The position numbers and the translations under genes were made by a program. A stretch of DNA of 64,000 nt from Candidatus Cloacimonadales bacterium (lineage in GTDB: Bacteria > Cloacimonadota > Cloacimonadia > Cloacimonadales > JAIOQZ01). Shown here piece by piece: positions 1-64,000 of this stretch. The notes below the pieces were generated by a model, which was not told the DNA's origin, ran no database searches, and worked only from the letters and a program-made list of their open reading frames with translations. Location of the stretch: contig OY771587.1 of NCBI GenBank assembly GCA_963674825.1, positions 992,001-1,056,000 on the forward strand. Direction: 5' to 3'. How positions within the stretch are numbered: position 1 is the first letter of the stretch; each line of letters starts with the position of its first letter.

Positions 1-55
1 CAGATTACAGGAGAAGTTTTAGCATAAATGCGAGAGACGCGAGAAGGAGAATCGG

Positions 56-2038
56 ATGACTTGGCTATCGAGTAATGAATTGTGCGATATGTTGGATGTT
101 ACTCGGCCTGGTCTGTATAAAATCGCAAAGAAGCAGGCATGGTCGACAAAACAAGTCAAGATGGAGCACGGAGGTCATAGGAAGCTTTATGAGGTGCCAG
201 ACGATTATCTCGTAGAAAAGACAGGTCAGGTAACTCCGTTCCCTTCTCATGCGGAGTCATTGCCTGTGGCGATTGACGACTCAATCCCTGATTTGCGACC
301 CAAGATAGATATCCCCCTCGACCTGCAAGAGCAAGCTGAACTACGCGCCAGGCTATGCGAGTTAATCTTGGAAGAACTCGAGCAGTCGGAATCGCGCATG
401 GAGACGTGGGTGGCTATGACGGCGAGCTACAATGCCGGTGAGTTGCTTCCTGAGTTGTTCAAGCTTGAAGGTAAGCATGGAGAGCGTACGCTTCGACGTT
501 GGGTGAAGCAGTATGAAGCCGCGAGTAAGAGCAGCGAGGTGTTGATTCGAAGCCGCAAGCTTGGGCAGCCGGAACGAAACCTGACAGAAACTGAGCAGAA
601 CTTCCTGCTCCACCTGCTACTGACACCGAATCGCGTCTCGATTGGTTCGGCGATACGTAAGCTCAAGCAAATGGAAGCCCTCGACAAACTTGAAACTCCC
701 GCCAGCAAGCCAACTCTTCGTCGTTGGTGCGAGGAGTGGCGCGACAGCCACAAGCCCGAATGGAACCTGCTCCGCAACGGTAAGAAGTCGCTCAAAGAGA
801 CTGGCATCCAAAGCATTCTTCGCAGTGACGAGCTCGAGGTCGGCGACGTATGGGTGGCAGACGGTCACAAGCTCGCCTTCGACATCATCGATCCGGCTAC
901 CGGAAAGCCCAGACGCATGACAATGATCATGTTCTTCGACTGGGCTTCCCGTTACCCGGTAGGAGCGTCGCTGGCGGTCTCGGAAGACTCTCAGCATGTG
1001 TTACTGGCTCTCAGAAACAGCATCATGCATTGGGGCGGCAGACCGAAGTACGTGTATCTCGACAATGGCAAGGCGTTCCGGAGCAAACTGTTCAACAAGC
1101 AGTGGGAGAAGCACGACCTCAGCAAGGAGTTGGAAGGCATCTTCCCGCGACTGGGCATCGGGGTAGCCTTCGCCAAAGCCTACAACGCGCGTGCGAAGGT
1201 GGTTGAGAGGTTTTTCCGAACCTTTCAGGATGATTTCGAGCGATACATGACTACCTTCCGGGGCGGCTCGATTGACGACAAACCTGCAACGCTCAAACGT
1301 AACGAGAAGTGGTTACGGAACATCTTCGCAGGAAAACCGCTGACGATTCCTCAGGCGAAGGCGATGATCGGGCTCTACATCGAGAAGATGTACGGACTGA
1401 CGCCGCATGGTGGCTTGAACAGCGCGAAACCCGCTGAGGTTTTTCACAACGCTATCGTGCCTGACGACCAGAAGATCGATCCTGCGAAGCTCAACTTCCT
1501 CATGCTCGCGGCGGCGAATCGCGTAGTGCATGCGTCCGGCGTCCGCTTCAGCAACGTGCTCTTCTGGCACGACTACCTGATTCAGCACATCGGCGACAGA
1601 GTCACCCTGCGCTACGACCTGATGGACATGCGCTCGGTGCTGGTTTACGACGCGAAAAACCGCTTCATTTGCCAGGCGGAAGCGCGTCGTCACCAGCATC
1701 CATTCATCCATCTCGCCAAGGACAAGCCGCAAGCACAGAAGGCCCTCCAGAAGGAACTGCAGAGCATTCGCAAGCTCGAGAAGAACGCGCAGGAGTCATC
1801 CGAAGCCATCCTGCTCAAGGTCAACGAAGCCGTCGGCCAGATACAGCAACCGATGACCGAAGAGATTGGCGAGATATTCGCAAACCAGCCGCTGATCGAG
1901 CAGCCGAAGCCGGAATTTACCATCGACGACATCGTGAAGGCGTCGGCTGAGGGTGAGAACATCCAGCTTGATACAAAGCCTCGCGAGGATGAAGAGCTCA
2001 ACTTTGAAGAACTGATGAAAGCAATAGGAATAGGATAG
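56..2038 (+). CDS. Mu-like DDE transposase (MuA/TnsB family)
   Basis: N-terminal HTH; catalytic-like motifs WVADGH, YLDNGKAF, KVVERFF; C-terminal RYDLMD beta-domain; GGAGA RBS. Confidence 0.93.
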   Translation: MTWLSSNELCDMLDVTRPGLYKIAKKQAWSTKQVKMEHGGHRKLYEVPDDYLVEKTGQVTPFPSHAESLPVAIDDSIPDLRPKIDIPLDLQEQAELRARLCELILEELEQSESRMETWVAMTASYNAGELLPELFKLEGKHGERTLRRWVKQYEAASKSSEVLIRSRKLGQPERNLTETEQNFLLHLLLTPNRVSIGSAIRKLKQMEALDKLETPASKPTLRRWCEEWRDSHKPEWNLLRNGKKSLKETGIQSILRSDELEVGDVWVADGHKLAFDIIDPATGKPRRMTMIMFFDWASRYPVGASLAVSEDSQHVLLALRNSIMHWGGRPKYVYLDNGKAFRSKLFNKQWEKHDLSKELEGIFPRLGIGVAFAKAYNARAKVVERFFRTFQDDFERYMTTFRGGSIDDKPATLKRNEKWLRNIFAGKPLTIPQAKAMIGLYIEKMYGLTPHGGLNSAKPAEVFHNAIVPDDQKIDPAKLNFLMLAAANRVVHASGVRFSNVLFWHDYLIQHIGDRVTLRYDLMDMRSVLVYDAKNRFICQAEARRHQHPFIHLAKDKPQAQKALQKELQSIRKLEKNAQESSEAILLKVNEAVGQIQQPMTEEIGEIFANQPLIEQPKPEFTIDDIVKASAEGENIQLDTKPREDEELNFEELMKAIGIG

Positions 2039-2050
2039 GGAGGTACATAC

Positions 2051-2785
2051 ATGAGAGAGAGAATTTTAGCGGAAACCGAAAACGTGCGCGGGGCGAAGAA
2101 ATGCATCGCCTACCTGCAGGACCGCCCGAAGACCGAGATGGTCGGGCTGGGGCTGCTCTATGGTGCGCCGGGACTGGGCAAGACCCGCTTCGCCAAGCGA
2201 CTCGCCTACACCAACGACTACATATACTTGAGGCTGGAAGCCTCGATGACGGCGAAGGTGTTCGCGCGCGAGCTGCTTCGCCTACTGCACTACCGGTACG
2301 ACGTCTCGGACGAAGGCTATCATGGCTCGACGAGTACGCTGTTTCGTCGTTGCATCGACCTGTTGCAATCGCACCCGGAAGCTGTGGTTATCATCGATGA
2401 AATCGACTACGCCTTCAACCAGCCGATGCTGCTCGGTTCGATTCGAGACATCGTGGACGAGACGCTGGCCATTGTGGTGCTGGTCGGCATGAAGGACGCG
2501 AAAGAGAAGCTGCTCAAAGCCAACGCGCACTACTTCGACCGGTGCAACTATTTCTACGAATTCAAAAAGTTGTCACGAGAGGATGTCGATCTTGTCTGTA
2601 AAGCCGTCTCCGAGGTGAAGATGCGCTCCGACTTGGTGACGTACATTCACAAGACAACCCACGGTAACTTCCGTCGGATCATCAAAATATTTGAGGTTGT
2701 CGAGAAGGTAGCCGCCGCCAAGCAGCTTACTGAAGTATCGCTTAACGATCTGCAAGAAACGCAGGAGCTGAAGAATGCGTCCTAA
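2051..2785 (+). CDS. MuB-like AAA+ transposition ATPase
   Basis: Walker A GAPGLGKT, Walker B IIDEID; directly downstream of transposase; GGAGG RBS. Confidence 0.9.
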   Translation: MRERILAETENVRGAKKCIAYLQDRPKTEMVGLGLLYGAPGLGKTRFAKRLAYTNDYIYLRLEASMTAKVFARELLRLLHYRYDVSDEGYHGSTSTLFRRCIDLLQSHPEAVVIIDEIDYAFNQPMLLGSIRDIVDETLAIVVLVGMKDAKEKLLKANAHYFDRCNYFYEFKKLSREDVDLVCKAVSEVKMRSDLVTYIHKTTHGNFRRIIKIFEVVEKVAAAKQLTEVSLNDLQETQELKNAS

Positions 2786-3062
2786 CATTCCTGCCAGGCG
2801 CGTCATCGACCGCTTCGTCGAGTATCATAAGCGGCCTTTCACCGTGAAGGACGTCGCCAACGACACAGGACTTCACCCCAAGACTGTGCGCAATCTGCTG
2901 CCGCAACTGGTTCAAGCAGGCAGAATTCGTGTACTGATGCGGGAGCAAGCCGGAAACATCTACGGCAAACCTGTCGCCATCGGCAAGCAGAGAAGCGCAA
3001 TTAGGCTTTATTGGACAGTATTGATGAAAAAACAGCTCGGGCTATTTCCATCGTATTATTGA
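2775..3062 (+). pseudogene. Phage early wHTH protein, C-terminally truncated by cargo
   Basis: wHTH-like FTVKDVANDTGLHPKTVRNLL; GC-rich sequence turns AT-rich at ~2995 and the frame runs into the 3' end of the antisense gene. Confidence 0.6.
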
Positions 3063-3812
3063 ATTCTTCGATGTTTGATCCATTTGTACGTTAATAAATT
3101 GGTCAATTTTATCAGGGTCAGGATTTTTACGATCAGGTTCTACTTGCTCATACCAGGTCTCCCAATTAGCAGGATCAAGAAAGGTAATCAGCCCAACCCC
3201 AAATTCATTGCAAAGGTCAATCAATTCATCAACCTGCTGTGTATTATCCTCTAATTGCACAACAAGGTAACTATAATGAGAGAAGAGAGAATGAGATGCC
3301 GTTTCAAAAACTCCGGTTTTATCTTTATGATAGCCTTTGGGTTTAACTTCAAAAGTTATTACTTCTATTGAGCGACCAATTTGATATTGATAGGATTTGA
3401 GGGCTACAATAGTAATATCTGGTCGCGACCATTTCCCACCGGTTCGTTTCCTACCTTGGTTAGCAGTAATCTCAATTACAAAATTCTTATCTAAGCGTTT
3501 GTCTTTCACCCAGTCCTGTGCAATCACTTTCTTAATATCCGGATACAGGTCTTTCTCAAGCTTTGCTTCGTGTTGGTCACTTTCTATGATTTCTACATCA
3601 GAATTTAAAGGTTCAGTGTCAACGAGTTTGGTAGCGCCTCCCTTGCCCCGTCCCATTGTTACTTTACCTTCGTCAATCAATTCATTTCTTGCTTCAAAGA
3701 ATGAATCAGGTGATATTTTAAGGTTTCTCTGCAGTGTAATATTTCCTATAATACCATCCGTTGACAGTCTCAGCTCATTCAGAATTCGCTGTTTGATATC
3801 ATTGATTTCCAT
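3042..3812 (-). CDS. wHTH + PD-(D/E)xK nuclease-like protein (candidate defence gene)
   Basis: N-terminal wHTH with GRGKGG wing; RPDITIV...FEVK motif; AT-rich and antisense to phage genes. Confidence 0.7.
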   Translation of the reverse strand: MEINDIKQRILNELRLSTDGIIGNITLQRNLKISPDSFFEARNELIDEGKVTMGRGKGGATKLVDTEPLNSDVEIIESDQHEAKLEKDLYPDIKKVIAQDWVKDKRLDKNFVIEITANQGRKRTGGKWSRPDITIVALKSYQYQIGRSIEVITFEVKPKGYHKDKTGVFETASHSLFSHYSYLVVQLEDNTQQVDELIDLCNEFGVGLITFLDPANWETWYEQVEPDRKNPDPDKIDQFINVQMDQTSKNSIIRWK

Positions 3813-3901
3813 AATCCCTTTCTCCTCTTCTATGTTTCAAGATGGATATTCATCGAACAATAATAATGTTGTCAAATCATTTAGGGTATGTACGCAATTT
3901 T

Positions 3902-4291
3902 ATGAATAGCTACCGACCGGATGAAATCGCGGGCTGCTTGAACGTCAACATCTCGACGGTCTACCGGTTGATCCGCGACTTCGACGACCCGCTTCCCGCG
4001 TTCCGCCTCAAGGCCAACGGACAGTTGCGCGTACACGGGCAGTCCCTCAAACAGTACGCCGACAATCCGCAGGACACCGCGCTGCAGTCGCTCGTATCGC
4101 TCCTCAAGCAGTACCAGAAGGAGCTCGAGCCGAGCAAGGACTTGATCGACTACATGAAGCGGTTCTTGGACTGGCAGATCGATTTCTACCACGCAAGGGG
4201 CGATGAAGCGACCGCGAAAGCCATTCAGCGGGAAATCCTCGGTGAGGACGGGCTCGTGGCCTATTTCATGAACCATATGACAGGAACGTAG
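3902..4291 (+). pseudogene. Chimeric ORF: excisionase-like HTH N-terminus fused to probable small terminase C-terminus
   Basis: MNSYRPDEIAGCLNVNISTVYRLI HTH, then an abrupt switch at ~4040 to helical SLKQYADNPQDTALQSLVSLL...; lies just before the terminase large-subunit remnant. Confidence 0.5.
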
Positions 4292-4303
4292 ATATGGGAT
4301 TAA

Positions 4304-5608
4304 CTATATCTCAAGCAATCTTTTGTATTTCTCGCGGTATTTATTGGGAATCCGATCAAAATCATAAAGCTGTAATGCATCCTTGAGCCGTTGCTTACAG
4401 TTTAGATAACTTTTAACCCGACTACTGATTAGATTATCTTCCTCAAGCAGGATAAAGATGAAACTTATTTCTGCAGGCGTAAACTGCTTTATCATTATCT
4501 CATAGTATATGACCGCAGCGAAAGAAACACCATACATATTTCCTATATAACATAGCATTACAGTTAGAACAAACTCCCTCTTTGCTGAATCAGGGATAGG
4601 AGTATTGCTTGTCAATTCCATAAGTCTTTGCGCAAATGGAGGTTCGTTATAAAAATTTTGGAATGCATGATGTACATTGTAGAGGTTTTTGCAAGCACTT
4701 GATATTATACTATGCTGCTCTGATGTATGCAATACTGATAACAGATTTAATTTCTCAAAAAATATTCTTGATGCTCTTTGTTTTTCTTCTTTTCCTTGAG
4801 CTTGATATTCAGAGTGCTGATTTACAAGCATCGAAATCACTTCATCAGTAAATTGCGTCTTCAGCCCCATACATATATTAAGAGAATTCATCCTAGTTGT
4901 TTCGTTCTCTTCAGAGTTACAATAAACACCATGAAGAGCTCTGAGAAGCATCTCTCTTTGAGCCGTGTATGTATTTTTGAATCGATCAATCCAGATAGAG
5001 ATCTGTTCAGAATCAAATCTGTCATTGCGAATTGCATCATAGAATGATTTTGCATCTATCCCTATAATATTAATCTCTTTTGAAAGCGCGTGCTTAGCAA
5101 TTCTATTCAGAAATGAAATGAACTCTCTATCGTTGAGCTGCCCCGTATTGGGGTGTGCTGCCGAGTAATTATTTCTAACTTCTCTGGATTGATTTAGGAA
5201 AAAGTACCCCTCTTCACTAATTAAATTCAACTCAAGACAAAGGTGCAGAAGATCATTGTCCCGCATTTCTAAAAGAGTTTTCTGATTAATATCCTTTTGG
5301 GTTATATCCTTTATAATATTGAGTCCAAAATTCTCCAATCTATCTCTTAGATAACGGATACCCGCATTCCAAGCATAGTTAATAGCTCCATCAAATAGCC
5401 CAACTGACACTGCAATACACATTTTAGCTATTAGCTCATTCCTTTGTCCTTCGGGTATTAATGCAAGTTCCCGAGGTAAACCTTGCCATGCATATGAGAT
5501 TTCCTCTCTGCTTGCTACATAATCTCTTAATACACTCAAATTACTAAGCACATGGTCAATATGTGGTAAAGTAACCTCTGTAATTGCTGGCAATGTAATA
5601 TCGCACAT
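4304..5608 (-). CDS. Uncharacterised 434-aa helical protein with HEPN-like RX6H motif
   Basis: Long AT-rich ORF with GGAGG RBS; REVRNNYSAAH motif; occupies the position of the terminase large-subunit gene. Confidence 0.6.
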   Translation of the reverse strand: MCDITLPAITEVTLPHIDHVLSNLSVLRDYVASREEISYAWQGLPRELALIPEGQRNELIAKMCIAVSVGLFDGAINYAWNAGIRYLRDRLENFGLNIIKDITQKDINQKTLLEMRDNDLLHLCLELNLISEEGYFFLNQSREVRNNYSAAHPNTGQLNDREFISFLNRIAKHALSKEINIIGIDAKSFYDAIRNDRFDSEQISIWIDRFKNTYTAQREMLLRALHGVYCNSEENETTRMNSLNICMGLKTQFTDEVISMLVNQHSEYQAQGKEEKQRASRIFFEKLNLLSVLHTSEQHSIISSACKNLYNVHHAFQNFYNEPPFAQRLMELTSNTPIPDSAKREFVLTVMLCYIGNMYGVSFAAVIYYEIMIKQFTPAEISFIFILLEEDNLISSRVKSYLNCKQRLKDALQLYDFDRIPNKYREKYKRLLEI

Positions 5609-5656
5609 TTTTCCTCCAATATTTACAAATCAGAAAAGCTTGTCTCTTGTCAAGCA

Positions 5657-5854
5657 AAACGCGTGGACACAGTCGTCGAGACCGGCAAGGTAGTCTTCCC
5701 GGACGGGCAGGATACGCCGACCCTCGTCAGTCAGTTTCTCACCTATCCGCAGGGCTATGTGGACGGCCCGGACGCCCTCGCGGGCTGCCTCGAACGCTTC
5801 CCCGAGTACGACACCGGCCGCAACAGAACCAGAGTTCGGAGCTTCCGGTTTTGA
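5657..5854 (+). pseudogene. Terminase large subunit, C-terminal remnant
   Basis: QFLTYPQGYVDGPDALAG resembles the terminase RNase H C-terminal motif; no ATPase domain, only ~65 codons remain. Confidence 0.75.
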
Positions 5855-6729
5855 CCTATTTCGACCGTGTGATGCTCGAGTATTACCGTGTCCTCAACAA
5901 TGCCTGGCAGCGCGAGGTGCGCGAGTCGGCGACGCAGGCCATCAGGGCGTTGTCCGACATCCCTCGTCACGAGAGGCTCAATCGCACCCATATCGACGAC
6001 GTTCTCGCCGTGATCGACTCCAACCTCGGCGAGGATTTTTCGTCCGCTGTGCGCGCTGAAACGAAGGCGTACATTCAGCGGTGCATGCTGCTGGGCCTGA
6101 ACGACGCGCAGAAGCAGGTTCCGCACAACACCCGCATCGGCTTGTACGGCGCACGAGAGAAGCGGCTCGAGACCGTCATCACCCGCCAGAACCTGTTCTG
6201 GATCGGCGAACGCTACGGCACGGACATCTCGCAGAAGTTCCGTTCCACACTTACCGAAGCCGTAGCCTCCGGCTACACGAAGAAGATGCTGCAAGAGCAA
6301 CTCGCGGAGCAGTTCAAGGACTTGGGCGCGAAGTCGCAGCACTATTGGCAGGGGTTGGCGGAGCACACCGCGCTCCGAATCCGCGAGTTCGGCAGGCTGG
6401 AGGGGTATCGCAAGGCTGGCGCGAAGTACTACCGACTAATGGTTGTGCTCGATGATCGCACGTCGGATATCTGCCGCGCCCTCGCCGCGCAGAACAAGGT
6501 GTATCCGCTTTCCGACGCGCTCGAGGTGATGGAAGACTTGCTGGCCATCGATCCCAAGCAGCATAGCCTCGAGTCGGCGCGAGAACGCACGAAGGAGCTT
6601 GCGCCGTGGGTCAGCGAAGACATGATAGAACGAAACGCCAGCGGCAAGCCCACGGGCGTCTCAGGAAGCCATACGCCCTTCCCACCATTCCACTGGAAGT
6701 GCCGGACCGGGACGGAGGTGGTTGTTTAG
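5851..6729 (+). CDS. Phage minor head/head morphogenesis protein (Mu gpF / SPP1 gp7 family)
   Basis: DDRTSDIC and PPFHWKCRT motifs; TTG start overlaps the terminase stop. Confidence 0.85.
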   Translation: MTYFDRVMLEYYRVLNNAWQREVRESATQAIRALSDIPRHERLNRTHIDDVLAVIDSNLGEDFSSAVRAETKAYIQRCMLLGLNDAQKQVPHNTRIGLYGAREKRLETVITRQNLFWIGERYGTDISQKFRSTLTEAVASGYTKKMLQEQLAEQFKDLGAKSQHYWQGLAEHTALRIREFGRLEGYRKAGAKYYRLMVVLDDRTSDICRALAAQNKVYPLSDALEVMEDLLAIDPKQHSLESARERTKELAPWVSEDMIERNASGKPTGVSGSHTPFPPFHWKCRTGTEVVV

Positions 6730-6802
6730 GGGATTTTATGGAATGGAGTTGGACCTACGAGGAAAACTGGCTTGGCGGCCAGTTTTCGGTGTTTGTGGGG
6801 GA

Positions 6803-7093
6803 TTATTCTGAATGGGGGTCGGTGAAGTCTGCAGCGTTTTCAGGTGCGTTCATGAAATCGGCTACGTCCTGCCGGGTGGCTTCCCAGTTGAGGATGCGGC
6901 CCGTCTCGATGTCGATTTCAAGGTTGATGTAATCACCCCAGTGCTGCTCCGGCATGAACTCCGGCACCGGGCCGTCGTAGTTCTTCATCGCTTCGCCGTT
7001 TTCGCCCGTGAAAAAAGCTCTCATGCTGCCTGAAATCTTTGCGTTGATGATCATCGTCTTCGGGGTGGTCTCTGTGGTCTTTTTCGTCTCCAT
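6803..7093 (-). CDS. Small phage-type hypothetical protein
   Basis: AAGGAG RBS before METKK; GDYINLEIDIETGRILNW motif; GC-rich like the phage backbone; TTGACT upstream on the minus strand. Confidence 0.7.
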   Translation of the reverse strand: METKKTTETTPKTMIINAKISGSMRAFFTGENGEAMKNYDGPVPEFMPEQHWGDYINLEIDIETGRILNWEATRQDVADFMNAPENAADFTDPHSE

Positions 7094-7322
7094 CGTAGTC
7101 TCCTTTGTGCTCCTAAGTATGTCTCTACGATAAAGATCGCGCACAGGAAGTCAAGTCCTTAAGACGGCATAAATGTTATTTTTTGTGTGATTTAGCGGGT
7201 TGTAAAGGGATCATATAGACGCGGTGTATCAAGAAGTTTCGTACAGAGGCAAAAGTGTGGCTTCAACAAAAAAGCCATTTATCGGCAAGATGAATTTGAT
7301 TCTATTTCATGACAGTCACCTT

Positions 7323-8855
7323 TTATAATATCTCAGAATCTTCAGATGCTTGCCTGACACCGAATACAGGCATGTTTTTCCCCAAATATTCCACATCAAG
7401 TTTTCCTAATTGATACTTGATAGTATCTCTCATTCTACGTGCTCTATCGAGACAATAATGCTTGAAATCGCGAGTACTTATGTCGCTTGCACTTCGTACA
7501 TGTGGAAACAACAATTTCAAATACGCTGTCGCAATACGCTTGACAGCTTCTGTGTCACGAGTGTCTGCTGCCATTGGAACTTCAACAAGTTCATCAACAA
7601 TGGTGCGATAACTTGTATCATCGCGCAATTCATGCATAATCGAGCAGTAGTATTCTGAGTTTATCGCCCATCCTGAAATTTTCAGATCATCATTCATTCT
7701 GGGAATGTTCCAACCTTTTATAAATCCGTGGAAACGTTCGACTAAAGCTGACTCATGAAACACGGAAGGCAATTCCTCGAACATATTTCCGTAACCATCC
7801 TCATCCATCGTTTCCTTTTTAATATTGCCACAAAGAATAACGCCTGATTCAGCAATTCCTTCATAGTTTCCGACTGTGAATATTCCTGACTCAAGATAAC
7901 CTTTTAAAGCAGCGCGCATCTCATCAATATCTGAAAATGATATCGTCTGGACTTCATCAAGAGTTATAAAATCGTTTCCAGACACTAAGCCTTCAACCCG
8001 CTTATTTTGGTCATAGAACATTTTTGCACGACTCATTATGCCTCCACTTGAAAGCCATCCAAAACGGCTTACTCGGCCAAATAAATACGACTTGCCAGTT
8101 CCTTTAGGGGCTAGCTCAATAAGATTCAAGCGCTTCTCTATGAATGGGAGCAAACGAGTAAGCATCGTGAGTTTCTTCTCTTCAGGTTCAACACCGTTTA
8201 TGTAATCACTTGGGTTATCAGTTTCAAGAGAATACCCGCTCGCGTTGTAGTCAACTGCTCCAAGCAGTATGTCTATCCATTCTGAGGTGGAGAATTCACG
8301 TCGTGCATCTTTGAAATAGTCAATATCAATTGTGTATGGACAGAAAGATTTAAAAGCTGTCAGCTTAATTTTTCCACGATTCGCACTTCTCGCTTTGTTG
8401 CTGGAAAACTCCATATCGAAACAGTCTGGTGAACGATAACCTATCTCAAGCATTCCCCAGGTTTCACGTCCCCGAACTAAGTCTTCTTTGCAATATTGCC
8501 ATACAGAATCCTCGATAATTGTGTCTTTGCTTGTCAGCCCAAAGTCTGGTAACGCAAACGATACCTCACCTGTTCTGATATCAATGTCAATCGCAACCTT
8601 AGCAAGAAACTTCACCCTCTCGTGTTCGATAATAACTTTGTTTTTTATCGCTATCCAGTCATCCTTACGCGGCAGATATGTTCGAACAAAGCTTAACAAC
8701 TCATCTGAGTCGAAATGACCATTAGCGTCCTCGAACCTTTTCAGAAGCCAATCACGCATAAATGAAGGCAGGCTTAAAGCAGAAAAGAAATTGCTCTTCT
8801 TGAGATCTTTATATACTACCATTTCATCAAAGCAGTTCCTGAGCTTATCAATCAT
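7323..8855 (-). CDS. brxL: BREX BrxL AAA+ ATPase (short form, no evident Lon protease domain)
   Basis: LIELAPKGTGKS Walker A, LDEVQ Walker B, ALKGYLESG, ERFHGFIKGWNIPR; last gene of the BREX operon. Confidence 0.9.
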   Translation of the reverse strand: MIDKLRNCFDEMVVYKDLKKSNFFSALSLPSFMRDWLLKRFEDANGHFDSDELLSFVRTYLPRKDDWIAIKNKVIIEHERVKFLAKVAIDIDIRTGEVSFALPDFGLTSKDTIIEDSVWQYCKEDLVRGRETWGMLEIGYRSPDCFDMEFSSNKARSANRGKIKLTAFKSFCPYTIDIDYFKDARREFSTSEWIDILLGAVDYNASGYSLETDNPSDYINGVEPEEKKLTMLTRLLPFIEKRLNLIELAPKGTGKSYLFGRVSRFGWLSSGGIMSRAKMFYDQNKRVEGLVSGNDFITLDEVQTISFSDIDEMRAALKGYLESGIFTVGNYEGIAESGVILCGNIKKETMDEDGYGNMFEELPSVFHESALVERFHGFIKGWNIPRMNDDLKISGWAINSEYYCSIMHELRDDTSYRTIVDELVEVPMAADTRDTEAVKRIATAYLKLLFPHVRSASDISTRDFKHYCLDRARRMRDTIKYQLGKLDVEYLGKNMPVFGVRQASEDSEIL

Positions 8856-8867
8856 TCTTTGCTCTCC

Positions 8868-11141
8868 TTAAAACAAGTCATTGAAATCGTCATTGACTTT
8901 AGCACTCTTTCCATGCGCTTTAAAATTGATGTCACCAATCAGATTGTCTCCCGCATAAACACTACATGAGTAATCACCAGCCCGTTTGATATCTGGCAAT
9001 TTAACTGTAAAATGGTTACTATCAATCCGTGAAGCCATGTAACGCTTTTTTCTGATAACAATGGAGATATCGTGCATTGCCCAGTTGACATACAGATTGA
9101 TAACCGCACCCTTCTGAATATCAACAGAGACAGTCTCCTCAACAAGCTTAACCACTATGTTTGCATCCTTCAAGGTAAGTTCAATAATGGGAACCACGAC
9201 CTCTTCCAAGGACGCACCACCATGTACTTCAACATTCGCCGCCCGGCTCCCTCTGAAGCGTCCATAGTCAGCAAGTACAAGATATCCATTTTCCTCTGCA
9301 GCAAATGGCAGTTCATCATCTGGCTGAAATGATTTACAGCAACGCCCCGAATGCTCACCTTTAGTATCAGTGTTGTACTTTTCCTCTTTTCGCCGTAAGA
9401 CGGCAAGTCTTGAAGCACCATGGTCACTTACTATCAAGAATCGTTTAATTTCTCTTTGCGCAAGTTTTGTGGCTGCCTTGTTCATCATCTCTGTTATTAT
9501 TTCCAGCTCTTTCGCAAGGTGGATAGGCAATTCGTTATTAGTAAAGTTATAACCGCCAGTATCTTTATGCTTAATATTATCAAGGTCATTATTCTTCTCT
9601 TTATCACCCTTCCATTCATCAAAAAAATCTTTGTTGATTTCTGTTATCGTTGGAAGTTCTGCACGAGCAATGCAAATCTGAATCAGCAGATTGTACTTCT
9701 GAGCTAGGGTCTCTATAAGTCCCAAATACTCAACTCCAAGAGCATCAAGCCAGTATAAGTATGTCCCCTTTTGGTCGACTTTGTCTAAAACCTCATTTCT
9801 TGTAGGCAAATGATTGAACATTCGTGGTGGGAGAGCTAGCTCCTCGACTTTCTCCAAGAAATCTTTCTCAAGCATATTCAGTAATTTCTGTCGTTTATAT
9901 GCTCGAAAATATTTTGTCAACAAGTCAGCGAGTATAGGACATTTAAAAATATAATCGCCCATATATGCAGCCAACGCAGGATACACTCTTTCAAGCTGCG
10001 TAATCATTCCGTTTACCGAGAGCCATGCTATGACCTCTTCACGTTCAACTTCTGTTCGATCAGTTAATTTGAAAATGCTTTCCGAGACTGCTTGCCGGTT
10101 ACTTATTACAAAATCCGCAATGGCTGGCTCTGGAAACTTCTCGGTAAGCACTTTGCGCTCTTCATAAAATTGGGGAAACCGTGCATCCGTTGGCTTAATA
10201 TAAATGATCTCTTCTAATACCCGCTTGCTGAAATCATCGAACGTTGTCGTTTGATTGAGTACGTACCGGAGGTATCCACTTTGCAATGTTTCTTCTTTGC
10301 ACTTGAGACTGATAAAATAAAGCCAGTTAGGATAATTTCTTCCAGCAATTCGCGAATAAAAATCTGACTCAAGATTACTGTTAAAATCGAATTTCTCAAA
10401 AACTTCATCGATTGAATAATTGTTTTCATTGAGGTTAGATAGCAGTTCTGTCCATTGCTCATCACTTCCGCATGATTGTTCTAAGTTAAATCCATCCGTT
10501 ACGAGCTTGATGGCATCAAATGCCGTATTTACATGACTCACTGTAAATATTGCCAAATCAAGACTGACAGTAGTGTTTACAACAACTCTGCCTTTCTTTC
10601 CATTCTCAAGCTCCTCCAGCATTGCTTTGAAAGAAGCTAATGCACTTAATCCAACGGAAGGTTTTACAAAGTAAAAAGACAAATCACATTTAGCATCATC
10701 AATAACGCTGTATCGGCGACTGTCAAAACGAAGGTCAGTTAATAACTTTGAAACGAGCGAAGCTAAGCCTCGTAGAAGAAAAACGACTTTAACACCTTTG
10801 AAATTGTAATCTTTCAAACGCAGAATAGTATGTAGTGCTTCAGCGCTTCCAAGTAGAGCGAGAAACTCACCGAGTCCAATAATTGCGTACTTTTTCTTCT
10901 TTGCATTCCCCACTGATTTATTGATGTAGTTGAGGAGATCATCAATGCTAGGCACCTTATCATCGTTATTGCAGAAAACACTTAATCTAACACACTCAAC
11001 CCCAGCAAAAGCTAATTCACTTTTTGCTGCTTGATACTTCTCGTCACTAACAAACAAGAAAAACGGAGTTGATGAGAGTAAATACGATTCCCTTTGAATC
11101 TCGGGGGCATCCAGATATTTCCTAACTGTGCTGAACAACAT
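8868..11141 (-). CDS. pglZ: BREX-4 PglZ alkaline-phosphatase-fold protein
   Basis: YWLDALG, LPTIT, VSDHG, HGGASLEEVVVP motifs. Confidence 0.9.
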   Translation of the reverse strand: MLFSTVRKYLDAPEIQRESYLLSSTPFFLFVSDEKYQAAKSELAFAGVECVRLSVFCNNDDKVPSIDDLLNYINKSVGNAKKKKYAIIGLGEFLALLGSAEALHTILRLKDYNFKGVKVVFLLRGLASLVSKLLTDLRFDSRRYSVIDDAKCDLSFYFVKPSVGLSALASFKAMLEELENGKKGRVVVNTTVSLDLAIFTVSHVNTAFDAIKLVTDGFNLEQSCGSDEQWTELLSNLNENNYSIDEVFEKFDFNSNLESDFYSRIAGRNYPNWLYFISLKCKEETLQSGYLRYVLNQTTTFDDFSKRVLEEIIYIKPTDARFPQFYEERKVLTEKFPEPAIADFVISNRQAVSESIFKLTDRTEVEREEVIAWLSVNGMITQLERVYPALAAYMGDYIFKCPILADLLTKYFRAYKRQKLLNMLEKDFLEKVEELALPPRMFNHLPTRNEVLDKVDQKGTYLYWLDALGVEYLGLIETLAQKYNLLIQICIARAELPTITEINKDFFDEWKGDKEKNNDLDNIKHKDTGGYNFTNNELPIHLAKELEIITEMMNKAATKLAQREIKRFLIVSDHGASRLAVLRRKEEKYNTDTKGEHSGRCCKSFQPDDELPFAAEENGYLVLADYGRFRGSRAANVEVHGGASLEEVVVPIIELTLKDANIVVKLVEETVSVDIQKGAVINLYVNWAMHDISIVIRKKRYMASRIDSNHFTVKLPDIKRAGDYSCSVYAGDNLIGDINFKAHGKSAKVNDDFNDLF

Positions 11142-11142
11142 T

Positions 11143-14100
11143 CTAATCCCCGCTTCTATTAGCCAGTATCTCAACTCCGACAGCCATATTGTCTTTGATA
11201 AGTTGCTTCAGATACTTTTTAATCTGCTTATCGTCCATTTTGTCAATTTTAGCAAGTACTTGATCGCTGCCACCTGCATTGTACTTAGCTTCGGCGAGTT
11301 TTTTTATTTTGGCTTTGACAGTTGGGTGTTCGCGCCATTCGTATGTGTCTATACATAGGCGATCAAGAGCATCTCTGACTGTGTCAAAATCGGAAAGTAA
11401 GGGGAAATAGTCACCGACAATATCCCGTTTAAAAGCACTATCTCGTTTTTCTTGATCAGATAGTGTATTAAAAAGAGTTGTTGAGTTGAGGAATTCTAAC
11501 GCTGAACGAATTTCTGAATCTCTCCCCACATTTCTATTGATGATTTCGAAAGCTCTCTTTGATTTTTCATAGTCGATCTCAGAAACACAGCTTAAAATCG
11601 GTGTTCTGTAATGACTCGACCATTCATTCGGATTTTTCGTCCCTGTCTTTTCCTTCCACAATGAAATGAGTTGAGATTTTAACTGGTTCCTGCGAAATTC
11701 ATTAGCTGCTTCATCAACCTTTGAGTTACAGATTGTTTGAGACAACTCAAACATACCCATTGGGAGAAGACGCCTAATATTGACAATGTCGTGATCAGCT
11801 ATGTCTTCAAGATACACTTCGTAGATCAGGGCAAAAGTACGTATGTCGTTGATCAGTAGTTCCCTTACTTCAGCACCGTTTGATACTAACTCGGAAAGGA
11901 ACTCCCTCAATTTCTCAGGTAGAATATCTTCTTTTTTACAGATTTTTAGGAGTATGTCGAGAATCCGACTCAAAGCAGAGAATTTAGCCTGTAGAGCTTC
12001 ACATGAAATGCGGAGAAACTCCAAACGCTCTTTCCATTTGCCTTTTACCTCCATCCAGCAATGCATGTCTGCACTTAGAATCATTCTACTCTCTTTGACT
12101 ACACTGTACTCGATCATTAGTCTTTGTATTTCTTCTTCGCCTGTTTGCTTGTCCCAGAGGCATGCATGTTTAACGTCAAACAATCGACGAATGTCATTAA
12201 ACAGGCTGTCCTCTACTCCGATTTCTGATGCGAGTTCTAACACTTTGCCATTTTCATAACAACAAAGGTACTTATACATGCCTTTCTGACAATTATCGCT
12301 TGTGAGTAAGGTGCGCAAGTTATTAGCGATTGATGGATTGGCGGCTGCGATACCTCCGATTTCAACAGCTTTTCTCTGGGCATCATTACCTTCTCTTTGA
12401 ACGAGTTCTATGTATTTCTGAACCACATTGAAGACACCAGCAGTATCCACCTCTTCAAGGCACCATACCGGCAGATTCAATCTACGCATTTGAGCAGAGA
12501 CGGCTCTGGCTGCCTGCCCGGCAGAAGAGCATGAATTAGGTGGAACTCCCCAAGCCTTCTCCGTAAGTTCGTGGAACGCCATTTCTTCGGTAGTCATTTT
12601 AACGATATAGGTCGTTTTGGAAGACTTGCTCGTGCTGATGTAGTTTCCGATCATTTCTGCAAGTTTATCCGACGTCATTATTCCATGGCCTCCTGAAGAG
12701 TCACTAAAACGGAATGGATCACCACCATACTCTTTCAGAAGAAAACCCGTAATGAACGACGATAGGTTACATGGCGCAAAACCGTATGTAACCACAAGAA
12801 ATTCATATATATCACTGATGGATATCTCTCCTTCACGAGCAAACGCATCCTCAATACGTTTGGTTACTTCGATTTTGATTTTTGAAATTGGTAATAACGC
12901 TGTGTCGGTGTTTTCCCAATACCGTTCAATTTGCCAAACGTTCGGAAGAACGTGTTTCTCGAGACCAACTACTACACCTCTCGTTGCTTTTGATATACCC
13001 GATTTAGCAGAAGCCTTTCCTTGAGTCAATTTCATCTGGTTTTCGTTAACACCCTTGGCAAAATCAAAAAAGAGAGTCGAATGAAATTTGTTGATAACGA
13101 TAGTTTGAAGCACAGAGGAAACACCCTGTCCATTGCCAAGTTTCTCACCATCTTGATTTTTATAGGTGTAAACGATGAATGGACCGTTGAAAATGCGATT
13201 CTTCCAGTCTAAGTCTAAGACTCGTTTTGCTTTATCCGAATTTTCTAGTGAAGATGTATTATTGCTTCCTTGATAATACATCGCCATAGCTTCGAAATCA
13301 ACGTATTGCTCAAATGCCTCCGTGCCAAGTGGAGTTGAGAGTGCATCTATGAAAACGATGTTTTCATACTGCTTGTCGGAAATTGCATTCCTGAGGGATA
13401 AGCGGAAACTTGCTGCTTCCGTTTCATCTTTGGCGAAGGCTATAACAGCTTGAAAATTCCATGATGTAGATTTCTCGCGTAATTCATTGATTTTGCGAGT
13501 AAAATCAGCCGTAGTTACTGGAGTTATTTTGCCTGTACCTGGTTCAGACTCAAATCTCAGGCGAAGTGCAGGAGAGAGGGATAAAACATTGGAAAGACCA
13601 CCGACTGTGATTAACTTCGAAGTTTTGCTATTCTGGCGCACTTGTTCTTTGTACTTGTCGATCTTCACCTGATCTCCGGCTAACACAGCAGCCCCGTATG
13701 CATATCGCCCACCGCTGATTGGATTTAAAACGAGAATACCCCTTTCTTTAAGCCCCTTTGCAAGACTGGCAGACTTAGACCCTTCTAAATCGGATATGCC
13801 CTCAAAGACATAACTTAGATTCTGATCCGTTGCTTTAAATAGATCAATCATTCCGCCTAAACGCTGATCTATAGCCTGCATACAGAGTATGGCTTTCAAA
13901 ATTACTTTTTCATCATTTCGTAAATTCTGCTGTTGTGGATAAGTGTCCAGAATCAAACGAATATCTGAGGTGAGATTATCTTTCCCTTTCTCGTAGAAAA
14001 AATCCCACAACATATCCACTGTAAGAAGTGGGTGATCGTCAATTGGTCCTTTATTTTCTAAAAACCATTGGAATGCCATTACGTCGTCACTGTATGTCGA

Positions 14101-15312
14101 CTTGATGAAGTCGAACATGCTCCGTTGATTGGATTGGAACGCTGAGGCAATATGCTTTAGAAGCAAGGCGGCCATAGGGTGAAGTGGCATTATATTCTTC
14201 ATCACACGAGGATCGTCAATTTTCGCTACTGACATGACTTTTGCGCGGGAATTTTGAACTCGAGTGTTCAAGTCATCAGTAAAATTCTCCCATTCTGCCT
14301 TTACGGCTGCTTTAACATTGAAAGCATGACCGATAAGATCGAAGGCAATGTTATCGGGTAATGCAATGCTTACCGGAATAAACCGATCGCTTACTTTCTT
14401 CCATGTCAAGTCGGTGTTCGGAAACAGTTGTCCTGATTCATGAGTTACTATAATGAAATAGAAGGGGTTCAAATTCACAAACTCAACGAGTTTTTGGAAT
14501 TCTGAAAGGCTCTCTCGATTATTTTTCAAATAGTCGGAAAACTCATCCCATATAAAGACAACTTTGATGTTGTTCTGATCGATAATGTCTTTCAGCCAAT
14601 TTATTAGCCTGTTAGCATCAATATTTAATGCTGTGATCCCCTCGTTGTCGGCAAGCCGGAAAATGTTTGCCATTAGAGTTTTAATCTCCCCCCCCCTTCG
14701 AAGAGAATTAAGCACTTCATCGGCGTTGGCATGGCTGAACAGTGTTGCCCATTCAGGTTGTTTCAATAGGTCATCTATGAATCGCTTCTGCGAGGGCTTC
14801 TCAATCCAGGCAATAACGCTATCCTTTAGAGCATCCTCACCTGAATACAAGCCCGCTTCTTCAAGTTGAGCTTTTACTGTTTCCTGGATTGCAAAGAAAA
14901 GATCACGAGGAGAATCGATCATCCCCGAGGCATATCTATAAGCTGTTATAATACCTTTCTTCTTGTGACCGACTAACTTTTCGAGTAAATCGGATTTCCT
15001 ATTCAATGGCTCATATTTTCCCCAGTAAGTGCGGACATCTTCTTCGGGTTCTTCAAGAATTTTCTTTAGGGCATAGGCACATTGTGACTTGCCTGTGCCA
15101 TACGCACCTTCTATCCATATTGAACGTTTCTCCTGCCGGGCTAAAACACGTTCCATTTTACTCAGCATCTCTATGAATGTGGAGTGCGGATAAGTTCTCA
15201 TCCAGAACTGGGGATTGTTCTTTTCGGCAGCATCTATTGATGAATCGTTGACCTGGGGAAAGTACTCTTCATCAATATCGAAGTAATCGCGGTATTTATT
15301 GCCATTATTCAT
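11143..15312 (-). CDS. brxC: BREX BrxC/PglY-like large P-loop ATPase
   Basis: GAYGTGKS Walker A, FIWDEFS Walker B, PLHP and QSNQRSMF; ~1390 aa between brxP and pglZ. Confidence 0.85.
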   Translation of the reverse strand: MNNGNKYRDYFDIDEEYFPQVNDSSIDAAEKNNPQFWMRTYPHSTFIEMLSKMERVLARQEKRSIWIEGAYGTGKSQCAYALKKILEEPEEDVRTYWGKYEPLNRKSDLLEKLVGHKKKGIITAYRYASGMIDSPRDLFFAIQETVKAQLEEAGLYSGEDALKDSVIAWIEKPSQKRFIDDLLKQPEWATLFSHANADEVLNSLRRGGEIKTLMANIFRLADNEGITALNIDANRLINWLKDIIDQNNIKVVFIWDEFSDYLKNNRESLSEFQKLVEFVNLNPFYFIIVTHESGQLFPNTDLTWKKVSDRFIPVSIALPDNIAFDLIGHAFNVKAAVKAEWENFTDDLNTRVQNSRAKVMSVAKIDDPRVMKNIMPLHPMAALLLKHIASAFQSNQRSMFDFIKSTYSDDVMAFQWFLENKGPIDDHPLLTVDMLWDFFYEKGKDNLTSDIRLILDTYPQQQNLRNDEKVILKAILCMQAIDQRLGGMIDLFKATDQNLSYVFEGISDLEGSKSASLAKGLKERGILVLNPISGGRYAYGAAVLAGDQVKIDKYKEQVRQNSKTSKLITVGGLSNVLSLSPALRLRFESEPGTGKITPVTTADFTRKINELREKSTSWNFQAVIAFAKDETEAASFRLSLRNAISDKQYENIVFIDALSTPLGTEAFEQYVDFEAMAMYYQGSNNTSSLENSDKAKRVLDLDWKNRIFNGPFIVYTYKNQDGEKLGNGQGVSSVLQTIVINKFHSTLFFDFAKGVNENQMKLTQGKASAKSGISKATRGVVVGLEKHVLPNVWQIERYWENTDTALLPISKIKIEVTKRIEDAFAREGEISISDIYEFLVVTYGFAPCNLSSFITGFLLKEYGGDPFRFSDSSGGHGIMTSDKLAEMIGNYISTSKSSKTTYIVKMTTEEMAFHELTEKAWGVPPNSCSSAGQAARAVSAQMRRLNLPVWCLEEVDTAGVFNVVQKYIELVQREGNDAQRKAVEIGGIAAANPSIANNLRTLLTSDNCQKGMYKYLCCYENGKVLELASEIGVEDSLFNDIRRLFDVKHACLWDKQTGEEEIQRLMIEYSVVKESRMILSADMHCWMEVKGKWKERLEFLRISCEALQAKFSALSRILDILLKICKKEDILPEKLREFLSELVSNGAEVRELLINDIRTFALIYEVYLEDIADHDIVNIRRLLPMGMFELSQTICNSKVDEAANEFRRNQLKSQLISLWKEKTGTKNPNEWSSHYRTPILSCVSEIDYEKSKRAFEIINRNVGRDSEIRSALEFLNSTTLFNTLSDQEKRDSAFKRDIVGDYFPLLSDFDTVRDALDRLCIDTYEWREHPTVKAKIKKLAEAKYNAGGSDQVLAKIDKMDDKQIKKYLKQLIKDNMAVGVEILANRSGD

Positions 15313-17605
15313 CTTCGTTATCTCCTGTGAACAAATCAAGTACGTCTGTGGAAGATTTTCTCTCATCAAGTGCTATTTTCTCAAGATCATGTGTGAATGA
15401 TGCAGTGATGAATTGGGGATATTTTGCAGATAATCCCAAAAGGAGTGACGTCATTTCGTTCCGGTCAAGTCCGAAAATCTGAGAGGGACTGATACCATCA
15501 CGGTCAATACTGTCATTCAGCAACGTGGCAAGAGTGAATTCTTTGTAGTCGCCACACTTTTCTGCAAACCTGAACAATCCATATAGAACTACTCGCGGAT
15601 CACCCACAGAGCACTTAGTGCGAACGAGATCACCTTTTTCGGTGATATAACCAAACCGTAAGATCGTACCGAGGTGTGTTTCAACTATCCTTTTATAGGC
15701 TTTAGCAATGGCTTTTGCCGGTCTCTTCAATAAGCCATCCGTGAGAAGCATGTCGACCACATTCTGACGGGTGTAAGTATGTCCAATATCAAGATTTTTA
15801 ATATACCATCCCATTTGAGGGTTTGAGCAAGCGAGGTTAATGAGCATCAATCCCAATGCGGTGTCAGTTTCCCAGCCAATGGAACAAACAATTTGTGCAA
15901 AGCGAGATAAACGATTATCGGTCGATAATTCCGCATCAGAAAGGAATACTTTGAATTTAACAAGTTGGTCGGGACCCAAATTATTTTCCGTGAAAAAACT
16001 TTCCTTATCGCTAAAAAAATCTGAAATCCAATCTGATTTGGGTGCATGCTCAGTAAATGAATTGATTGATCGCATTTTTGTCCCTCCATTTGGTATCTTT
16101 AAAGAATCATACATTAAACAACCGCCAGGCAGATTGTGACAATCATAACAGTGCTGGCAACCGTCAATTTTTATTTTTTCATTTACGAATGAAATGCACC
16201 CGTTCCTGCAATTAGCCGAACATACAGCACATGCACTACAATAAGCAGCTTTCCTGAATACTTGCCTCAGTATCTTAGCTAACGATGGATTACTCTTCAA
16301 GTGTTGCTCAAGTACTGACACGACATATCCAACCGCTGTCTGCTCTACTGATAATGGAATGTCCCAATCAAGTGTTTTTATCCATTCCCTCCAGTCTGAC
16401 TGAGGGTTTGTAATTGTAATCCGAGTATAACCATTACGCACTTCCTCTTTATACTTCTTTATTGCGCCATCAACGAACCTACCATCCGCACGAGATTTCC
16501 AAGCACCTCGATTCATAAATTCATTGAAGCGTGAATCCGAGAATTTCTTGTCGCTTGTGTTTCTAATAATGCTAAAATACTGAGTAACTGATTGCGGATA
16601 CGAGACATGCCTCATGTACTCGCTTAGTCCTCCCGACATTGGACAGACTAAACACCCAGCACGGGAATTCCCCTTTTTGTATGTATTATTTATGTAAACA
16701 CTATTAGCGAACATATACAGATAAATTTCGGCCGATGTCCATTCTAAAATAGGATAGAAATCATACTGGCCATTAACCTTCTTGCCATAATTCTCATATT
16801 CATACCCTGAACGTGTTGTACTTTCATGAGCTCGAACACCTACAAATGCTAGTCCAGTGTAATCGTTTTTTCCAGTTATCTCTCTGAGTTTAACTACTTG
16901 TGGAGTGCTTTTATGAACTGAACAGCACCAGCGAAGAATACGCGATGGTGGACCAAATAGTTCCCATGATTCTTTGGAGCTGAGATGCGATCTGGCAGTG
17001 TAGAATGGAATTTGCTCTATTGCACATTGTTGTTTGTATTCTTCAACTGTGTCATAAGTATCAGGAAACTCCATATCAGTGTCACCAAACACAACCACGA
17101 AACTGCCTTTGGGCAGTGCTTTTTTTACAAGATCAAGCAAAACACAACTGTCTTTACCACCCGAAAACGCTACGTGAAAACAGTCCAAAATGCTTTTATA
17201 TTTCTTGTAGATAGCCAGTATCTTCTTAACTGTTGTTTGCTCAATAATATCAAGCATCTCTCGATTTGCTTCAACCATACCCTCAACATCAATGGGTCTT
17301 AACGAAAGGCCTGAAGGCTCTGGCATGACCTGCATACCATCTTTATTTTTCGGGATAATGATTTTAGGAGCATTATAAACATTGCCGCCTTGTATCTTTG
17401 CAACAAGGATCCCGCGATAGTAATATTGGTTGGCTTCAGCCCACATGTATGGGGTGTGCACCTGATTGTCATATCTCCAGATTTTAGCAAAGCCTAATAC
17501 GTTTAACTCGGGAGCGAAAACCGGACGAGGTTCTTTTGAGAACTCAGTAGGTGAAGTATTGAGAAGTATTCCGCCAGTTATTTCATCGTATGTATATGAG
17601 TACAC
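15305..17605 (-). CDS. brxP: BREX-4 BrxP: PAPS-reductase (DndC/SspD-like) + 4Fe-4S + DUF4007/SspB-like C-terminal domain
   Basis: SGGKDS PP-loop, RWCC, GVRAHES, RAGCLVCP, CSACAVCSANC/CQHCYDC clusters; GTG start. Confidence 0.88.
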   Translation of the reverse strand: MYSYTYDEITGGILLNTSPTEFSKEPRPVFAPELNVLGFAKIWRYDNQVHTPYMWAEANQYYYRGILVAKIQGGNVYNAPKIIIPKNKDGMQVMPEPSGLSLRPIDVEGMVEANREMLDIIEQTTVKKILAIYKKYKSILDCFHVAFSGGKDSCVLLDLVKKALPKGSFVVVFGDTDMEFPDTYDTVEEYKQQCAIEQIPFYTARSHLSSKESWELFGPPSRILRWCCSVHKSTPQVVKLREITGKNDYTGLAFVGVRAHESTTRSGYEYENYGKKVNGQYDFYPILEWTSAEIYLYMFANSVYINNTYKKGNSRAGCLVCPMSGGLSEYMRHVSYPQSVTQYFSIIRNTSDKKFSDSRFNEFMNRGAWKSRADGRFVDGAIKKYKEEVRNGYTRITITNPQSDWREWIKTLDWDIPLSVEQTAVGYVVSVLEQHLKSNPSLAKILRQVFRKAAYCSACAVCSANCRNGCISFVNEKIKIDGCQHCYDCHNLPGGCLMYDSLKIPNGGTKMRSINSFTEHAPKSDWISDFFSDKESFFTENNLGPDQLVKFKVFLSDAELSTDNRLSRFAQIVCSIGWETDTALGLMLINLACSNPQMGWYIKNLDIGHTYTRQNVVDMLLTDGLLKRPAKAIAKAYKRIVETHLGTILRFGYITEKGDLVRTKCSVGDPRVVLYGLFRFAEKCGDYKEFTLATLLNDSIDRDGISPSQIFGLDRNEMTSLLLGLSAKYPQFITASFTHDLEKIALDERKSSTDVLDLFTGDNEDE

Positions 17606-17624
17606 TTAAACATTTCCTCTTCTA

Positions 17625-19319
17625 TTAGTTGGCTTTCACCATGTGTATTATTTCCATGATCTTCTTCTCGGAAAGCTTTCTACCCGTAAAACCATTTATT
17701 GATAGAAAATCTGCCACGATCGATGCCTCAAGTGCAACGTTGGCATTCGTTATGGCATCTACCAAGATATCCATATAGTCTTTCATGCAATTTTTCCGGA
17801 TGATCGTTCCAGCATTCCTCGAATTTCCAGTAAGAGCATTGAATCGGAATTTGTAGCTGAAACGACGACAGTAGCTTTCAAGCACAAACAAATTCCACTT
17901 CTGTCCACAATCAGGAAATGCTCCAAATGTGGTGACAGATTGTAGAGGCAGATATTCTCCTTTTATAAAAAGCTCTATAGCTTTGTCAATTCTTTCCGGT
18001 TCGAATTGAACATGTCGGTCAGCCACATAAGCATTTTTACCAATCCGAATCATTACTGAATTTGCTGCTTCTAATACAATGCGATAGGAATCACCTCCCG
18101 TAAATTCCTTCATGAAGTTCAGTAAGTCATTAAGCGAGCACTTCTCAAGAAGTCGGCAATGGTCTTTGATGATGGTAAGTATCTCAAAAGAATCTCCTTT
18201 GCGAATGATTATCTTGCCTTTTCTGTCAAACTCATCAGACAGACAAATGCGAAAAATGGCTTTTTCAATAGCATTGTTTGTCAGTTCGTAGTTACGTTCT
18301 TCGATTTCATACATGGGTAGATTTGTTGCCAGTAAATAGCCGCTGACATTACATTCCCTCTGGGCAGCATCTCGGATACTTTGCTTCTCTTTCTCGGTGA
18401 TATCTACTTGGCTGATATGTGAAAATGTCTCCAAGCGAGCTTTAAAAAAGTCGCCATTTTGTCCAAGTACATTTCTAATCCTGCTCAAAGGTATATAGAA
18501 TAACCGTTCGGCGAGTTGGTTATATGTTTGCAGAACTTGGTCACCCCACACACGTAAGATTTCACCCTCGACTACTGTATTGACAGATGAGTTTGTGAAG
18601 CCCCAATATCTTCGTGTGAATATATGCTCGGGGAAAAGGCTACGCAGAATATCAATAAGCATTGTTTCTGAAACTACACTCCCCTTGATAAGCCAGCGCT
18701 CATTCTTCTTATAGAATTCATCATAGAAGATTGCTGAAGCTCCATCGGCGAAGTAGGCTTCTACTAAATCCTTTATTCGCTTTTTAATTTCGTTAGAAAC
18801 GGCATACACTTTCCCATCGAATGTTATTCCGCAAGCAATAATACACCTATTTAGCTCACTATCGACCATCGTGATTTCATCTTCTACGTGCATTGCAGCA
18901 AAGTTTCTAAATCGTTTTAACTCGATTATTGAATTCAATCTGTAACCGTTGGAGAAGTAAGCTGTTAGTACCTTCGAAATCTGTCCCATATAGACCGGAT
19001 CAAGTATAGAAGCCGACGCATTAGAATCGATAGACTCCGGAAGATCGCATGATCCTTCCTGATCCGCAATTGTCACATCCATGCAATTGGCATCAAGATT
19101 ATCAAAATCATTTTGATTGCCTTCACTTCGTTTCGAGTGCAAAACATTGTCCATAATTTTTCGATACACCATCAGTACTGGAGCATCGTGGAGTTCATTA
19201 AACTCATCTTCTGTGAGATCTCTTCCAAGTACTTCATGAAGTACTCGCGCTTTAGCTTCGTGGAGGTCTCTGTTCATCATTTCATTGAGCTTTGATAGCT
19301 TTACCTCGTCATCTCCCAA
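17625..19319 (-). CDS. Uncharacterised ~564-aa protein, first gene of the BREX-4 operon (possibly tandem wHTH)
   Basis: TTG start with GGAGG 7 nt upstream; ends 19 nt before brxP; same strand and base composition as the operon. Confidence 0.7.
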   Translation of the reverse strand: MGDDEVKLSKLNEMMNRDLHEAKARVLHEVLGRDLTEDEFNELHDAPVLMVYRKIMDNVLHSKRSEGNQNDFDNLDANCMDVTIADQEGSCDLPESIDSNASASILDPVYMGQISKVLTAYFSNGYRLNSIIELKRFRNFAAMHVEDEITMVDSELNRCIIACGITFDGKVYAVSNEIKKRIKDLVEAYFADGASAIFYDEFYKKNERWLIKGSVVSETMLIDILRSLFPEHIFTRRYWGFTNSSVNTVVEGEILRVWGDQVLQTYNQLAERLFYIPLSRIRNVLGQNGDFFKARLETFSHISQVDITEKEKQSIRDAAQRECNVSGYLLATNLPMYEIEERNYELTNNAIEKAIFRICLSDEFDRKGKIIIRKGDSFEILTIIKDHCRLLEKCSLNDLLNFMKEFTGGDSYRIVLEAANSVMIRIGKNAYVADRHVQFEPERIDKAIELFIKGEYLPLQSVTTFGAFPDCGQKWNLFVLESYCRRFSYKFRFNALTGNSRNAGTIIRKNCMKDYMDILVDAITNANVALEASIVADFLSINGFTGRKLSEKKIMEIIHMVKAN

Positions 19320-19560
19320 ACCTAAGCCTCCCTTTGTCCATCGGCAACTACATCGTAGAATGGGAAAACTACCTGGCACACCGTTTTAATACTGGCCATA
19401 AGTTGATTGCCCATGGTTGGCTATGGTTAGCCATTTAACTTGCCAAAAAAACTACAATTACCAAACACACAAGAAAAAAATCTTCTGATTGAGTAAACAC
19501 CTGTGTCATCTCAGTGCAACCCGTTTTGCCATTATAAAGATTGTTTTCTACTCTTGCTCT

Positions 19561-19947
19561 ATGAGTAATAATGACTGGATCGACTGGGACCGCATCAGGT
19601 TCTTCCGCAAGAGTGAATTCGCCTGTTCGTGTTGTGGCGTTGTGACACTTGACATTTCGTTTGCGCTGAGACTGGATCTAGCGCGTGAAATTGCTGGCAT
19701 GCCGTTCGTCATCACGAGCGGCTATCGTTGCCACGCGCACAACGTCGAAGTCGGCGGGGTGAAGCAATCCGCGCACATGGCCGGACTGGCCGCAGATATC
19801 TCCTGCCCCGACAGCGTGACGCGACTCAAGATACTGCGCGGACTGATCGTAGCAGGCTTCCGGCGCATCGGCATCGGCAAGAATTTCATCCACTGCGACG
19901 TCGACGCCAGCAAGCCGAATAACGTCTGGCTGTACGGGGATCGGTGA
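19561..19947 (+). CDS. Peptidase M15A family endolysin
   Basis: EFACSCCG, ITSGYRC, SAHMAGLAAD, FIHCD motifs. Confidence 0.9.
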   Translation: MSNNDWIDWDRIRFFRKSEFACSCCGVVTLDISFALRLDLAREIAGMPFVITSGYRCHAHNVEVGGVKQSAHMAGLAADISCPDSVTRLKILRGLIVAGFRRIGIGKNFIHCDVDASKPNNVWLYGDR

Positions 19948-20408
19948 TGGCCGTGCTGCCCGTTGCGACCGACAAGGCTGTCGCCATCCTGAACCTGACG
20001 AACGACCGGCGCATCACCGCGACGTTCGAGGAACATGCACCCGCCGTGATGCTGCTGCTGAAGCGCGTCTCGGACGCAGATGTGTGGGTCGACCTGCTCT
20101 CTGGAGAGGTGGACGCCGACACCGCCGACAGCTACACCTTCGCCTACTGCTACCTGCTGCTGGCCGAGACCGTTGATCTGCTCAACTTGAAAACGCTCGG
20201 CGAGGGCATCATCAAGACCACCGGCATCGACACGCAGCAGACCGAATTGCTGACCGGAAGCGAGGTGCAGGCGTTTCGCAAACACCTGACCATCAAGGCA
20301 TTGGAAACCATAGAAGATTTTCTCAACGCAGACGGCTACTCGCGACTCCGTGAACTGGCGCTCGGCACCTCCCGACACCGCACCCGCACCAAGGCAAGCG
20401 TGATATGA
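19944..20408 (+). CDS. Phage structural protein (probable head-tail adaptor)
   Basis: Overlapping start/stop within the late operon; function inferred from position only. Confidence 0.55.
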   Translation: MMAVLPVATDKAVAILNLTNDRRITATFEEHAPAVMLLLKRVSDADVWVDLLSGEVDADTADSYTFAYCYLLLAETVDLLNLKTLGEGIIKTTGIDTQQTELLTGSEVQAFRKHLTIKALETIEDFLNADGYSRLRELALGTSRHRTRTKASVI

Positions 20409-20872
20409 CCCCCACCGACAACTCCATCTACCGCGCTATCTTCGCGGCCATCGAGAGCCGTCTGCATCTCATTGGGAGCGTGATCGATGGCGAAGCGCGA
20501 CGCCTGATTCTGGAGCGAGACATCAAGGCGGAGGGTGACTTCCTCGCCAACACGGGCTACGAAGTCGAGGTCGGGAGCGCATCCATCGACCTGATTGTCG
20601 GCTCAAACGTGCCGCACGAGCCGTTCGTGTTGGGCGGCAAGGTACCCTCCTGGACACCACTCGAGCCGCTCAAGGCTTGGGTGGAGCGGAAGAACCTCTC
20701 GTGGGTCGACAAGAAGAGCGGTAAGCAACTCTCCATCGAGCAAATGGCGTACATGATCCGCGCGAAGATCAAGCGCGAGGGCATCCCCGCGAGGAACGTC
20801 TTTGCGGAGGTGATCAGGAACCGTGAGTCGTGGATTTTCCAGCAGCTCGATAGCATCGAGGTGGCGTTATGA
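20405..20872 (+). CDS. Phage neck protein (HK97 gp10-like)
   Basis: VGSNVPHEPFV and PLKAWVERK...IKREGIPAR pattern; operon coupling. Confidence 0.6.
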   Translation: MTPTDNSIYRAIFAAIESRLHLIGSVIDGEARRLILERDIKAEGDFLANTGYEVEVGSASIDLIVGSNVPHEPFVLGGKVPSWTPLEPLKAWVERKNLSWVDKKSGKQLSIEQMAYMIRAKIKREGIPARNVFAEVIRNRESWIFQQLDSIEVAL

Positions 20873-21246
20873 GCTACGCCCAAACCCGCGAACTTATCTG
20901 CCAGGCATTGAACGCTTGCGGTATCGTTTCCGACAACATCCGCTTCCACAAGGACGACGTGCCCTCCGCTTTCCCCGCCGCGATGGTGGTCTTGCAGGGC
21001 GAGAAGGGCGTCAACGGCACGGCTAAGCAATACACATCCATCGAGCACGATGTCGGAGTGTTTCTCATTGTCGATGTCAACGAAACCGACGACTCGGACA
21101 GCGCGGTTCTCGCGCTCTCGGAGCGGTTCCGCGAGCAGTATCGCAAGCACGTTGGACGGGACATCCCGCAGATTGAGTACTACGCCGCCAGAGCCGATTC
21201 GGGCCGTCGGGTCCGCATCGCGAAGGTTTACACGGTGACGCCATGA
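20869..21246 (+). CDS. Probable tail terminator/completion protein
   Basis: Size, FPAAMVV motif and position in the neck cluster. Confidence 0.5.
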   Translation: MSYAQTRELICQALNACGIVSDNIRFHKDDVPSAFPAAMVVLQGEKGVNGTAKQYTSIEHDVGVFLIVDVNETDDSDSAVLALSERFREQYRKHVGRDIPQIEYYAARADSGRRVRIAKVYTVTP

Positions 21247-22433
21247 GAGTGTGCAAGATCGGCGGGTTCAACGTCGGGTACACCGACACCGACGAGTTGC
21301 TCCAGAAGCGGTACGGTGCTGTTTCATCCGACTTAAACAATTGCAAGTGGACTGGCGCGAAGAGACTCACGAAAGCGCAGGAGCAGCGGAAGATCGTTTC
21401 CGCGCCCTACTCGATGTCCAACCTGCTGAAACTGCTGGAGAAAGACGAGTACCATGCTGGATGCGTCGCCGCCAAGATGAACGCGACGGTGATGCAGGTC
21501 GAGGTGAAGGACTCCGGCCTCAAGAAGTGGCTGCTGGAAGCGCAGTATCCGGGCAGTGAGGACGTGTCGTCCGTGCTGGCGGAGTTCCTCAAGTATTACC
21601 TGTCGTGCGGCAACGGCTTTCTGCTCAAGATGCGCAACACGAAGGGTCAATGGGTCGGCTTCGAACGGCTGTTGCCCACCGAGACGCAGATCGTCGAAAA
21701 CTACGACGAGTTCGGCTTCTTCAGACCGGACTTCATCCAGGTCAAGAACGGCAAGAAGACCTTCTTCCCCGGCGCGGACGTCATCCATTTCAAGCAGACG
21801 ACGCACAAGTCGAACGCGTGGGGCGTGGCCTGCCTACCGGTGGCGGTCAACGTCGAGATACTCTCCGAAGTCAAGGTGTTCGACTACAACAACTTCAGGA
21901 ACGGACTGCTCGTCGACTACTTCATGATCGTCGAGGGCGGTTCGCTCCGTGATGACGTGGTCGAGGACGCCGATGGCAACGAGGTGCTCAAGGACGCCTT
22001 CACCGTCATCGAGGAGACGCTGCAGAGCGCGAAGGGCAACAACAAGTCGCACACGACCGTCCTCATCGAAACCGAGAACAAGGACGCTCGTATCCGACTC
22101 GAACCCCTGCGGCAACAGGATCGCGACGGCGGCTTCATCACGCTGAAGAAAGACCTGCGCGAGGGCATCTTCGCGTACCATCGAGTCCCGGCGCGCATCG
22201 TCTCGCAGCTCATTCCGGGGCAGCTCGGCGGCGACAATCGCTCCGACATGCTGATGTTCCACCATTTCGTGATCAAGCCGCTCCAGCACCGGCTCGGACA
22301 GGTGCTATCCAGCGCGTTCAACGCCGAGTTCGGCTGGAAGCTGACCCCCGCCGATTTTGACTTCGGCGACCTGACATCGATCTTCGAGAGCGAAGACGAG
22401 AAACTTTTCAATTCCAATAGATTAGGAGGCTGA
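21243..22433 (+). CDS. Phage portal protein
   Basis: GNGFL, DVIHFK, FRNG, HRVPARIV motifs typical of PBSX/HK97-type portals. Confidence 0.88.
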   Translation: MRVCKIGGFNVGYTDTDELLQKRYGAVSSDLNNCKWTGAKRLTKAQEQRKIVSAPYSMSNLLKLLEKDEYHAGCVAAKMNATVMQVEVKDSGLKKWLLEAQYPGSEDVSSVLAEFLKYYLSCGNGFLLKMRNTKGQWVGFERLLPTETQIVENYDEFGFFRPDFIQVKNGKKTFFPGADVIHFKQTTHKSNAWGVACLPVAVNVEILSEVKVFDYNNFRNGLLVDYFMIVEGGSLRDDVVEDADGNEVLKDAFTVIEETLQSAKGNNKSHTTVLIETENKDARIRLEPLRQQDRDGGFITLKKDLREGIFAYHRVPARIVSQLIPGQLGGDNRSDMLMFHHFVIKPLQHRLGQVLSSAFNAEFGWKLTPADFDFGDLTSIFESEDEKLFNSNRLGG

Positions 22434-22889
22434 ATGACAGAACGTAAAACCGTGCGCAAAGGCGAGTTGCGCAACGTCGAGGTGGAGCTCGTATCGCTGC
22501 TCTTCGACGACATGAACCCCGCCAACCAGAAGGGCTTCGTTGTCAAAGCCGCGAGTGGCAAGGCGTACAAGGTGCGCGGCTCGTCGGTCAAGTTCAAGAG
22601 CGAGACGAAGGGGCGTCAGGGGCGGCTGTTCGTGACGCTGATGGAACCGGACGTGAAGGACGCGCAGGGCGATTTCTACACCGCCGAGGAGATCCAGAAG
22701 GCGTGCGACCACTTCAGTAAGCACGGCATGGTCGGGCGCAACGACATCAACCACAACAACCACCCGATCGACGACTTTTCCGTCGCCGAGAACTACATCC
22801 TCAAAACCGAGGACAGGACGCACTTTCCCGACACACGCATCGGAGCTTGGGTGCAGGTGCTATTTTCGAATTTCAACGGTGATACTTGA
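22434..22889 (+). pseudogene. XkdF-like prohead protease, truncated; major capsid gene absent downstream
   Basis: ELVSLL..PANQKGF, EPDVKDAQGD, DINH, GAWV; GC-rich sequence ends at 22859, at the stop codon of the antisense cargo gene. Confidence 0.75.
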
Positions 22890-23834
22890 ATCAATTGCAT
22901 TTGCAAGGTCTGTAATCTGTGATACTTTGTCTTTAGGAACATTTCTACCAATATGCACTTTTCGGATCCTAATGGTATATGGTATTGAGCCATTCGGAAC
23001 ATGAATTGGATATTTTATATACGAATCATCGAAACGTTCAAGTTGATTCGGGTTGTAGATCAATAATCTTGTTTCTTTTTCCCATGAATAGCGATCCCTT
23101 TTGTAGAAAAATGAAAAACGAAACAATCCATTTATCATTACTTCCTTCATACAATATTGACGCAACCGAAAATTGATCTCACTTATGAAATCGAAATCAT
23201 ATCCTGAATCGTAAGAGACGCGATTAAAACCAATTCGTTCATTTTGTGATGGACCGAAGGAGGAATTTGTTAATACTTGTATCTCAAAACAAACTCCATC
23301 ATCAGAATCAGCATATTCAAGCCAAAAACGATCTTCCAGGTTCCTTGTGAAACACAGAATATGGCCTAAGTTTCGAACTCTATCTGATTGTGGAGATTTG
23401 TTTGGCCTGCCAATATCACAATAAATAGGATTTTCGTTGTGTCTTCGTATTTCTGTCATGTTTTTTTTCGTGCTGCACATTTTTCTGCAGTATTCCTCTG
23501 GCATTAAGTATCCTAAGAGCCCCACTCGTTTGTAAAATTCTGTGAATTCCGCATAATCATTGAGTGATTGAGATTCTAAATTATACATCCTGAAGGCTTT
23601 TTCCTGCAATGCTCCGATAGCATAGTCGCTTTTCATGAAACGATATAGGATATCACCATCACACACTTGAGGAGAACGATCTTTCAAAACCCTCGCAATT
23701 GGGTTTTTATCTTCTTGTATCCATATAAGCTGATGGACATTGATGTCTGCATTGCTGTCAACACCAAATTTTTCAAGGGAGTGTGCCTTTAAAGTGTCAT
23801 TTATAATCCTTATGATCTTTGCTTTATCACTCAT
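22860..23834 (-). CDS. DUF2971-like protein (candidate defence cargo)
   Basis: LYRF, ND..E, ILCFT, FWLEYA..DGVCF, VSY, K...WEKETR motifs; GGAGG RBS; AT-rich. Confidence 0.75.
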   Translation of the reverse strand: MSDKAKIIRIINDTLKAHSLEKFGVDSNADINVHQLIWIQEDKNPIARVLKDRSPQVCDGDILYRFMKSDYAIGALQEKAFRMYNLESQSLNDYAEFTEFYKRVGLLGYLMPEEYCRKMCSTKKNMTEIRRHNENPIYCDIGRPNKSPQSDRVRNLGHILCFTRNLEDRFWLEYADSDDGVCFEIQVLTNSSFGPSQNERIGFNRVSYDSGYDFDFISEINFRLRQYCMKEVMINGLFRFSFFYKRDRYSWEKETRLLIYNPNQLERFDDSYIKYPIHVPNGSIPYTIRIRKVHIGRNVPKDKVSQITDLANAIDSSITVEIRK

Positions 23835-23934
23835 GGTTACCTCCATTTTCAGATTTAGTAACTTGTTGCAAACATGTCAAAAGAAATTTCCACGAGTCCA
23901 TTCATCCCTTCTGGCAAAGGAGGGAAAAGAGGCA

Positions 23935-24129
23935 AAATGGATACTCAAACAGGCGATCAAGGCCCTCGCAGAGCCCATCGTGGACGCCGTTATCAGCGCG
24001 CTGGAGGCTCTGGCCAAGCGTAGCGAGAACACTATCGACGACGCCTTCGTGGCCAAGTTCCGCGAGTTCAAGGAAGCCATCGTCGGCTTCATCCTCGCGC
24101 ACTGCGACAACATCGTCAAACGCGCGTAG
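23935..24129 (+). pseudogene. Small amphipathic phage protein (holin-like), 5' end at cargo junction
   Basis: KWILKQAIKALAEP...LAKRSENTIDDAFV; no in-frame start within the GC-rich segment. Confidence 0.45.
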
Positions 24130-24138
24130 GGAGCGGCC

Positions 24139-24684
24139 ATGCCCGTAGAAAAACCAACCCTACCCACCGGCATGAGCTCTGGCGACCTCGCGAACCTGCT
24201 CAACCAGATCGGCGGCGTGGACGTGTACAACGTCCACGTCGGGGTCGGCGAGCTGACGGAGAGTGAAATCACGGCGATGTTCGCCAGTCAGCCGACGATG
24301 GAGACCGAGATTTCAACAAACTTCGAGGAGCTTGGCGAACTGGCCGAGAAGCCGTTCAAGGTCGAGTCTAAGACCGAGAAGCTCAAGACCCGGCACTACC
24401 AGATCGAGGGTAAGCGCACCAACGTCGTCACCGTGACCATCGTCGGCATCAACGAGGACAAGAAGAACTGGCTCGAGGAGCAGAGTGCAGGCATGGCGCA
24501 GATCACGCTGGTCGCCGTCTCGAAGGACAAGACGCAGGCCGTGCTTATCAACGGCTGTCGCTGGACGGTCGACTGGAGCGGTGAAGCGGACGGTCTCTAC
24601 ACCCAAGAGGTGGCGACCGAGTTCACCGGCAAGACCAGCGGCAAGGTTAGCTTCTTCAACAAGATACCCATAACCGCAACGTAG
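24139..24684 (+). CDS. Probable major tail tube protein
   Basis: 181 aa, beta-rich, upstream of the tail chaperone; GGAG RBS. Confidence 0.6.
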   Translation: MPVEKPTLPTGMSSGDLANLLNQIGGVDVYNVHVGVGELTESEITAMFASQPTMETEISTNFEELGELAEKPFKVESKTEKLKTRHYQIEGKRTNVVTVTIVGINEDKKNWLEEQSAGMAQITLVAVSKDKTQAVLINGCRWTVDWSGEADGLYTQEVATEFTGKTSGKVSFFNKIPITAT

Positions 24685-24689
24685 GAGAC

Positions 24690-24893
24690 ATGATGAACTG
24701 CACATGCGACCCTGAAGTTCGCAAAAAGATATCGGACGTGCACAAGGAAGTCTATGGCAACGGCGATTCGAGCCGTTCGATTGTGACCCGCATCGCGCGT
24801 CTGGAAACGAACATCAAGCTGCTCACGAGCCTGACCGTCAGCCAGTTCTTTCTGCTGGTGGGCGTGGCCGTGAAGACCTTTCTGGGGGCGTGA
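24690..24893 (+). CDS. Small membrane protein (holin/XhlA-like)
   Basis: VYGNG..TRIARLE coiled coil followed by one C-terminal TM helix. Confidence 0.5.
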   Translation: MMNCTCDPEVRKKISDVHKEVYGNGDSSRSIVTRIARLETNIKLLTSLTVSQFFLLVGVAVKTFLGA

Positions 24894-25216
24894 TGGACAT
24901 CAGTTACGCCACCTTTCGCAAGGTGCTCTCAACGCTGCTTCGCAACGATCAACTCCGCGACGGACTGAGCGACCTGCTCGCCGGTAACGAGGTTGAGTTG
25001 AGCGAGGTCGGCTTCCTGGACTTGCTCGAAGAGTCGCACGTCGACATCGACATCCTGCGCATCCTCACCGGACGCGAACCGGAGGCCATCGGGCCGGAAC
25101 AGGCGGCGGAGGCGTTCACGGCTTTTTTCTCGGCTGTCAGAGGCAGTTGGCGCGCGTTTCAGCCCTTGCTCGAAGGTTTGGGCTACACGGCGCAGGTCGA
25201 AGCGGGGACAGCATAG
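24890..25216 (+). CDS. Tail assembly chaperone (G-like)
   Basis: Acidic 108-aa ORF with an in-frame slippery heptamer and an overlapping -1 frame ORF. Confidence 0.7.
   Translation: MMDISYATFRKVLSTLLRNDQLRDGLSDLLAGNEVELSEVGFLDLLEESHVDIDILRILTGREPEAIGPEQAAEAFTAFFSAVRGSWRAFQPLLEGLGYTAQVEAGTA
25123..25129 (+). other. -1 programmed ribosomal frameshift site T TTT TTC
   Basis: X XXY YYZ heptamer in frame with the 24890 ORF; -1 frame open to TAG at 25341. Confidence 0.75.
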
Positions 25217-25341
25217 AACGTCTCGAGATGGCCCTGCGCGGGGCGGGGTTCACGCAAGCCGATTTTTGCGAGCTGAGCCTGCCCGAACTCTACCTCCGCT
25301 ACTGCCTCGCCATCGAAAACACAAGGAAACACAATGGATAG
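25124..25341 (+). CDS. GT-like frameshift extension of the tail chaperone
   Basis: -1 frame ORF ending ...LSLPELYLRY; no good RBS of its own. Confidence 0.65.
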
Positions 25342-26095
25342 TCTGATTACATGGATCGGCGGCAAGAAGCTGCTGCGCAAGAAAATCGCCAGCCTCGTGC
25401 CCGACGACAACACCGGCTACGTGGAGCCGTTCGGCGGGGCCGGTTGGGTGCTGTTTTACCGCGACCGCTGGGCCCGTCTCGAGGTGTACAACGACCTCGA
25501 CTCACGGCTCACGAACCTGTTCCTGCAGGTGAAGTTCCACCCCGACGCGCTGGTGAAAGAACTGGAGCTGATGCCTGCCTCACGCGCCCTGTTCGACGAA
25601 CTGGTCGAGCAGCCCGGCCTCACTGAGCTACAACGGGCCGCGCGATTCCTCTACGTCATCACCCGCTCGTTCGGCGGCAAGGGCGAGCACTTCGGCAGGG
25701 CTTCCACGTCCGGTCCGAGCAGCATGCAGCGCAAGCTGGAGCGTGTCCACGCGCTGAGCAAGCGACTCGACAAGGTGACCATCGAACACCTGCCCTACGA
25801 CGAGCTGATCGCCTTCTACGACCGGCCCGGCGTGTTCTTCTACTGCGATCCGCCCTACGTCCACGGCACGACCTACGCAAACGCGCGTCACTTCGACCAC
25901 GAGCGGCTTCGGGACGTGCTGAAGGGCGTGAAAGGACGCTGGCTGCTCTCCTACGACGACTGCCCCGAGGTGCGCGAGTTGTACGCCGGACACACCATCA
26001 TTCCGGTCAGTCGCGTGAAGGGGATCAACCGGATGCAGGGCGAGAGCATGTTCAAGGAGGTTATCATCGCAAACTACGAGGTGCCAGATGAATAG
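25334..26095 (+). CDS. DNA adenine methyltransferase (Dam/D12 class)
   Basis: WIGGK, YVEPFGGAG, EVYNDLD, DPPY. Confidence 0.92.
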   Translation: MDSLITWIGGKKLLRKKIASLVPDDNTGYVEPFGGAGWVLFYRDRWARLEVYNDLDSRLTNLFLQVKFHPDALVKELELMPASRALFDELVEQPGLTELQRAARFLYVITRSFGGKGEHFGRASTSGPSSMQRKLERVHALSKRLDKVTIEHLPYDELIAFYDRPGVFFYCDPPYVHGTTYANARHFDHERLRDVLKGVKGRWLLSYDDCPEVRELYAGHTIIPVSRVKGINRMQGESMFKEVIIANYEVPDE

Positions 26096-26864
26096 CGTCA
26101 TCGGTTGGGTGGGCGGCAAGCGACTACTGCGCAAGGCGATCCTGCCGCTCATCCCGAAGCACGACACGTACTGCGAACCCTTTGCCGGAGCGGCGTGGAT
26201 ACTCTTCGCCAAGTCGCGCGACCACAAGGAATGGCAGGCAACCAAGGGCCAGAAATACCGCGAAATCCTCAACGACATCAACGGCGAGTTGGTGAATTTC
26301 TGGCGGCATGTGAAGCACCATCCGGCCGCGCTGAAAGCGGAACTCGACCGGTTTCTCGCCTCGCGGGAGCTGTTTCACGAGTTTCTCGATAGCGCGTCGC
26401 GCACCGACCTCGAACGCGCCGTGCGGTTCTACTATGTGCTGGCGTGCTCCTACGGCAGCCTTTCGAGCACCTTCGCTGTTCGTGGTCACCTGACGATGCT
26501 GCCGATCCGGCGCGTGGGCAAGCTCGAAGCCGCCAGCGAACGCCTGCGCGACGTCATCATCGAGCGACTCGACTACGAGGCTGTCATCCGCAAGTACGAC
26601 CGCCCTGCGACCTTCTTCTACATCGACCCGCCGTACTACGAGCGTGAGATGCTCTACGAACGCGACCGGGTAGCGGCGTTCGACCAGCACGAGGAGCTTG
26701 CGATGCTGCTGCGCGAGGTGCAGGGCAAGTGGTTCCTGAGCTACAACGACCATCCCGTCATCCGCGAGCTGTACAAGGGGTTCACCATCGATGTGGTGAA
26801 CACGCGATACTCGGTGTCGGGGACGAACAGGGCAAGCTCAGAGATATTGGTTAGAAATTACTAA
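26088..26864 (+). CDS. Second DNA adenine methyltransferase (Dam/D12 class)
   Basis: WVGGK, YCEPFAGA, NDING, DPPYY. Confidence 0.92.
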   Translation: MNSVIGWVGGKRLLRKAILPLIPKHDTYCEPFAGAAWILFAKSRDHKEWQATKGQKYREILNDINGELVNFWRHVKHHPAALKAELDRFLASRELFHEFLDSASRTDLERAVRFYYVLACSYGSLSSTFAVRGHLTMLPIRRVGKLEAASERLRDVIIERLDYEAVIRKYDRPATFFYIDPPYYEREMLYERDRVAAFDQHEELAMLLREVQGKWFLSYNDHPVIRELYKGFTIDVVNTRYSVSGTNRASSEILVRNY

Positions 26865-26876
26865 AGTATGACTGAA

Positions 26877-27215
26877 TCATTTCTTTGCAGTTTTCCTGTC
26901 CAAAATAGCTTGGAGAACTTTGTGATCCATATAATGAGCCAGCCAATGAGGTTCCTCAAATGGTTTCTTCAGGGACTCCAACCTATCAATCTCATCTTGA
27001 AGTTCCTCAATACTGTACTCGAGGAACCTCGAGAACTTGTCATCCAGTTTTTTGTATGTGAAGTCCTCAAGGCTTTCGTATCCCATGACCTCAAGAAGAA
27101 ACGCAGTATTTGGACGTGCATCTTGGTCAACAGGTACCGATTTAAGGGGTTTGTTGAGCTCCAGACCCAGAAGTTTTCGGACAGTCTCGATACTTGGATA
27201 ATCTGCAGTTGTCAT
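26877..27215 (-). CDS. Small acidic hypothetical cargo protein
   Basis: GGAGG RBS; AT-rich; TTGACA at 27262-27267 on the minus strand. Confidence 0.65.
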   Translation of the reverse strand: MTTADYPSIETVRKLLGLELNKPLKSVPVDQDARPNTAFLLEVMGYESLEDFTYKKLDDKFSRFLEYSIEELQDEIDRLESLKKPFEEPHWLAHYMDHKVLQAILDRKTAKK

Positions 27216-27271
27216 GATTCCTCCTTGTTTGATGTGCTGATGATGAAAGATTGAATGAGGATGTCAAGTAA

Positions 27272-27760
27272 ATGGCAACATTGAAGTTCCGCATCATCAT
27301 CGAGAAGGGCGACGCGAATGCGGCTATCACCGACGTCGAGGCGCAGGTTGACGACCTGAAGCAGAAGGCGGAGGAACCGAAGTCGCTGAAGCTCGACGCG
27401 CAGGCCGCATTGGGCGTTATCCGCGACGTGATGCTGAACCTGTCGTCCCTGAAGTCGGTCATCGATGGCGTCGTGGGTAAGGCGAACGACCTGCTCAACG
27501 CTTCGCTCAAGCAGCGGCAAGCCGTGACCCTGACCAACATCGCGTTCGGCGAGCAATCGGAATCGATGCAGGAGTTTGCGTCACGCATGCAGGCGGTGAC
27601 CAACCACGGCGACGAGGAGCTGCTGCCACTCATGGCGAAGATGCGGCAGACGTTCAAAATGACGACCGAGGAGGTGCAGGCCATCACGCCGTACATCCTC
27701 GATTTCGCGGACGCTAACGCATCCACCGACGTCGAGGCGAAACAAAATAAACGATTATAG
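27272..27760 (+). pseudogene. Tape measure protein, N-terminal remnant
   Basis: Helical Ala/Gln-rich TMP-like N-terminus; GC-rich sequence ends at ~27740 and the ORF stops after 162 aa. Confidence 0.75.
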
Positions 27761-27840
27761 AAATGAAATATTAAACTTGACATGGATCATTTGGTTTGAT
27801 ATGGATTTAATAATTAATCATGACAACATATGGAGGAACC

Positions 27841-28722
27841 ATGAAATATTTTCTTCTCGCTATCGTGTTAATGGCGTACAGCCTGCTTGTAGCCGAAACC
27901 TGGATATACGAAAAGACCGTCGTCGAGCTTCCCATGGGCGAAGCGGAAAATCAGTTGAGCCTTGTACTCGTTCCAGATGGCTACGAAGAAATGGATTCAG
28001 GTCCAACAAGCTTCACCATTGATGAGGACGAAAATATTTACATACTGACTCGACGCAAAAACATCATCAAGAAGTTTGACCGTAATGGCAACTTCATCTG
28101 CGCATCGAAATACGAAAAGGGTGCAGGAGATGTCATCCGATTTCTTGGATATCATAATGGAATGGTTTACACCATGAGTTGGGGGTCTGATCGTCCATAT
28201 GTCCGAAGATATAACAAAGACCTCGAATACATTGGTTGTTCTTCTTTACATAAAGAAAGAGGTCCAACTGTTGGTCTGAGCTTCATTGAAAGCAATGCGG
28301 ATAAGTTTGGTTTACTCATCTACGATGGTCCACAAGCGATACAAGCTGGCGAACTTGTGTTGCAAAATAACCAATATCATCTTAAGAAAATGAAACTGTT
28401 CGATTTCACCTATAAGCCAGTTGACCTGAAAAAGATGTGGCATTCCGATATTGGATATCGATTTATAAATTATGACAGGGATAACTACTTGTATTTCGAG
28501 AACTTGGTTGCTCCATTGACAGCGACAGAACTCGGCATTGTAACGGAAAAAGGTGACTTTATCTCCACGAATGTCGTTTTCGATTCAAATTTAGTTCATG
28601 ACGTTCATTTCTACGATAGAGTTTATCCTTTTGTTTCAAAATCTGGTGTTGCTTATAGCTTGGTTGTTTCCAAGGACAAAATTGAATATGTCCGTTGGTA
28701 TAAAACAGGAGTAGAGAAATGA
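27841..28722 (+). CDS. Secreted hypothetical protein (probable beta-propeller)
   Basis: Signal peptide MKYFLLAIVLMA; NHL-like blade GPTSFTIDEDENIYIL; GGAGG RBS. Confidence 0.7.
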   Translation: MKYFLLAIVLMAYSLLVAETWIYEKTVVELPMGEAENQLSLVLVPDGYEEMDSGPTSFTIDEDENIYILTRRKNIIKKFDRNGNFICASKYEKGAGDVIRFLGYHNGMVYTMSWGSDRPYVRRYNKDLEYIGCSSLHKERGPTVGLSFIESNADKFGLLIYDGPQAIQAGELVLQNNQYHLKKMKLFDFTYKPVDLKKMWHSDIGYRFINYDRDNYLYFENLVAPLTATELGIVTEKGDFISTNVVFDSNLVHDVHFYDRVYPFVSKSGVAYSLVVSKDKIEYVRWYKTGVEK

Positions 28723-30542
28723 GAATATCCATATTCACAGTTTTCATTATTGGAGCTACTAGTTTATTATCCGTAAACATGAACCTTGCTGTCGACTATC
28801 TCAATATGGAATGGATGGTGAATGGCCCCAACGTCTGGAACAACTACACCGATACAGGAGATCCGCATCAGGGATACACTGAAGCTCATCCTTGCGACTG
28901 GGTAGATGGTATCGGTACAACCATTACCGGCATGCCCTACCACTATGGAGGCAAGGATTCATTTGCACAATGGGATAATGATTACGTAAACGGAAACAAC
29001 GGCCCCGGCGCTCATACAATTCATTATCAGATAAACTCACCCACTTCACGGGAATGGGCGGCCGGTATTGACTGTTCCGGTTTCGTTGGAAGGTGTTGGG
29101 GGATATCCGAGGTTTCAATAGGAGGTTTTGGATGTGGACATATTCGTGATAATTACCCCAACATTGCACCCCATCTGGTTCAACCCGGTGATGCATTTGT
29201 AGCTAGCACTCATGCCAGACTTTGCTATGGAAGATACGAAGATGATCCAACAAATCAATGGGTAGAGGTAATTGAAGCAATGTCTGATGGAGTAAATAAA
29301 GTGGAGAAGAATATCTATAGAATCGAAGATATGATAGCTAGTGGCTTTGGCTGTTACTCCTGCTCGGATTCCACCAACATCTCTGCCGGCTCCGTCTCTG
29401 GAACCTGGACGCTGGAAGATGGACCATACTTGATCGGTGGCGACATCCAAGTCGATACGACAGCAACGTTGACCATCGAAGCCGGCGTCAACGTGATTTT
29501 CACCGGGCACTACAAGTTCACCATATATGGTAAATTGCTCGCACAGGGTACCGAGGACATGAATATCTTCTTCACCGCAGAAAACACGATCGCCGGCTGG
29601 GGCGGCCTGAGGTTCATCAACAACAACACCAATGAATTCGACCAGTCCCGACTGACACACTGCAAGATCGAATACGGAAACGCACAGGGGAACTGGCCTG
29701 ACAATGTGGGAGGGGGAATTTTCTGCCAGTATTCCAATACGATCATCGACACCTGTGTCGTGACCAACAATAGCGCCCTTGCAGGTGGTGGTATTTACGT
29801 GAATCATTCCAACCCGGAGATCTATTACACGCTGATATCGGAGAATCACGCACAAGAGTTCGGCGGAGGAATCGCAGCGTACGACAACTGCATGTTCTTC
29901 CTCATGAACAACACCATTGTCGATAATACCGTGGATGTGTCAGGCAATGTAGGCGGTGGCATTTTCTGCGATATGTCCTGCTGGGCGTACATTGTGAATA
30001 CGATTGTATGGGGCAATACGTCCTATCAGGTATATCTGTTTTACGATAGAGACTATACGATCAATTATTGCAACATAGAGGATGCCATATATCCAGGTGA
30101 CGGAAATTTCTCGAGCGATCCACTGTTCAACGGTTCGGATCCCACTCACTATGAGCTGACGAGCAATTCGCCCTGCATCGACACCGGACACCCTAATTAT
30201 AACGATCCGGACGGTACAAGAAGTGATGTCGGCGCATTTCCGTATTTCCAGTTACCGGAGCCGCCGGAAGTGACGATCAGCATACAGAACAATCAGGTGA
30301 GTCTCGCCTGCGGAAGCGTGTCTCGAACCAGTTATATAGTCTATTCTTCCGACGATCCGGAAGGGACTTTTACAGAGGATGAGACAGGATCGTTCGACGG
30401 AAATGTTTGGACTGCGCCCTTGACGGATGATTCGAGATTCTACTATGTCACGACCGATACAGGAAGTCGCCGTGAGAATTCGGAAGTGACACCATTGAGT
30501 GAACTGATCAACAACCACAAGCGTTTGCATATACAGCGCTGA
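28719..30542 (+). CDS. Secreted NlpC/P60-like hydrolase + parallel beta-helix + C-terminal domain
   Basis: Signal peptide; PYHYGG, GIDCSGFV, PGDAF..H; GGGI..N repeats; SPCIDTG..DVGA. Confidence 0.75.
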   Translation: MRISIFTVFIIGATSLLSVNMNLAVDYLNMEWMVNGPNVWNNYTDTGDPHQGYTEAHPCDWVDGIGTTITGMPYHYGGKDSFAQWDNDYVNGNNGPGAHTIHYQINSPTSREWAAGIDCSGFVGRCWGISEVSIGGFGCGHIRDNYPNIAPHLVQPGDAFVASTHARLCYGRYEDDPTNQWVEVIEAMSDGVNKVEKNIYRIEDMIASGFGCYSCSDSTNISAGSVSGTWTLEDGPYLIGGDIQVDTTATLTIEAGVNVIFTGHYKFTIYGKLLAQGTEDMNIFFTAENTIAGWGGLRFINNNTNEFDQSRLTHCKIEYGNAQGNWPDNVGGGIFCQYSNTIIDTCVVTNNSALAGGGIYVNHSNPEIYYTLISENHAQEFGGGIAAYDNCMFFLMNNTIVDNTVDVSGNVGGGIFCDMSCWAYIVNTIVWGNTSYQVYLFYDRDYTINYCNIEDAIYPGDGNFSSDPLFNGSDPTHYELTSNSPCIDTGHPNYNDPDGTRSDVGAFPYFQLPEPPEVTISIQNNQVSLACGSVSRTSYIVYSSDDPEGTFTEDETGSFDGNVWTAPLTDDSRFYYVTTDTGSRRENSEVTPLSELINNHKRLHIQR

Positions 30543-30559
30543 TTCACTACTCACTTTAG

Positions 30560-30943
30560 CGCATCCTCTCCATCTACATCATCTCGCTGCCCGGTGGCAC
30601 GCTACGACTGGTCAACAAGGACGACGCCTCGAATGCGGTCACCACAATCGATTCCGCCGACGTCATCGAGTTCAAGCGCAAGCGGCTCAACCGTTCGCGG
30701 CCCGACACGTCCGTCCTGGACTGTCTCGTCGGCGACACGACCAACCTGAAGGCCCTCATCGCCGACCACTACGAAACCCTTTTCTGCCAGACGTGGAGCC
30801 TCGAAGCGACCGTTGACAACCTCGCCAAATACGACTTTGCCTTGTTCGACAAGCTGCTCGTCGAGGGCGTGCAGTACCGCATCACCGAGCTGCAGCGCGA
30901 CCCGAAGGCGGACGAGTATGTGCTCAAGGCGTGGGAGGTCTGA
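30560..30943 (+). pseudogene. C-terminal remnant of a phage tail protein
   Basis: Start-less GC-rich open frame YIISLPGG...EYVLKAWEV*, coupled (TGATG) to the next tail gene. Confidence 0.6.
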
Positions 30944-31392
30944 TGCTGTGCTACGACGGCTTTCGCATCATCTCCATCGCGGGCGGCGCGTACTCCGGGT
31001 TCGTCGTCGAGAGCGGCGTCATCGACTACCAGCCGCAACGCAAGTATCGCGTCGAGAAGCAGTGCGCCTTCGATCCGACCATCCTCATCCGGCGCGAGCC
31101 GTACAACGAAGATTCCATCGAGTGCGAGGCCTACTTGCATGCGACGCAGTATGACGATCTGTACGCCATCCTGAGCGGTGCAGACCTGCTCTTCATCGAG
31201 TTCGACACCGGCTCGGGGACGCTGCAGTTCCCGGTAGTGATCGACAAGCTGCCCAAGCTCGAAGACGATGCACGCTCCCATCGCAGCCGCATCAAATTCA
31301 CCCTCACCAGCATCTACAAGCAGTTGTCGCCCATCGACTTCGACAGCGTGTTCGGCTACGGCAACGGCTGGGGCGACTGCTGGGGATTTTAG
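30943..31392 (+). CDS. Phage tail protein (distal tail-like)
   Basis: Operon coupling; C-terminal FGYGNGWGDCWG. Confidence 0.55.
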   Translation: MLCYDGFRIISIAGGAYSGFVVESGVIDYQPQRKYRVEKQCAFDPTILIRREPYNEDSIECEAYLHATQYDDLYAILSGADLLFIEFDTGSGTLQFPVVIDKLPKLEDDARSHRSRIKFTLTSIYKQLSPIDFDSVFGYGNGWGDCWGF

Positions 31393-31400
31393 GAGGACGC

Positions 31401-32369
31401 ATGCCCGAAACCACCAACTTCAGCCTCTATCAGCCGGTCGCCGGGGAGTCAGGATGGGCCGCCGCGCTCAACGGTAACTTCGACACCATCGACGCGCTTC
31501 TGTACTCGCACCAGACCAGCATCGACGGTCACACGGGAACCGGCAGCAACAAGCACAACGCAGAGCAGATCCGCACCTCGGACGGCTCGGATGTGCAGTC
31601 CGCGCTGGCGGCCAAAGCGAGCCTGCATCACTCGCATCAGGCGGACGATGTCATCCTTCCCGATAACCTCGACATTGGCCATCACATTGCGAATATCAAC
31701 GACGATATCCAAAGTCTTGAAACAACGAAGGCTGCATTGCGGCACACCCACCAATCCGACGACATTCTCCTGCCTGACGGCCTCGAGCTTGGGCAGCATA
31801 TCGACAGCATCGACGACGACATAGAAGCACTCCAGACCGGCAAGGCGGACGCCACCCACGAGCACGCTGAATATGCCCTGCAAACCGCTCTGGACACGGT
31901 TGAGAACACTCTCGATCTGTTGTTGCCAGACCTTGCATCCGTGACGCTGAGCGTCGATGTCGTCAATCGCAGCGGCGGCATTCGCATTCTGTTCCACACT
32001 ACGCCGACGGTGCACTTCTCGCAGGCTGAAATCCTCATCGAGAAAGACGGCGTGGAGATGCATCACGAGACGGTTCTGAGCACATACGTTTTCATCGATG
32101 GAAGCGAGCTGAGCGGCGTCGAGAACGGCGATGTAATCAACCTTTCGGTGACCCTCTACAGCAGTCTCAGCTCCAAGATCAAGAAGGTCGACCACACCTA
32201 CGCGACCACGACCTCGCCGCTCGAGGAGCGGATCAAGGCCATCGAGACGCAACTCACCCTCGGCAACATCATCGACGCTTTCGCGCAGGACGAGGACGCC
32301 TTGCAGGCGTTGGCCAACGTGCTACATTCCTCGAACACCCTTGCGCAGAAGGTCTCGGAGCTGATGTAG
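31401..32369 (+). CDS. Tail fibre-like protein with HxH repeats
   Basis: LNGNFDTID N-terminus; ~38-aa repeats KA..HxH.DD..LPD; AGGAGG RBS. Confidence 0.65.
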   Translation: MPETTNFSLYQPVAGESGWAAALNGNFDTIDALLYSHQTSIDGHTGTGSNKHNAEQIRTSDGSDVQSALAAKASLHHSHQADDVILPDNLDIGHHIANINDDIQSLETTKAALRHTHQSDDILLPDGLELGQHIDSIDDDIEALQTGKADATHEHAEYALQTALDTVENTLDLLLPDLASVTLSVDVVNRSGGIRILFHTTPTVHFSQAEILIEKDGVEMHHETVLSTYVFIDGSELSGVENGDVINLSVTLYSSLSSKIKKVDHTYATTTSPLEERIKAIETQLTLGNIIDAFAQDEDALQALANVLHSSNTLAQKVSELM

Positions 32370-32370
32370 C

Positions 32371-32586
32371 GTGAAGACCATTCGCCAGAACACCGTTTGG
32401 GATCTGCTGAACCGCAAAACCAAGCCGACAGTCTCGACCGACCGCGATATCGCCTTCGTGAAACCGATCTATTCCACTGTCGACGAGAATCTGGTGCTCA
32501 ATGGCGAGCAGTTTCCGCCTGACGCCAAGCCGGGACAGGTGTTCATACGCAACGGAAAACCCTACATATACAAGGAGCAGACATGA
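32371..32586 (+). CDS. Small phage hypothetical protein
   Basis: Coupled ORF in the tail operon. Confidence 0.55.
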   Translation: MKTIRQNTVWDLLNRKTKPTVSTDRDIAFVKPIYSTVDENLVLNGEQFPPDAKPGQVFIRNGKPYIYKEQT

Positions 32587-32741
32587 CACAGACCGAACTC
32601 TACCAAACCACCAAACTGGAGCTGACGCACGAATACGAGCGGCTCCAAAGGCTTATTCAGGAAACCCGCGAGAAGCTGCTCAAGACCGAGGGCGCGCTAC
32701 TGCTACTCGGCCGGCTCGAACGTGAAGCGAAGGAGGCGTAA
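32583..32741 (+). CDS. 52-aa coiled-coil phage protein (below ORF-track cutoff)
   Basis: ATGA and TAATG overlaps with both neighbours; AAGGAG RBS; MTQTELYQTTKLELTHEYERL... Confidence 0.6.
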   Translation: MTQTELYQTTKLELTHEYERLQRLIQETREKLLKTEGALLLLGRLEREAKEA

Positions 32742-33217
32742 TGGCTGGCACATGGCAGGAAATCCTCGACTCCGGGCAGCTCGGCGTCGCCAACGGCATC
32801 GCGCAGCTCGACAAGTCCGGCAAGCTGATCACCGAGCAGATCCCGCAGATCGAACCGGGCAACATCACAGGCGTGCTCGAAGCGAGCCAGATCCCCGACC
32901 TTGACGCATCCAAGATAACCACCGGCGTCTTCGTCGTGGATCGCGTACCAGACCTCGATGCAGCCAAAATCGCTACCGGCGCCCTCGCCACCGACCGCAT
33001 CCCGACCCTCGCCCAGAGCAAGATATCAGGGCTCAACACGGCCCTCGCGGCCAAGGTCGAGACACGCACCAAGATCAACGGTCACGCGCTGGAAGGTGAT
33101 ATCAAGCTCGAGACCACCGACATTATCGCGGAGGTTACTGAGCTGCCAGAAGAGGGTGTCATCGGTGAGGTCGTCGCATACGCCGGGAAGCTGTATGTCT
33201 GGAGTGGGGATAAGTAG
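32741..33217 (+). CDS. Tail fibre/appendage-like protein with IPxLDAxKI repeats
   Basis: GVANGIAQLDKSGK and four ~18-aa repeats. Confidence 0.6.
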   Translation: MAGTWQEILDSGQLGVANGIAQLDKSGKLITEQIPQIEPGNITGVLEASQIPDLDASKITTGVFVVDRVPDLDAAKIATGALATDRIPTLAQSKISGLNTALAAKVETRTKINGHALEGDIKLETTDIIAEVTELPEEGVIGEVVAYAGKLYVWSGDK

Positions 33218-33236
33218 AATCGAAGGAAATCAACCG

Positions 33237-33265
33237 GCCTGCTCGACACGGGGCAGGCTTTTTTT
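33237..33265 (+). terminator. Rho-independent terminator of the late operon
   Basis: GCCTGCTC/GGGCAGGC stem followed by T7. Confidence 0.8.
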
Positions 33266-33308
33266 CTGATCAAAAACACCCATATAGTGCCATTGGTTTG
33301 GCAGAATT

Positions 33309-33458
33309 TGCCAAACCCGTGTCACTTTTCTGCCAAACCCGTGGCATTTTTGCCAAACCGCTGTCACTTTTTGCCAAACTGGTGGCACGCTTGCCAAACC
33401 CGTGGCAGCGATTTGCCACGTTTTTGTCACTTTTTGCCAAATCGCGTGTCACTTCACA
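33309..33458. repeat. Right-end array of 7 putative transposase-binding sites, ending ...TTCACA
   Basis: TGCCA(AA)..TG(T/G)CA units at 33309, 33331, 33351, 33372, 33392, 33414 and 33435. Confidence 0.8.
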
Positions 33459-33611
33459 TCTGATCAGGCACGTAATGTGCAGCAAAACAAAAATATGTAT
33501 TGACACGATCCGATAAAACGGTTACACGTGTCACCGTAAATCTAATCGATTACATTTCTTGTTCCGCGATCCGGCTATCATTCTTGTTCCGTGCCTATAA
33601 AGGGAGGAACT

Positions 33612-35759
33612 ATGCGCTCTATCTTGTCTATCCTGATCGTGTCTTTAGCTATGATTTTATCGGCAGCAGCGGTTGATGAAGCGACTGCCATAAAAGCCGC
33701 CGAGAACTGGATCCAAATGCAAACCCATACTCGGATCGCCCCTCAAATTCATCCCGAAGCGCTGCAACAAGGTGTGTGGCTTTGCCGGATTGAGGAAGGC
33801 GGTTTCGTAGTGATCGCCGCTGACGACGCGGCCCGTCCTGTTATCGCCTGGAGCGAGTCAGGCGATTTCAATCCCGCGGAGAATCCCGCCGCGCAGCGCT
33901 GGCTCGAATCGATCGGTCGCCAGATGGCTGCAATCTCCGAACAAGCACCCATCAACAACCAGTGGGAAGTTCTACTCGGTAGTCATCCTGAATCTCTGCG
34001 TACCGACCGTGATGTCGAACCGCTTATCACCTCGCACTGGCGTCAGCAGTGGCCCTATAACGCACACTGCCCGGAAGATGTAAACGGACCGGGTGGACAT
34101 GTGGTCGTCGGGTGCTGTGCAACAGCCGCTGCGCAGTTTATGCGGTTCTGGCAACATCCAGAGCATGGTATTGGCTCGCACAGCTACGAGCATAATCTAT
34201 ATGGTACGATTTCAGCCGATTTCTCGGAAGCAACCTACCTCTGGGATGAGATGCCCGATACATTATCGGACTACAACGAAGAGGTTGCCGAGATATGCTT
34301 CCACGCAGGCGTGGCAATGGATATGGGGTATGGTTCCGATGGATCGGGAGCCTCGTTTGACGCTGTTTACTACGCGCTGACCGCGCACTTTTCCTACAAT
34401 CCGTCAGCACAATACCTCCCGCGTTACAGCTTTGAAGATGATGTCTGGGATGAAATGGTGCGTGAAGAGCTGGATCAACAGCGCCCGGTCTATTACGTAG
34501 CTTCAGAAGAGGACTTCACCGGTCATGCGTTTCTCATCGATGGATATGAAGGCTTGGATTTTTTCCATGTCAATTGGGGATGGGGAGGCAATTGTGACGG
34601 TTATTTCTACTTCTCCGACCTGGCTCCGGGAAGTCATGATTTCACTTACAATCAGAATGCCTTCTTCGACCTGTATCCTGTGGAACAAAACGGACTGACC
34701 GCACCTACGGATCTCGTGGCTGAAGTGGTGAACTCCGATGATATTCAACTGACCTGGACACCGCCGATAAACGATGAAGGCGAGTGGTATTCTTACACAG
34801 CGCAGATGTCGATGATCCATTTCAATGGACCCGAACGTGCGATTCTTTTCGACGATGCGGTCTTCGATTTCAGCTATCCCGCTACGATCCAGCAGATCCA
34901 GCATTCGTTCTACGATCATGTCCAGAATCCGTGGGGAGACAACGACCAGTTTATCGTGAAGATCTACAGCGCGGATTTCGAGACCGTCCTCTACGAATCG
35001 TCGCCACAAAGAGCATTGCGTTATCCTACGGTTACGACGCACATCCTCTCCTGGCCACTCACAGTGTACGACGACTTCTATGTCTCCATCCGGCCAGTTG
35101 ATGAAGTGACGTTCTGCCCATCCAGTACATCTGGTGATTGCGCCGGTGCCAGCCATAGCTGGTGGGGTGAATCGGGGAGCTGGGAACAGATCGATACCGA
35201 ATGGATGACCAGCGTTAACATCTGCATGACAGATACCGGCCAGCATTGTGTTTTGCGGTCCGGGCAACCGCGCAATCGTATGCTGCTCGGATATAATATC
35301 CGCCGTGACGGCGCAGTAATCAATCCTTTGTGGCTTGTCGATCCGGAGTATCTGGACGAAGATCTTCCTGCCGGTGAATATACCTACACAGTCACGGCCG
35401 TATATGACGAAGGAGAATCGAATCCTTCCAATCCGGTGACGGTTCAGGTGGGGCTTGCCAACAATGACGATGACATCAGCGCACCCGACTGCATTCTCAG
35501 CGTCTATCCCAATCCGTTTAATCCATCCACGACAATCGGCTATTCGCTCCCGGAAACCGGACACGTCGAGATTGGCGTTTACAATATCCGTGGCCAGCGG
35601 ATCCGTAAGCTGGTCGATGAGAAGATGCAGGCCGGTGAACATACGATTGTGTGGAACGGCACCGATGCATCCGGCAAGGCTATGGCCAGCGGTATCTACT
35701 TCCTGAAGATGGATACCGGACGCTATGTTGCGACAAAGAAGATGATTATGCTGAAGTAA
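33612..35759 (+). CDS. C10 family (streptopain-like) peptidase with FN3 and FlgD/T9SS-type C-terminal domain
   Basis: VGCCATAAAQ, GHAF..DGY, HVNWGWGG, YPNPFNP...SGIYF. Confidence 0.92.
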   Translation: MRSILSILIVSLAMILSAAAVDEATAIKAAENWIQMQTHTRIAPQIHPEALQQGVWLCRIEEGGFVVIAADDAARPVIAWSESGDFNPAENPAAQRWLESIGRQMAAISEQAPINNQWEVLLGSHPESLRTDRDVEPLITSHWRQQWPYNAHCPEDVNGPGGHVVVGCCATAAAQFMRFWQHPEHGIGSHSYEHNLYGTISADFSEATYLWDEMPDTLSDYNEEVAEICFHAGVAMDMGYGSDGSGASFDAVYYALTAHFSYNPSAQYLPRYSFEDDVWDEMVREELDQQRPVYYVASEEDFTGHAFLIDGYEGLDFFHVNWGWGGNCDGYFYFSDLAPGSHDFTYNQNAFFDLYPVEQNGLTAPTDLVAEVVNSDDIQLTWTPPINDEGEWYSYTAQMSMIHFNGPERAILFDDAVFDFSYPATIQQIQHSFYDHVQNPWGDNDQFIVKIYSADFETVLYESSPQRALRYPTVTTHILSWPLTVYDDFYVSIRPVDEVTFCPSSTSGDCAGASHSWWGESGSWEQIDTEWMTSVNICMTDTGQHCVLRSGQPRNRMLLGYNIRRDGAVINPLWLVDPEYLDEDLPAGEYTYTVTAVYDEGESNPSNPVTVQVGLANNDDDISAPDCILSVYPNPFNPSTTIGYSLPETGHVEIGVYNIRGQRIRKLVDEKMQAGEHTIVWNGTDASGKAMASGIYFLKMDTGRYVATKKMIMLK

Positions 35760-35941
35760 TTTCGGCTTTTGCGAAGCAAAAACGAAATGGTCGAACGATG
35801 TGATTTTCGGCTCTCATGAAGTGAGAACGAAAACATGAGCGTTGTGATTTTCGGCTTTGACGCAGTCAAAACGAAAACCATCTGCGCAGCGAATTCATGT
35901 TAGCGGAGGTATTTTCGACAATCTCTTTTCGCGAAGCGAAA
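35760..35941. repeat. Array of covarying GNA-loop hairpins
   Basis: TTTCGGC-[6-bp stem, GAA/GCA loop]-ACGAAA three times, plus a partial fourth. Confidence 0.7.
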
Positions 35942-36031
35942 TAGCGAAAGTGGAATGATCATCTCAACAATGTAACGAAATAGGCCAGAAATTCATTTAC
36001 CTCTCAAAGAGCGGTTCTCGCTCCGGTAAAT

Positions 36032-36076
36032 CCTCTCCTCACCCCCTCTTCATCACAAAGAGGGGGTTGGAGGGAA
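36032..36076. repeat. CCCCTCT/AGAGGGGG palindrome (REP-like or terminator-like)
   Basis: ACCCCCTCTT...AAGAGGGGGT inverted repeat. Confidence 0.5.
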
Positions 36077-36154
36077 TTAAATCATTTGACACCCTATCGC
36101 CCAAATCGAGACTATTACTATCAATGTTTTTCTACAAGATCGGAGCATTATAAA

Positions 36155-37183
36155 ATGATACTCGACAGTATTTTCTTTCAGTTCGCCACGCTGGCAATCG
36201 CGTTCGTGATTCTATTCAAGAGCGCGGATCTTTTCGTTGATAGCGCGGTGGGCATTTCTAACGACTTCGGAATCCCTCGAATTGTAGTGGGCATCATCAT
36301 CGTTGGATTCGCAACCACAGCCCCTGAAATAACCGTCTCGATCATTTCGGCAGCGAAAGGTAAAAGCGAATTCGCGCTGGGCAACGCTCTGGGATCGGTG
36401 ATCGTCGATGACGGCATCGCGCTCGGACTGGCAGCGATTCTCTCACCAGCAATGATCATGATCGACAAACGCACTCTCAAGACGACCGGCATCTTCCTCA
36501 TCTCCGTAATCCTGCTTGGTTATCTTCTCGGATTCAACGGAGTTTTCAATCGCGTTGAAGGACTGCTTTTCGTTCTGCTTCTCTGTGGGTACTGGTTTGC
36601 CATGGTAATGGCCGAACGCCGTCGCAAGAAACAGGGCATCGACATCTCGCATGACTTCCCGGAGATCTCCGGACATGATAAAAAGCCTCTACGCAATCAC
36701 GTTATCCAGCTCCTCATCGGTCTCGCCGGTGTAATCCTCGCCAGCCACCTCGTGGTGTGGTCCGCTGAAAAAATCGCCATATTTTTCCATGTCCCGGAGG
36801 TAATTATCGGACTGACCATCATCGCGATCGGTACATCTCTTCCCGAAATCAGCACAGCCATCATCGCGGCGCGCAAGGGCGAGGGTGAAATATCGGTGGG
36901 CAACATCCTTGGCGCGGATATCCTGAACATCCTCTGGATTATCGGTGTCTCTTCTATGGTTAATCCCATCGACGTTCGCGCAGACAAGGTTCATGTCGCG
37001 CTCTTCGGGCACGATTTCGGCGTTGTCGGGTCGGTCCACTTCTCTTTCGTCTGGGTTATCCTGATCGTCGCCGCTATGCTGATCTTCATGCGGACAGGAT
37101 ACAGGCTTCGCAAGCAGGAAGGTATCGCGCTCATCGCGATGTACCTGGTCTATCTGCTGATGAACTTCTCCATCTTTATCTGA
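36155..37183 (+). CDS. Calcium/sodium antiporter (YrbG/CaCA family)
   Basis: ATTAPE and GTSLPE alpha-repeats, GNILG, multiple TM helices. Confidence 0.92.
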   Translation: MILDSIFFQFATLAIAFVILFKSADLFVDSAVGISNDFGIPRIVVGIIIVGFATTAPEITVSIISAAKGKSEFALGNALGSVIVDDGIALGLAAILSPAMIMIDKRTLKTTGIFLISVILLGYLLGFNGVFNRVEGLLFVLLLCGYWFAMVMAERRRKKQGIDISHDFPEISGHDKKPLRNHVIQLLIGLAGVILASHLVVWSAEKIAIFFHVPEVIIGLTIIAIGTSLPEISTAIIAARKGEGEISVGNILGADILNILWIIGVSSMVNPIDVRADKVHVALFGHDFGVVGSVHFSFVWVILIVAAMLIFMRTGYRLRKQEGIALIAMYLVYLLMNFSIFI

Positions 37184-37196
37184 TCAGAGAAACACC

Positions 37197-37802
37197 ATGC
37201 AACGTATGATCGACCTGCACGACGGTGAACTCGATGGGGAATTACTGCAAAAGCTGAACAACCGCAACCAGACCTTCCGTGACGTTCGCTTCATCGATTG
37301 CCGTTTCGAGGATTGCGATTTCACCGAAACAAGCTTCCTTGGCTGCCGGTTCATCGACTGCGTCTTCAGCAAGTGCGATTTTTCCATGGCACAACTCACC
37401 GGATCCAGTTTTCGCGACACCCTCTTCGAAGACTCTCGCCTCGACGGCATAGACTGGACACGCATCGCCAGAGCTCAGACTTCCTTCGCTGCGCCAATCT
37501 CCTTCAAGCGCTGTTCTCTCAGCCATTCCACCTTTATCGGACTGGAACTACCGGAATTGAACCTCATCGAATGCCGATGCATGAACAGCGATTTCCGCCA
37601 GGCGTCTCTGCCGCGTGGGAAATTCACAGGTACGGATTTTTCGGAAAGTATGTTCCATGGCACCAACCTTACACAAGCCGATTTTAAAGGTGCGCGCAAC
37701 TACCGGATCGATCCTTCCACGAACACGATTACGAAAGCGAAGTTTCAATTACCTGAGGCGATGGAGTTGCTGTACGCGATGGATATCGAGCTGATTGACT
37801 GA
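37197..37802 (+). CDS. Pentapeptide repeat protein
   Basis: F.DC.F / ADF.. repeats throughout. Confidence 0.92.
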   Translation: MQRMIDLHDGELDGELLQKLNNRNQTFRDVRFIDCRFEDCDFTETSFLGCRFIDCVFSKCDFSMAQLTGSSFRDTLFEDSRLDGIDWTRIARAQTSFAAPISFKRCSLSHSTFIGLELPELNLIECRCMNSDFRQASLPRGKFTGTDFSESMFHGTNLTQADFKGARNYRIDPSTNTITKAKFQLPEAMELLYAMDIELID

Positions 37803-37963
37803 TATTCTCTTTTGATTGAATTGAACTGAAGACCGCTGCCGGCTGAACTGGGGTGTTCTTCGAGAGGATTCGACTCGTGGAACCGGCAGCGGTTTGATCG
37901 AAGAACCTATCAAGCGATTGACCTTTATGACAAGGCTGCTTTTAAAACCCTGCGAACTATTTT

Positions 37964-37990
37964 AAAAAAGCCCCACGAAAAAGTGGGGCT
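37964..37990 (-). terminator. Terminator of the M42 operon
   Basis: AGCCCCAC/GTGGGGCT stem with a T-run on the minus strand. Confidence 0.75.
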
Positions 37991-38018
37991 CTATTTAATA
38001 CTGTTTTGATGTAATAAG

Positions 38019-39077
38019 TTACGGTATCAGGTTCGTGTCGTCATGGATGTTGCGGATGAACTCGGCGATGAGCTTCACAGCTTCATCCAGGTCCTTGAGC
38101 GACACCATTTCGCTGTCGGAGTGCATATAGCGGCACGGAATGCTGATGAGCCCGGTCGCGACACCAGCACGGGTGAGCTGGATAATGTCGATATCGGTAC
38201 CGGTGTAGCTGGAAGCAGGCTCGAGCTGATACTTGACCTTCGCCTTGTCCGCGGCTTCCTTGAGAAGCTTATAGACGCGCGGGTTGATACTGCTGCCTAC
38301 CGCTATCACGGGGCCGTCGCCGATCTTCACTTCGCCCATCTTCTTCTTGTCCATGCCGGGCACGGTGGAATCGAAGGTAACATCCACCGCCAGGCCGATC
38401 TCGGGATCAATCCCGTACGCGCTGGTACGAGCGCCACGAAGGCCGGTCTCCTCCTGCACGGAAGCGACGCAGTAAAGATTGACATCGAGTTCTTCGCCTG
38501 CAAGCTCTTTCAGAACGCCAGCAGCGACATATACACCGGTGCGGTCATCGGTTGCCTTGGAAAGGATGGTGTTGTTCTTGAGCGCGGTGAAATTGGGCTC
38601 AAATGTCGCCACATCGCCAACGCTAACAAGCTTCTCGGCTTCTTTCTTCGTATTGACGCCGATCTCGATCCAATGCTGGTCGAGGCTCGGAATTTTTTCG
38701 CGGTCGCCACCCTTCTTGAAGAAGTAATGCGGACGACAGATCACGCCGTGTACTTTCTTGTCTTCATGCAGAATCACCACACGGCTCATGGGCAATACCG
38801 AAAGGTCCGGGCCACCCAGGCTCTGGAAGTAGATGCGTCCGTCATCATCGATGTAGGACACCATCAGGCCGATCTCGTCGGCGTGACCAGAGATAAGCAA
38901 TTTGCGCTTACCCTTGCCTTTGCGGAAGGCGATGCAGTTGCCGTTGACATCGATTTTCACATCGTCACAATACGGTTTGACGAATTCACTGTAGATTTTC
39001 TGGACCGGCTGTTCGTGTCCTGACGGAGCACAGGTATTGACCAGATCCTTGAAGAATTTCTTGTTTTCAGCGTTCAT
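38019..39077 (-). CDS. M42 family aminopeptidase
   Basis: GHADEIG, KATDDR, QEETGLRGA, GTD, RYMHS. Confidence 0.93.
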   Translation of the reverse strand: MNAENKKFFKDLVNTCAPSGHEQPVQKIYSEFVKPYCDDVKIDVNGNCIAFRKGKGKRKLLISGHADEIGLMVSYIDDDGRIYFQSLGGPDLSVLPMSRVVILHEDKKVHGVICRPHYFFKKGGDREKIPSLDQHWIEIGVNTKKEAEKLVSVGDVATFEPNFTALKNNTILSKATDDRTGVYVAAGVLKELAGEELDVNLYCVASVQEETGLRGARTSAYGIDPEIGLAVDVTFDSTVPGMDKKKMGEVKIGDGPVIAVGSSINPRVYKLLKEAADKAKVKYQLEPASSYTGTDIDIIQLTRAGVATGLISIPCRYMHSDSEMVSLKDLDEAVKLIAEFIRNIHDDTNLIP

Positions 39078-39088
39078 AAAAAGTCCTT

Positions 39089-39490
39089 TTAGCAGTTGTT
39101 GGCTGTCCCCTGAGCAAAGGGATTCAGTGTCTTTTTCTTCGGTTGTTCCGGTTTTTGATGAGGAACCAGACAAAGGAAGCGCAGGATGCCTTCACCCGTG
39201 TTGCGGAACTGATGTTTCATGTAAGGATCGGCGTAAATTGCGTCCCAAGCCTTGAAGGGGATTTCCTTCTCCTCGGTTACGAACATACCTTCGCCTTCCA
39301 GAATAAACACTTCGTGTTCCCACGAGTGGCTGTGATACGGTGTGAACCCACCCGGCTGCACCTCGAACATGCGCATGGCGAAGTTGGGCGCGCCGTCTTT
39401 CTCCGCGATCATCCAGCGAATCTTCGTTGCCTTGGATCCCTCGATGTTGACGTCTTCCAGCGTGATTTTATCATAATGTGTCACTTTCAT
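39089..39490 (-). CDS. Cupin domain protein
   Basis: HSHSWEHE...HQFRN. Confidence 0.9.
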   Translation of the reverse strand: MKVTHYDKITLEDVNIEGSKATKIRWMIAEKDGAPNFAMRMFEVQPGGFTPYHSHSWEHEVFILEGEGMFVTEEKEIPFKAWDAIYADPYMKHQFRNTGEGILRFLCLVPHQKPEQPKKKTLNPFAQGTANNC

Positions 39491-39644
39491 TGTTCTGCTC
39501 CTTTTTATGTCCTTTTATTCATTATCATTTCAGATGCCTGTGGTGGCAAGTTTTTTTTCGCATTGCCTTTTTCCTTGACAATGAAAAGTGCTTAAGCATT
39601 GATTTTACAAACTTTCCTATAAATCGGTAATTCAAGGAAACATC

Positions 39645-40850
39645 ATGTATAAGAACGTGGACATTGTTATCGTTGGGGGTGGCCCTGCCGGATTATCCGC
39701 AGCGGAATACGCGGCAGGAGATGGACTTTGCGTCATCGTCCTTGAACGCAGCAAAGAAATCGGGTACCCCGTGCACACAAGCGGCGGTAGTTGGATCGAA
39801 GAGCTAGAAGCTCTCGGCATACCCGAAACGATGTACCACAAAATCTACGATGCGGAGTTCTGCTCGCCATCGAACGCCCACACCCTCCATTACGATGAGC
39901 CCGTAGTCTGCGTCATGGACGTTCGGGCAGTGTATCAACACCTCGCAATACGTGCATCATCCAAAGGTGTGGAGATATTCGTCGATGCAAGCGTTCGAGC
40001 ACCGATCGTGGAGAACGGGCAGATCGCTGGCGTTGCCGTCGATATCCACGGCGTCCGCAGCGAGATACGCGCGAAGATTGTCATCGATGCCAGTGGTGCG
40101 TCCTCGCTGATAGCACGCAAGATGGGTATCGTTCCGAAGTTCGATTCGTACGGCATCGGCGCTGAATACGAGCTTTATACTGAGACCTGGGATCAGAATA
40201 AGGTAACCTTCATGCTTGGCTCGGCCATCGCACCAGCCGGATATGGCTGGATTTTCCCCTGTGGCGAAAATCGGGTTCGAATCGGATCCGGCGTTATCTA
40301 TCCTAACATCAAGGAATCTCCTCTCAAGCTTCTCGACGCTTTCCTGGCAGACAACAACAATCGTCTCACCCGCCAGCTCATGCCGTTCAGCAGACTCGAG
40401 TTCCACCAGGGAATCGTGCCCAACATCGGCGTTGTGGAAACCAGCGTCAGCGACGGTTTGATCGTCGTGGGGGACGCCGCGTGCCAGGTTTCGGGTGTTG
40501 CCGGCGAAGGGATCCGCTACGCTATCGATATCGGACGAATGGCCGGAGCTACCGCGAAAAAGGCGGTTACTGGTAAGGATGTTTCACGCAAATCTTTGCA
40601 GGAATACGACCGGATGTGGCGCAAAAAGTACGAGAAGGTATTCAAATACGGCCACATGCTTAACGATAAATTCCGAGATTACAAAGATGCAGACTGGGAT
40701 CGAAGAGTCAGCGACCTTCCAAACATGGATGCCGTTGCCTTTGCGGATGTACTGCGCGGTAACCTGAAAACAACCGACATGATCAAGGCTGCCATGAAAA
40801 GCCCCAAGCTGATGATGAAAGGAATCACGAAGATCGTGCGCAAACTGTAG
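39645..40850 (+). CDS. Geranylgeranyl reductase family FAD oxidoreductase
   Basis: GGGPAG, DASG, PAGYGWIFP, VGDAA, GEGI. Confidence 0.85.
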   Translation: MYKNVDIVIVGGGPAGLSAAEYAAGDGLCVIVLERSKEIGYPVHTSGGSWIEELEALGIPETMYHKIYDAEFCSPSNAHTLHYDEPVVCVMDVRAVYQHLAIRASSKGVEIFVDASVRAPIVENGQIAGVAVDIHGVRSEIRAKIVIDASGASSLIARKMGIVPKFDSYGIGAEYELYTETWDQNKVTFMLGSAIAPAGYGWIFPCGENRVRIGSGVIYPNIKESPLKLLDAFLADNNNRLTRQLMPFSRLEFHQGIVPNIGVVETSVSDGLIVVGDAACQVSGVAGEGIRYAIDIGRMAGATAKKAVTGKDVSRKSLQEYDRMWRKKYEKVFKYGHMLNDKFRDYKDADWDRRVSDLPNMDAVAFADVLRGNLKTTDMIKAAMKSPKLMMKGITKIVRKL

Positions 40851-40959
40851 ATCGCTTCAGCAATCTTACCCCACTGAACGATCAGTATTTTATAACCTGC
40901 TTTGCATCAATACACCCTTTTTCCTTGACGTTCCGTTGCAATCCCATCACGCTACACGT

Positions 40960-42661
40960 GATGTGTAGAGGATATTGTCTGATTATTGCAGCGCTACTGC
41001 TGCTTCCGCTGTGCATGATCGCAGTGGAAAACGTCTTCCCGCTCGACGACGATTACGTGCGTCCGTGGGAGTTATTGCCCGAGATTCGAGAGATCGTGGA
41101 GATCAACCCGGAGATCGCGTCATGGCAAATCATCGGCACCAGCGGCACGGATCGCCTTCCCATCTACGCGATCAAGGTCTCCGATCACGTCACGCTATCC
41201 GAGACCTACAACCCCAAGCTGCTGTTTGTCGGTTCGCACCAATCGGAAGAAGTGATCGGCATCGAAGTGGTGCTAAACAACGCCCGTAAACTCATCGAAT
41301 CGTACGGCATCGATCCCTTCCTCACCGAGCTCATCGACTGCTACGAGCTCTGGTTTGTACCGACGGCGGACCCGGAGGGATTCAATCTCGTCAACGGTGG
41401 CAAAGTCCAGTACAAGCGAAAAAACAACACCGATACTGACTGGGACGGTATCTTCGAGCCTCTCGAAGACGGTGTCGATCTGAACAAAAACTATCCCTTC
41501 AACTGGGAGATGGGCGAATCCACCTGGAAGCGTTCCCGCTACTACAAAGGTGAATCACCCGCATCGGAACCGGAAGTTCAGGCGATGATGCAGCTGTACG
41601 ACACCTATCGATTCGAAGCGGCGATTTTTTATCATAGCTCCGCATTGGGTACTTATTCCGAGCGAGTCTTTTTCCCGTGGCGTTGGAACGACGACCTCTC
41701 CCCGGACTACGTCGGTATGTACCGCCTGGCGCGGGATGTTGCCTCCGAACTACCTAAAGATTTTGAAGATGGACGCTACACCGTGCACACCTGGAATAAC
41801 TTCCAGAACGGCTACGCGCGCGATTATATCTATTCCAGCTTCCATACATGGGCTTTGACGATCGAGTCAGGCGGCGATTCACCATACGGATACGGAATCA
41901 TTCAGCCGCCGAATTCGCTGCTACAGAAGCACCTGGAAAGCCACTGGAAGGCATTCCTTGCCTTCGTCAGGCACGTGCACGACAGCACCATCATTCTGCG
42001 ATTCACCGATAAGCACGATGAGCCTTACCGTGATTTGCCGATAATGATCGCCGAGCGCAGCCACCCGTTGATGCAGCCTATGCGCACTAACCGAGACGGC
42101 TATATCATCCGCATGCTCGAACCGGGCAATTTCACGCTCGACGCCGGTGGAACCGAACTGCATCTGACTAAAAAAGCGGGATACTCTTACGAGGAATTCG
42201 CCATCGACGCTCCTCGCCGAGAGCAGAATCCGCTTGTTTACAATGCGCTACAGCTATGCAAGGTTGATCCCAGCAGCGCATTCAACGAACTCGACACCTA
42301 CGAGTTTCACCCTGGGACCTGCCTGCGATTGACCGCGAAGCCGGACAAATCGATACGAGCCATCAACATCCAATTGCACGGAAACCAGCGCGACTACCCC
42401 ATTCGGTTGAAGTTCAAAGTCTTCGCAGGCTTGCATCGAGCCTACGATCAGGTTGTGGATTACAATGGCGGAATCCTGCGCATACCGCTGGATAAACGTA
42501 CACGAATCGAAAATCTGAGTGTTATTATCGAACAACTGGACATAAAATCTTATCAACTGTATAAATGGCAACATGGAATGAGCTGGGAACAGGCCGTTCG
42601 CTTCTCGCATTGGCAGGAGCTGGAAGGTAGAGCAATCGGAGTACAGGTAACATATGAATAA
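40960..42661 (+). CDS. M14 zinc carboxypeptidase, secreted
   Basis: HQSE, RKN, GVDLNKNY, SEPE, YHS; exact start uncertain. Confidence 0.85.
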
Positions 42662-43454
42662 TCTAATATATATCAATGAAATACGTAAATATGTACGCCA
42701 GGCCGGCGCTATGATCAACGAGAAGTTTGGCAAGATCGGCCATTACGACACCAAATCAACAAAGTTCGATCCGGTCACCGAAGTCGATAAAGCAGTCGAG
42801 CGCTATCTGAAAGAGCGCTTTACAGAGCTGATCCCGGAGAGCGTCTTCCTCGCCGAAGAGACAGCGAGCGAGATGAAAACCGGAAAATATGTCTGGATCA
42901 TCGATCCCATCGACGGAACCATCAATTTCTTGCATGGTTTTCCGTTCGTATGCTGCTCGGTAGCGCTTTACATTGACGATAAACCTTATTACGGCATTGT
43001 CTTCGATCCCATCAACGACGAACTCTTCGAGGCAGCACCCGGAAAAGGCAGCTTCCTTAACAGTGAAAGGATTCTTGTGTCGAACCACACCAGGCTGGAG
43101 CAATGTCTCCTCGCTACAGGCTTCCCGTATGACTACGCCACAAGCCGCGAGAACAACTTTCGCTATTTCAACCATTTCCATCAGCGTGTGCAGGGCATCC
43201 GACGCCCGGGCAGCGCTGCACTCGACCTATGCTGTGTTGCCTGTGGAAGATTCGACGGCTTTTGGGAATGGCGTTTGAACCCTTGGGATGTTGCGGCTGG
43301 CAAGCTTATCGTCGAAGAGGCCGGCGGAATTATCACCAACTTCGAGGGCACACCGCACAAGCTGGACGACATCGGCATCCTGGCAGCAGCTCCCGCGATC
43401 CATCCCCTGATGCAGAAAGAGATAACAATCCTGCTGGATCGGGTGGAGGATTAA
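42654..43454 (+). CDS. suhB: Inositol monophosphatase family protein
   Basis: WIIDPIDGTINF, GSAALDL, WDVAAG. Confidence 0.92.
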   Translation: MNNLIYINEIRKYVRQAGAMINEKFGKIGHYDTKSTKFDPVTEVDKAVERYLKERFTELIPESVFLAEETASEMKTGKYVWIIDPIDGTINFLHGFPFVCCSVALYIDDKPYYGIVFDPINDELFEAAPGKGSFLNSERILVSNHTRLEQCLLATGFPYDYATSRENNFRYFNHFHQRVQGIRRPGSAALDLCCVACGRFDGFWEWRLNPWDVAAGKLIVEEAGGIITNFEGTPHKLDDIGILAAAPAIHPLMQKEITILLDRVED

Positions 43455-45568
43455 TGAAACTGACGGCGTTTCTCGGTGCGAACTACCGGAGATGGTACTT
43501 TGCTCTGTTGATCGCCTGCCTCCTGACCGGTATCTCGTACGCAATCTATCGTATTCCGCTCTTTCAGGTGCTTGAGCGCAAGGTGGAAGACCTACACTTC
43601 ATCCTGAACGAAACAGTCCCCGATTCATCCATCGTCATGATCGCCATCGACGATAATTCGCTGGAGTTCACCCGTGAAAATCACCTTCCGTGGCCATGGC
43701 CCCGCGATATTTGGTACCCTATTTTAAGCTTCATGAACGTAGCCGAAGCACGAAATATCCTGTTCGATCTGCAATTCACCGATCCCGATTTTGACCGGGC
43801 CGAGACCTTCGCCGACGAGACCGACGGCATGTTCGCAGAGGCGATCCGCATGAAAAGCGATGTAATATTGGGCGTTCAGCTCGTCCCGGAATCGACGATG
43901 GTCTCGCGGGACATCGGCACATTCTGTCTCGAAAAACCCGACACGCACATCGAGAACCGCTATCAGGGTATGCTGGAGCCCATCGAGGTACTGCGTAAGG
44001 CTGCCTCCAATCTGGGCGTGATCAACGTGGAACCAGACGACGATGGTATTATCCGGCGAATCCCGCTCTATTACAGCATTCATGACATTATACTTCCGCA
44101 GCTTGCACTGACACCAGTCTGCGATCGCGACAACGACATTCATACCGACAAGGAAGGAAAGTTCCGCCTATACTGGTATGGAGGTGGTGGTGTGGACGGT
44201 GCGTTCGGCAAACAGTATATCTCGATGTGTTATGTGCTGGCTCTGGCCCGTCAGCATCTTTACGGTGATGGAAGCCCAGAAGCTGACGCGCTGCTTCAGC
44301 GCTTGCGTGGAAAATATGTCATCATCGGCACCACAGCCGGTGGACTCTTCGACCTGAAACCCACCCCTACTGATCGCATCTTCCCAGGCATGGAAATCTG
44401 GGCTACGGCGCTCAGCAATTACCTCCAAGGCGACAATATCTACAATCTTCCCCTCTGGCTGCACCTATCGATTCTGGTGCTTATAGCTTTCGGTGTCTAT
44501 TTCAGCTTCGCTCGCTTCGAGCAGAGCGTGATCGTTCCGCTGTTGGCGTCCGTCGCGGGGATCATTCTTCTCAGTGGCATCTGCTGGCATTTCTGGAACC
44601 TGTTGCTGCCTGTCATCTCGATCCTTAACACATTCCTGATCGCCTATATTGTCACCGCAACGACTCACTACCTGCTTGAAGGTCGCGCCAAACGGCAAAT
44701 CCGCTCCGTTTTCAGCCGTTATCTGAGCGCGGATGTAGTACATGAACTGATCCGCGACCCAGACAAAGTCGAAATGGGTGGCAAAGAGGTCGACGCGACG
44801 GTATTCTTCTCCGATATCGCTGATTTTACCCACATCTCCGAGAGCCGTACACCCAAAGAACTTGTGCGCTATCTCAACGAATATTTCAACAACTTTGTTG
44901 ATATCCTCCTTTCGCGAGGCGGCCTTCTGGATAAATATACTGGCGACGGACTCATGGCGCTGTTTGGCGTTCCGATCCCGCGGCACGACCACGCAGTTTC
45001 CGCCTGTCTTGCTGCGCTGGAGCACAAACGGCTCAGTCGCACGCTGATCGAGAATCCAGGCGCGGATTTCACCCGGCATTTCCACCTTAATACACGCATC
45101 GGAATTAATTCCGGCAAGATCGTATCCGGCAACATCGGCTCCGTCAAGCGCATGGACTACACAGCTATCGGTGATGACGTGAATCTGGCCGCTCGGCTGG
45201 AAGGGGTGAACAAGATCTATCACACCTCGATCATGATCAGCGAATCGACCTTCAAGCTGGTCGAGCACGCCATCCAGTGCAGGGAACTTGACACAATCCG
45301 AGTGAAGGGTAAGGATAAGCCCACAAAGATATACGAGGTTATCGCGCCGATCGACGAACCATATGACAAGAAACTCGTCGATCTTTACGCAACTGCGCTG
45401 GAATTGTACCGTGACGGCGCATGGTCGGAAGCAGCAAAGATCTTCCAGAAGCTTTCCGAAACGCCATTCTATGACGGAGCATCCGGCGAGATGCATCAGC
45501 GCTGTATACGATACAGAAAGCAACCTCCCCGTGAGTGGGACGGTGTGCACACACTGGAGGTCAAATGA
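43454..45568 (+). CDS. CHASE2-domain class III adenylate cyclase
   Basis: WPWPR CHASE2 motif, 3 TM helices, FSDIADFT, DKYTGDG, YTAIGDDVNLAARLE. Confidence 0.92.
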   Translation: MKLTAFLGANYRRWYFALLIACLLTGISYAIYRIPLFQVLERKVEDLHFILNETVPDSSIVMIAIDDNSLEFTRENHLPWPWPRDIWYPILSFMNVAEARNILFDLQFTDPDFDRAETFADETDGMFAEAIRMKSDVILGVQLVPESTMVSRDIGTFCLEKPDTHIENRYQGMLEPIEVLRKAASNLGVINVEPDDDGIIRRIPLYYSIHDIILPQLALTPVCDRDNDIHTDKEGKFRLYWYGGGGVDGAFGKQYISMCYVLALARQHLYGDGSPEADALLQRLRGKYVIIGTTAGGLFDLKPTPTDRIFPGMEIWATALSNYLQGDNIYNLPLWLHLSILVLIAFGVYFSFARFEQSVIVPLLASVAGIILLSGICWHFWNLLLPVISILNTFLIAYIVTATTHYLLEGRAKRQIRSVFSRYLSADVVHELIRDPDKVEMGGKEVDATVFFSDIADFTHISESRTPKELVRYLNEYFNNFVDILLSRGGLLDKYTGDGLMALFGVPIPRHDHAVSACLAALEHKRLSRTLIENPGADFTRHFHLNTRIGINSGKIVSGNIGSVKRMDYTAIGDDVNLAARLEGVNKIYHTSIMISESTFKLVEHAIQCRELDTIRVKGKDKPTKIYEVIAPIDEPYDKKLVDLYATALELYRDGAWSEAAKIFQKLSETPFYDGASGEMHQRCIRYRKQPPREWDGVHTLEVK

Positions 45569-46788
45569 TCCGAAGACTCCTGATTTTAACAATACTGCTG
45601 GCCATCGGGCTGGCTCATGCCAAGCAGATCACTATCAAGCGCGTTCGCTCCTATCTACGCGAGGGACCTGGTTCATTCTACGAGGTCATCACCGAACTAC
45701 CAGTCGGTGAATCATACGAAATTCAAGAGACCGTTGGACGTTGGGTTAAGATTGCCAGCAACGATCAGGTTGGATTCGTCTCCGAGCGCGCCGGAACAGA
45801 GGCCAAGGGACGCAACGCAATCAACGATCTCGGCTCGGATGTCCCCTCGATTCAGGTGTCGCGGCACGGAATGTCGGCGGGAGCGAAGGGATTCTCCGGC
45901 AGGGTGTCGAAGCTGCATGGCGGTAGCGTCAAGGGTGTTCAGGCCATCCTGGATTACAAGATCAATTTGACTAAGTATGGCAACTTCGCCTTGCGCGGTA
46001 AGAACGACTACCATATCGTTTCTCAACGTAAGCCGTCTATCCCGCCGAGTGACGCGCCGGAGTTCTTCTCCTTCAAGGAGGAGATCGTCGGCTTTACGCT
46101 GGCAGCATCGGTTATGGAGAAGTACGGCGTGGTGGAAAACGACATCTGGATGAACTACATCAACTGCCTGGGTAACTATGTGGCGTCTAACAGCGAGGGA
46201 TACGACCGTGAATTCCGCTTCTTTATCCTGGATATCCCCGAAGCGAACGCCTATGCCTTCCCCGGTGGGGTGATCCTGATCACAAAAGGCCTCCTGCAAT
46301 TGCTGGATAACGAAGCCGAACTGGCCGTCGTGCTCGGGCATGAAATCGCGCATGTCAATCGCTTCCACGGCCTGATGGAGATGGAGAAGCGTAAGCATCA
46401 CATCAACGCTGAAAACGCATTTAGCGAGCTGGACGAAGAAGTCCCAGACGCCTACGACGAGCATGCGAAGGAGATCGAAGCGGAACTGGAAGAGGACCTG
46501 CTGAGCATCTACGAAACACTGGTGGAAGGACGGCTTGACCAGTACGAACAGGAAGCCGACCAACTGGCGATGATCTACGCTGCACGCTCCGGATACGACC
46601 CGATCGCGCTCGGATTAGTGCTGCAAAGGCTGCAAGGCGCGTCCTGCAATAACGAACACATGCGCTCGGAGATCGTTGGAAAGCGAGTGGAATGGTTCAA
46701 TGCATCGAAGGATAAATTCAGTCGCATTCGTGGCGTGCAGATGAATCGAGAAAGATTTATGGAGAAAAAGCTTCAGGCTGGCTGGTAG
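45565..46788 (+). CDS. SH3 + M48 family metalloprotease
   Basis: Signal peptide, LREGPG SH3b-like segment, NAYAFPGG, HEIAH, EQEAD. Confidence 0.88.
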   Translation: MIRRLLILTILLAIGLAHAKQITIKRVRSYLREGPGSFYEVITELPVGESYEIQETVGRWVKIASNDQVGFVSERAGTEAKGRNAINDLGSDVPSIQVSRHGMSAGAKGFSGRVSKLHGGSVKGVQAILDYKINLTKYGNFALRGKNDYHIVSQRKPSIPPSDAPEFFSFKEEIVGFTLAASVMEKYGVVENDIWMNYINCLGNYVASNSEGYDREFRFFILDIPEANAYAFPGGVILITKGLLQLLDNEAELAVVLGHEIAHVNRFHGLMEMEKRKHHINAENAFSELDEEVPDAYDEHAKEIEAELEEDLLSIYETLVEGRLDQYEQEADQLAMIYAARSGYDPIALGLVLQRLQGASCNNEHMRSEIVGKRVEWFNASKDKFSRIRGVQMNRERFMEKKLQAGW

Positions 46789-47078
46789 CCAAATCGGCTC
46801 ATATCGATACGGTCGTCCTCATCGAATTCAACGCCCTCTTGCAGGAGCATCATTTTCTGTTCTTCGTAGCCGTCACCCGGCTGAAGCGAGATCATACCCT
46901 TTGAATTGACCACCCGAAACCACGGCAGATCGTGCTTGCCTGTCTGCGTATGCAGTATTCTTACCACCTGGCGTGCACCTCGTGGCGATCCGGCAGCCTT
47001 GGCTATTCCACCATACGTACAAACCTTTCCGTTCGGGATGGACTGGATGATCTCGACGACTCGCTGAGTAAATGTCAT
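46773..47078 (-). CDS. Alkyltransferase-like (ATL/MGMT family) protein
   Basis: IPNGKVCTYG; PWFRV in place of catalytic PCHRV. Confidence 0.9.
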   Translation of the reverse strand: MTFTQRVVEIIQSIPNGKVCTYGGIAKAAGSPRGARQVVRILHTQTGKHDLPWFRVVNSKGMISLQPGDGYEEQKMMLLQEGVEFDEDDRIDMSRFGYQPA

Positions 47079-47288
47079 GTGTTCTCCTTCTATCCGGGTG
47101 AATCAAGTTAGGTAGTCTCTTCGCTGATGGCAAGGAATTCTTTCTCGTCCTCGAGCAATATCCATCTGGGGACAGAACAGCGCTGAGCCAATGCAGGCAT
47201 AAGATTTTTCTCGAATAGATTGACTTTCTGGAACGGGGGTGTATAGAGCAATTATGATCAAAAGCGCTTACGATCGAGAGGAGAGTGG

Positions 47289-48149
47289 ATGGATTATCGC
47301 CGCACAATCCAGTGCAGCATCGACTACATCGAACGGAAATTGACAGGGAAGCTCGACCTGGAGATGGTCGCGGACTTCGCCGGGTTCTCACCCTATTATT
47401 TCCTGCGGATGTTCCGGGCATGTACGGGCTACACACCCAAGGAGTACATCCAGTTGCGGCGGCTGTCCAAAGCGGGAAGAGACCTTCTCTTCACACGTGA
47501 CACGATCCTCACTATCGCCAGAAAATATGGCTTCGACTCCCAAGAGGCGTTCACCCGCGCATTTAAAAAACAGCACGGCGTAACCCCGGGAAAACTGAGA
47601 AAAACCAGGCAGGCGGTCTGCTACGTCAGTCCGGTCAATGCCCTTGGTTCAACCGCGAAAGCAACAACAGGAGTAAGCATGACACCGAAGATCGTCGAAA
47701 TGGGCGAAATGAAAGTGATCGGCCTCAAGTGCCAGACCACGATGAAAGAAAACACGATCCCGCAGCTTTGGGGCCAATTCAACACAAACTGCAACCGGGT
47801 CCCTAACCGCACGGACGATAAGTTTGCTTTGGGCGTATGCCCGTATGTCGATATGGAGCACTTTGACGAAAATACACCGTTCGAGTACATTACCGGGCTG
47901 GCTGTAACTACGTTCGATAACGTTCCAGAAGATATGGTCGCATATACCATTCCAGCAGCTAAATACGCCGTGTTCACCCACAAAGGCGCGCTGGACACAC
48001 TTCAGGACACCTACAACCAAATCTTTGGAACCGCACTCTCCGAAAACGGCCTCGAGCTGGACTCCAAAGATCAGATCGAGCTTTACGATGAGCGCTTCAA
48101 ATGGGGCGAACCCGACTCGGAGTTCGACATCTACATCCCAGTGAAATAA
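47289..48149 (+). CDS. AraC family regulator with GyrI-like effector domain
   Basis: YGFDSQEAFTRAFKK; C-terminal YAVFTHKG...IYIPV. Confidence 0.92.
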   Translation: MDYRRTIQCSIDYIERKLTGKLDLEMVADFAGFSPYYFLRMFRACTGYTPKEYIQLRRLSKAGRDLLFTRDTILTIARKYGFDSQEAFTRAFKKQHGVTPGKLRKTRQAVCYVSPVNALGSTAKATTGVSMTPKIVEMGEMKVIGLKCQTTMKENTIPQLWGQFNTNCNRVPNRTDDKFALGVCPYVDMEHFDENTPFEYITGLAVTTFDNVPEDMVAYTIPAAKYAVFTHKGALDTLQDTYNQIFGTALSENGLELDSKDQIELYDERFKWGEPDSEFDIYIPVK

Positions 48150-48170
48150 ACCGCAACACCACATTATATT

Positions 48171-48690
48171 GTAAGGGCAATCTTTTATGGTTGCCCTTTT
48201 TCTTCGTTGTGCCAGACACATTCGAAAGATGATTTCATGAGGCCACAAGAATAGAGACAGCAGGCAAAGGTGCCTGCATTCCATAAGAGAAAGGGCAGGC
48301 ACAGGGACCTGCCCCTACATCGGCCCCTGGGTACGCAGACGTCTCGTCTGCACGCATTCTCTTTGGATCGCCAAGCACCAGCTTGGCATCTCTATTCTCC
48401 CTCGATACGCGTCTGGCCCTTCGACTCCGCTCAGGGTGACACAGACGCTACTCGGGATGACACAGGAGTAGTTTCGCACCAATAACCGTGTCATGCTGAG
48501 CCGTGAGTTTTGCGAAGCACAAACTCGAATCCCCCAAGAATCGGAGATCAGCGCCTACATCCTGGGAACGCGGACGTCCCCGTCCGCATCTCTACTCCTC
48601 CTCTTCTACTAACGTCCACCATACATGAAATCAACATCCGGAAGAGCCTCACGCTGTTCGGCACATTCAGAAGATGATTTCATGGGCAAC
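48171..48690. repeat. Cluster of mixed REP-like palindromes
   Basis: GTA(A/G)GGGC-type at 48171 and 48293; CCTGGG(T/A)AC-GCRGACG-type at 48326 and 48561; CCTTCGACTCCGCTCAGG-type at 48418. Confidence 0.75.
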
Positions 48691-48771
48691 CGCTGCGGTC
48701 AGATTCCTTTCTTTCGGTGAGGTTTGTCTTGACGTAATACGATCGGGTATAAAAATACTTGACGATAAAAA

Positions 48772-48798
48772 CTGGCACTCTAAAAAAGTGTTTGCTAA
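48772..48798 (+). promoter_or_regulatory. CIRCE (HrcA operator)-like element
   Basis: CTGGCACTC-N9-GTTTGCTAA versus consensus TTAGCACTC-N9-GAGTGCTAA, upstream of groES. Confidence 0.8.
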
Positions 48799-48855
48799 TT
48801 TCATGATTGGGATTAGTCTTATTTACGTGATAAAAAACCTGTAAGGAGGAACGAT

Positions 48856-49125
48856 ATGGAAATCAGACCGCTTGACGACAGAGTGGTGATTAAGCCCTTA
48901 GTAGTGAAGGAGAAGACCGTTGGTGGGATTATTATCCCGGATACAGCGAAGGAAAAACCGCAGATCGGTGAGATCATCGCAGTTGGAACCGACGAAGAGC
49001 TCAAAGAGATCGTGAAGATCGGCGACCGGATTCTCTACGCGAAGTATGGCGGCACAGAAGTTGAGATCGACGCTGTTAAGTATCTGATCGTATCGCGCAG
49101 CGATATTCTGGCGATTGTCGAGTAA
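48856..49125 (+). CDS. groES: Co-chaperonin GroES
   Basis: [31 protein letters not shown]. Confidence 0.96.
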
Positions 49126-49128
49126 GCT

Positions 49129-49446
49129 GTGGAAGTCAAAAATATTACACAAACCGAATTTGACGAGGAAGTGCTGAAGTCGGATATCCCGGTGCTCGTA
49201 GATTTTTGGGCGCCGTGGTGCGGACCTTGCAAGATGCTGAATCCAACCATTCAGCAGGTGGCGGACGACTTCGCCGGCAAGGTGAAGGTTCTGAAGCTGA
49301 ACGTCGATGAATCTCCGCAGATCGCATCCCGTTATCAGGTGATGTCGATCCCGACACTGCTTGTCTTTACCGAAGGCACCGTGAAGCACCAGCTCGTGGG
49401 TGTCGTCAACAAGAACAAGATTGCCGAACGCCTCAACTCGGTTTAA
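49129..49446 (+). CDS. trxA: Thioredoxin
   Basis: DFWAPWCGPCK, SIPTL. Confidence 0.96.
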   Translation: MEVKNITQTEFDEEVLKSDIPVLVDFWAPWCGPCKMLNPTIQQVADDFAGKVKVLKLNVDESPQIASRYQVMSIPTLLVFTEGTVKHQLVGVVNKNKIAERLNSV

Positions 49447-49467
49447 GAATTTCCAAGTGTCGCACTG

Positions 49468-49494
49468 AAAACCCCGGTATGCGCCGGGGTTTTT
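49468..49494 (+). terminator. Rho-independent terminator
   Basis: AAAACCCCGG/CCGGGGTTTTT. Confidence 0.85.
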
Positions 49495-49499
49495 CTTTT

Positions 49500-49795
49500 C
49501 CTGGGTACACAGACGTCCTCGTCTGCCCCTCTTCTCCCTAATCCCTATAGAAAATCATTGACCATAATATATGTTCCATTTTGTATTTGTGGCATGGATA
49601 AGCAACAGGGCTGGCACGTTCGGGGATATCTCCCACACTTTGATGGAGATCCGGAACGAAGAATATTATTTAAGTACAACCAGATATATCAGAGATAATC
49701 TTGTTTCAGCCGGGCTTGTTTCTGCACCCGAGATGTGGAAATGGTCTTCGGCATATAAACAGTGAAATGCAGACGAGGACGTCTGCGCACCCAGG
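49500..49795. mobile_element. Miniature REP-RAYT element: inverted REPs around a deleted tyrosine transposase
   Basis: 27-bp inverted repeats at 49500-49526 and 49769-49795. Confidence 0.7.
49594..49765 (+). pseudogene. REP-associated tyrosine transposase (RAYT), internally deleted
   Basis: N-terminal WHVRGYLPHFD joined out of frame to C-terminal IRNE...YIRDNLVSAGLV..PEMWKWSSA. Confidence 0.75.
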
Positions 49796-49813
49796 TAGGA
49801 AAAGGAGTGAATC

Positions 49814-50134
49814 ATGCAGGATATCCATGTCATTTGCGAGCTTGTGGTGGTAACCTACGATATCGGCCCGAGCCTCTCGCCGTTCGTATCGAAGGTCGTG
49901 AAAATCATCAAGGAAGATACCAGCGTAAAGCACCAACTCTGCCCCATGGGGTCGGTGATCGAAGGTCGCTGGCAGGATGTAATGAAGCTGGTCGATCGAA
50001 TCATGACTACCTTTGCGCCGGATTTCGAACGTATCGGAATCACGCTCAAAGTCGATTACCGCCGAAGCAAAAAAGATCGAATCGAAGGCAAGGTACGGTC
50101 GGTGGAAGAGAAGATCGAGGCGATGGAGAACTGA
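49814..50134 (+). CDS. MTH1187/YkoF family thiamine-binding protein
   Basis: SLSPFV, PMGSVIEG, LKVDYR, KVRSVEEK. Confidence 0.88.
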   Translation: MQDIHVICELVVVTYDIGPSLSPFVSKVVKIIKEDTSVKHQLCPMGSVIEGRWQDVMKLVDRIMTTFAPDFERIGITLKVDYRRSKKDRIEGKVRSVEEKIEAMEN

Positions 50135-50214
50135 TAAACCGTCCTTAAGAAATAAGTTGACGCGAATTTTCCTGAGAGCATCATGGAAAGAACTAAGGAT
50201 TTCAAGAGGAAAGC

Positions 50215-52236
50215 ATGAAATATTGTCTGATTTTATTCCTATTCATTCTGTCGATCGGCCTTTGGGCACAAGAATTATCCGAGATGCGCGTCGTAGGAAG
50301 CGCCAGTCAACTGACCAGCGAGATGGTCAGCCACAGCATCACCGATGCTAATGGCGAGGTCTGTGCTGGGGTCGTGATTGTCTCCGACCTAAGCGGACTC
50401 ACTTTCGACTCTTACAATGGCATCGTGAAGGTGGATCAATCCAAGCCGGGTGAAAGCACGCTCTATGTATCACCCGGTGAACGCGTCGTGCAGGTTTATA
50501 AGACAGGATTCAAGCCGCTCAAGATCATGCTTTACGATTCCGGTATCCGCACATTGGAGAGCGGCCAGGTTTGGAAACTCGAGATCACCGGCACTGTGAA
50601 ATTAGACATGATCCCGATCGTCGTCAACACAAGTCCAGCTGGCGCGGCCATTTTCATCGACGACGTAAGCATGGGAACCGGAACGACTCACAAGGTGGTT
50701 CCCGGCAAGCATACACTGCGTGTTGAAATGCAGGGTTACAGTTCTGTCACGAAGCAGATCGACGTCGATGAAAACCACATACTGTACAACATCGACCTGC
50801 GGGAAATTTCGCAGCAGATCGTCACCATCAAATCGACGCCACCCGGCGCGACCATCTTTGTCAACAATATGCAGGAAGGGCAAACGGACAAGCAGTTGCT
50901 GCGTTATCCCGGCATCTACGATCTTCGCCTGATGCTCGAGCGCTACCGCACCGTGGAAGAGAAGATCACCGTCACTGAAAACGGTGGAAATATGTTCAGC
51001 TTCAATCTCGAGAAGCTTTCCGCTACGTTAACTGTACAAGTCGAACCCACCGACGCAGAAATCTACCTCAACTCCCGCAAGCTCGAAAGCAACGTCGAGG
51101 AAATTTCTCCCGGTATGCACAAGCTGGAAGTACGGCACCCGTCCTATGAATCCGAAACGCGTACCATCACCGCGCCCAAGGGGCAGGACATCGTAGAGAA
51201 GTTCACCCTGAAGCCAAAGCTCGGACGATTCGTCATTGTGGTTGATCCTATGGACGCATCTGTCATCATGACCCAGGGAGCGAAGATAGTCAACACGTGG
51301 ACAGGTTCACGTGAATTCGATGAGATACTCACCGGTGAATATCAGCTTGAAATCTCCAAGCAGGGATACAAGACGCAGACCCTCCTCGTGCGGATTGAAG
51401 AAGGTCAGACCAAATCGATGTCGGCAACGCTGGAGCTCGGGCAATCGACTCAGAAACCAACACCAGCAAAAACAACACCAACCGCTTCAACGATACCTGT
51501 TACCGTAGGCGGCATGGCTCTGGTCCAGGGCGGAACATTCATGATGGGCGATCAGAACGGCGGCGGAGAACGAAACGAGTTACCCGTGCATGAGGAAACG
51601 GTAAAGAGCTTCTACATAGGGAAATACGAGGTTACCCAAAAAGAATGGATGGACGTGATGGGCGTCAATAAATCGCGCGTAAAGGGTGACCAGAATCCTG
51701 TTACCAATATTACATTTTACGAAATGCTCGAGTATTGCAATAAATTAAGCGAAAAGCAAGGCTACAAGCCGGTTTATACCATCAATGGAACTAAGATCGA
51801 AGTGGATATGGAAGCCAATGGCTACCGCCTGCCCACTGAAGTCGAATGGGAATACGCCTGCAAAGGCGGTGTAAATGGGCAAAACACCAAATACTCTGGA
51901 AGCGACGACATTCTATCGGTAGCCTGGTACTCCGGAAATTCGAAGCGCACGTCTCATCCAGTGGGGCAGCTAAAGCCAAATGAACTTGGTATTTACGACA
52001 TGAATGGAAATGCCTGGGAAGCCTGCTATGACTGGTGGGATCCCGGCCATTACGCCGACCGGAAAAAAAATCCGGACAAATATCCATTGGGGCCGACACG
52101 TGGCAGCCGTAAGGTGCGTCGTGGTGGTGGATACAGCGATCGAGAAGCAGGTTGCACCGTCAGCTACCGGCACCAGTTCCGTCCCAACGCGCCCAGCAAC
52201 ATTGTCGGACTGCGCCTGGCCAGAAACGCTCAATAG
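50215..52236 (+). CDS. Secreted PEGA-repeat + FGE-sulfatase (SUMF1) domain protein
   Basis: S.P.GA.IF PEGA repeats; FMMG, YEVTQ, RLPTEVEWEYA, DMNGNAWE, GLRLAR. Confidence 0.9.
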   Translation: MKYCLILFLFILSIGLWAQELSEMRVVGSASQLTSEMVSHSITDANGEVCAGVVIVSDLSGLTFDSYNGIVKVDQSKPGESTLYVSPGERVVQVYKTGFKPLKIMLYDSGIRTLESGQVWKLEITGTVKLDMIPIVVNTSPAGAAIFIDDVSMGTGTTHKVVPGKHTLRVEMQGYSSVTKQIDVDENHILYNIDLREISQQIVTIKSTPPGATIFVNNMQEGQTDKQLLRYPGIYDLRLMLERYRTVEEKITVTENGGNMFSFNLEKLSATLTVQVEPTDAEIYLNSRKLESNVEEISPGMHKLEVRHPSYESETRTITAPKGQDIVEKFTLKPKLGRFVIVVDPMDASVIMTQGAKIVNTWTGSREFDEILTGEYQLEISKQGYKTQTLLVRIEEGQTKSMSATLELGQSTQKPTPAKTTPTASTIPVTVGGMALVQGGTFMMGDQNGGGERNELPVHEETVKSFYIGKYEVTQKEWMDVMGVNKSRVKGDQNPVTNITFYEMLEYCNKLSEKQGYKPVYTINGTKIEVDMEANGYRLPTEVEWEYACKGGVNGQNTKYSGSDDILSVAWYSGNSKRTSHPVGQLKPNELGIYDMNGNAWEACYDWWDPGHYADRKKNPDKYPLGPTRGSRKVRRGGGYSDREAGCTVSYRHQFRPNAPSNIVGLRLARNAQ

Positions 52237-52244
52237 AGGTTTTC

Positions 52245-54068
52245 ATGAAAAAGATACTGCTGCTCGCGCTTGCAACCCTGCCGCTCCTGCTCGTGGCTCA
52301 AACGATACAAGAGATCAAGAGCGGTGACTACTACTGGGGAGAAGCGATGCTGGAAAACGAGCAACTCGCATCGGACGCAGCACTGCATCAGCTCCTGAAC
52401 CAGATCTCGATGCGTATTGTATCATCCTACGAAGGCAAACTGAAAGAGACCGATGCCGGCGTGGAAGAGTCGGTCGAGTCGATTGTCCAGACCCACTCAA
52501 CCGCGACCTTGCGCAATGTGAAGACCATCCGCACTTCCCTCCCCGAAGGCATCTACGTCATGCACTACATCCAGCGTAACGAAGTTCAGCGCATTTGGGA
52601 CAACCGCAAGAAACTCATCTATGATATCTACAAGCAAGCGCAGGAAATGGAAGAGACCGGTAACCTCGGAAACGCCCTGAAATGGTACTACTTCTCCGCC
52701 ATCCTGATCAATTCGCTGCCCGACGAAACCGCAGAATATAACGGTATCAATTTCAGCTTGGAAGTCCCGGCACGCATCAATGCAATCCTGCTGGGTGTTC
52801 GGTATCGATTTGATTCTGAACAGCTTTACACCGATAACGAACGCATCATCGACCTCGATGTCAGTTATAACGATAAGCCGGTTTCCTACATCGAATTCAG
52901 CTTCTGGGACGGATACGACAACATCCGAGTTACCGGCAAGGACGGGCTCGCGACCGTTCATCTCCTCGGAGCAAGCAAGGACTTCGATAAACTCGATATC
53001 GAAACGCGCTATAACTTCGACGAATGCCGCAACGAATATAAAACTGTCAATGAACTATGGGACCTTGTCTGCAAGCCATCCTTCAAAAATCGCAAGAGCA
53101 TTCGTCTGGAAAAACCGGGTAAGGAAAAACCCAAGGCTATCGCAACAAAGACACAAAAAGCGGAGGCAACCGGTTCGCTCAACATTGTGTTGGAAAAAAG
53201 CAATGAATGCCCGGTGCATGAAGCAATTCAGACTCAGACGAACGACGTGATTCCGCTTTTCAACCGGAAAGACACCGCGCAGATCGAAAAATTCTTCCCT
53301 GGTGATTCCTTCCTGCAGGAGAAATTCCGGCGTATCATGAAGTTCAACCAGCCGATGGTCGTCCACGATGAATTCCACGCAGACATCAACCCCACCGCCA
53401 CAGGGTGGGAAACGCGTAAGTTTACCGTGCTGAACGAATATCCGACTCTTAAAAAGCAGGTTACGGAGCACCTGGTGTACGATTTTGACGATGAAGGGAA
53501 CATGCAGGATCTGAACTACAGCATCCTCGACGACCTCTATCAGGACTTCGTGGAGAAAAGCAAAGTGGTGGATGATTGGAAGCAGCGGCAGGTGATCATC
53601 AAGTTTGTGGAAAAATACCGCACTGCCTACATGAATCGCGATGAAGAGCTCCTGGATTCGATCTTTTCCGACGACGCCATTATCATCATCGGCAGGCTCA
53701 TGGACAAATCGGAAAAAACGCGAGATTACCATTATGACAAGCTTAACGACGAACAACCCGATGTGGAATATATCCGGCTTACCAAAGAACAATACATGCA
53801 GCGGCAAAAAGAGACCTTTAAGCGACAACAGGATATCTACCTGGGATTCTCGACGTTTCGCATCACGAGAAAAAATAATCTTGAAGGCGTCTATGGCGTC
53901 AGCATGCGGCAGCACTACAACTCCACTGGCTATTCCGATGAAGGCTACCTGTTTCTGCTGATCGATTTCAACGACGAGCAGCCGAAAATCTACGTCCGCT
54001 CATGGCAACCGCAGGAGTGGGAAGAAGAGAAACTGGTGCAGCTCTCCAATTTCAGAATCCATAAGTAA
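52245..54068 (+). CDS. Secreted hypothetical protein (LPP20-like N-terminus, NTF2-like C-terminus)
   Basis: Signal peptide; YYWGEA; FSDDAIIIIG...YSDEGYLFL..IYVRSWQ. Confidence 0.7.
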   Translation: MKKILLLALATLPLLLVAQTIQEIKSGDYYWGEAMLENEQLASDAALHQLLNQISMRIVSSYEGKLKETDAGVEESVESIVQTHSTATLRNVKTIRTSLPEGIYVMHYIQRNEVQRIWDNRKKLIYDIYKQAQEMEETGNLGNALKWYYFSAILINSLPDETAEYNGINFSLEVPARINAILLGVRYRFDSEQLYTDNERIIDLDVSYNDKPVSYIEFSFWDGYDNIRVTGKDGLATVHLLGASKDFDKLDIETRYNFDECRNEYKTVNELWDLVCKPSFKNRKSIRLEKPGKEKPKAIATKTQKAEATGSLNIVLEKSNECPVHEAIQTQTNDVIPLFNRKDTAQIEKFFPGDSFLQEKFRRIMKFNQPMVVHDEFHADINPTATGWETRKFTVLNEYPTLKKQVTEHLVYDFDDEGNMQDLNYSILDDLYQDFVEKSKVVDDWKQRQVIIKFVEKYRTAYMNRDEELLDSIFSDDAIIIIGRLMDKSEKTRDYHYDKLNDEQPDVEYIRLTKEQYMQRQKETFKRQQDIYLGFSTFRITRKNNLEGVYGVSMRQHYNSTGYSDEGYLFLLIDFNDEQPKIYVRSWQPQEWEEEKLVQLSNFRIHK

Positions 54069-54088
54069 AACGTTTGTCAGTTTAAGAT

Positions 54089-54205
54089 GGAGTCGAAGGA
54101 TCAAGCGAGTAACATTTCCCTTTGTGTCATCCTGAGCGGAGTCGAAGGATCAAGCGAGTAACATTTCCCTTTGTGTCATCCTGAGCGGAGTCGAAGGATC
54201 AAGCG
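54089..54205. repeat. 49-bp perfect tandem repeat (~2.4 copies) containing a GTCATCCTGAGCGGAGTCGAAGGA REP-like unit
   Basis: Units start at 54089, 54138 and 54187, between convergent genes. Confidence 0.88.
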
Positions 54206-55309
54206 CTACCGTAATTGTTCGATCAGTAACCGCATAGCTTCCGATTCCGCCTTCGATGCCGCATCGTCGATCGACACCGCAGAAAAAGCTTCCACATCGT
54301 CTGTTGTCCACTGCTTCAGAGCATTCCCGTTAGGATCCGCCAGGACAAGTATCGCGCGCACAACGGCCACATACCCATCGAAACGTTCCATCTTGCGTTG
54401 CTCTTTCCGAACCAGTTCCAGCCGCACCAAATGCGTCCTGGAATCCGCCGATTTTGCAGTCTGGATTCCCATCTTACGGAAGTAATCACGAATAGCCGGT
54501 GGAAATTCACCTTCCGCAACGAAGTCGGCCTTCGCATTGCTGATTCGGCTCACCGTCAGTTCCCCCGATGTGTCGCGAATCAGAGCCTGATACGAGTCGT
54601 CCAGCAGAAGCCGGTATTCGATGCTCGCTTCTTCAGGTAGCGAAACATACCCGTTTCCATCCGATTCCACGCGAACGCCGTTCACCATGAACGCAATACC
54701 GTTCATCGGCAGGATATCCCCATTCTCCGCGCGATAGTAGATCCGTAAGCCTGCATCCAGCGTTTCACCCTCGGGAAGAACGATCGATTGCGGCCTGGAA
54801 ATTGTAACACGATCAAAGAAGTCTGTAACGGATTGAAGAAGACTGTCAGCCACATCGGATTGCCCAAAATAGATCGTCGTCGCCTGCTCCAGTGCCTGTA
54901 GATAGGCGTTCATTGCGATGGAAGGCCTGTCCCGGTTCTCCTTGGCCTGTTCAAGCTGAGACTTTAGCTTCTCGATCTTGGGTAAGGCCTGCTTCTTTAA
55001 CGTTGTGACAATCACCTCGCGATTTGCGGTGATCACCATTTCATCGGAACGTGTGCCCGGATAAATCGTCAGCGGGATATCACCGAGATCGATGATAGGA
55101 TTGCTGGGGATACCGATGGTTTCAAGGTAAGATATTGCGGATTGTTTCAGGTAGTATCGCAGCGCAGATTCGGCCCTCCCCTGTCGAAGTAAAGGGTTGC
55201 GCTCGAAGATTGAAATGCGGATGGAATCAGGCGTAGAGCGGTCGACATAGTCCTGCGAAAAGGCCGCACAGGCCAGAAGCAGAAGCAGGATTACAACGGC
55301 AGGCTTCAT
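54206..55309 (-). CDS. Secreted hypothetical protein
   Basis: Signal peptide; ATGA coupling to the FHA gene. Confidence 0.75.
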   Translation of the reverse strand: MKPAVVILLLLLACAAFSQDYVDRSTPDSIRISIFERNPLLRQGRAESALRYYLKQSAISYLETIGIPSNPIIDLGDIPLTIYPGTRSDEMVITANREVIVTTLKKQALPKIEKLKSQLEQAKENRDRPSIAMNAYLQALEQATTIYFGQSDVADSLLQSVTDFFDRVTISRPQSIVLPEGETLDAGLRIYYRAENGDILPMNGIAFMVNGVRVESDGNGYVSLPEEASIEYRLLLDDSYQALIRDTSGELTVSRISNAKADFVAEGEFPPAIRDYFRKMGIQTAKSADSRTHLVRLELVRKEQRKMERFDGYVAVVRAILVLADPNGNALKQWTTDDVEAFSAVSIDDAASKAESEAMRLLIEQLR

Positions 55310-57498
55310 GACAGGTTTAGCGAGAAACGCTCCGAAAGGACATCCGAGACATACTCGACCGGCTTTTCGATGATCCCTTCCTGGTGATCGCTGTAATTGA
55401 ACACGCCGTCTTCGAGCTTGATCATGATCACGTCGTTGAGGCTCTGGTAACTGTCGTCGAGGTTACCGGAAATCTTGTGTATGGTGAGGGTATCGCCATC
55501 GGCAAGCCGCACGAATTCGGTGTTCATCAGCGATTGGATGTATTCGCGCTGCTCCGGGTCATCCAGAATATCCTGATCGAGCACCTTCTGTAGCCGGAAA
55601 ATATGGCTGTTGCTACTCTTCTTGAGAGAAACCAGCATTTCGCTTCCGATATCGAAATAGTTTACCTCGTCGAGGCTTACGCTGGTGATTTTTGCCTTGT
55701 CGCCATTGATGAAGGTACCGTTGGTGCTTTCGAGGTCGCGCATGGTCTTTTGCGTGAAATCGATCTCGAGATGATTACCGGAAATCCACTCGCTGCGCAG
55801 GATGATGTCGTTGTCCTCGTTGCGCCCGATCTTGAGCGTGTCCTGCGTGAAAACCACGTAGTTGCGCATGCTGAATTTATCGAGAATGACCATCCGAAGC
55901 GGCGTTGTCTGTCGTACTTCCTGGTAGGTCACGCTACGTTTGAGCCGGTTCGCGGTTCGGCGGAACTCATCCAGTTCGGGTGTGCGGAATTGCCCTTCGT
56001 GGTTTGCCGCTTTCTCGTATTGCTGCACGAGCCGCTCGAAATCGGTCTGGGTATCGTCGCCTTTTTCCAATCGGTCAAGTCGTTCCTGTAGCTTGCGGAG
56101 CTCCCGCAGGCGTTCGATAAGTGTTTTTTTCTTCTTCTGTAGCTCCTCGATCCGCTCCACATCACCAATCTTCATCATGAAGTCAAGCACCTCATCGAAG
56201 GCTTCGATGACCTCTCTATCGGTGGTCGCGGTCTCGAGACGATCCTGCAAGCGGCTCTCGAAGTAGCGATCGAGATCCTGCCGGATCTGGTCGCGCATCT
56301 CGGAAAGCTTGTCCTTGAGATAACCGGAGAATGAGTCGTCGTCCAGCTTTTCAGTGAGATGCTGGTGGAATCGGATCATGTCGAGGGTCTTTTCGTCCCC
56401 GTCATCGGCGTTAATCATGCGGTTGAACACCTGATAGTACTCCATCAAGTCGCGGCGATAGACATTCGCCAGCACCTTCTCGAAACGTTTGGAGATGACG
56501 TTCAGGGGTGGCGTTAGATTCTTGATCTCGATATATTCAGTTTCGGCAAGTTTATGGAATCCACGGATCTGATGATAGAGCGCGATCAGCTTCTTGGTGT
56601 CCTTGATCTCCCTTGGTAACGAGAGGTATTTGTACATCTGAACAAGCTCGGGGTAATCCTCGTCGATAAACGAGCGGAAAGCGTCGAAGCTCTCCTTTTT
56701 CGCGATGAAATCCCGGTATCGCTGCGCATAGACGTATTGCCGCAGCGGCTGGTAGATTGTCTCGAATTCGCCGATGATGGCAATCAGCTTTCTGAGCGAT
56801 GGTTGCTCCTTACCTTCTTCCTCTTCGTAGCGCTTGCGAACGCAGAGAAACACCTCTTCGATCTTCCCGCGAAGGTAGTTCACCAGGTGATCCATGAGCC
56901 GTGGATTCTTTCGAAGTGAGCTCTCGTGAAGCTGGAAGATCCCTTTGATCCGCACCGCCACGGTGGGCGTAATGTCTTCCACCGGGGTATCCAGCAGCCG
57001 TTCGATGATATCCTTGACTTCGCCCTGTTGCATGTAGCGCCCCAGCATGTTGTGATAGCCGGAGGCGAGCTTGCGGTTGACTTCCGAAAGCGCTGAGATG
57101 GCCTGCTGGATGTCGGCAAGATGGTGATTTCTATTCGATTCGTCGTGGATGTTTTCTTCCAGGAAATCGAGGATGGAATTGACGTAGGATGTCTCCACCT
57201 TCTCCTTCAGGGAGAAGACGGTTTCATCCTTGAACCTGCCGTTTTCCATGCGAAATTCGCACCGATAGACGTTGAAAAGCGACGAGACGAGATAATCGAG
57301 CCGTTCCAGGCCGTCGTAGGCGTTGGCTGCGCTGTAATGTCGCTGCGCGGTATCCAGCCAGTCACGGTTGGTGGCGGCGGTGCCGATGAGCGAATTGAGC
57401 ACCCGCTTGGTGTTGTCCCAGCGATCGATGTGCGCGGCAACGTCTTGCTTCGCCTTCTTCCTCAGTTCCGATATCCGTAAAATCTGGTTTCGCATCAA
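55306..57498 (-). CDS. Helical/coiled-coil protein with C-terminal FHA domain
   Basis: IGRNEDNDI, ISGNH, DLESTNGTFING. Confidence 0.88.
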   Translation of the reverse strand: MMRNQILRISELRKKAKQDVAAHIDRWDNTKRVLNSLIGTAATNRDWLDTAQRHYSAANAYDGLERLDYLVSSLFNVYRCEFRMENGRFKDETVFSLKEKVETSYVNSILDFLEENIHDESNRNHHLADIQQAISALSEVNRKLASGYHNMLGRYMQQGEVKDIIERLLDTPVEDITPTVAVRIKGIFQLHESSLRKNPRLMDHLVNYLRGKIEEVFLCVRKRYEEEEGKEQPSLRKLIAIIGEFETIYQPLRQYVYAQRYRDFIAKKESFDAFRSFIDEDYPELVQMYKYLSLPREIKDTKKLIALYHQIRGFHKLAETEYIEIKNLTPPLNVISKRFEKVLANVYRRDLMEYYQVFNRMINADDGDEKTLDMIRFHQHLTEKLDDDSFSGYLKDKLSEMRDQIRQDLDRYFESRLQDRLETATTDREVIEAFDEVLDFMMKIGDVERIEELQKKKKTLIERLRELRKLQERLDRLEKGDDTQTDFERLVQQYEKAANHEGQFRTPELDEFRRTANRLKRSVTYQEVRQTTPLRMVILDKFSMRNYVVFTQDTLKIGRNEDNDIILRSEWISGNHLEIDFTQKTMRDLESTNGTFINGDKAKITSVSLDEVNYFDIGSEMLVSLKKSSNSHIFRLQKVLDQDILDDPEQREYIQSLMNTEFVRLADGDTLTIHKISGNLDDSYQSLNDVIMIKLEDGVFNYSDHQEGIIEKPVEYVSDVLSERFSLNLS

Positions 57499-57513
57499 TT
57501 ATCTCCTCTATCC

Positions 57514-58158
57514 TTACAGGAAAAACTGCCATACGATAAACAGCACGTTCTCCAGCAGAAAGCCCATCGAGAGCCAACCCGCGTAATAACCTTTGGTCGC
57601 GCGATTCAAGATCATAAGCAGCAACAGCGTGACGCCGAGGTTCACCAGAAAGAACCAAAACGGTGGTCGCTGCACCTGATACAGGCTGAAATGCACCGTG
57701 TGCGCCACTTCGCCCGTCTCGATCCGGTCGATGGACAAATTGACCTCCACGCTATAGAAGCGCTTCAACATCCTCATGGATGTTTTGGAATCCACCGAGC
57801 CCAGGATCATCCATTTCGCCGGGGTGAAGACACCCATCTTCGGTGCGCTCTCATTGTCGAACGCCCGGTCCTGCTGCGAGAGATTCTCCTTGAATAGCGT
57901 CGGGAGGTTCTCACGGTCGATGAGTCGATAGACGCCATCGCGCGTAATCCTTTCCGCCAGAATATGGCTGAAACGCTCCTGTGATTTTCCACTGGCCTTC
58001 GCGATCGATACGGCGTCACCCGATGGAACCCTGGTTCGCATTTCATCGTAAAAGCGATCCACGGCATGTTCGATCAAGGTACATTCCGCTTCGTCAGCAA
58101 AAATAGCCCCGATCGACAGCACAATCAGCAGGATACAGCAAATTCTCTTCGTGTTCAT
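57514..58158 (-). CDS. CsgG/LpoB-like domain protein with two C-terminal TM helices
   Basis: Signal peptide; LIDRENL..LFKE, AKWMILGSV, IETGEV. Confidence 0.7.
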   Translation of the reverse strand: MNTKRICCILLIVLSIGAIFADEAECTLIEHAVDRFYDEMRTRVPSGDAVSIAKASGKSQERFSHILAERITRDGVYRLIDRENLPTLFKENLSQQDRAFDNESAPKMGVFTPAKWMILGSVDSKTSMRMLKRFYSVEVNLSIDRIETGEVAHTVHFSLYQVQRPPFWFFLVNLGVTLLLLMILNRATKGYYAGWLSMGFLLENVLFIVWQFFL

Positions 58159-58225
58159 AGATTATCTCTATTAAAGGATGCTCGGTTTCATGACCCTTGT
58201 CAAATCATTTATTAAGCAACATTCT

Positions 58226-59314
58226 CTATACCGTCAACAGCTTTGAACCATCGTGGCGGTGCAACGGCAACTTCTCAACGGTCGCTTCGCAGCCGGACAG
58301 CAAATCGTACAGGATATCCAACGCTGGGTACTCGGTGTAGAAGTGGCCGGCATCGATAATCGGCACCCGTGAATCCAGAAACGTGTGGTAGGTAAAATCC
58401 CCCGAAACAAACACATCCGCTCTTCCGACCGTCCGTGACAGCAGCGACGAGCCAGATCCACCGCACAGCGCGACCCGCTTTACCATAGTGTCCTTCGTTT
58501 TTCCAGCCTGCCAGAATCGAACAAACGGCGCTTCCAGCCGATCCTTGACCATCTGCGCGAACTCTCCCAGCGGCATGGCGTTATCGATCTCGCCGATGAG
58601 ACCCAAGCCGTAATTCGGGCTTTTCTGATGCTGCGGGTAGACGGCGTACACCGGCTCTTCATAGGGATGAGCCTTTTTCATCGCCTGGATCGCGGCATTC
58701 AGGTTGGTGGTGTCCGCGAAGAACTCGAATTTCAGCTCTTCCACCGTCTCCACCCTGCCAACCTTCCCGATCGTCGGATTCGCACCATTCAGCGGCTCGA
58801 AACGTCCCATCACGGGATACTCGTTGCCGCAACCACGGTAGTTTCCGATCCTGCCGGCGCCGGTAGCGTAAACAGCTTGCGCAACGTCCTCCATGCTGTC
58901 CATCGGCACATAGACAGCCACATGGAACAGGCTCGCACCCGATTCGGTTGAGATATAGCTTACATTTTTCACCCCAAGACGCTCCGCCAGCTTATGGTTC
59001 ACACCGTCCGGCGTAACATCCAGGTTGGTGTGAGCACTCAGAACGGCGATCTTGTTGCGGATAAGCTCCAGCAGAAAAGGATCGGTGACGTTGGAAAGCT
59101 TGCGGAAGATCAGCGGATGGTGCGACACGATCATGTCAGCGCCAATCTCCAGCGCGTAATCGAGCGTTGTCCGTGTAACGTCCAGCGCAACCAGTACCTT
59201 GCTCACCGGTTGATTCCAGTCGCCAACCTGCAAGCCAGGGTTGTCCCATTCATATGCAAGCGCGGTTGGCGCAAAACTATGTATCTTTTTTGCGATTTCG
59301 GTAACGGTAATCAT
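58226..59314 (-). CDS. Nif3-like dinuclear metal centre hexameric protein
   Basis: WDNPGL, HHPLIF, HTNLD, HPYEEP, GHFYTE. Confidence 0.93.
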   Translation of the reverse strand: MITVTEIAKKIHSFAPTALAYEWDNPGLQVGDWNQPVSKVLVALDVTRTTLDYALEIGADMIVSHHPLIFRKLSNVTDPFLLELIRNKIAVLSAHTNLDVTPDGVNHKLAERLGVKNVSYISTESGASLFHVAVYVPMDSMEDVAQAVYATGAGRIGNYRGCGNEYPVMGRFEPLNGANPTIGKVGRVETVEELKFEFFADTTNLNAAIQAMKKAHPYEEPVYAVYPQHQKSPNYGLGLIGEIDNAMPLGEFAQMVKDRLEAPFVRFWQAGKTKDTMVKRVALCGGSGSSLLSRTVGRADVFVSGDFTYHTFLDSRVPIIDAGHFYTEYPALDILYDLLSGCEATVEKLPLHRHDGSKLLTV

Positions 59315-59317
59315 AAT

Positions 59318-60028
59318 TTATTCTCCGGTATTTCGTGCTATGATGGCAATGAACCGTGGCTTATCGGTCAGCTTATTCACCAGACGATCGAGCAGAAACC
59401 AGCAAGCGAATGGCTGCTTCTTGAGCAGGGTATTTACGCGGAAATGCGACAGATATTGATTGAAAAAGGTGATCATGCAGCCGTGCTTGAATCCGGCTTC
59501 AACGAACGCTTTGCGCAGGTTGCCTTTCGTCCAGGTATGCAAATGCGCATGGACAGGGGTCTTCTGATTGCAATGGATGCAGAGCGCGTACTGTATTTTC
59601 TCGCGATACGGTGTTGTAACTAGAACACTGCCTCCCGGCTTCAGGAACCGTCTCCATTCCGCGAGCGCATTTGCGGGGTGTTCAAGGTGCTCCAGCACTT
59701 CGTTGCAGACGATCCAGTCGAACCGTTCTTCCTCAAACGGTAGATTGTAGGCATCGCCTACCTTCGTCGTGACCGAAGGCTCCATTTCCCGGATGCGATC
59801 GAGATTCTTTTCGGAGAGGTCGATCGCGGTAGTGTCGAAGCCTCTGCGAGCCATCTCAATGGCAAACCAACCGCTGCCGGAGCCAATCTCCAGCACATTT
59901 TGTCCAAGTCCAGCCCGGCATAGATGGAAAACGGTTTCCCTCCGACGCTGCTCATCCGGCGAAACGAAATCCTCGTCGAAGTAGTCGAATAATTCGGCGT
60001 CTTTCTTGTAATGTTCGATATGATCCAT
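59318..60028 (-). CDS. Class I SAM-dependent methyltransferase
   Basis: VLEIGSGSG, GDAYNLPF, EVLEH, LKPGG. Confidence 0.92.
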   Translation of the reverse strand: MDHIEHYKKDAELFDYFDEDFVSPDEQRRRETVFHLCRAGLGQNVLEIGSGSGWFAIEMARRGFDTTAIDLSEKNLDRIREMEPSVTTKVGDAYNLPFEEERFDWIVCNEVLEHLEHPANALAEWRRFLKPGGSVLVTTPYREKIQYALCIHCNQKTPVHAHLHTWTKGNLRKAFVEAGFKHGCMITFFNQYLSHFRVNTLLKKQPFACWFLLDRLVNKLTDKPRFIAIIARNTGE

Positions 60029-60143
60029 TGCTGCTCCCTATTTCAGGTTCATTCAATATTCCATTTGATCAGAAATGCAAATCCTTGACAAGAAGAAATC
60101 ACCCGAAGATGTTTCCTCATCACGAGTTTTAAGGAGAATCGCT

Positions 60144-61043
60144 ATGAAATACATCGTCAGCCTGCTTATCTTATTCGCTGCATCGCTGCTTGTTTCGCAG
60201 GAAGTGATCAGCATCGAAGTACCGGAGATGGACACCCTCTCCCTGTCCGCCAGCGCAACCTTCCAATACAAGGAAATCGACGAATCGAGCGCAATCGTTA
60301 AGAGCCGCCAGTTCGAAGGCGTTTTCTGGACGCTCAATGACAGCGGCGACCGTGCACGCATCTTCCCTTTCACCCTCGACGGTAAAATGGTCACACCCGA
60401 ATGGTACCCGGAATACGATGGCCTCGATATCAAGGACGCGGTTAATATCGACTGGGAAGACATCGCAGCCGACGACAAGGGCAACCTTATCATCGGAGCT
60501 TGCGGCAATAACGGCAATACCCGCAAGGATCTCGCATTCTATATCGTGCAGGAACCTGTTCCTAACGATGTTATCGCGACTCGCTACACAAAGAAGATCC
60601 CGTTTCGCTATCCCGATCAGGAAAAGTTTCCTCCCAAGAAACGTAACTTTGATTGCGAAGCTGTTTTCTACGCCGATGGGCACATCTATGTTCTCTCCAA
60701 GAATCGCTCCGACACCAATACCACGCTCTACCGGCTCGACAGCGAAAGCCAGCAGGAAGTCAATGTGTTGACCAAGCTCGCGACATTCGACGTCAAAGTC
60801 GGCCTTGTGACTGCTGCAGACTGCACGCCAGATGGCAAAAAGCTCGCCGTTCTCACCTACGGTAACATCTGGATTTTCAGCAGCGACACACCGGGTGAGT
60901 GGTTCAACGGCTCAATTCGGTACATGCCGATCAAGGCAAAACAATGTGAAGGTATCTGCTGGGATGGCGATAAACTTGTCATGACCAACGAGCAGAAAGA
61001 TATCATGCTGGTCCCGATGGATAAATTCGTGAAGGTGCAATAG
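60144..61043 (+). CDS. Secreted beta-propeller hypothetical protein
   Basis: Signal peptide; ESSA, NDSG, DWEDI, DCEA, QCEGI repeats. Confidence 0.75.
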   Translation: MKYIVSLLILFAASLLVSQEVISIEVPEMDTLSLSASATFQYKEIDESSAIVKSRQFEGVFWTLNDSGDRARIFPFTLDGKMVTPEWYPEYDGLDIKDAVNIDWEDIAADDKGNLIIGACGNNGNTRKDLAFYIVQEPVPNDVIATRYTKKIPFRYPDQEKFPPKKRNFDCEAVFYADGHIYVLSKNRSDTNTTLYRLDSESQQEVNVLTKLATFDVKVGLVTAADCTPDGKKLAVLTYGNIWIFSSDTPGEWFNGSIRYMPIKAKQCEGICWDGDKLVMTNEQKDIMLVPMDKFVKVQ

Positions 61044-61186
61044 CTACAGGTTTTCCGCCCAGTAGATTCGTTCGATCCCACGGATAACGTGGTGTTTCGC
61101 GCTATTATTCTCATGTCCGGTAGTCAGGATAGCGCGGTATATCCACGTGATCTGTGGGATCGGGCGAAGATGCGGGTGGATGCAAC

Positions 61187-62809
61187 CTATTCACACACCG
61201 CAACAATACGATAGAACCGAACCGGGGTATCCACCACCATCGCATACTGCGTCACGGACGTTTCCGCGACATCATCCCACATCACTTCGTCCACGCTCGA
61301 CTGCACACGATACGATGTCGCGCCTAATACAGCCTCCCACTCGATCCGAACGGTGTCCGCAATCACCTCTACTGTCAGATTCCGCGGCGATACTAACTGC
61401 GTAACATATTGGTATCTGAATGGATCACCGGCTCCTGCCATTGGCAGAACGCGCCGTTTACCCGATTCGTCCACCGCATACAGGTAATACTTAACGGTTG
61501 CTTCTGTACCGGATGCCGGTATCGTCGCAACGTAGGATTCACCCTGCTGATAAAGTTGCGTTGTGGTATAAGCGCCGTCATCGAACCGGTAATAGACAAG
61601 TAGCGAATCTGAGATGAGTGCTGCATTGCTGTAAGAGTGAATGGCAGCTTCCAGTTGAACATTACTGGTTGCATCCTGCACCACATGCACAGGAATGTAG
61701 CGCACATCCAGCATATGCTTATCCGGAATTTCGTGCACGCGGCAGTGAAGCGCGTCAGTATCATACCAACCGGAATAGGTGACGCCAATGACTTCGTAAC
61801 CCGGCATAGCAGCCTCATACGTCGCAATCGCTTCGTCGTCCCACTCACTTCCTGATAACGGAACCAGCACCTTATTATTCAGAATCAACGAATTGGTGTA
61901 GGGTGTGTATGGAGATCCTGTTGCCGGCGTATAAATCCTGAAAATCTCATATGGTGTACCATAGGAAGAGGTCTGCTCTGCAAAATACTGCGCGATCTCC
62001 TCGAAATCAGAATACCTCGCATCGGCGGCAGGGACCTGCCCGATCATTACCTTATCGACATCCAGAAATTTCGCCCAGCAATCCACATGCTTGATGTATT
62101 CACCCAATGGATCCGGAAGGATGTGATAGGTCTCGATACCGAGGTAATCATGATGAAGCTGAACTAACTCCGACTCTGTCAGATCGGGATTTTCATCCAG
62201 TACCAGATCGGTTGAGACCGCTACGCCCATCCCATCGCACATGTAGTTACCACCAGTTTGCACAACACTCATTCCATATAATCCAAGCGTATCGAACGCA
62301 GCATACGCGATGGGAATGTCATCATCCTCGGGACGCGGACGATTGTACTGGAAATCGACCACACTCATGGAATCGCTCAGATCGAAGATAAAAAAGGGAC
62401 CGTAGTCACGCGTCCAAATGGAGTTGGTCGGCGCAACCATGAAGCGGCAATGATTGAGGTTGACGCCGAAATTGGTGTATTGGTTGATCGCCTGCTGGCG
62501 GTAATATGCGCTCGAAACGATCGTCACGAGAATATCGTCCTCTGCGAGTTCTGCCACCAGGCTGTAGGGAATCCCGAGGGGATAGCGGATCATCGTGCCA
62601 GTCATTGGTTCAAATTCAGCGATCTGCCGGATAGGAGCTTCTGGCGGATCGGTCGGTATAAAGGTACGACTTTCCAGATTCTGCTCTGCGGAAGTCTTCG
62701 CATGAGGTAGAGAATGAGGGTATCGCCGCTGCCCTTCGCCGCTCTCAATATTTACAGCAAACGCGGTATAAACAAAGAAAAACAATCCGAAAAACAGCGT
62801 ACGTCTCAT
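61187..62809 (-). CDS. Secreted agmatine/peptidylarginine deiminase (PPAD family)
   Basis: WTRDYGP, GGN, HVD, YTNS, LHC; signal peptide. Confidence 0.9.
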   Translation of the reverse strand: MRRTLFFGLFFFVYTAFAVNIESGEGQRRYPHSLPHAKTSAEQNLESRTFIPTDPPEAPIRQIAEFEPMTGTMIRYPLGIPYSLVAELAEDDILVTIVSSAYYRQQAINQYTNFGVNLNHCRFMVAPTNSIWTRDYGPFFIFDLSDSMSVVDFQYNRPRPEDDDIPIAYAAFDTLGLYGMSVVQTGGNYMCDGMGVAVSTDLVLDENPDLTESELVQLHHDYLGIETYHILPDPLGEYIKHVDCWAKFLDVDKVMIGQVPAADARYSDFEEIAQYFAEQTSSYGTPYEIFRIYTPATGSPYTPYTNSLILNNKVLVPLSGSEWDDEAIATYEAAMPGYEVIGVTYSGWYDTDALHCRVHEIPDKHMLDVRYIPVHVVQDATSNVQLEAAIHSYSNAALISDSLLVYYRFDDGAYTTTQLYQQGESYVATIPASGTEATVKYYLYAVDESGKRRVLPMAGAGDPFRYQYVTQLVSPRNLTVEVIADTVRIEWEAVLGATSYRVQSSVDEVMWDDVAETSVTQYAMVVDTPVRFYRIVAVCE

Positions 62810-62821
62810 AGCATCACAAGT

Positions 62822-64000
62822 CTATTCATAGACCGCCGTGATGTAATAGAAACGATGTGCACCAGCGCTTGAAGCAGTCCATTCAGGCTGACTGGCAGAA
62901 CCGCGAAGCATGTACGATCCCGATGGCAAGTCAACCGTGTAAACATTATATGAACTGGCGCTGGGAATGTTATCCCAACTCAAATGAACCATTCCGTCGA
63001 TCACCTCAATGGTTAGTCCGGTCACTCCCTGAAGTTCTCCAGCAAGGATCGAGGCCTGATACGTCGTCCTATTCGGAGCTGTCACCGTTAGAAGCACTTG
63101 CGACGGCAGCATTACAGGTTCGAAACTAAGAATTGCGTTCCCAACTGCATCGGTTTCGGAGACAGCCAGGATCGAACCATCTCTGGTCAGACTACAGATC
63201 GCACCGCTGGTGTTAGTTGCAACGGAAAGCGTTCCTGTCCCGAGCGGAATATTCTGCGCATGGCTGATATTCATTGATGTCGGGGCTTGTGTCCGAACCT
63301 GAAGCGAAGGATCGCCGAAGATATTCCAGGTCTTGTAGGTACGCGGTCCATAGTAAGAATATTCGTCGATCATCAGGCAGGAGCCATTATAGCAGATCCC
63401 CCCGAAAGTAACCTTCTCATCTGCGATGATCAGATCGATCATCTCGTCCTGAGCGGCCATAGGTGGAGCCCATTCCTGATTGTTGGACGAAGCATAGATG
63501 CCGATCGCTCCGGTAGGTTCTCCGGTCGTGTTATTCGTCGCACGCATCCAGTATTCGGCAAAGCAGGTGTAATTGACGAAATTACCATTCAAGCAGGCAA
63601 CCGAGAAGATAAACGGCAGCATGTTGTCGTTGGTCAGGTTATTGATATCGGCATAATTGAAGGCGGTGGTTCCCCAGCTTGTTGTGGAGCCGTGGCCGCA
63701 ATAGTTGATGATACTCCGACCTTCGTTCAGTGCACTGCTGACCATTGCGTCTGTCGCGCCGGTTGTGGCATAAAGCTGATCAACCATTGAGTAATGATAA
63801 CCCAGAAGATCGTTGCGGATGTTGTTCATGTGGACCCAATCTGCTTCACCATCATCACCACTACCGTCACCCTGCGAAGATGCGATGCCAGTGCCTTTCG
63901 AAAGCCAGTCTCCACTGCTGATATCCCGCTCGTATTCCACAAGTCGCTCCACCTGCGTCTCCACATGCGCCGCTGTCTGCGCTGAGAGCCGTCCCACAAA
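62822..64000 (-). CDS. Gingipain-like C25 cysteine peptidase (5' part outside window)
   Basis: GRLSA, NYCGHG, VACLNG, FAEYW, FGDPSL. Confidence 0.92.
   Translation of the reverse strand, partial: FVGRLSAQTAAHVETQVERLVEYERDISSGDWLSKGTGIASSQGDGSGDDGEADWVHMNNIRNDLLGYHYSMVDQLYATTGATDAMVSSALNEGRSIINYCGHGSTTSWGTTAFNYADINNLTNDNMLPFIFSVACLNGNFVNYTCFAEYWMRATNNTTGEPTGAIGIYASSNNQEWAPPMAAQDEMIDLIIADEKVTFGGICYNGSCLMIDEYSYYGPRTYKTWNIFGDPSLQVRTQAPTSMNISHAQNIPLGTGTLSVATNTSGAICSLTRDGSILAVSETDAVGNAILSFEPVMLPSQVLLTVTAPNRTTYQASILAGELQGVTGLTIEVIDGMVHLSWDNIPSASSYNVYTVDLPSGSYMLRGSASQPEWTASSAGAHRFYYITAVYE

Follow-up and report, generated by a model that had tools for sequence, protein, structure and literature searches.

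A defective Mu-like prophage in Cloacimonadales, probably decaying by replacement of its genes with cassettes

What becomes of a Mu-like prophage whose essential genes are interrupted by blocks of foreign genes? The question is raised by a locus in a 64,000-nucleotide stretch of a Candidatus Cloacimonadales bacterium genome (the window; positions below refer to it unless a contig is named). A sequence-only reading had taken the locus for a Mu derivative domesticated into a non-lytic, Tn7-like defence transposon. We consider a different account the most probable one, namely a defective Mu-like prophage, from a Cloacimonadota phage family with viable members, midway through decay by insertion-coupled deletion that resembles homology-facilitated illegitimate recombination (HFIR).

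The element, a Mu-like prophage, spans 34,930 bp; both its ends are present, flanked by a 5-bp target duplication. TCTGA follows the right end at 33459..33463, and the left end, preceded by the matching TCTGA, was found where the sequence-only reading had suggested looking for it, in the upstream contig (G000:C1:990529, 1,472 bp ahead of the window). The left terminus is TA, not TG, and the right terminus CA; TA likewise ends E2, a sister prophage in the same genome, the intact provirus G061 and most other sisters, so it is a family trait. At the left end, the repressor gene c (247 aa, minus strand, upstream of the window) diverges from ner, both named from position and motif. Only the 3′ end of ner (1..55, plus strand) falls in the window, and a 1-bp deletion near the end of the gene shifts the frame and shortens the product from 78 to 67 aa, a loss of 11 aa. 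The MuA-like DDE transposase (56..2038, plus strand, 660 aa) and the MuB-like AAA+ ATPase (2051..2785, plus strand, 244 aa) are intact, as had been read, with family matches to PF09299, phrog_310 and phrog_296. The transposase is 91% identical to those of E2 and of a second co-resident sister, E3, and retains D269, D336 and E384, as aligned to TnsB and unchanged relative to E2. The right end (33218..33458) is likewise intact, with a terminator, six TGCCAAA repeats that are probably transposase sites, and the terminal CA.

Between these ends, the set of head and tail genes that E2 and G061 have in full is incomplete, which supports the view that the element is unable to form virions alone. All backbone genes described here lie on the plus strand. 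An early HTH gene (2775..3062) breaks at about codon 75-86 of 214, and an HTH remnant is fused to the C-terminal half of the small terminase (3909..4271) by a plain 249-bp deletion at a short direct repeat. The large terminase keeps its last 65 of 514 codons (5660..5854), in agreement with the earlier estimate, and is followed by an intact gene for a Mu F-like minor head protein (5872..6729, start approximate). A peptidase M15 endolysin, three small conserved genes and the portal (19561..22433) are all intact, and the fused prohead protease-capsid gene ends after the first 146 of 578 codons (22434..22858). The stretch 23935..26864 holds small conserved genes, a 181-aa gene that is probably the major tail protein, judging from its position, and two D12-class adenine methyltransferases; its first gene (66 aa), directly after the capsid, has lost its start codon. 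The tape measure gene retains the first 152 of 882 codons (27272..27728), and the next tail gene has lost 357 of 478 codons, its last 121 standing before the intact distal tail genes (30577..33217). The four cuts of the sequence-only reading are thus real, and its list of lesions has to be extended by the ner deletion, the 249-bp deletion fusion, the lost start of the 66-aa gene and the truncation after the tape measure.

Mapping against E2 and G061 placed the six blocks within about 50 bp of where they had been read and confirmed that four of them coincide with lost phage DNA. They are AT-rich as claimed (GC 0.36-0.45, against about 0.55-0.64 in the phage backbone), apart from the last, which at 0.45 is only mildly so. 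Cassette 1 (2969..3908, minus strand) brings in 939 bp for 1515 bp lost relative to G061, displaces gemA, DUF3164 and parts of two HTH genes, and carries a 256-aa ORF (3042-3812) in which a winged helix and a nuclease-like motif were read by eye. Cassette 2 (4272..5659, minus strand; 1388 bp for 1362 bp of the large terminase) has an exact −35 box 6 bp from its junction and encodes a 434-aa all-helical protein with 585 homologues across phyla (phrog_27609), whose predicted fold (pLDDT 88.5) had no PDB match at E 0.001. In the protease-capsid gene, cassette 4 (22859..23934, minus strand; 1073 bp for 1331 bp) encodes a 328-aa protein with its stop codon at the junction; the protein has weak PADLOC PDC-S31 matches and is DUF2971-like, as a lead only. 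Cassette 5 (26846..27271, minus strand; 112-aa ORF at 26877-27215) sits in a small intergenic slot at no cost in phage genes, and four other elements carry unrelated small cassettes in this slot. Cassette 6 (27729..30576, plus strand; 2848 bp for 3261 bp of the tape measure and next tail gene) encodes 300-aa and 607-aa secreted-type proteins with beta-helix.

The largest block (7161..19502, minus strand) is cargo, as had been proposed, but its 12.3 kb displace no phage DNA: it occupies a family-wide slot between muF and the lysin that is also filled in intact members. It contains a complete BREX type 4 core as defined in the available part of PMC12914056, with brxP (15305-17605), brxC (11143-15369), pglZ (8868-11174) and brxL (7323-8855) adjacent on the minus strand (PADLOC; NCBIfam BREX_PglZ_4 over its cut-off), and is a predicted defence system, expected to combine phosphorothioate modification with phage restriction. 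Upstream of brxP lies orf584 (17625-19379, minus strand), a homologue of which also precedes brxP in G049 and G043; Atlas searches with orf584 and the cassette 4 protein matched unnamed clusters only.

Such a mosaic could be an assembly chimera of several prophages and host DNA, the more so as the genome is metagenome-derived (judged from relatives) and holds 88%-identical sister prophages. We compared positions 4000-23999 with Logan contigs of two runs of one sample, possibly the source, two further runs of low or partial cover being excluded from junction support. The terminase and BREX blocks are each crossed by these contigs at their two junctions and the capsid block at its left one, with no differences and at flat depth, and the contigs reach 30 bases past the right junction of the capsid block; five of the six junctions in this interval are therefore fully spanned and the sixth by just those 30 bases. 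Two junctions, the right one of block 1 and the left one of block 6, recur identically in the genome of another species, and the element's target duplication matches, which together make a chimera extremely unlikely.

Replacement is not peculiar to this copy. Our sister sample comprised 17 elements from four genomes and one provirus, and relatives hold alternative cargo within the same backbone, as the sequence-only reading had led us to look for. A cassette has taken the place of a phage gene in 11 of the 17 same-genus elements, and of a virion gene in 10, in line with that reading's preference for replacement over random decay. Across 15 events, which were classed after being viewed and from which four alternative alleles (ratios 0.41, 0.59, 1.05 and 1.07) were excluded, insert and lost lengths are correlated (Spearman rho 0.85, median ratio 0.84), with ratios between 0.6 and 1.25 in 13; removal of the two largest leaves rho at 0.77 (13 events, permutation p 0.001). 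Eleven pure insertions or deletions were found besides, and in the host-chromosome control for length-matched swaps equal gaps may be diverged orthologues. Most cassettes open at their own −35 box: 15 of 20 cassettes have an exact inward TTGACA no more than 60 bp from a junction, compared with 29 of 913 inner 60-bp windows. We also considered joints made by the transposase, as the −35 box resembles the end motif, yet the distance from box to junction varies from 4 to 54 bp and the idea was rejected. The family members form a series: E2 and G061 are intact, the present element has several replacements, E3 consists of transposition arm plus cargo, and at the extreme only ends plus cargo are left, in remnants of 1-10 kb, one of them at a single locus common to G000, the element's own genome, and G002.

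Sister prophages, whether they share a genome or belong to different species, exchange multi-kilobase tracts, cassettes included. Between cassette 1 and a cassette found in two prophages of another species' genome (G001) the identity is 98.8%, whereas the host DNA at the element's locus is only 68-78% identical; the right junction is the same and the left one different. For cassette 6, the left junction and promoter recur in a G001 prophage, with a homologue in a G003 prophage and a 72% paralogue on the host chromosome. Thus each of the two has one shared and one new junction, and the new joints show 4-bp and about 11-bp microhomology. Further cassettes are common to several relatives, about 3.3 kb run without mismatch between E2 and E3, and conversion tracts among the G001 copies are 98.6-99% identical. 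The element itself is 82-96% identical to E2 and E3, shares no conversion tract with them, and holds six cassettes that both lack, which fits the arrival of a ready-made defective element better than six captures in place. The fetched elements, 80 viral loci and the element's own genome gave no nucleotide match to cassettes 2, 4 and 5 or to the BREX block, and donor DNA was found for none of these three cassettes. For the cargo, window positions 1-19600 searched as DNA against 232 genomes of the class, with about two candidates scored per genome, gave only BREX homologues of 68-70% among the matches listed. As a host donor of a relative's cassette, G000:C1:1672281-1674013 was rejected, since it itself adjoins prophage remnants.

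How might these observations be joined? In the viable phage, up to 12 kb of variable cargo sit between muF and the lysin, and resident copies take up further gene-sized, promoter-bearing cassettes, each time losing a similar length of adjacent phage DNA; cassettes are also shuffled among sister prophages. The conserved backbone could serve as the homology anchor for HFIR, in which one homologous and one microhomology joint would make insertion and deletion nearly equal in length. The loss of virion genes may be tolerated or favoured, as it disarms the prophage, and cassettes with their own promoter would tend to be retained. The length correlation is as HFIR predicts, and a pattern like that of its joints, one anchored and one with 3-10 bp microhomology, appears in cassette families 1 and 6. 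HFIR is known mainly from naturally competent species; ComEC and DprA are present in the host, as they are in 10 of 14 control genomes. According to the available parts of PMC3240628 and PMC2884548, HFIR has been described for ~1-kb events in competent laboratory species or for sub-500-bp loci. HFIR alone leaves the tight promoter-to-stop trimming of the cassettes unexplained. On the best reading, the element serves defence and surface genes as a landing pad and is no purpose-built transposon.

A domesticated, non-lytic defence transposon, moving in a Tn7-like manner within or between replicons with its transposition module under selection and its virion genes purged, would account for intact transposase, ATPase, repressor and ends in an element that has lost four virion or early loci, for the complete BREX core, and for E3 and G6, which retain only a transposition arm and 26-31 kb of cargo. 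We nevertheless regard domestication as improbable. No Pfam match to TnsA or TniQ/TnsD was found among the 48 window ORFs scanned, ner is frameshifted, and lysin, portal and tail genes are still present. Lineage dN/dS of the transposition genes (0.18) is not below that of intact virion genes (0.13) or dead remnants (0.11) and is the same as in intact elements; as even the remnants fall in this range, the losses appear too recent to register. Each element has lost its own set of genes, the transposase or ATPase is broken in G3_2124k, G3_1717k, G1_1616k and G3_499k, and sisters shrink to ends plus cargo. Uncontrolled replicative transposition of the Mu type is lethal. The large defence block uses a slot of the viable phage, and the family's cargo includes, in addition to defence, many host-type secreted and metabolic genes.

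Possible, though doubtful, is a helper-dependent natural mini-Mu. On this view replaced elements would transpose on induction, a sister in the same genome would provide terminase, capsid and tape measure and package the elements starting at their left end, and they would then insert into the genomes of new hosts; with the headful limiting size, each gain of cargo would cost phage DNA. Ends, target duplication, transposase and ATPase are all in place for this, the co-resident E2 possesses every virion gene and is 97.5% identical over the left 400 bp, and the four main G001 copies, each defective, jointly hold the whole virion set. End-to-end spans are 34.9, 34.2, 36.1, 31.4, 29.1 and at least 32.7 kb despite very unequal gene loss (E3 has swapped 29.4 kb for 31.5 kb), a second element lacking the tape measure has a matching duplication, and the insertion site is empty in G002 and G003. 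Yet headful packaging by Mu sets an upper bound on size only, one relative is down to about 19 kb and others are truncated or reduced to the remnants above, E3, G2C19 and G3_2124k lack matching duplications, and a duplication cannot tell whether insertion came before or after the replacements. The same defective element was not found at two sites among the 17 sisters or in left-end pattern scans, which gave 25 unrelated loci in metagenome contigs, none with backbone genes, and one already known match in viral sequences. Precedents, in the available parts of the sources, are complementation among defective prophages (PMC2669165) and headful packaging in transposable phages (PMC12135933). Mini-Mu transfer is compatible with HFIR as the route of cassette entry. 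Carried further, it could mean that size-matched mini-Mu vectors exist as a natural population in Cloacimonadales, ferrying promoter-bearing defence and surface cassettes between species, their virion genes traded one for one at near-headful length and complemented mutually or by an intact sister, a scenario we put forward tentatively; a satellite lifestyle would then have been born within a transposable-phage family without dedicated hijacking genes. A search of mainly open-access literature, judged by title and start of abstract, returned nothing on naturally occurring mini-Mu elements or satellites of transposable phages.

The usual picture of prophage decay is one of deletion and shrinkage. 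Under decay by replacement, this genus shows graded decay in which essential genes give way to self-contained cassettes of matching length, the conserved backbone acting as a recombination platform common to several species, and offers a testable natural case for HFIR-type capture. It also presents a hotspot of defence and surface genes in an almost unstudied phylum, for which our literature search returned no paper joining Cloacimonadota with transposable or Mu-like prophages, and bears on whether transposable phages have natural helper-dependent cargo derivatives.

The family resembles Mu and hankyphage in its divergent c and ner, MuA-like transposase, MuB-like ATPase, Mu F, repeated end sites, 5-bp duplication, 34-36 kb size and, in the sisters, GemA; it differs in the TA left end, the fused protease-capsid and the up to 12 kb of variable cargo in a viable genome, and the present copy in lacking terminase, capsid and tape measure. 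Tn7-like transposons and engineered mini-Mu vectors combine a DDE transposase and an ATPase with repeated end sites, a 5-bp duplication and large cargo. The element has all of these, but no TnsA or TniQ/TnsD, it retains a phage repressor and half of the virion genes, and no movement after gene loss was seen. Compared with BREX type 4 in the available part of PMC12914056, brxP, brxC, pglZ and brxL are likewise ordered and full length, but an extra upstream 584-aa gene is present, conserved at two other Cloacimonadota loci, and the block is housed in a prophage slot, whereas the G049 locus is not within a prophage. The defective prophages of E. coli O157 Sakai, as presented in the available part of PMC2669165, are also several related copies per genome that recombine and potentially complement each other; they are mainly lambdoid and their Mu-like member is intact, while complementation in our case is putative. 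HFIR products and dimorphic loci (available parts of PMC3240628 and PMC2884548) share the tie between insertion and like-sized deletion and the microhomology at one joint, but here the units are genes of 0.9-3.8 kb, exchanged serially inside prophages, and the mechanism is suggested by the junctions only. Like grounded or cryptic prophages, described as hotspots of gene acquisition (available parts of PMC6379469 and PMC13492144), the family loses capsid, terminase and lysis-type genes, keeps accessory genes and shrinks in the long term into small remnants; unlike in those accounts, loss is coupled to gain of similar length, so that the overall size persists despite several losses, and different species have broken alleles in common.

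E1, the element under study, is 34,930 bp long and lies in a host genome assembled as one contig of 3.89 Mb. The left end of the Mu-like prophage recognized in a sequence-only reading was located 1,472 bp upstream of the window, the right end is at 33458, and a TCTGA duplication borders the element on both sides; two congeners have the site unoccupied, with flanks 68-78% identical. A host -35 box facing outward lies ~45-100 bp downstream of the right ends of E1, the sister prophages E2 and E3 and the sister elements G2C19 and G3_2124k, a placement that may reflect target preference or selection.

The sister elements turned up in a search of the same genome. E2 (C1:2868687-2902922, 34,236 bp, with its own target duplication) has whole genes for terminase (514 aa), protease-capsid (578 aa), tape measure (882-887 aa), gemA and DUF3164 and carries one deletion, in a methyltransferase, and in the IMG/VR provirus G061 every reference gene is whole up to the contig limit. 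Comparison with both confirmed all six foreign blocks of the earlier reading at their positions, four of them in place of lost phage DNA (inserted/lost 939/1515, 1388/1362, 1073/1331 and 2848/3261 bp; cassettes 1, 2, 4 and 6 at 2969-3908, 4272-5659, 22859-23934 and 27729-30576). One block is a small intergenic insert (438/30 bp), and the 12.3-kb block (7161-19502) occupies a slot between muF and lysin that holds other cargo in E2, G061 and distant intact members and is nearly absent in one viral locus. Outside the slot, the losses of E1 add up to 7,718 bp and its gains to 6,686 bp. That reading had overlooked further lesions: ner is frameshifted, a plain deletion of 249 bp runs into the small terminase, and the gene that follows the tape measure is mostly lost. 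The left edge of the slot holds a 113-aa minus-strand ORF (6803-7144) that several sisters keep and others have replaced; in the E2 slot, a 72-bp muF-like piece (C1:2892936-2893007) between a truncated cytosine methyltransferase and a Schlafen-helicase gene is possibly the scar of an earlier swap. Contigs from two runs of one sample cross the junctions in 4000-23999 with zero differences, one by only 30 bases, and two E1 junctions beyond this range occur identically in the congener G001; an assembly chimera is very unlikely.

Transposase matches, weak ones counted, were obtained in 35 of 61 genomes searched and terminase matches in 248 viral stretches. Among 17 close elements mapped from the host genome, three congeners and G061, a cassette has taken the place of one or more phage genes in 11 (a virion gene in 10), two have all virion genes, one is a whole-looking contig fragment and three are truncated or rearranged; the more distant elements G7, G41, G53a and G53b show comparable cuts. 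With one allele per cassette family, lost lengths taken relative to G061 as ancestor proxy and event classes set after inspection, inserted and lost lengths were correlated (Spearman 0.85, n = 15 events). Inserted-to-lost ratios had a median of 0.84 and ran from 0.55 to 2.0; four alternative alleles, at 0.41-1.07, were excluded. The correlation coefficient was 0.77 for the 13 smaller events alone (permutation p 0.001) and 0.80 once 11 pure indels were added. An exact inward TTGACA lies within 60 bp of a junction in 15 of 20 cassettes versus 29 of 913 inner windows, a background that promoter regions are expected to exceed anyway. ORFs occupy the cassette gaps nearly end to end; on both counts the cassettes are tight units. 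The slot at 26846-27271 (cassette 5) holds unrelated small cassettes in E1 and four relatives, and in every one a reverse -35 box lies a few bases ahead of the start of the tape measure, as though the gene behind a retained promoter had been swapped.

The E1 slot carries the complete core genes of BREX type 4, as defined in PMC12914056. Upstream of brxP, a 584-aa gene (17625-19379) that matches no known family has the same placement in two further genomes, G049 and G043, and is a candidate accessory BREX-4 component. Cassette 2 encodes a widespread predicted all-helical protein, cassette 4 has weak PADLOC matches, and cassette 6 comprises two host-like genes of secreted type; its host paralogue (C1:1419582-1422350) is 72% identical, with the second gene apparently split into 200-aa and 387-aa frames. 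In relatives, scans of 67 and 54 out of 93 selected ORFs gave defence cargo (type I, II and III restriction systems, Sir2, Ppl-like, Abi_C and PDC genes) and non-defence cargo (FlgD/T9SS-tailed proteins, peptidases and a glycosyl operon).

Cassettes are shared between species. Two G001 prophages carry cassette 1 at 98.8% identity, versus 77-88% for the flanking backbone; its right junction is common with E1, the left differs, and 4 bp are shared at E1's joint. For cassette 6, a G001 prophage has the left junction and ~75 promoter bases in identical form and a different right junction, and G003 has a third allele. Co-resident copies share near-identical multi-kb tracts (~3.3 kb without mismatch between E2 and E3; 98.6-99% between G001 copies); pairwise comparison found none between E1 and E2 or E3. 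PMC3240628 and PMC2884548 describe homology-facilitated illegitimate recombination as producing an insertion together with a deletion of similar size, one joint being inherited and the other a new one with microhomology. Capture of this type would anchor in the multi-copy backbone and draw on incoming DNA, from phage or naked, and the alleles would spread by ordinary homologous recombination. Taken as one account, we consider this probable; the host has competence genes, which are not diagnostic, and the tight trimming of the cassettes is left unaccounted for. Helper packaging of defective elements under a headful limit, with precedent in PMC2669165 and PMC12135933, would fit the intact ends of E1, the compatible sister E2, the element span of 29-36 kb and the absence of conversion tracts from E1, yet no defective genome was found at two sites, and we regard it as doubtful.

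Domestication into a Tn7-like defence transposon, as first proposed, is improbable, as neither gene content nor selection pattern fits. For transposition genes, intact virion genes and dead remnants, E1-specific dN/dS was 0.18, 0.13 and 0.11 (0.07, 0.12 and 0.14 in E2), values that are approximate because the reference is a consensus of four mosaic sisters. Given their similarity, E1's losses are recent compared with the divergence of the backbone, and nothing in them sets the transposition module apart.

E3 consists of a transposition arm and 31.5 kb of cargo (36.1 kb in total, without a matching duplication). At its locus (C1:3769719-3811199), repressor, ner, transposase and ATPase are protein-identical to those of E2; the interior has an IS3 fragment and a degenerate inner right end at 3781840, followed by CHAT-TPR, adenylate cyclase, two giant secreted-type genes (3184 and 4569 aa) and the outer right end. 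With additional ends at 3770866 and 3775083 and elements there in congeners too, the locus is an insertion hotspot with nested ends. Several ends (right ends L035, L037 and L040) carry their terminal 7-28 bases in tandem, ever-shorter copies, and E2 has two left ends ~150 bp apart, which suggests that elements inserted repeatedly into earlier ends. The host genome has about a dozen orphan ends, some bracketing cargo alone (1-10 kb). An ends-only 6.9-kb remnant (C1:1662947-1669835; 1046-aa and 832-aa genes, both on the minus strand) adjoins the same tRNA pair here and in G002 (86% identical), where G001 has a near-complete prophage, and one G003 element is down to ~19 kb through plain deletions; size is therefore held over several swaps, not indefinitely.

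A literature search of partial coverage found no paper on transposable or Mu-like prophages in Cloacimonadota and, judged from listings, nothing on the subject among satellites or natural mini-Mu. E1 is a defective member of the Mu-like prophages, and the novelty of its family lies, within a known kind of element, in genus-wide length-matched swaps and cassettes common to several species. E1 is not a member of Tn7; it works like the grounded-prophage hotspot described in PMC6379469 and PMC13492144.
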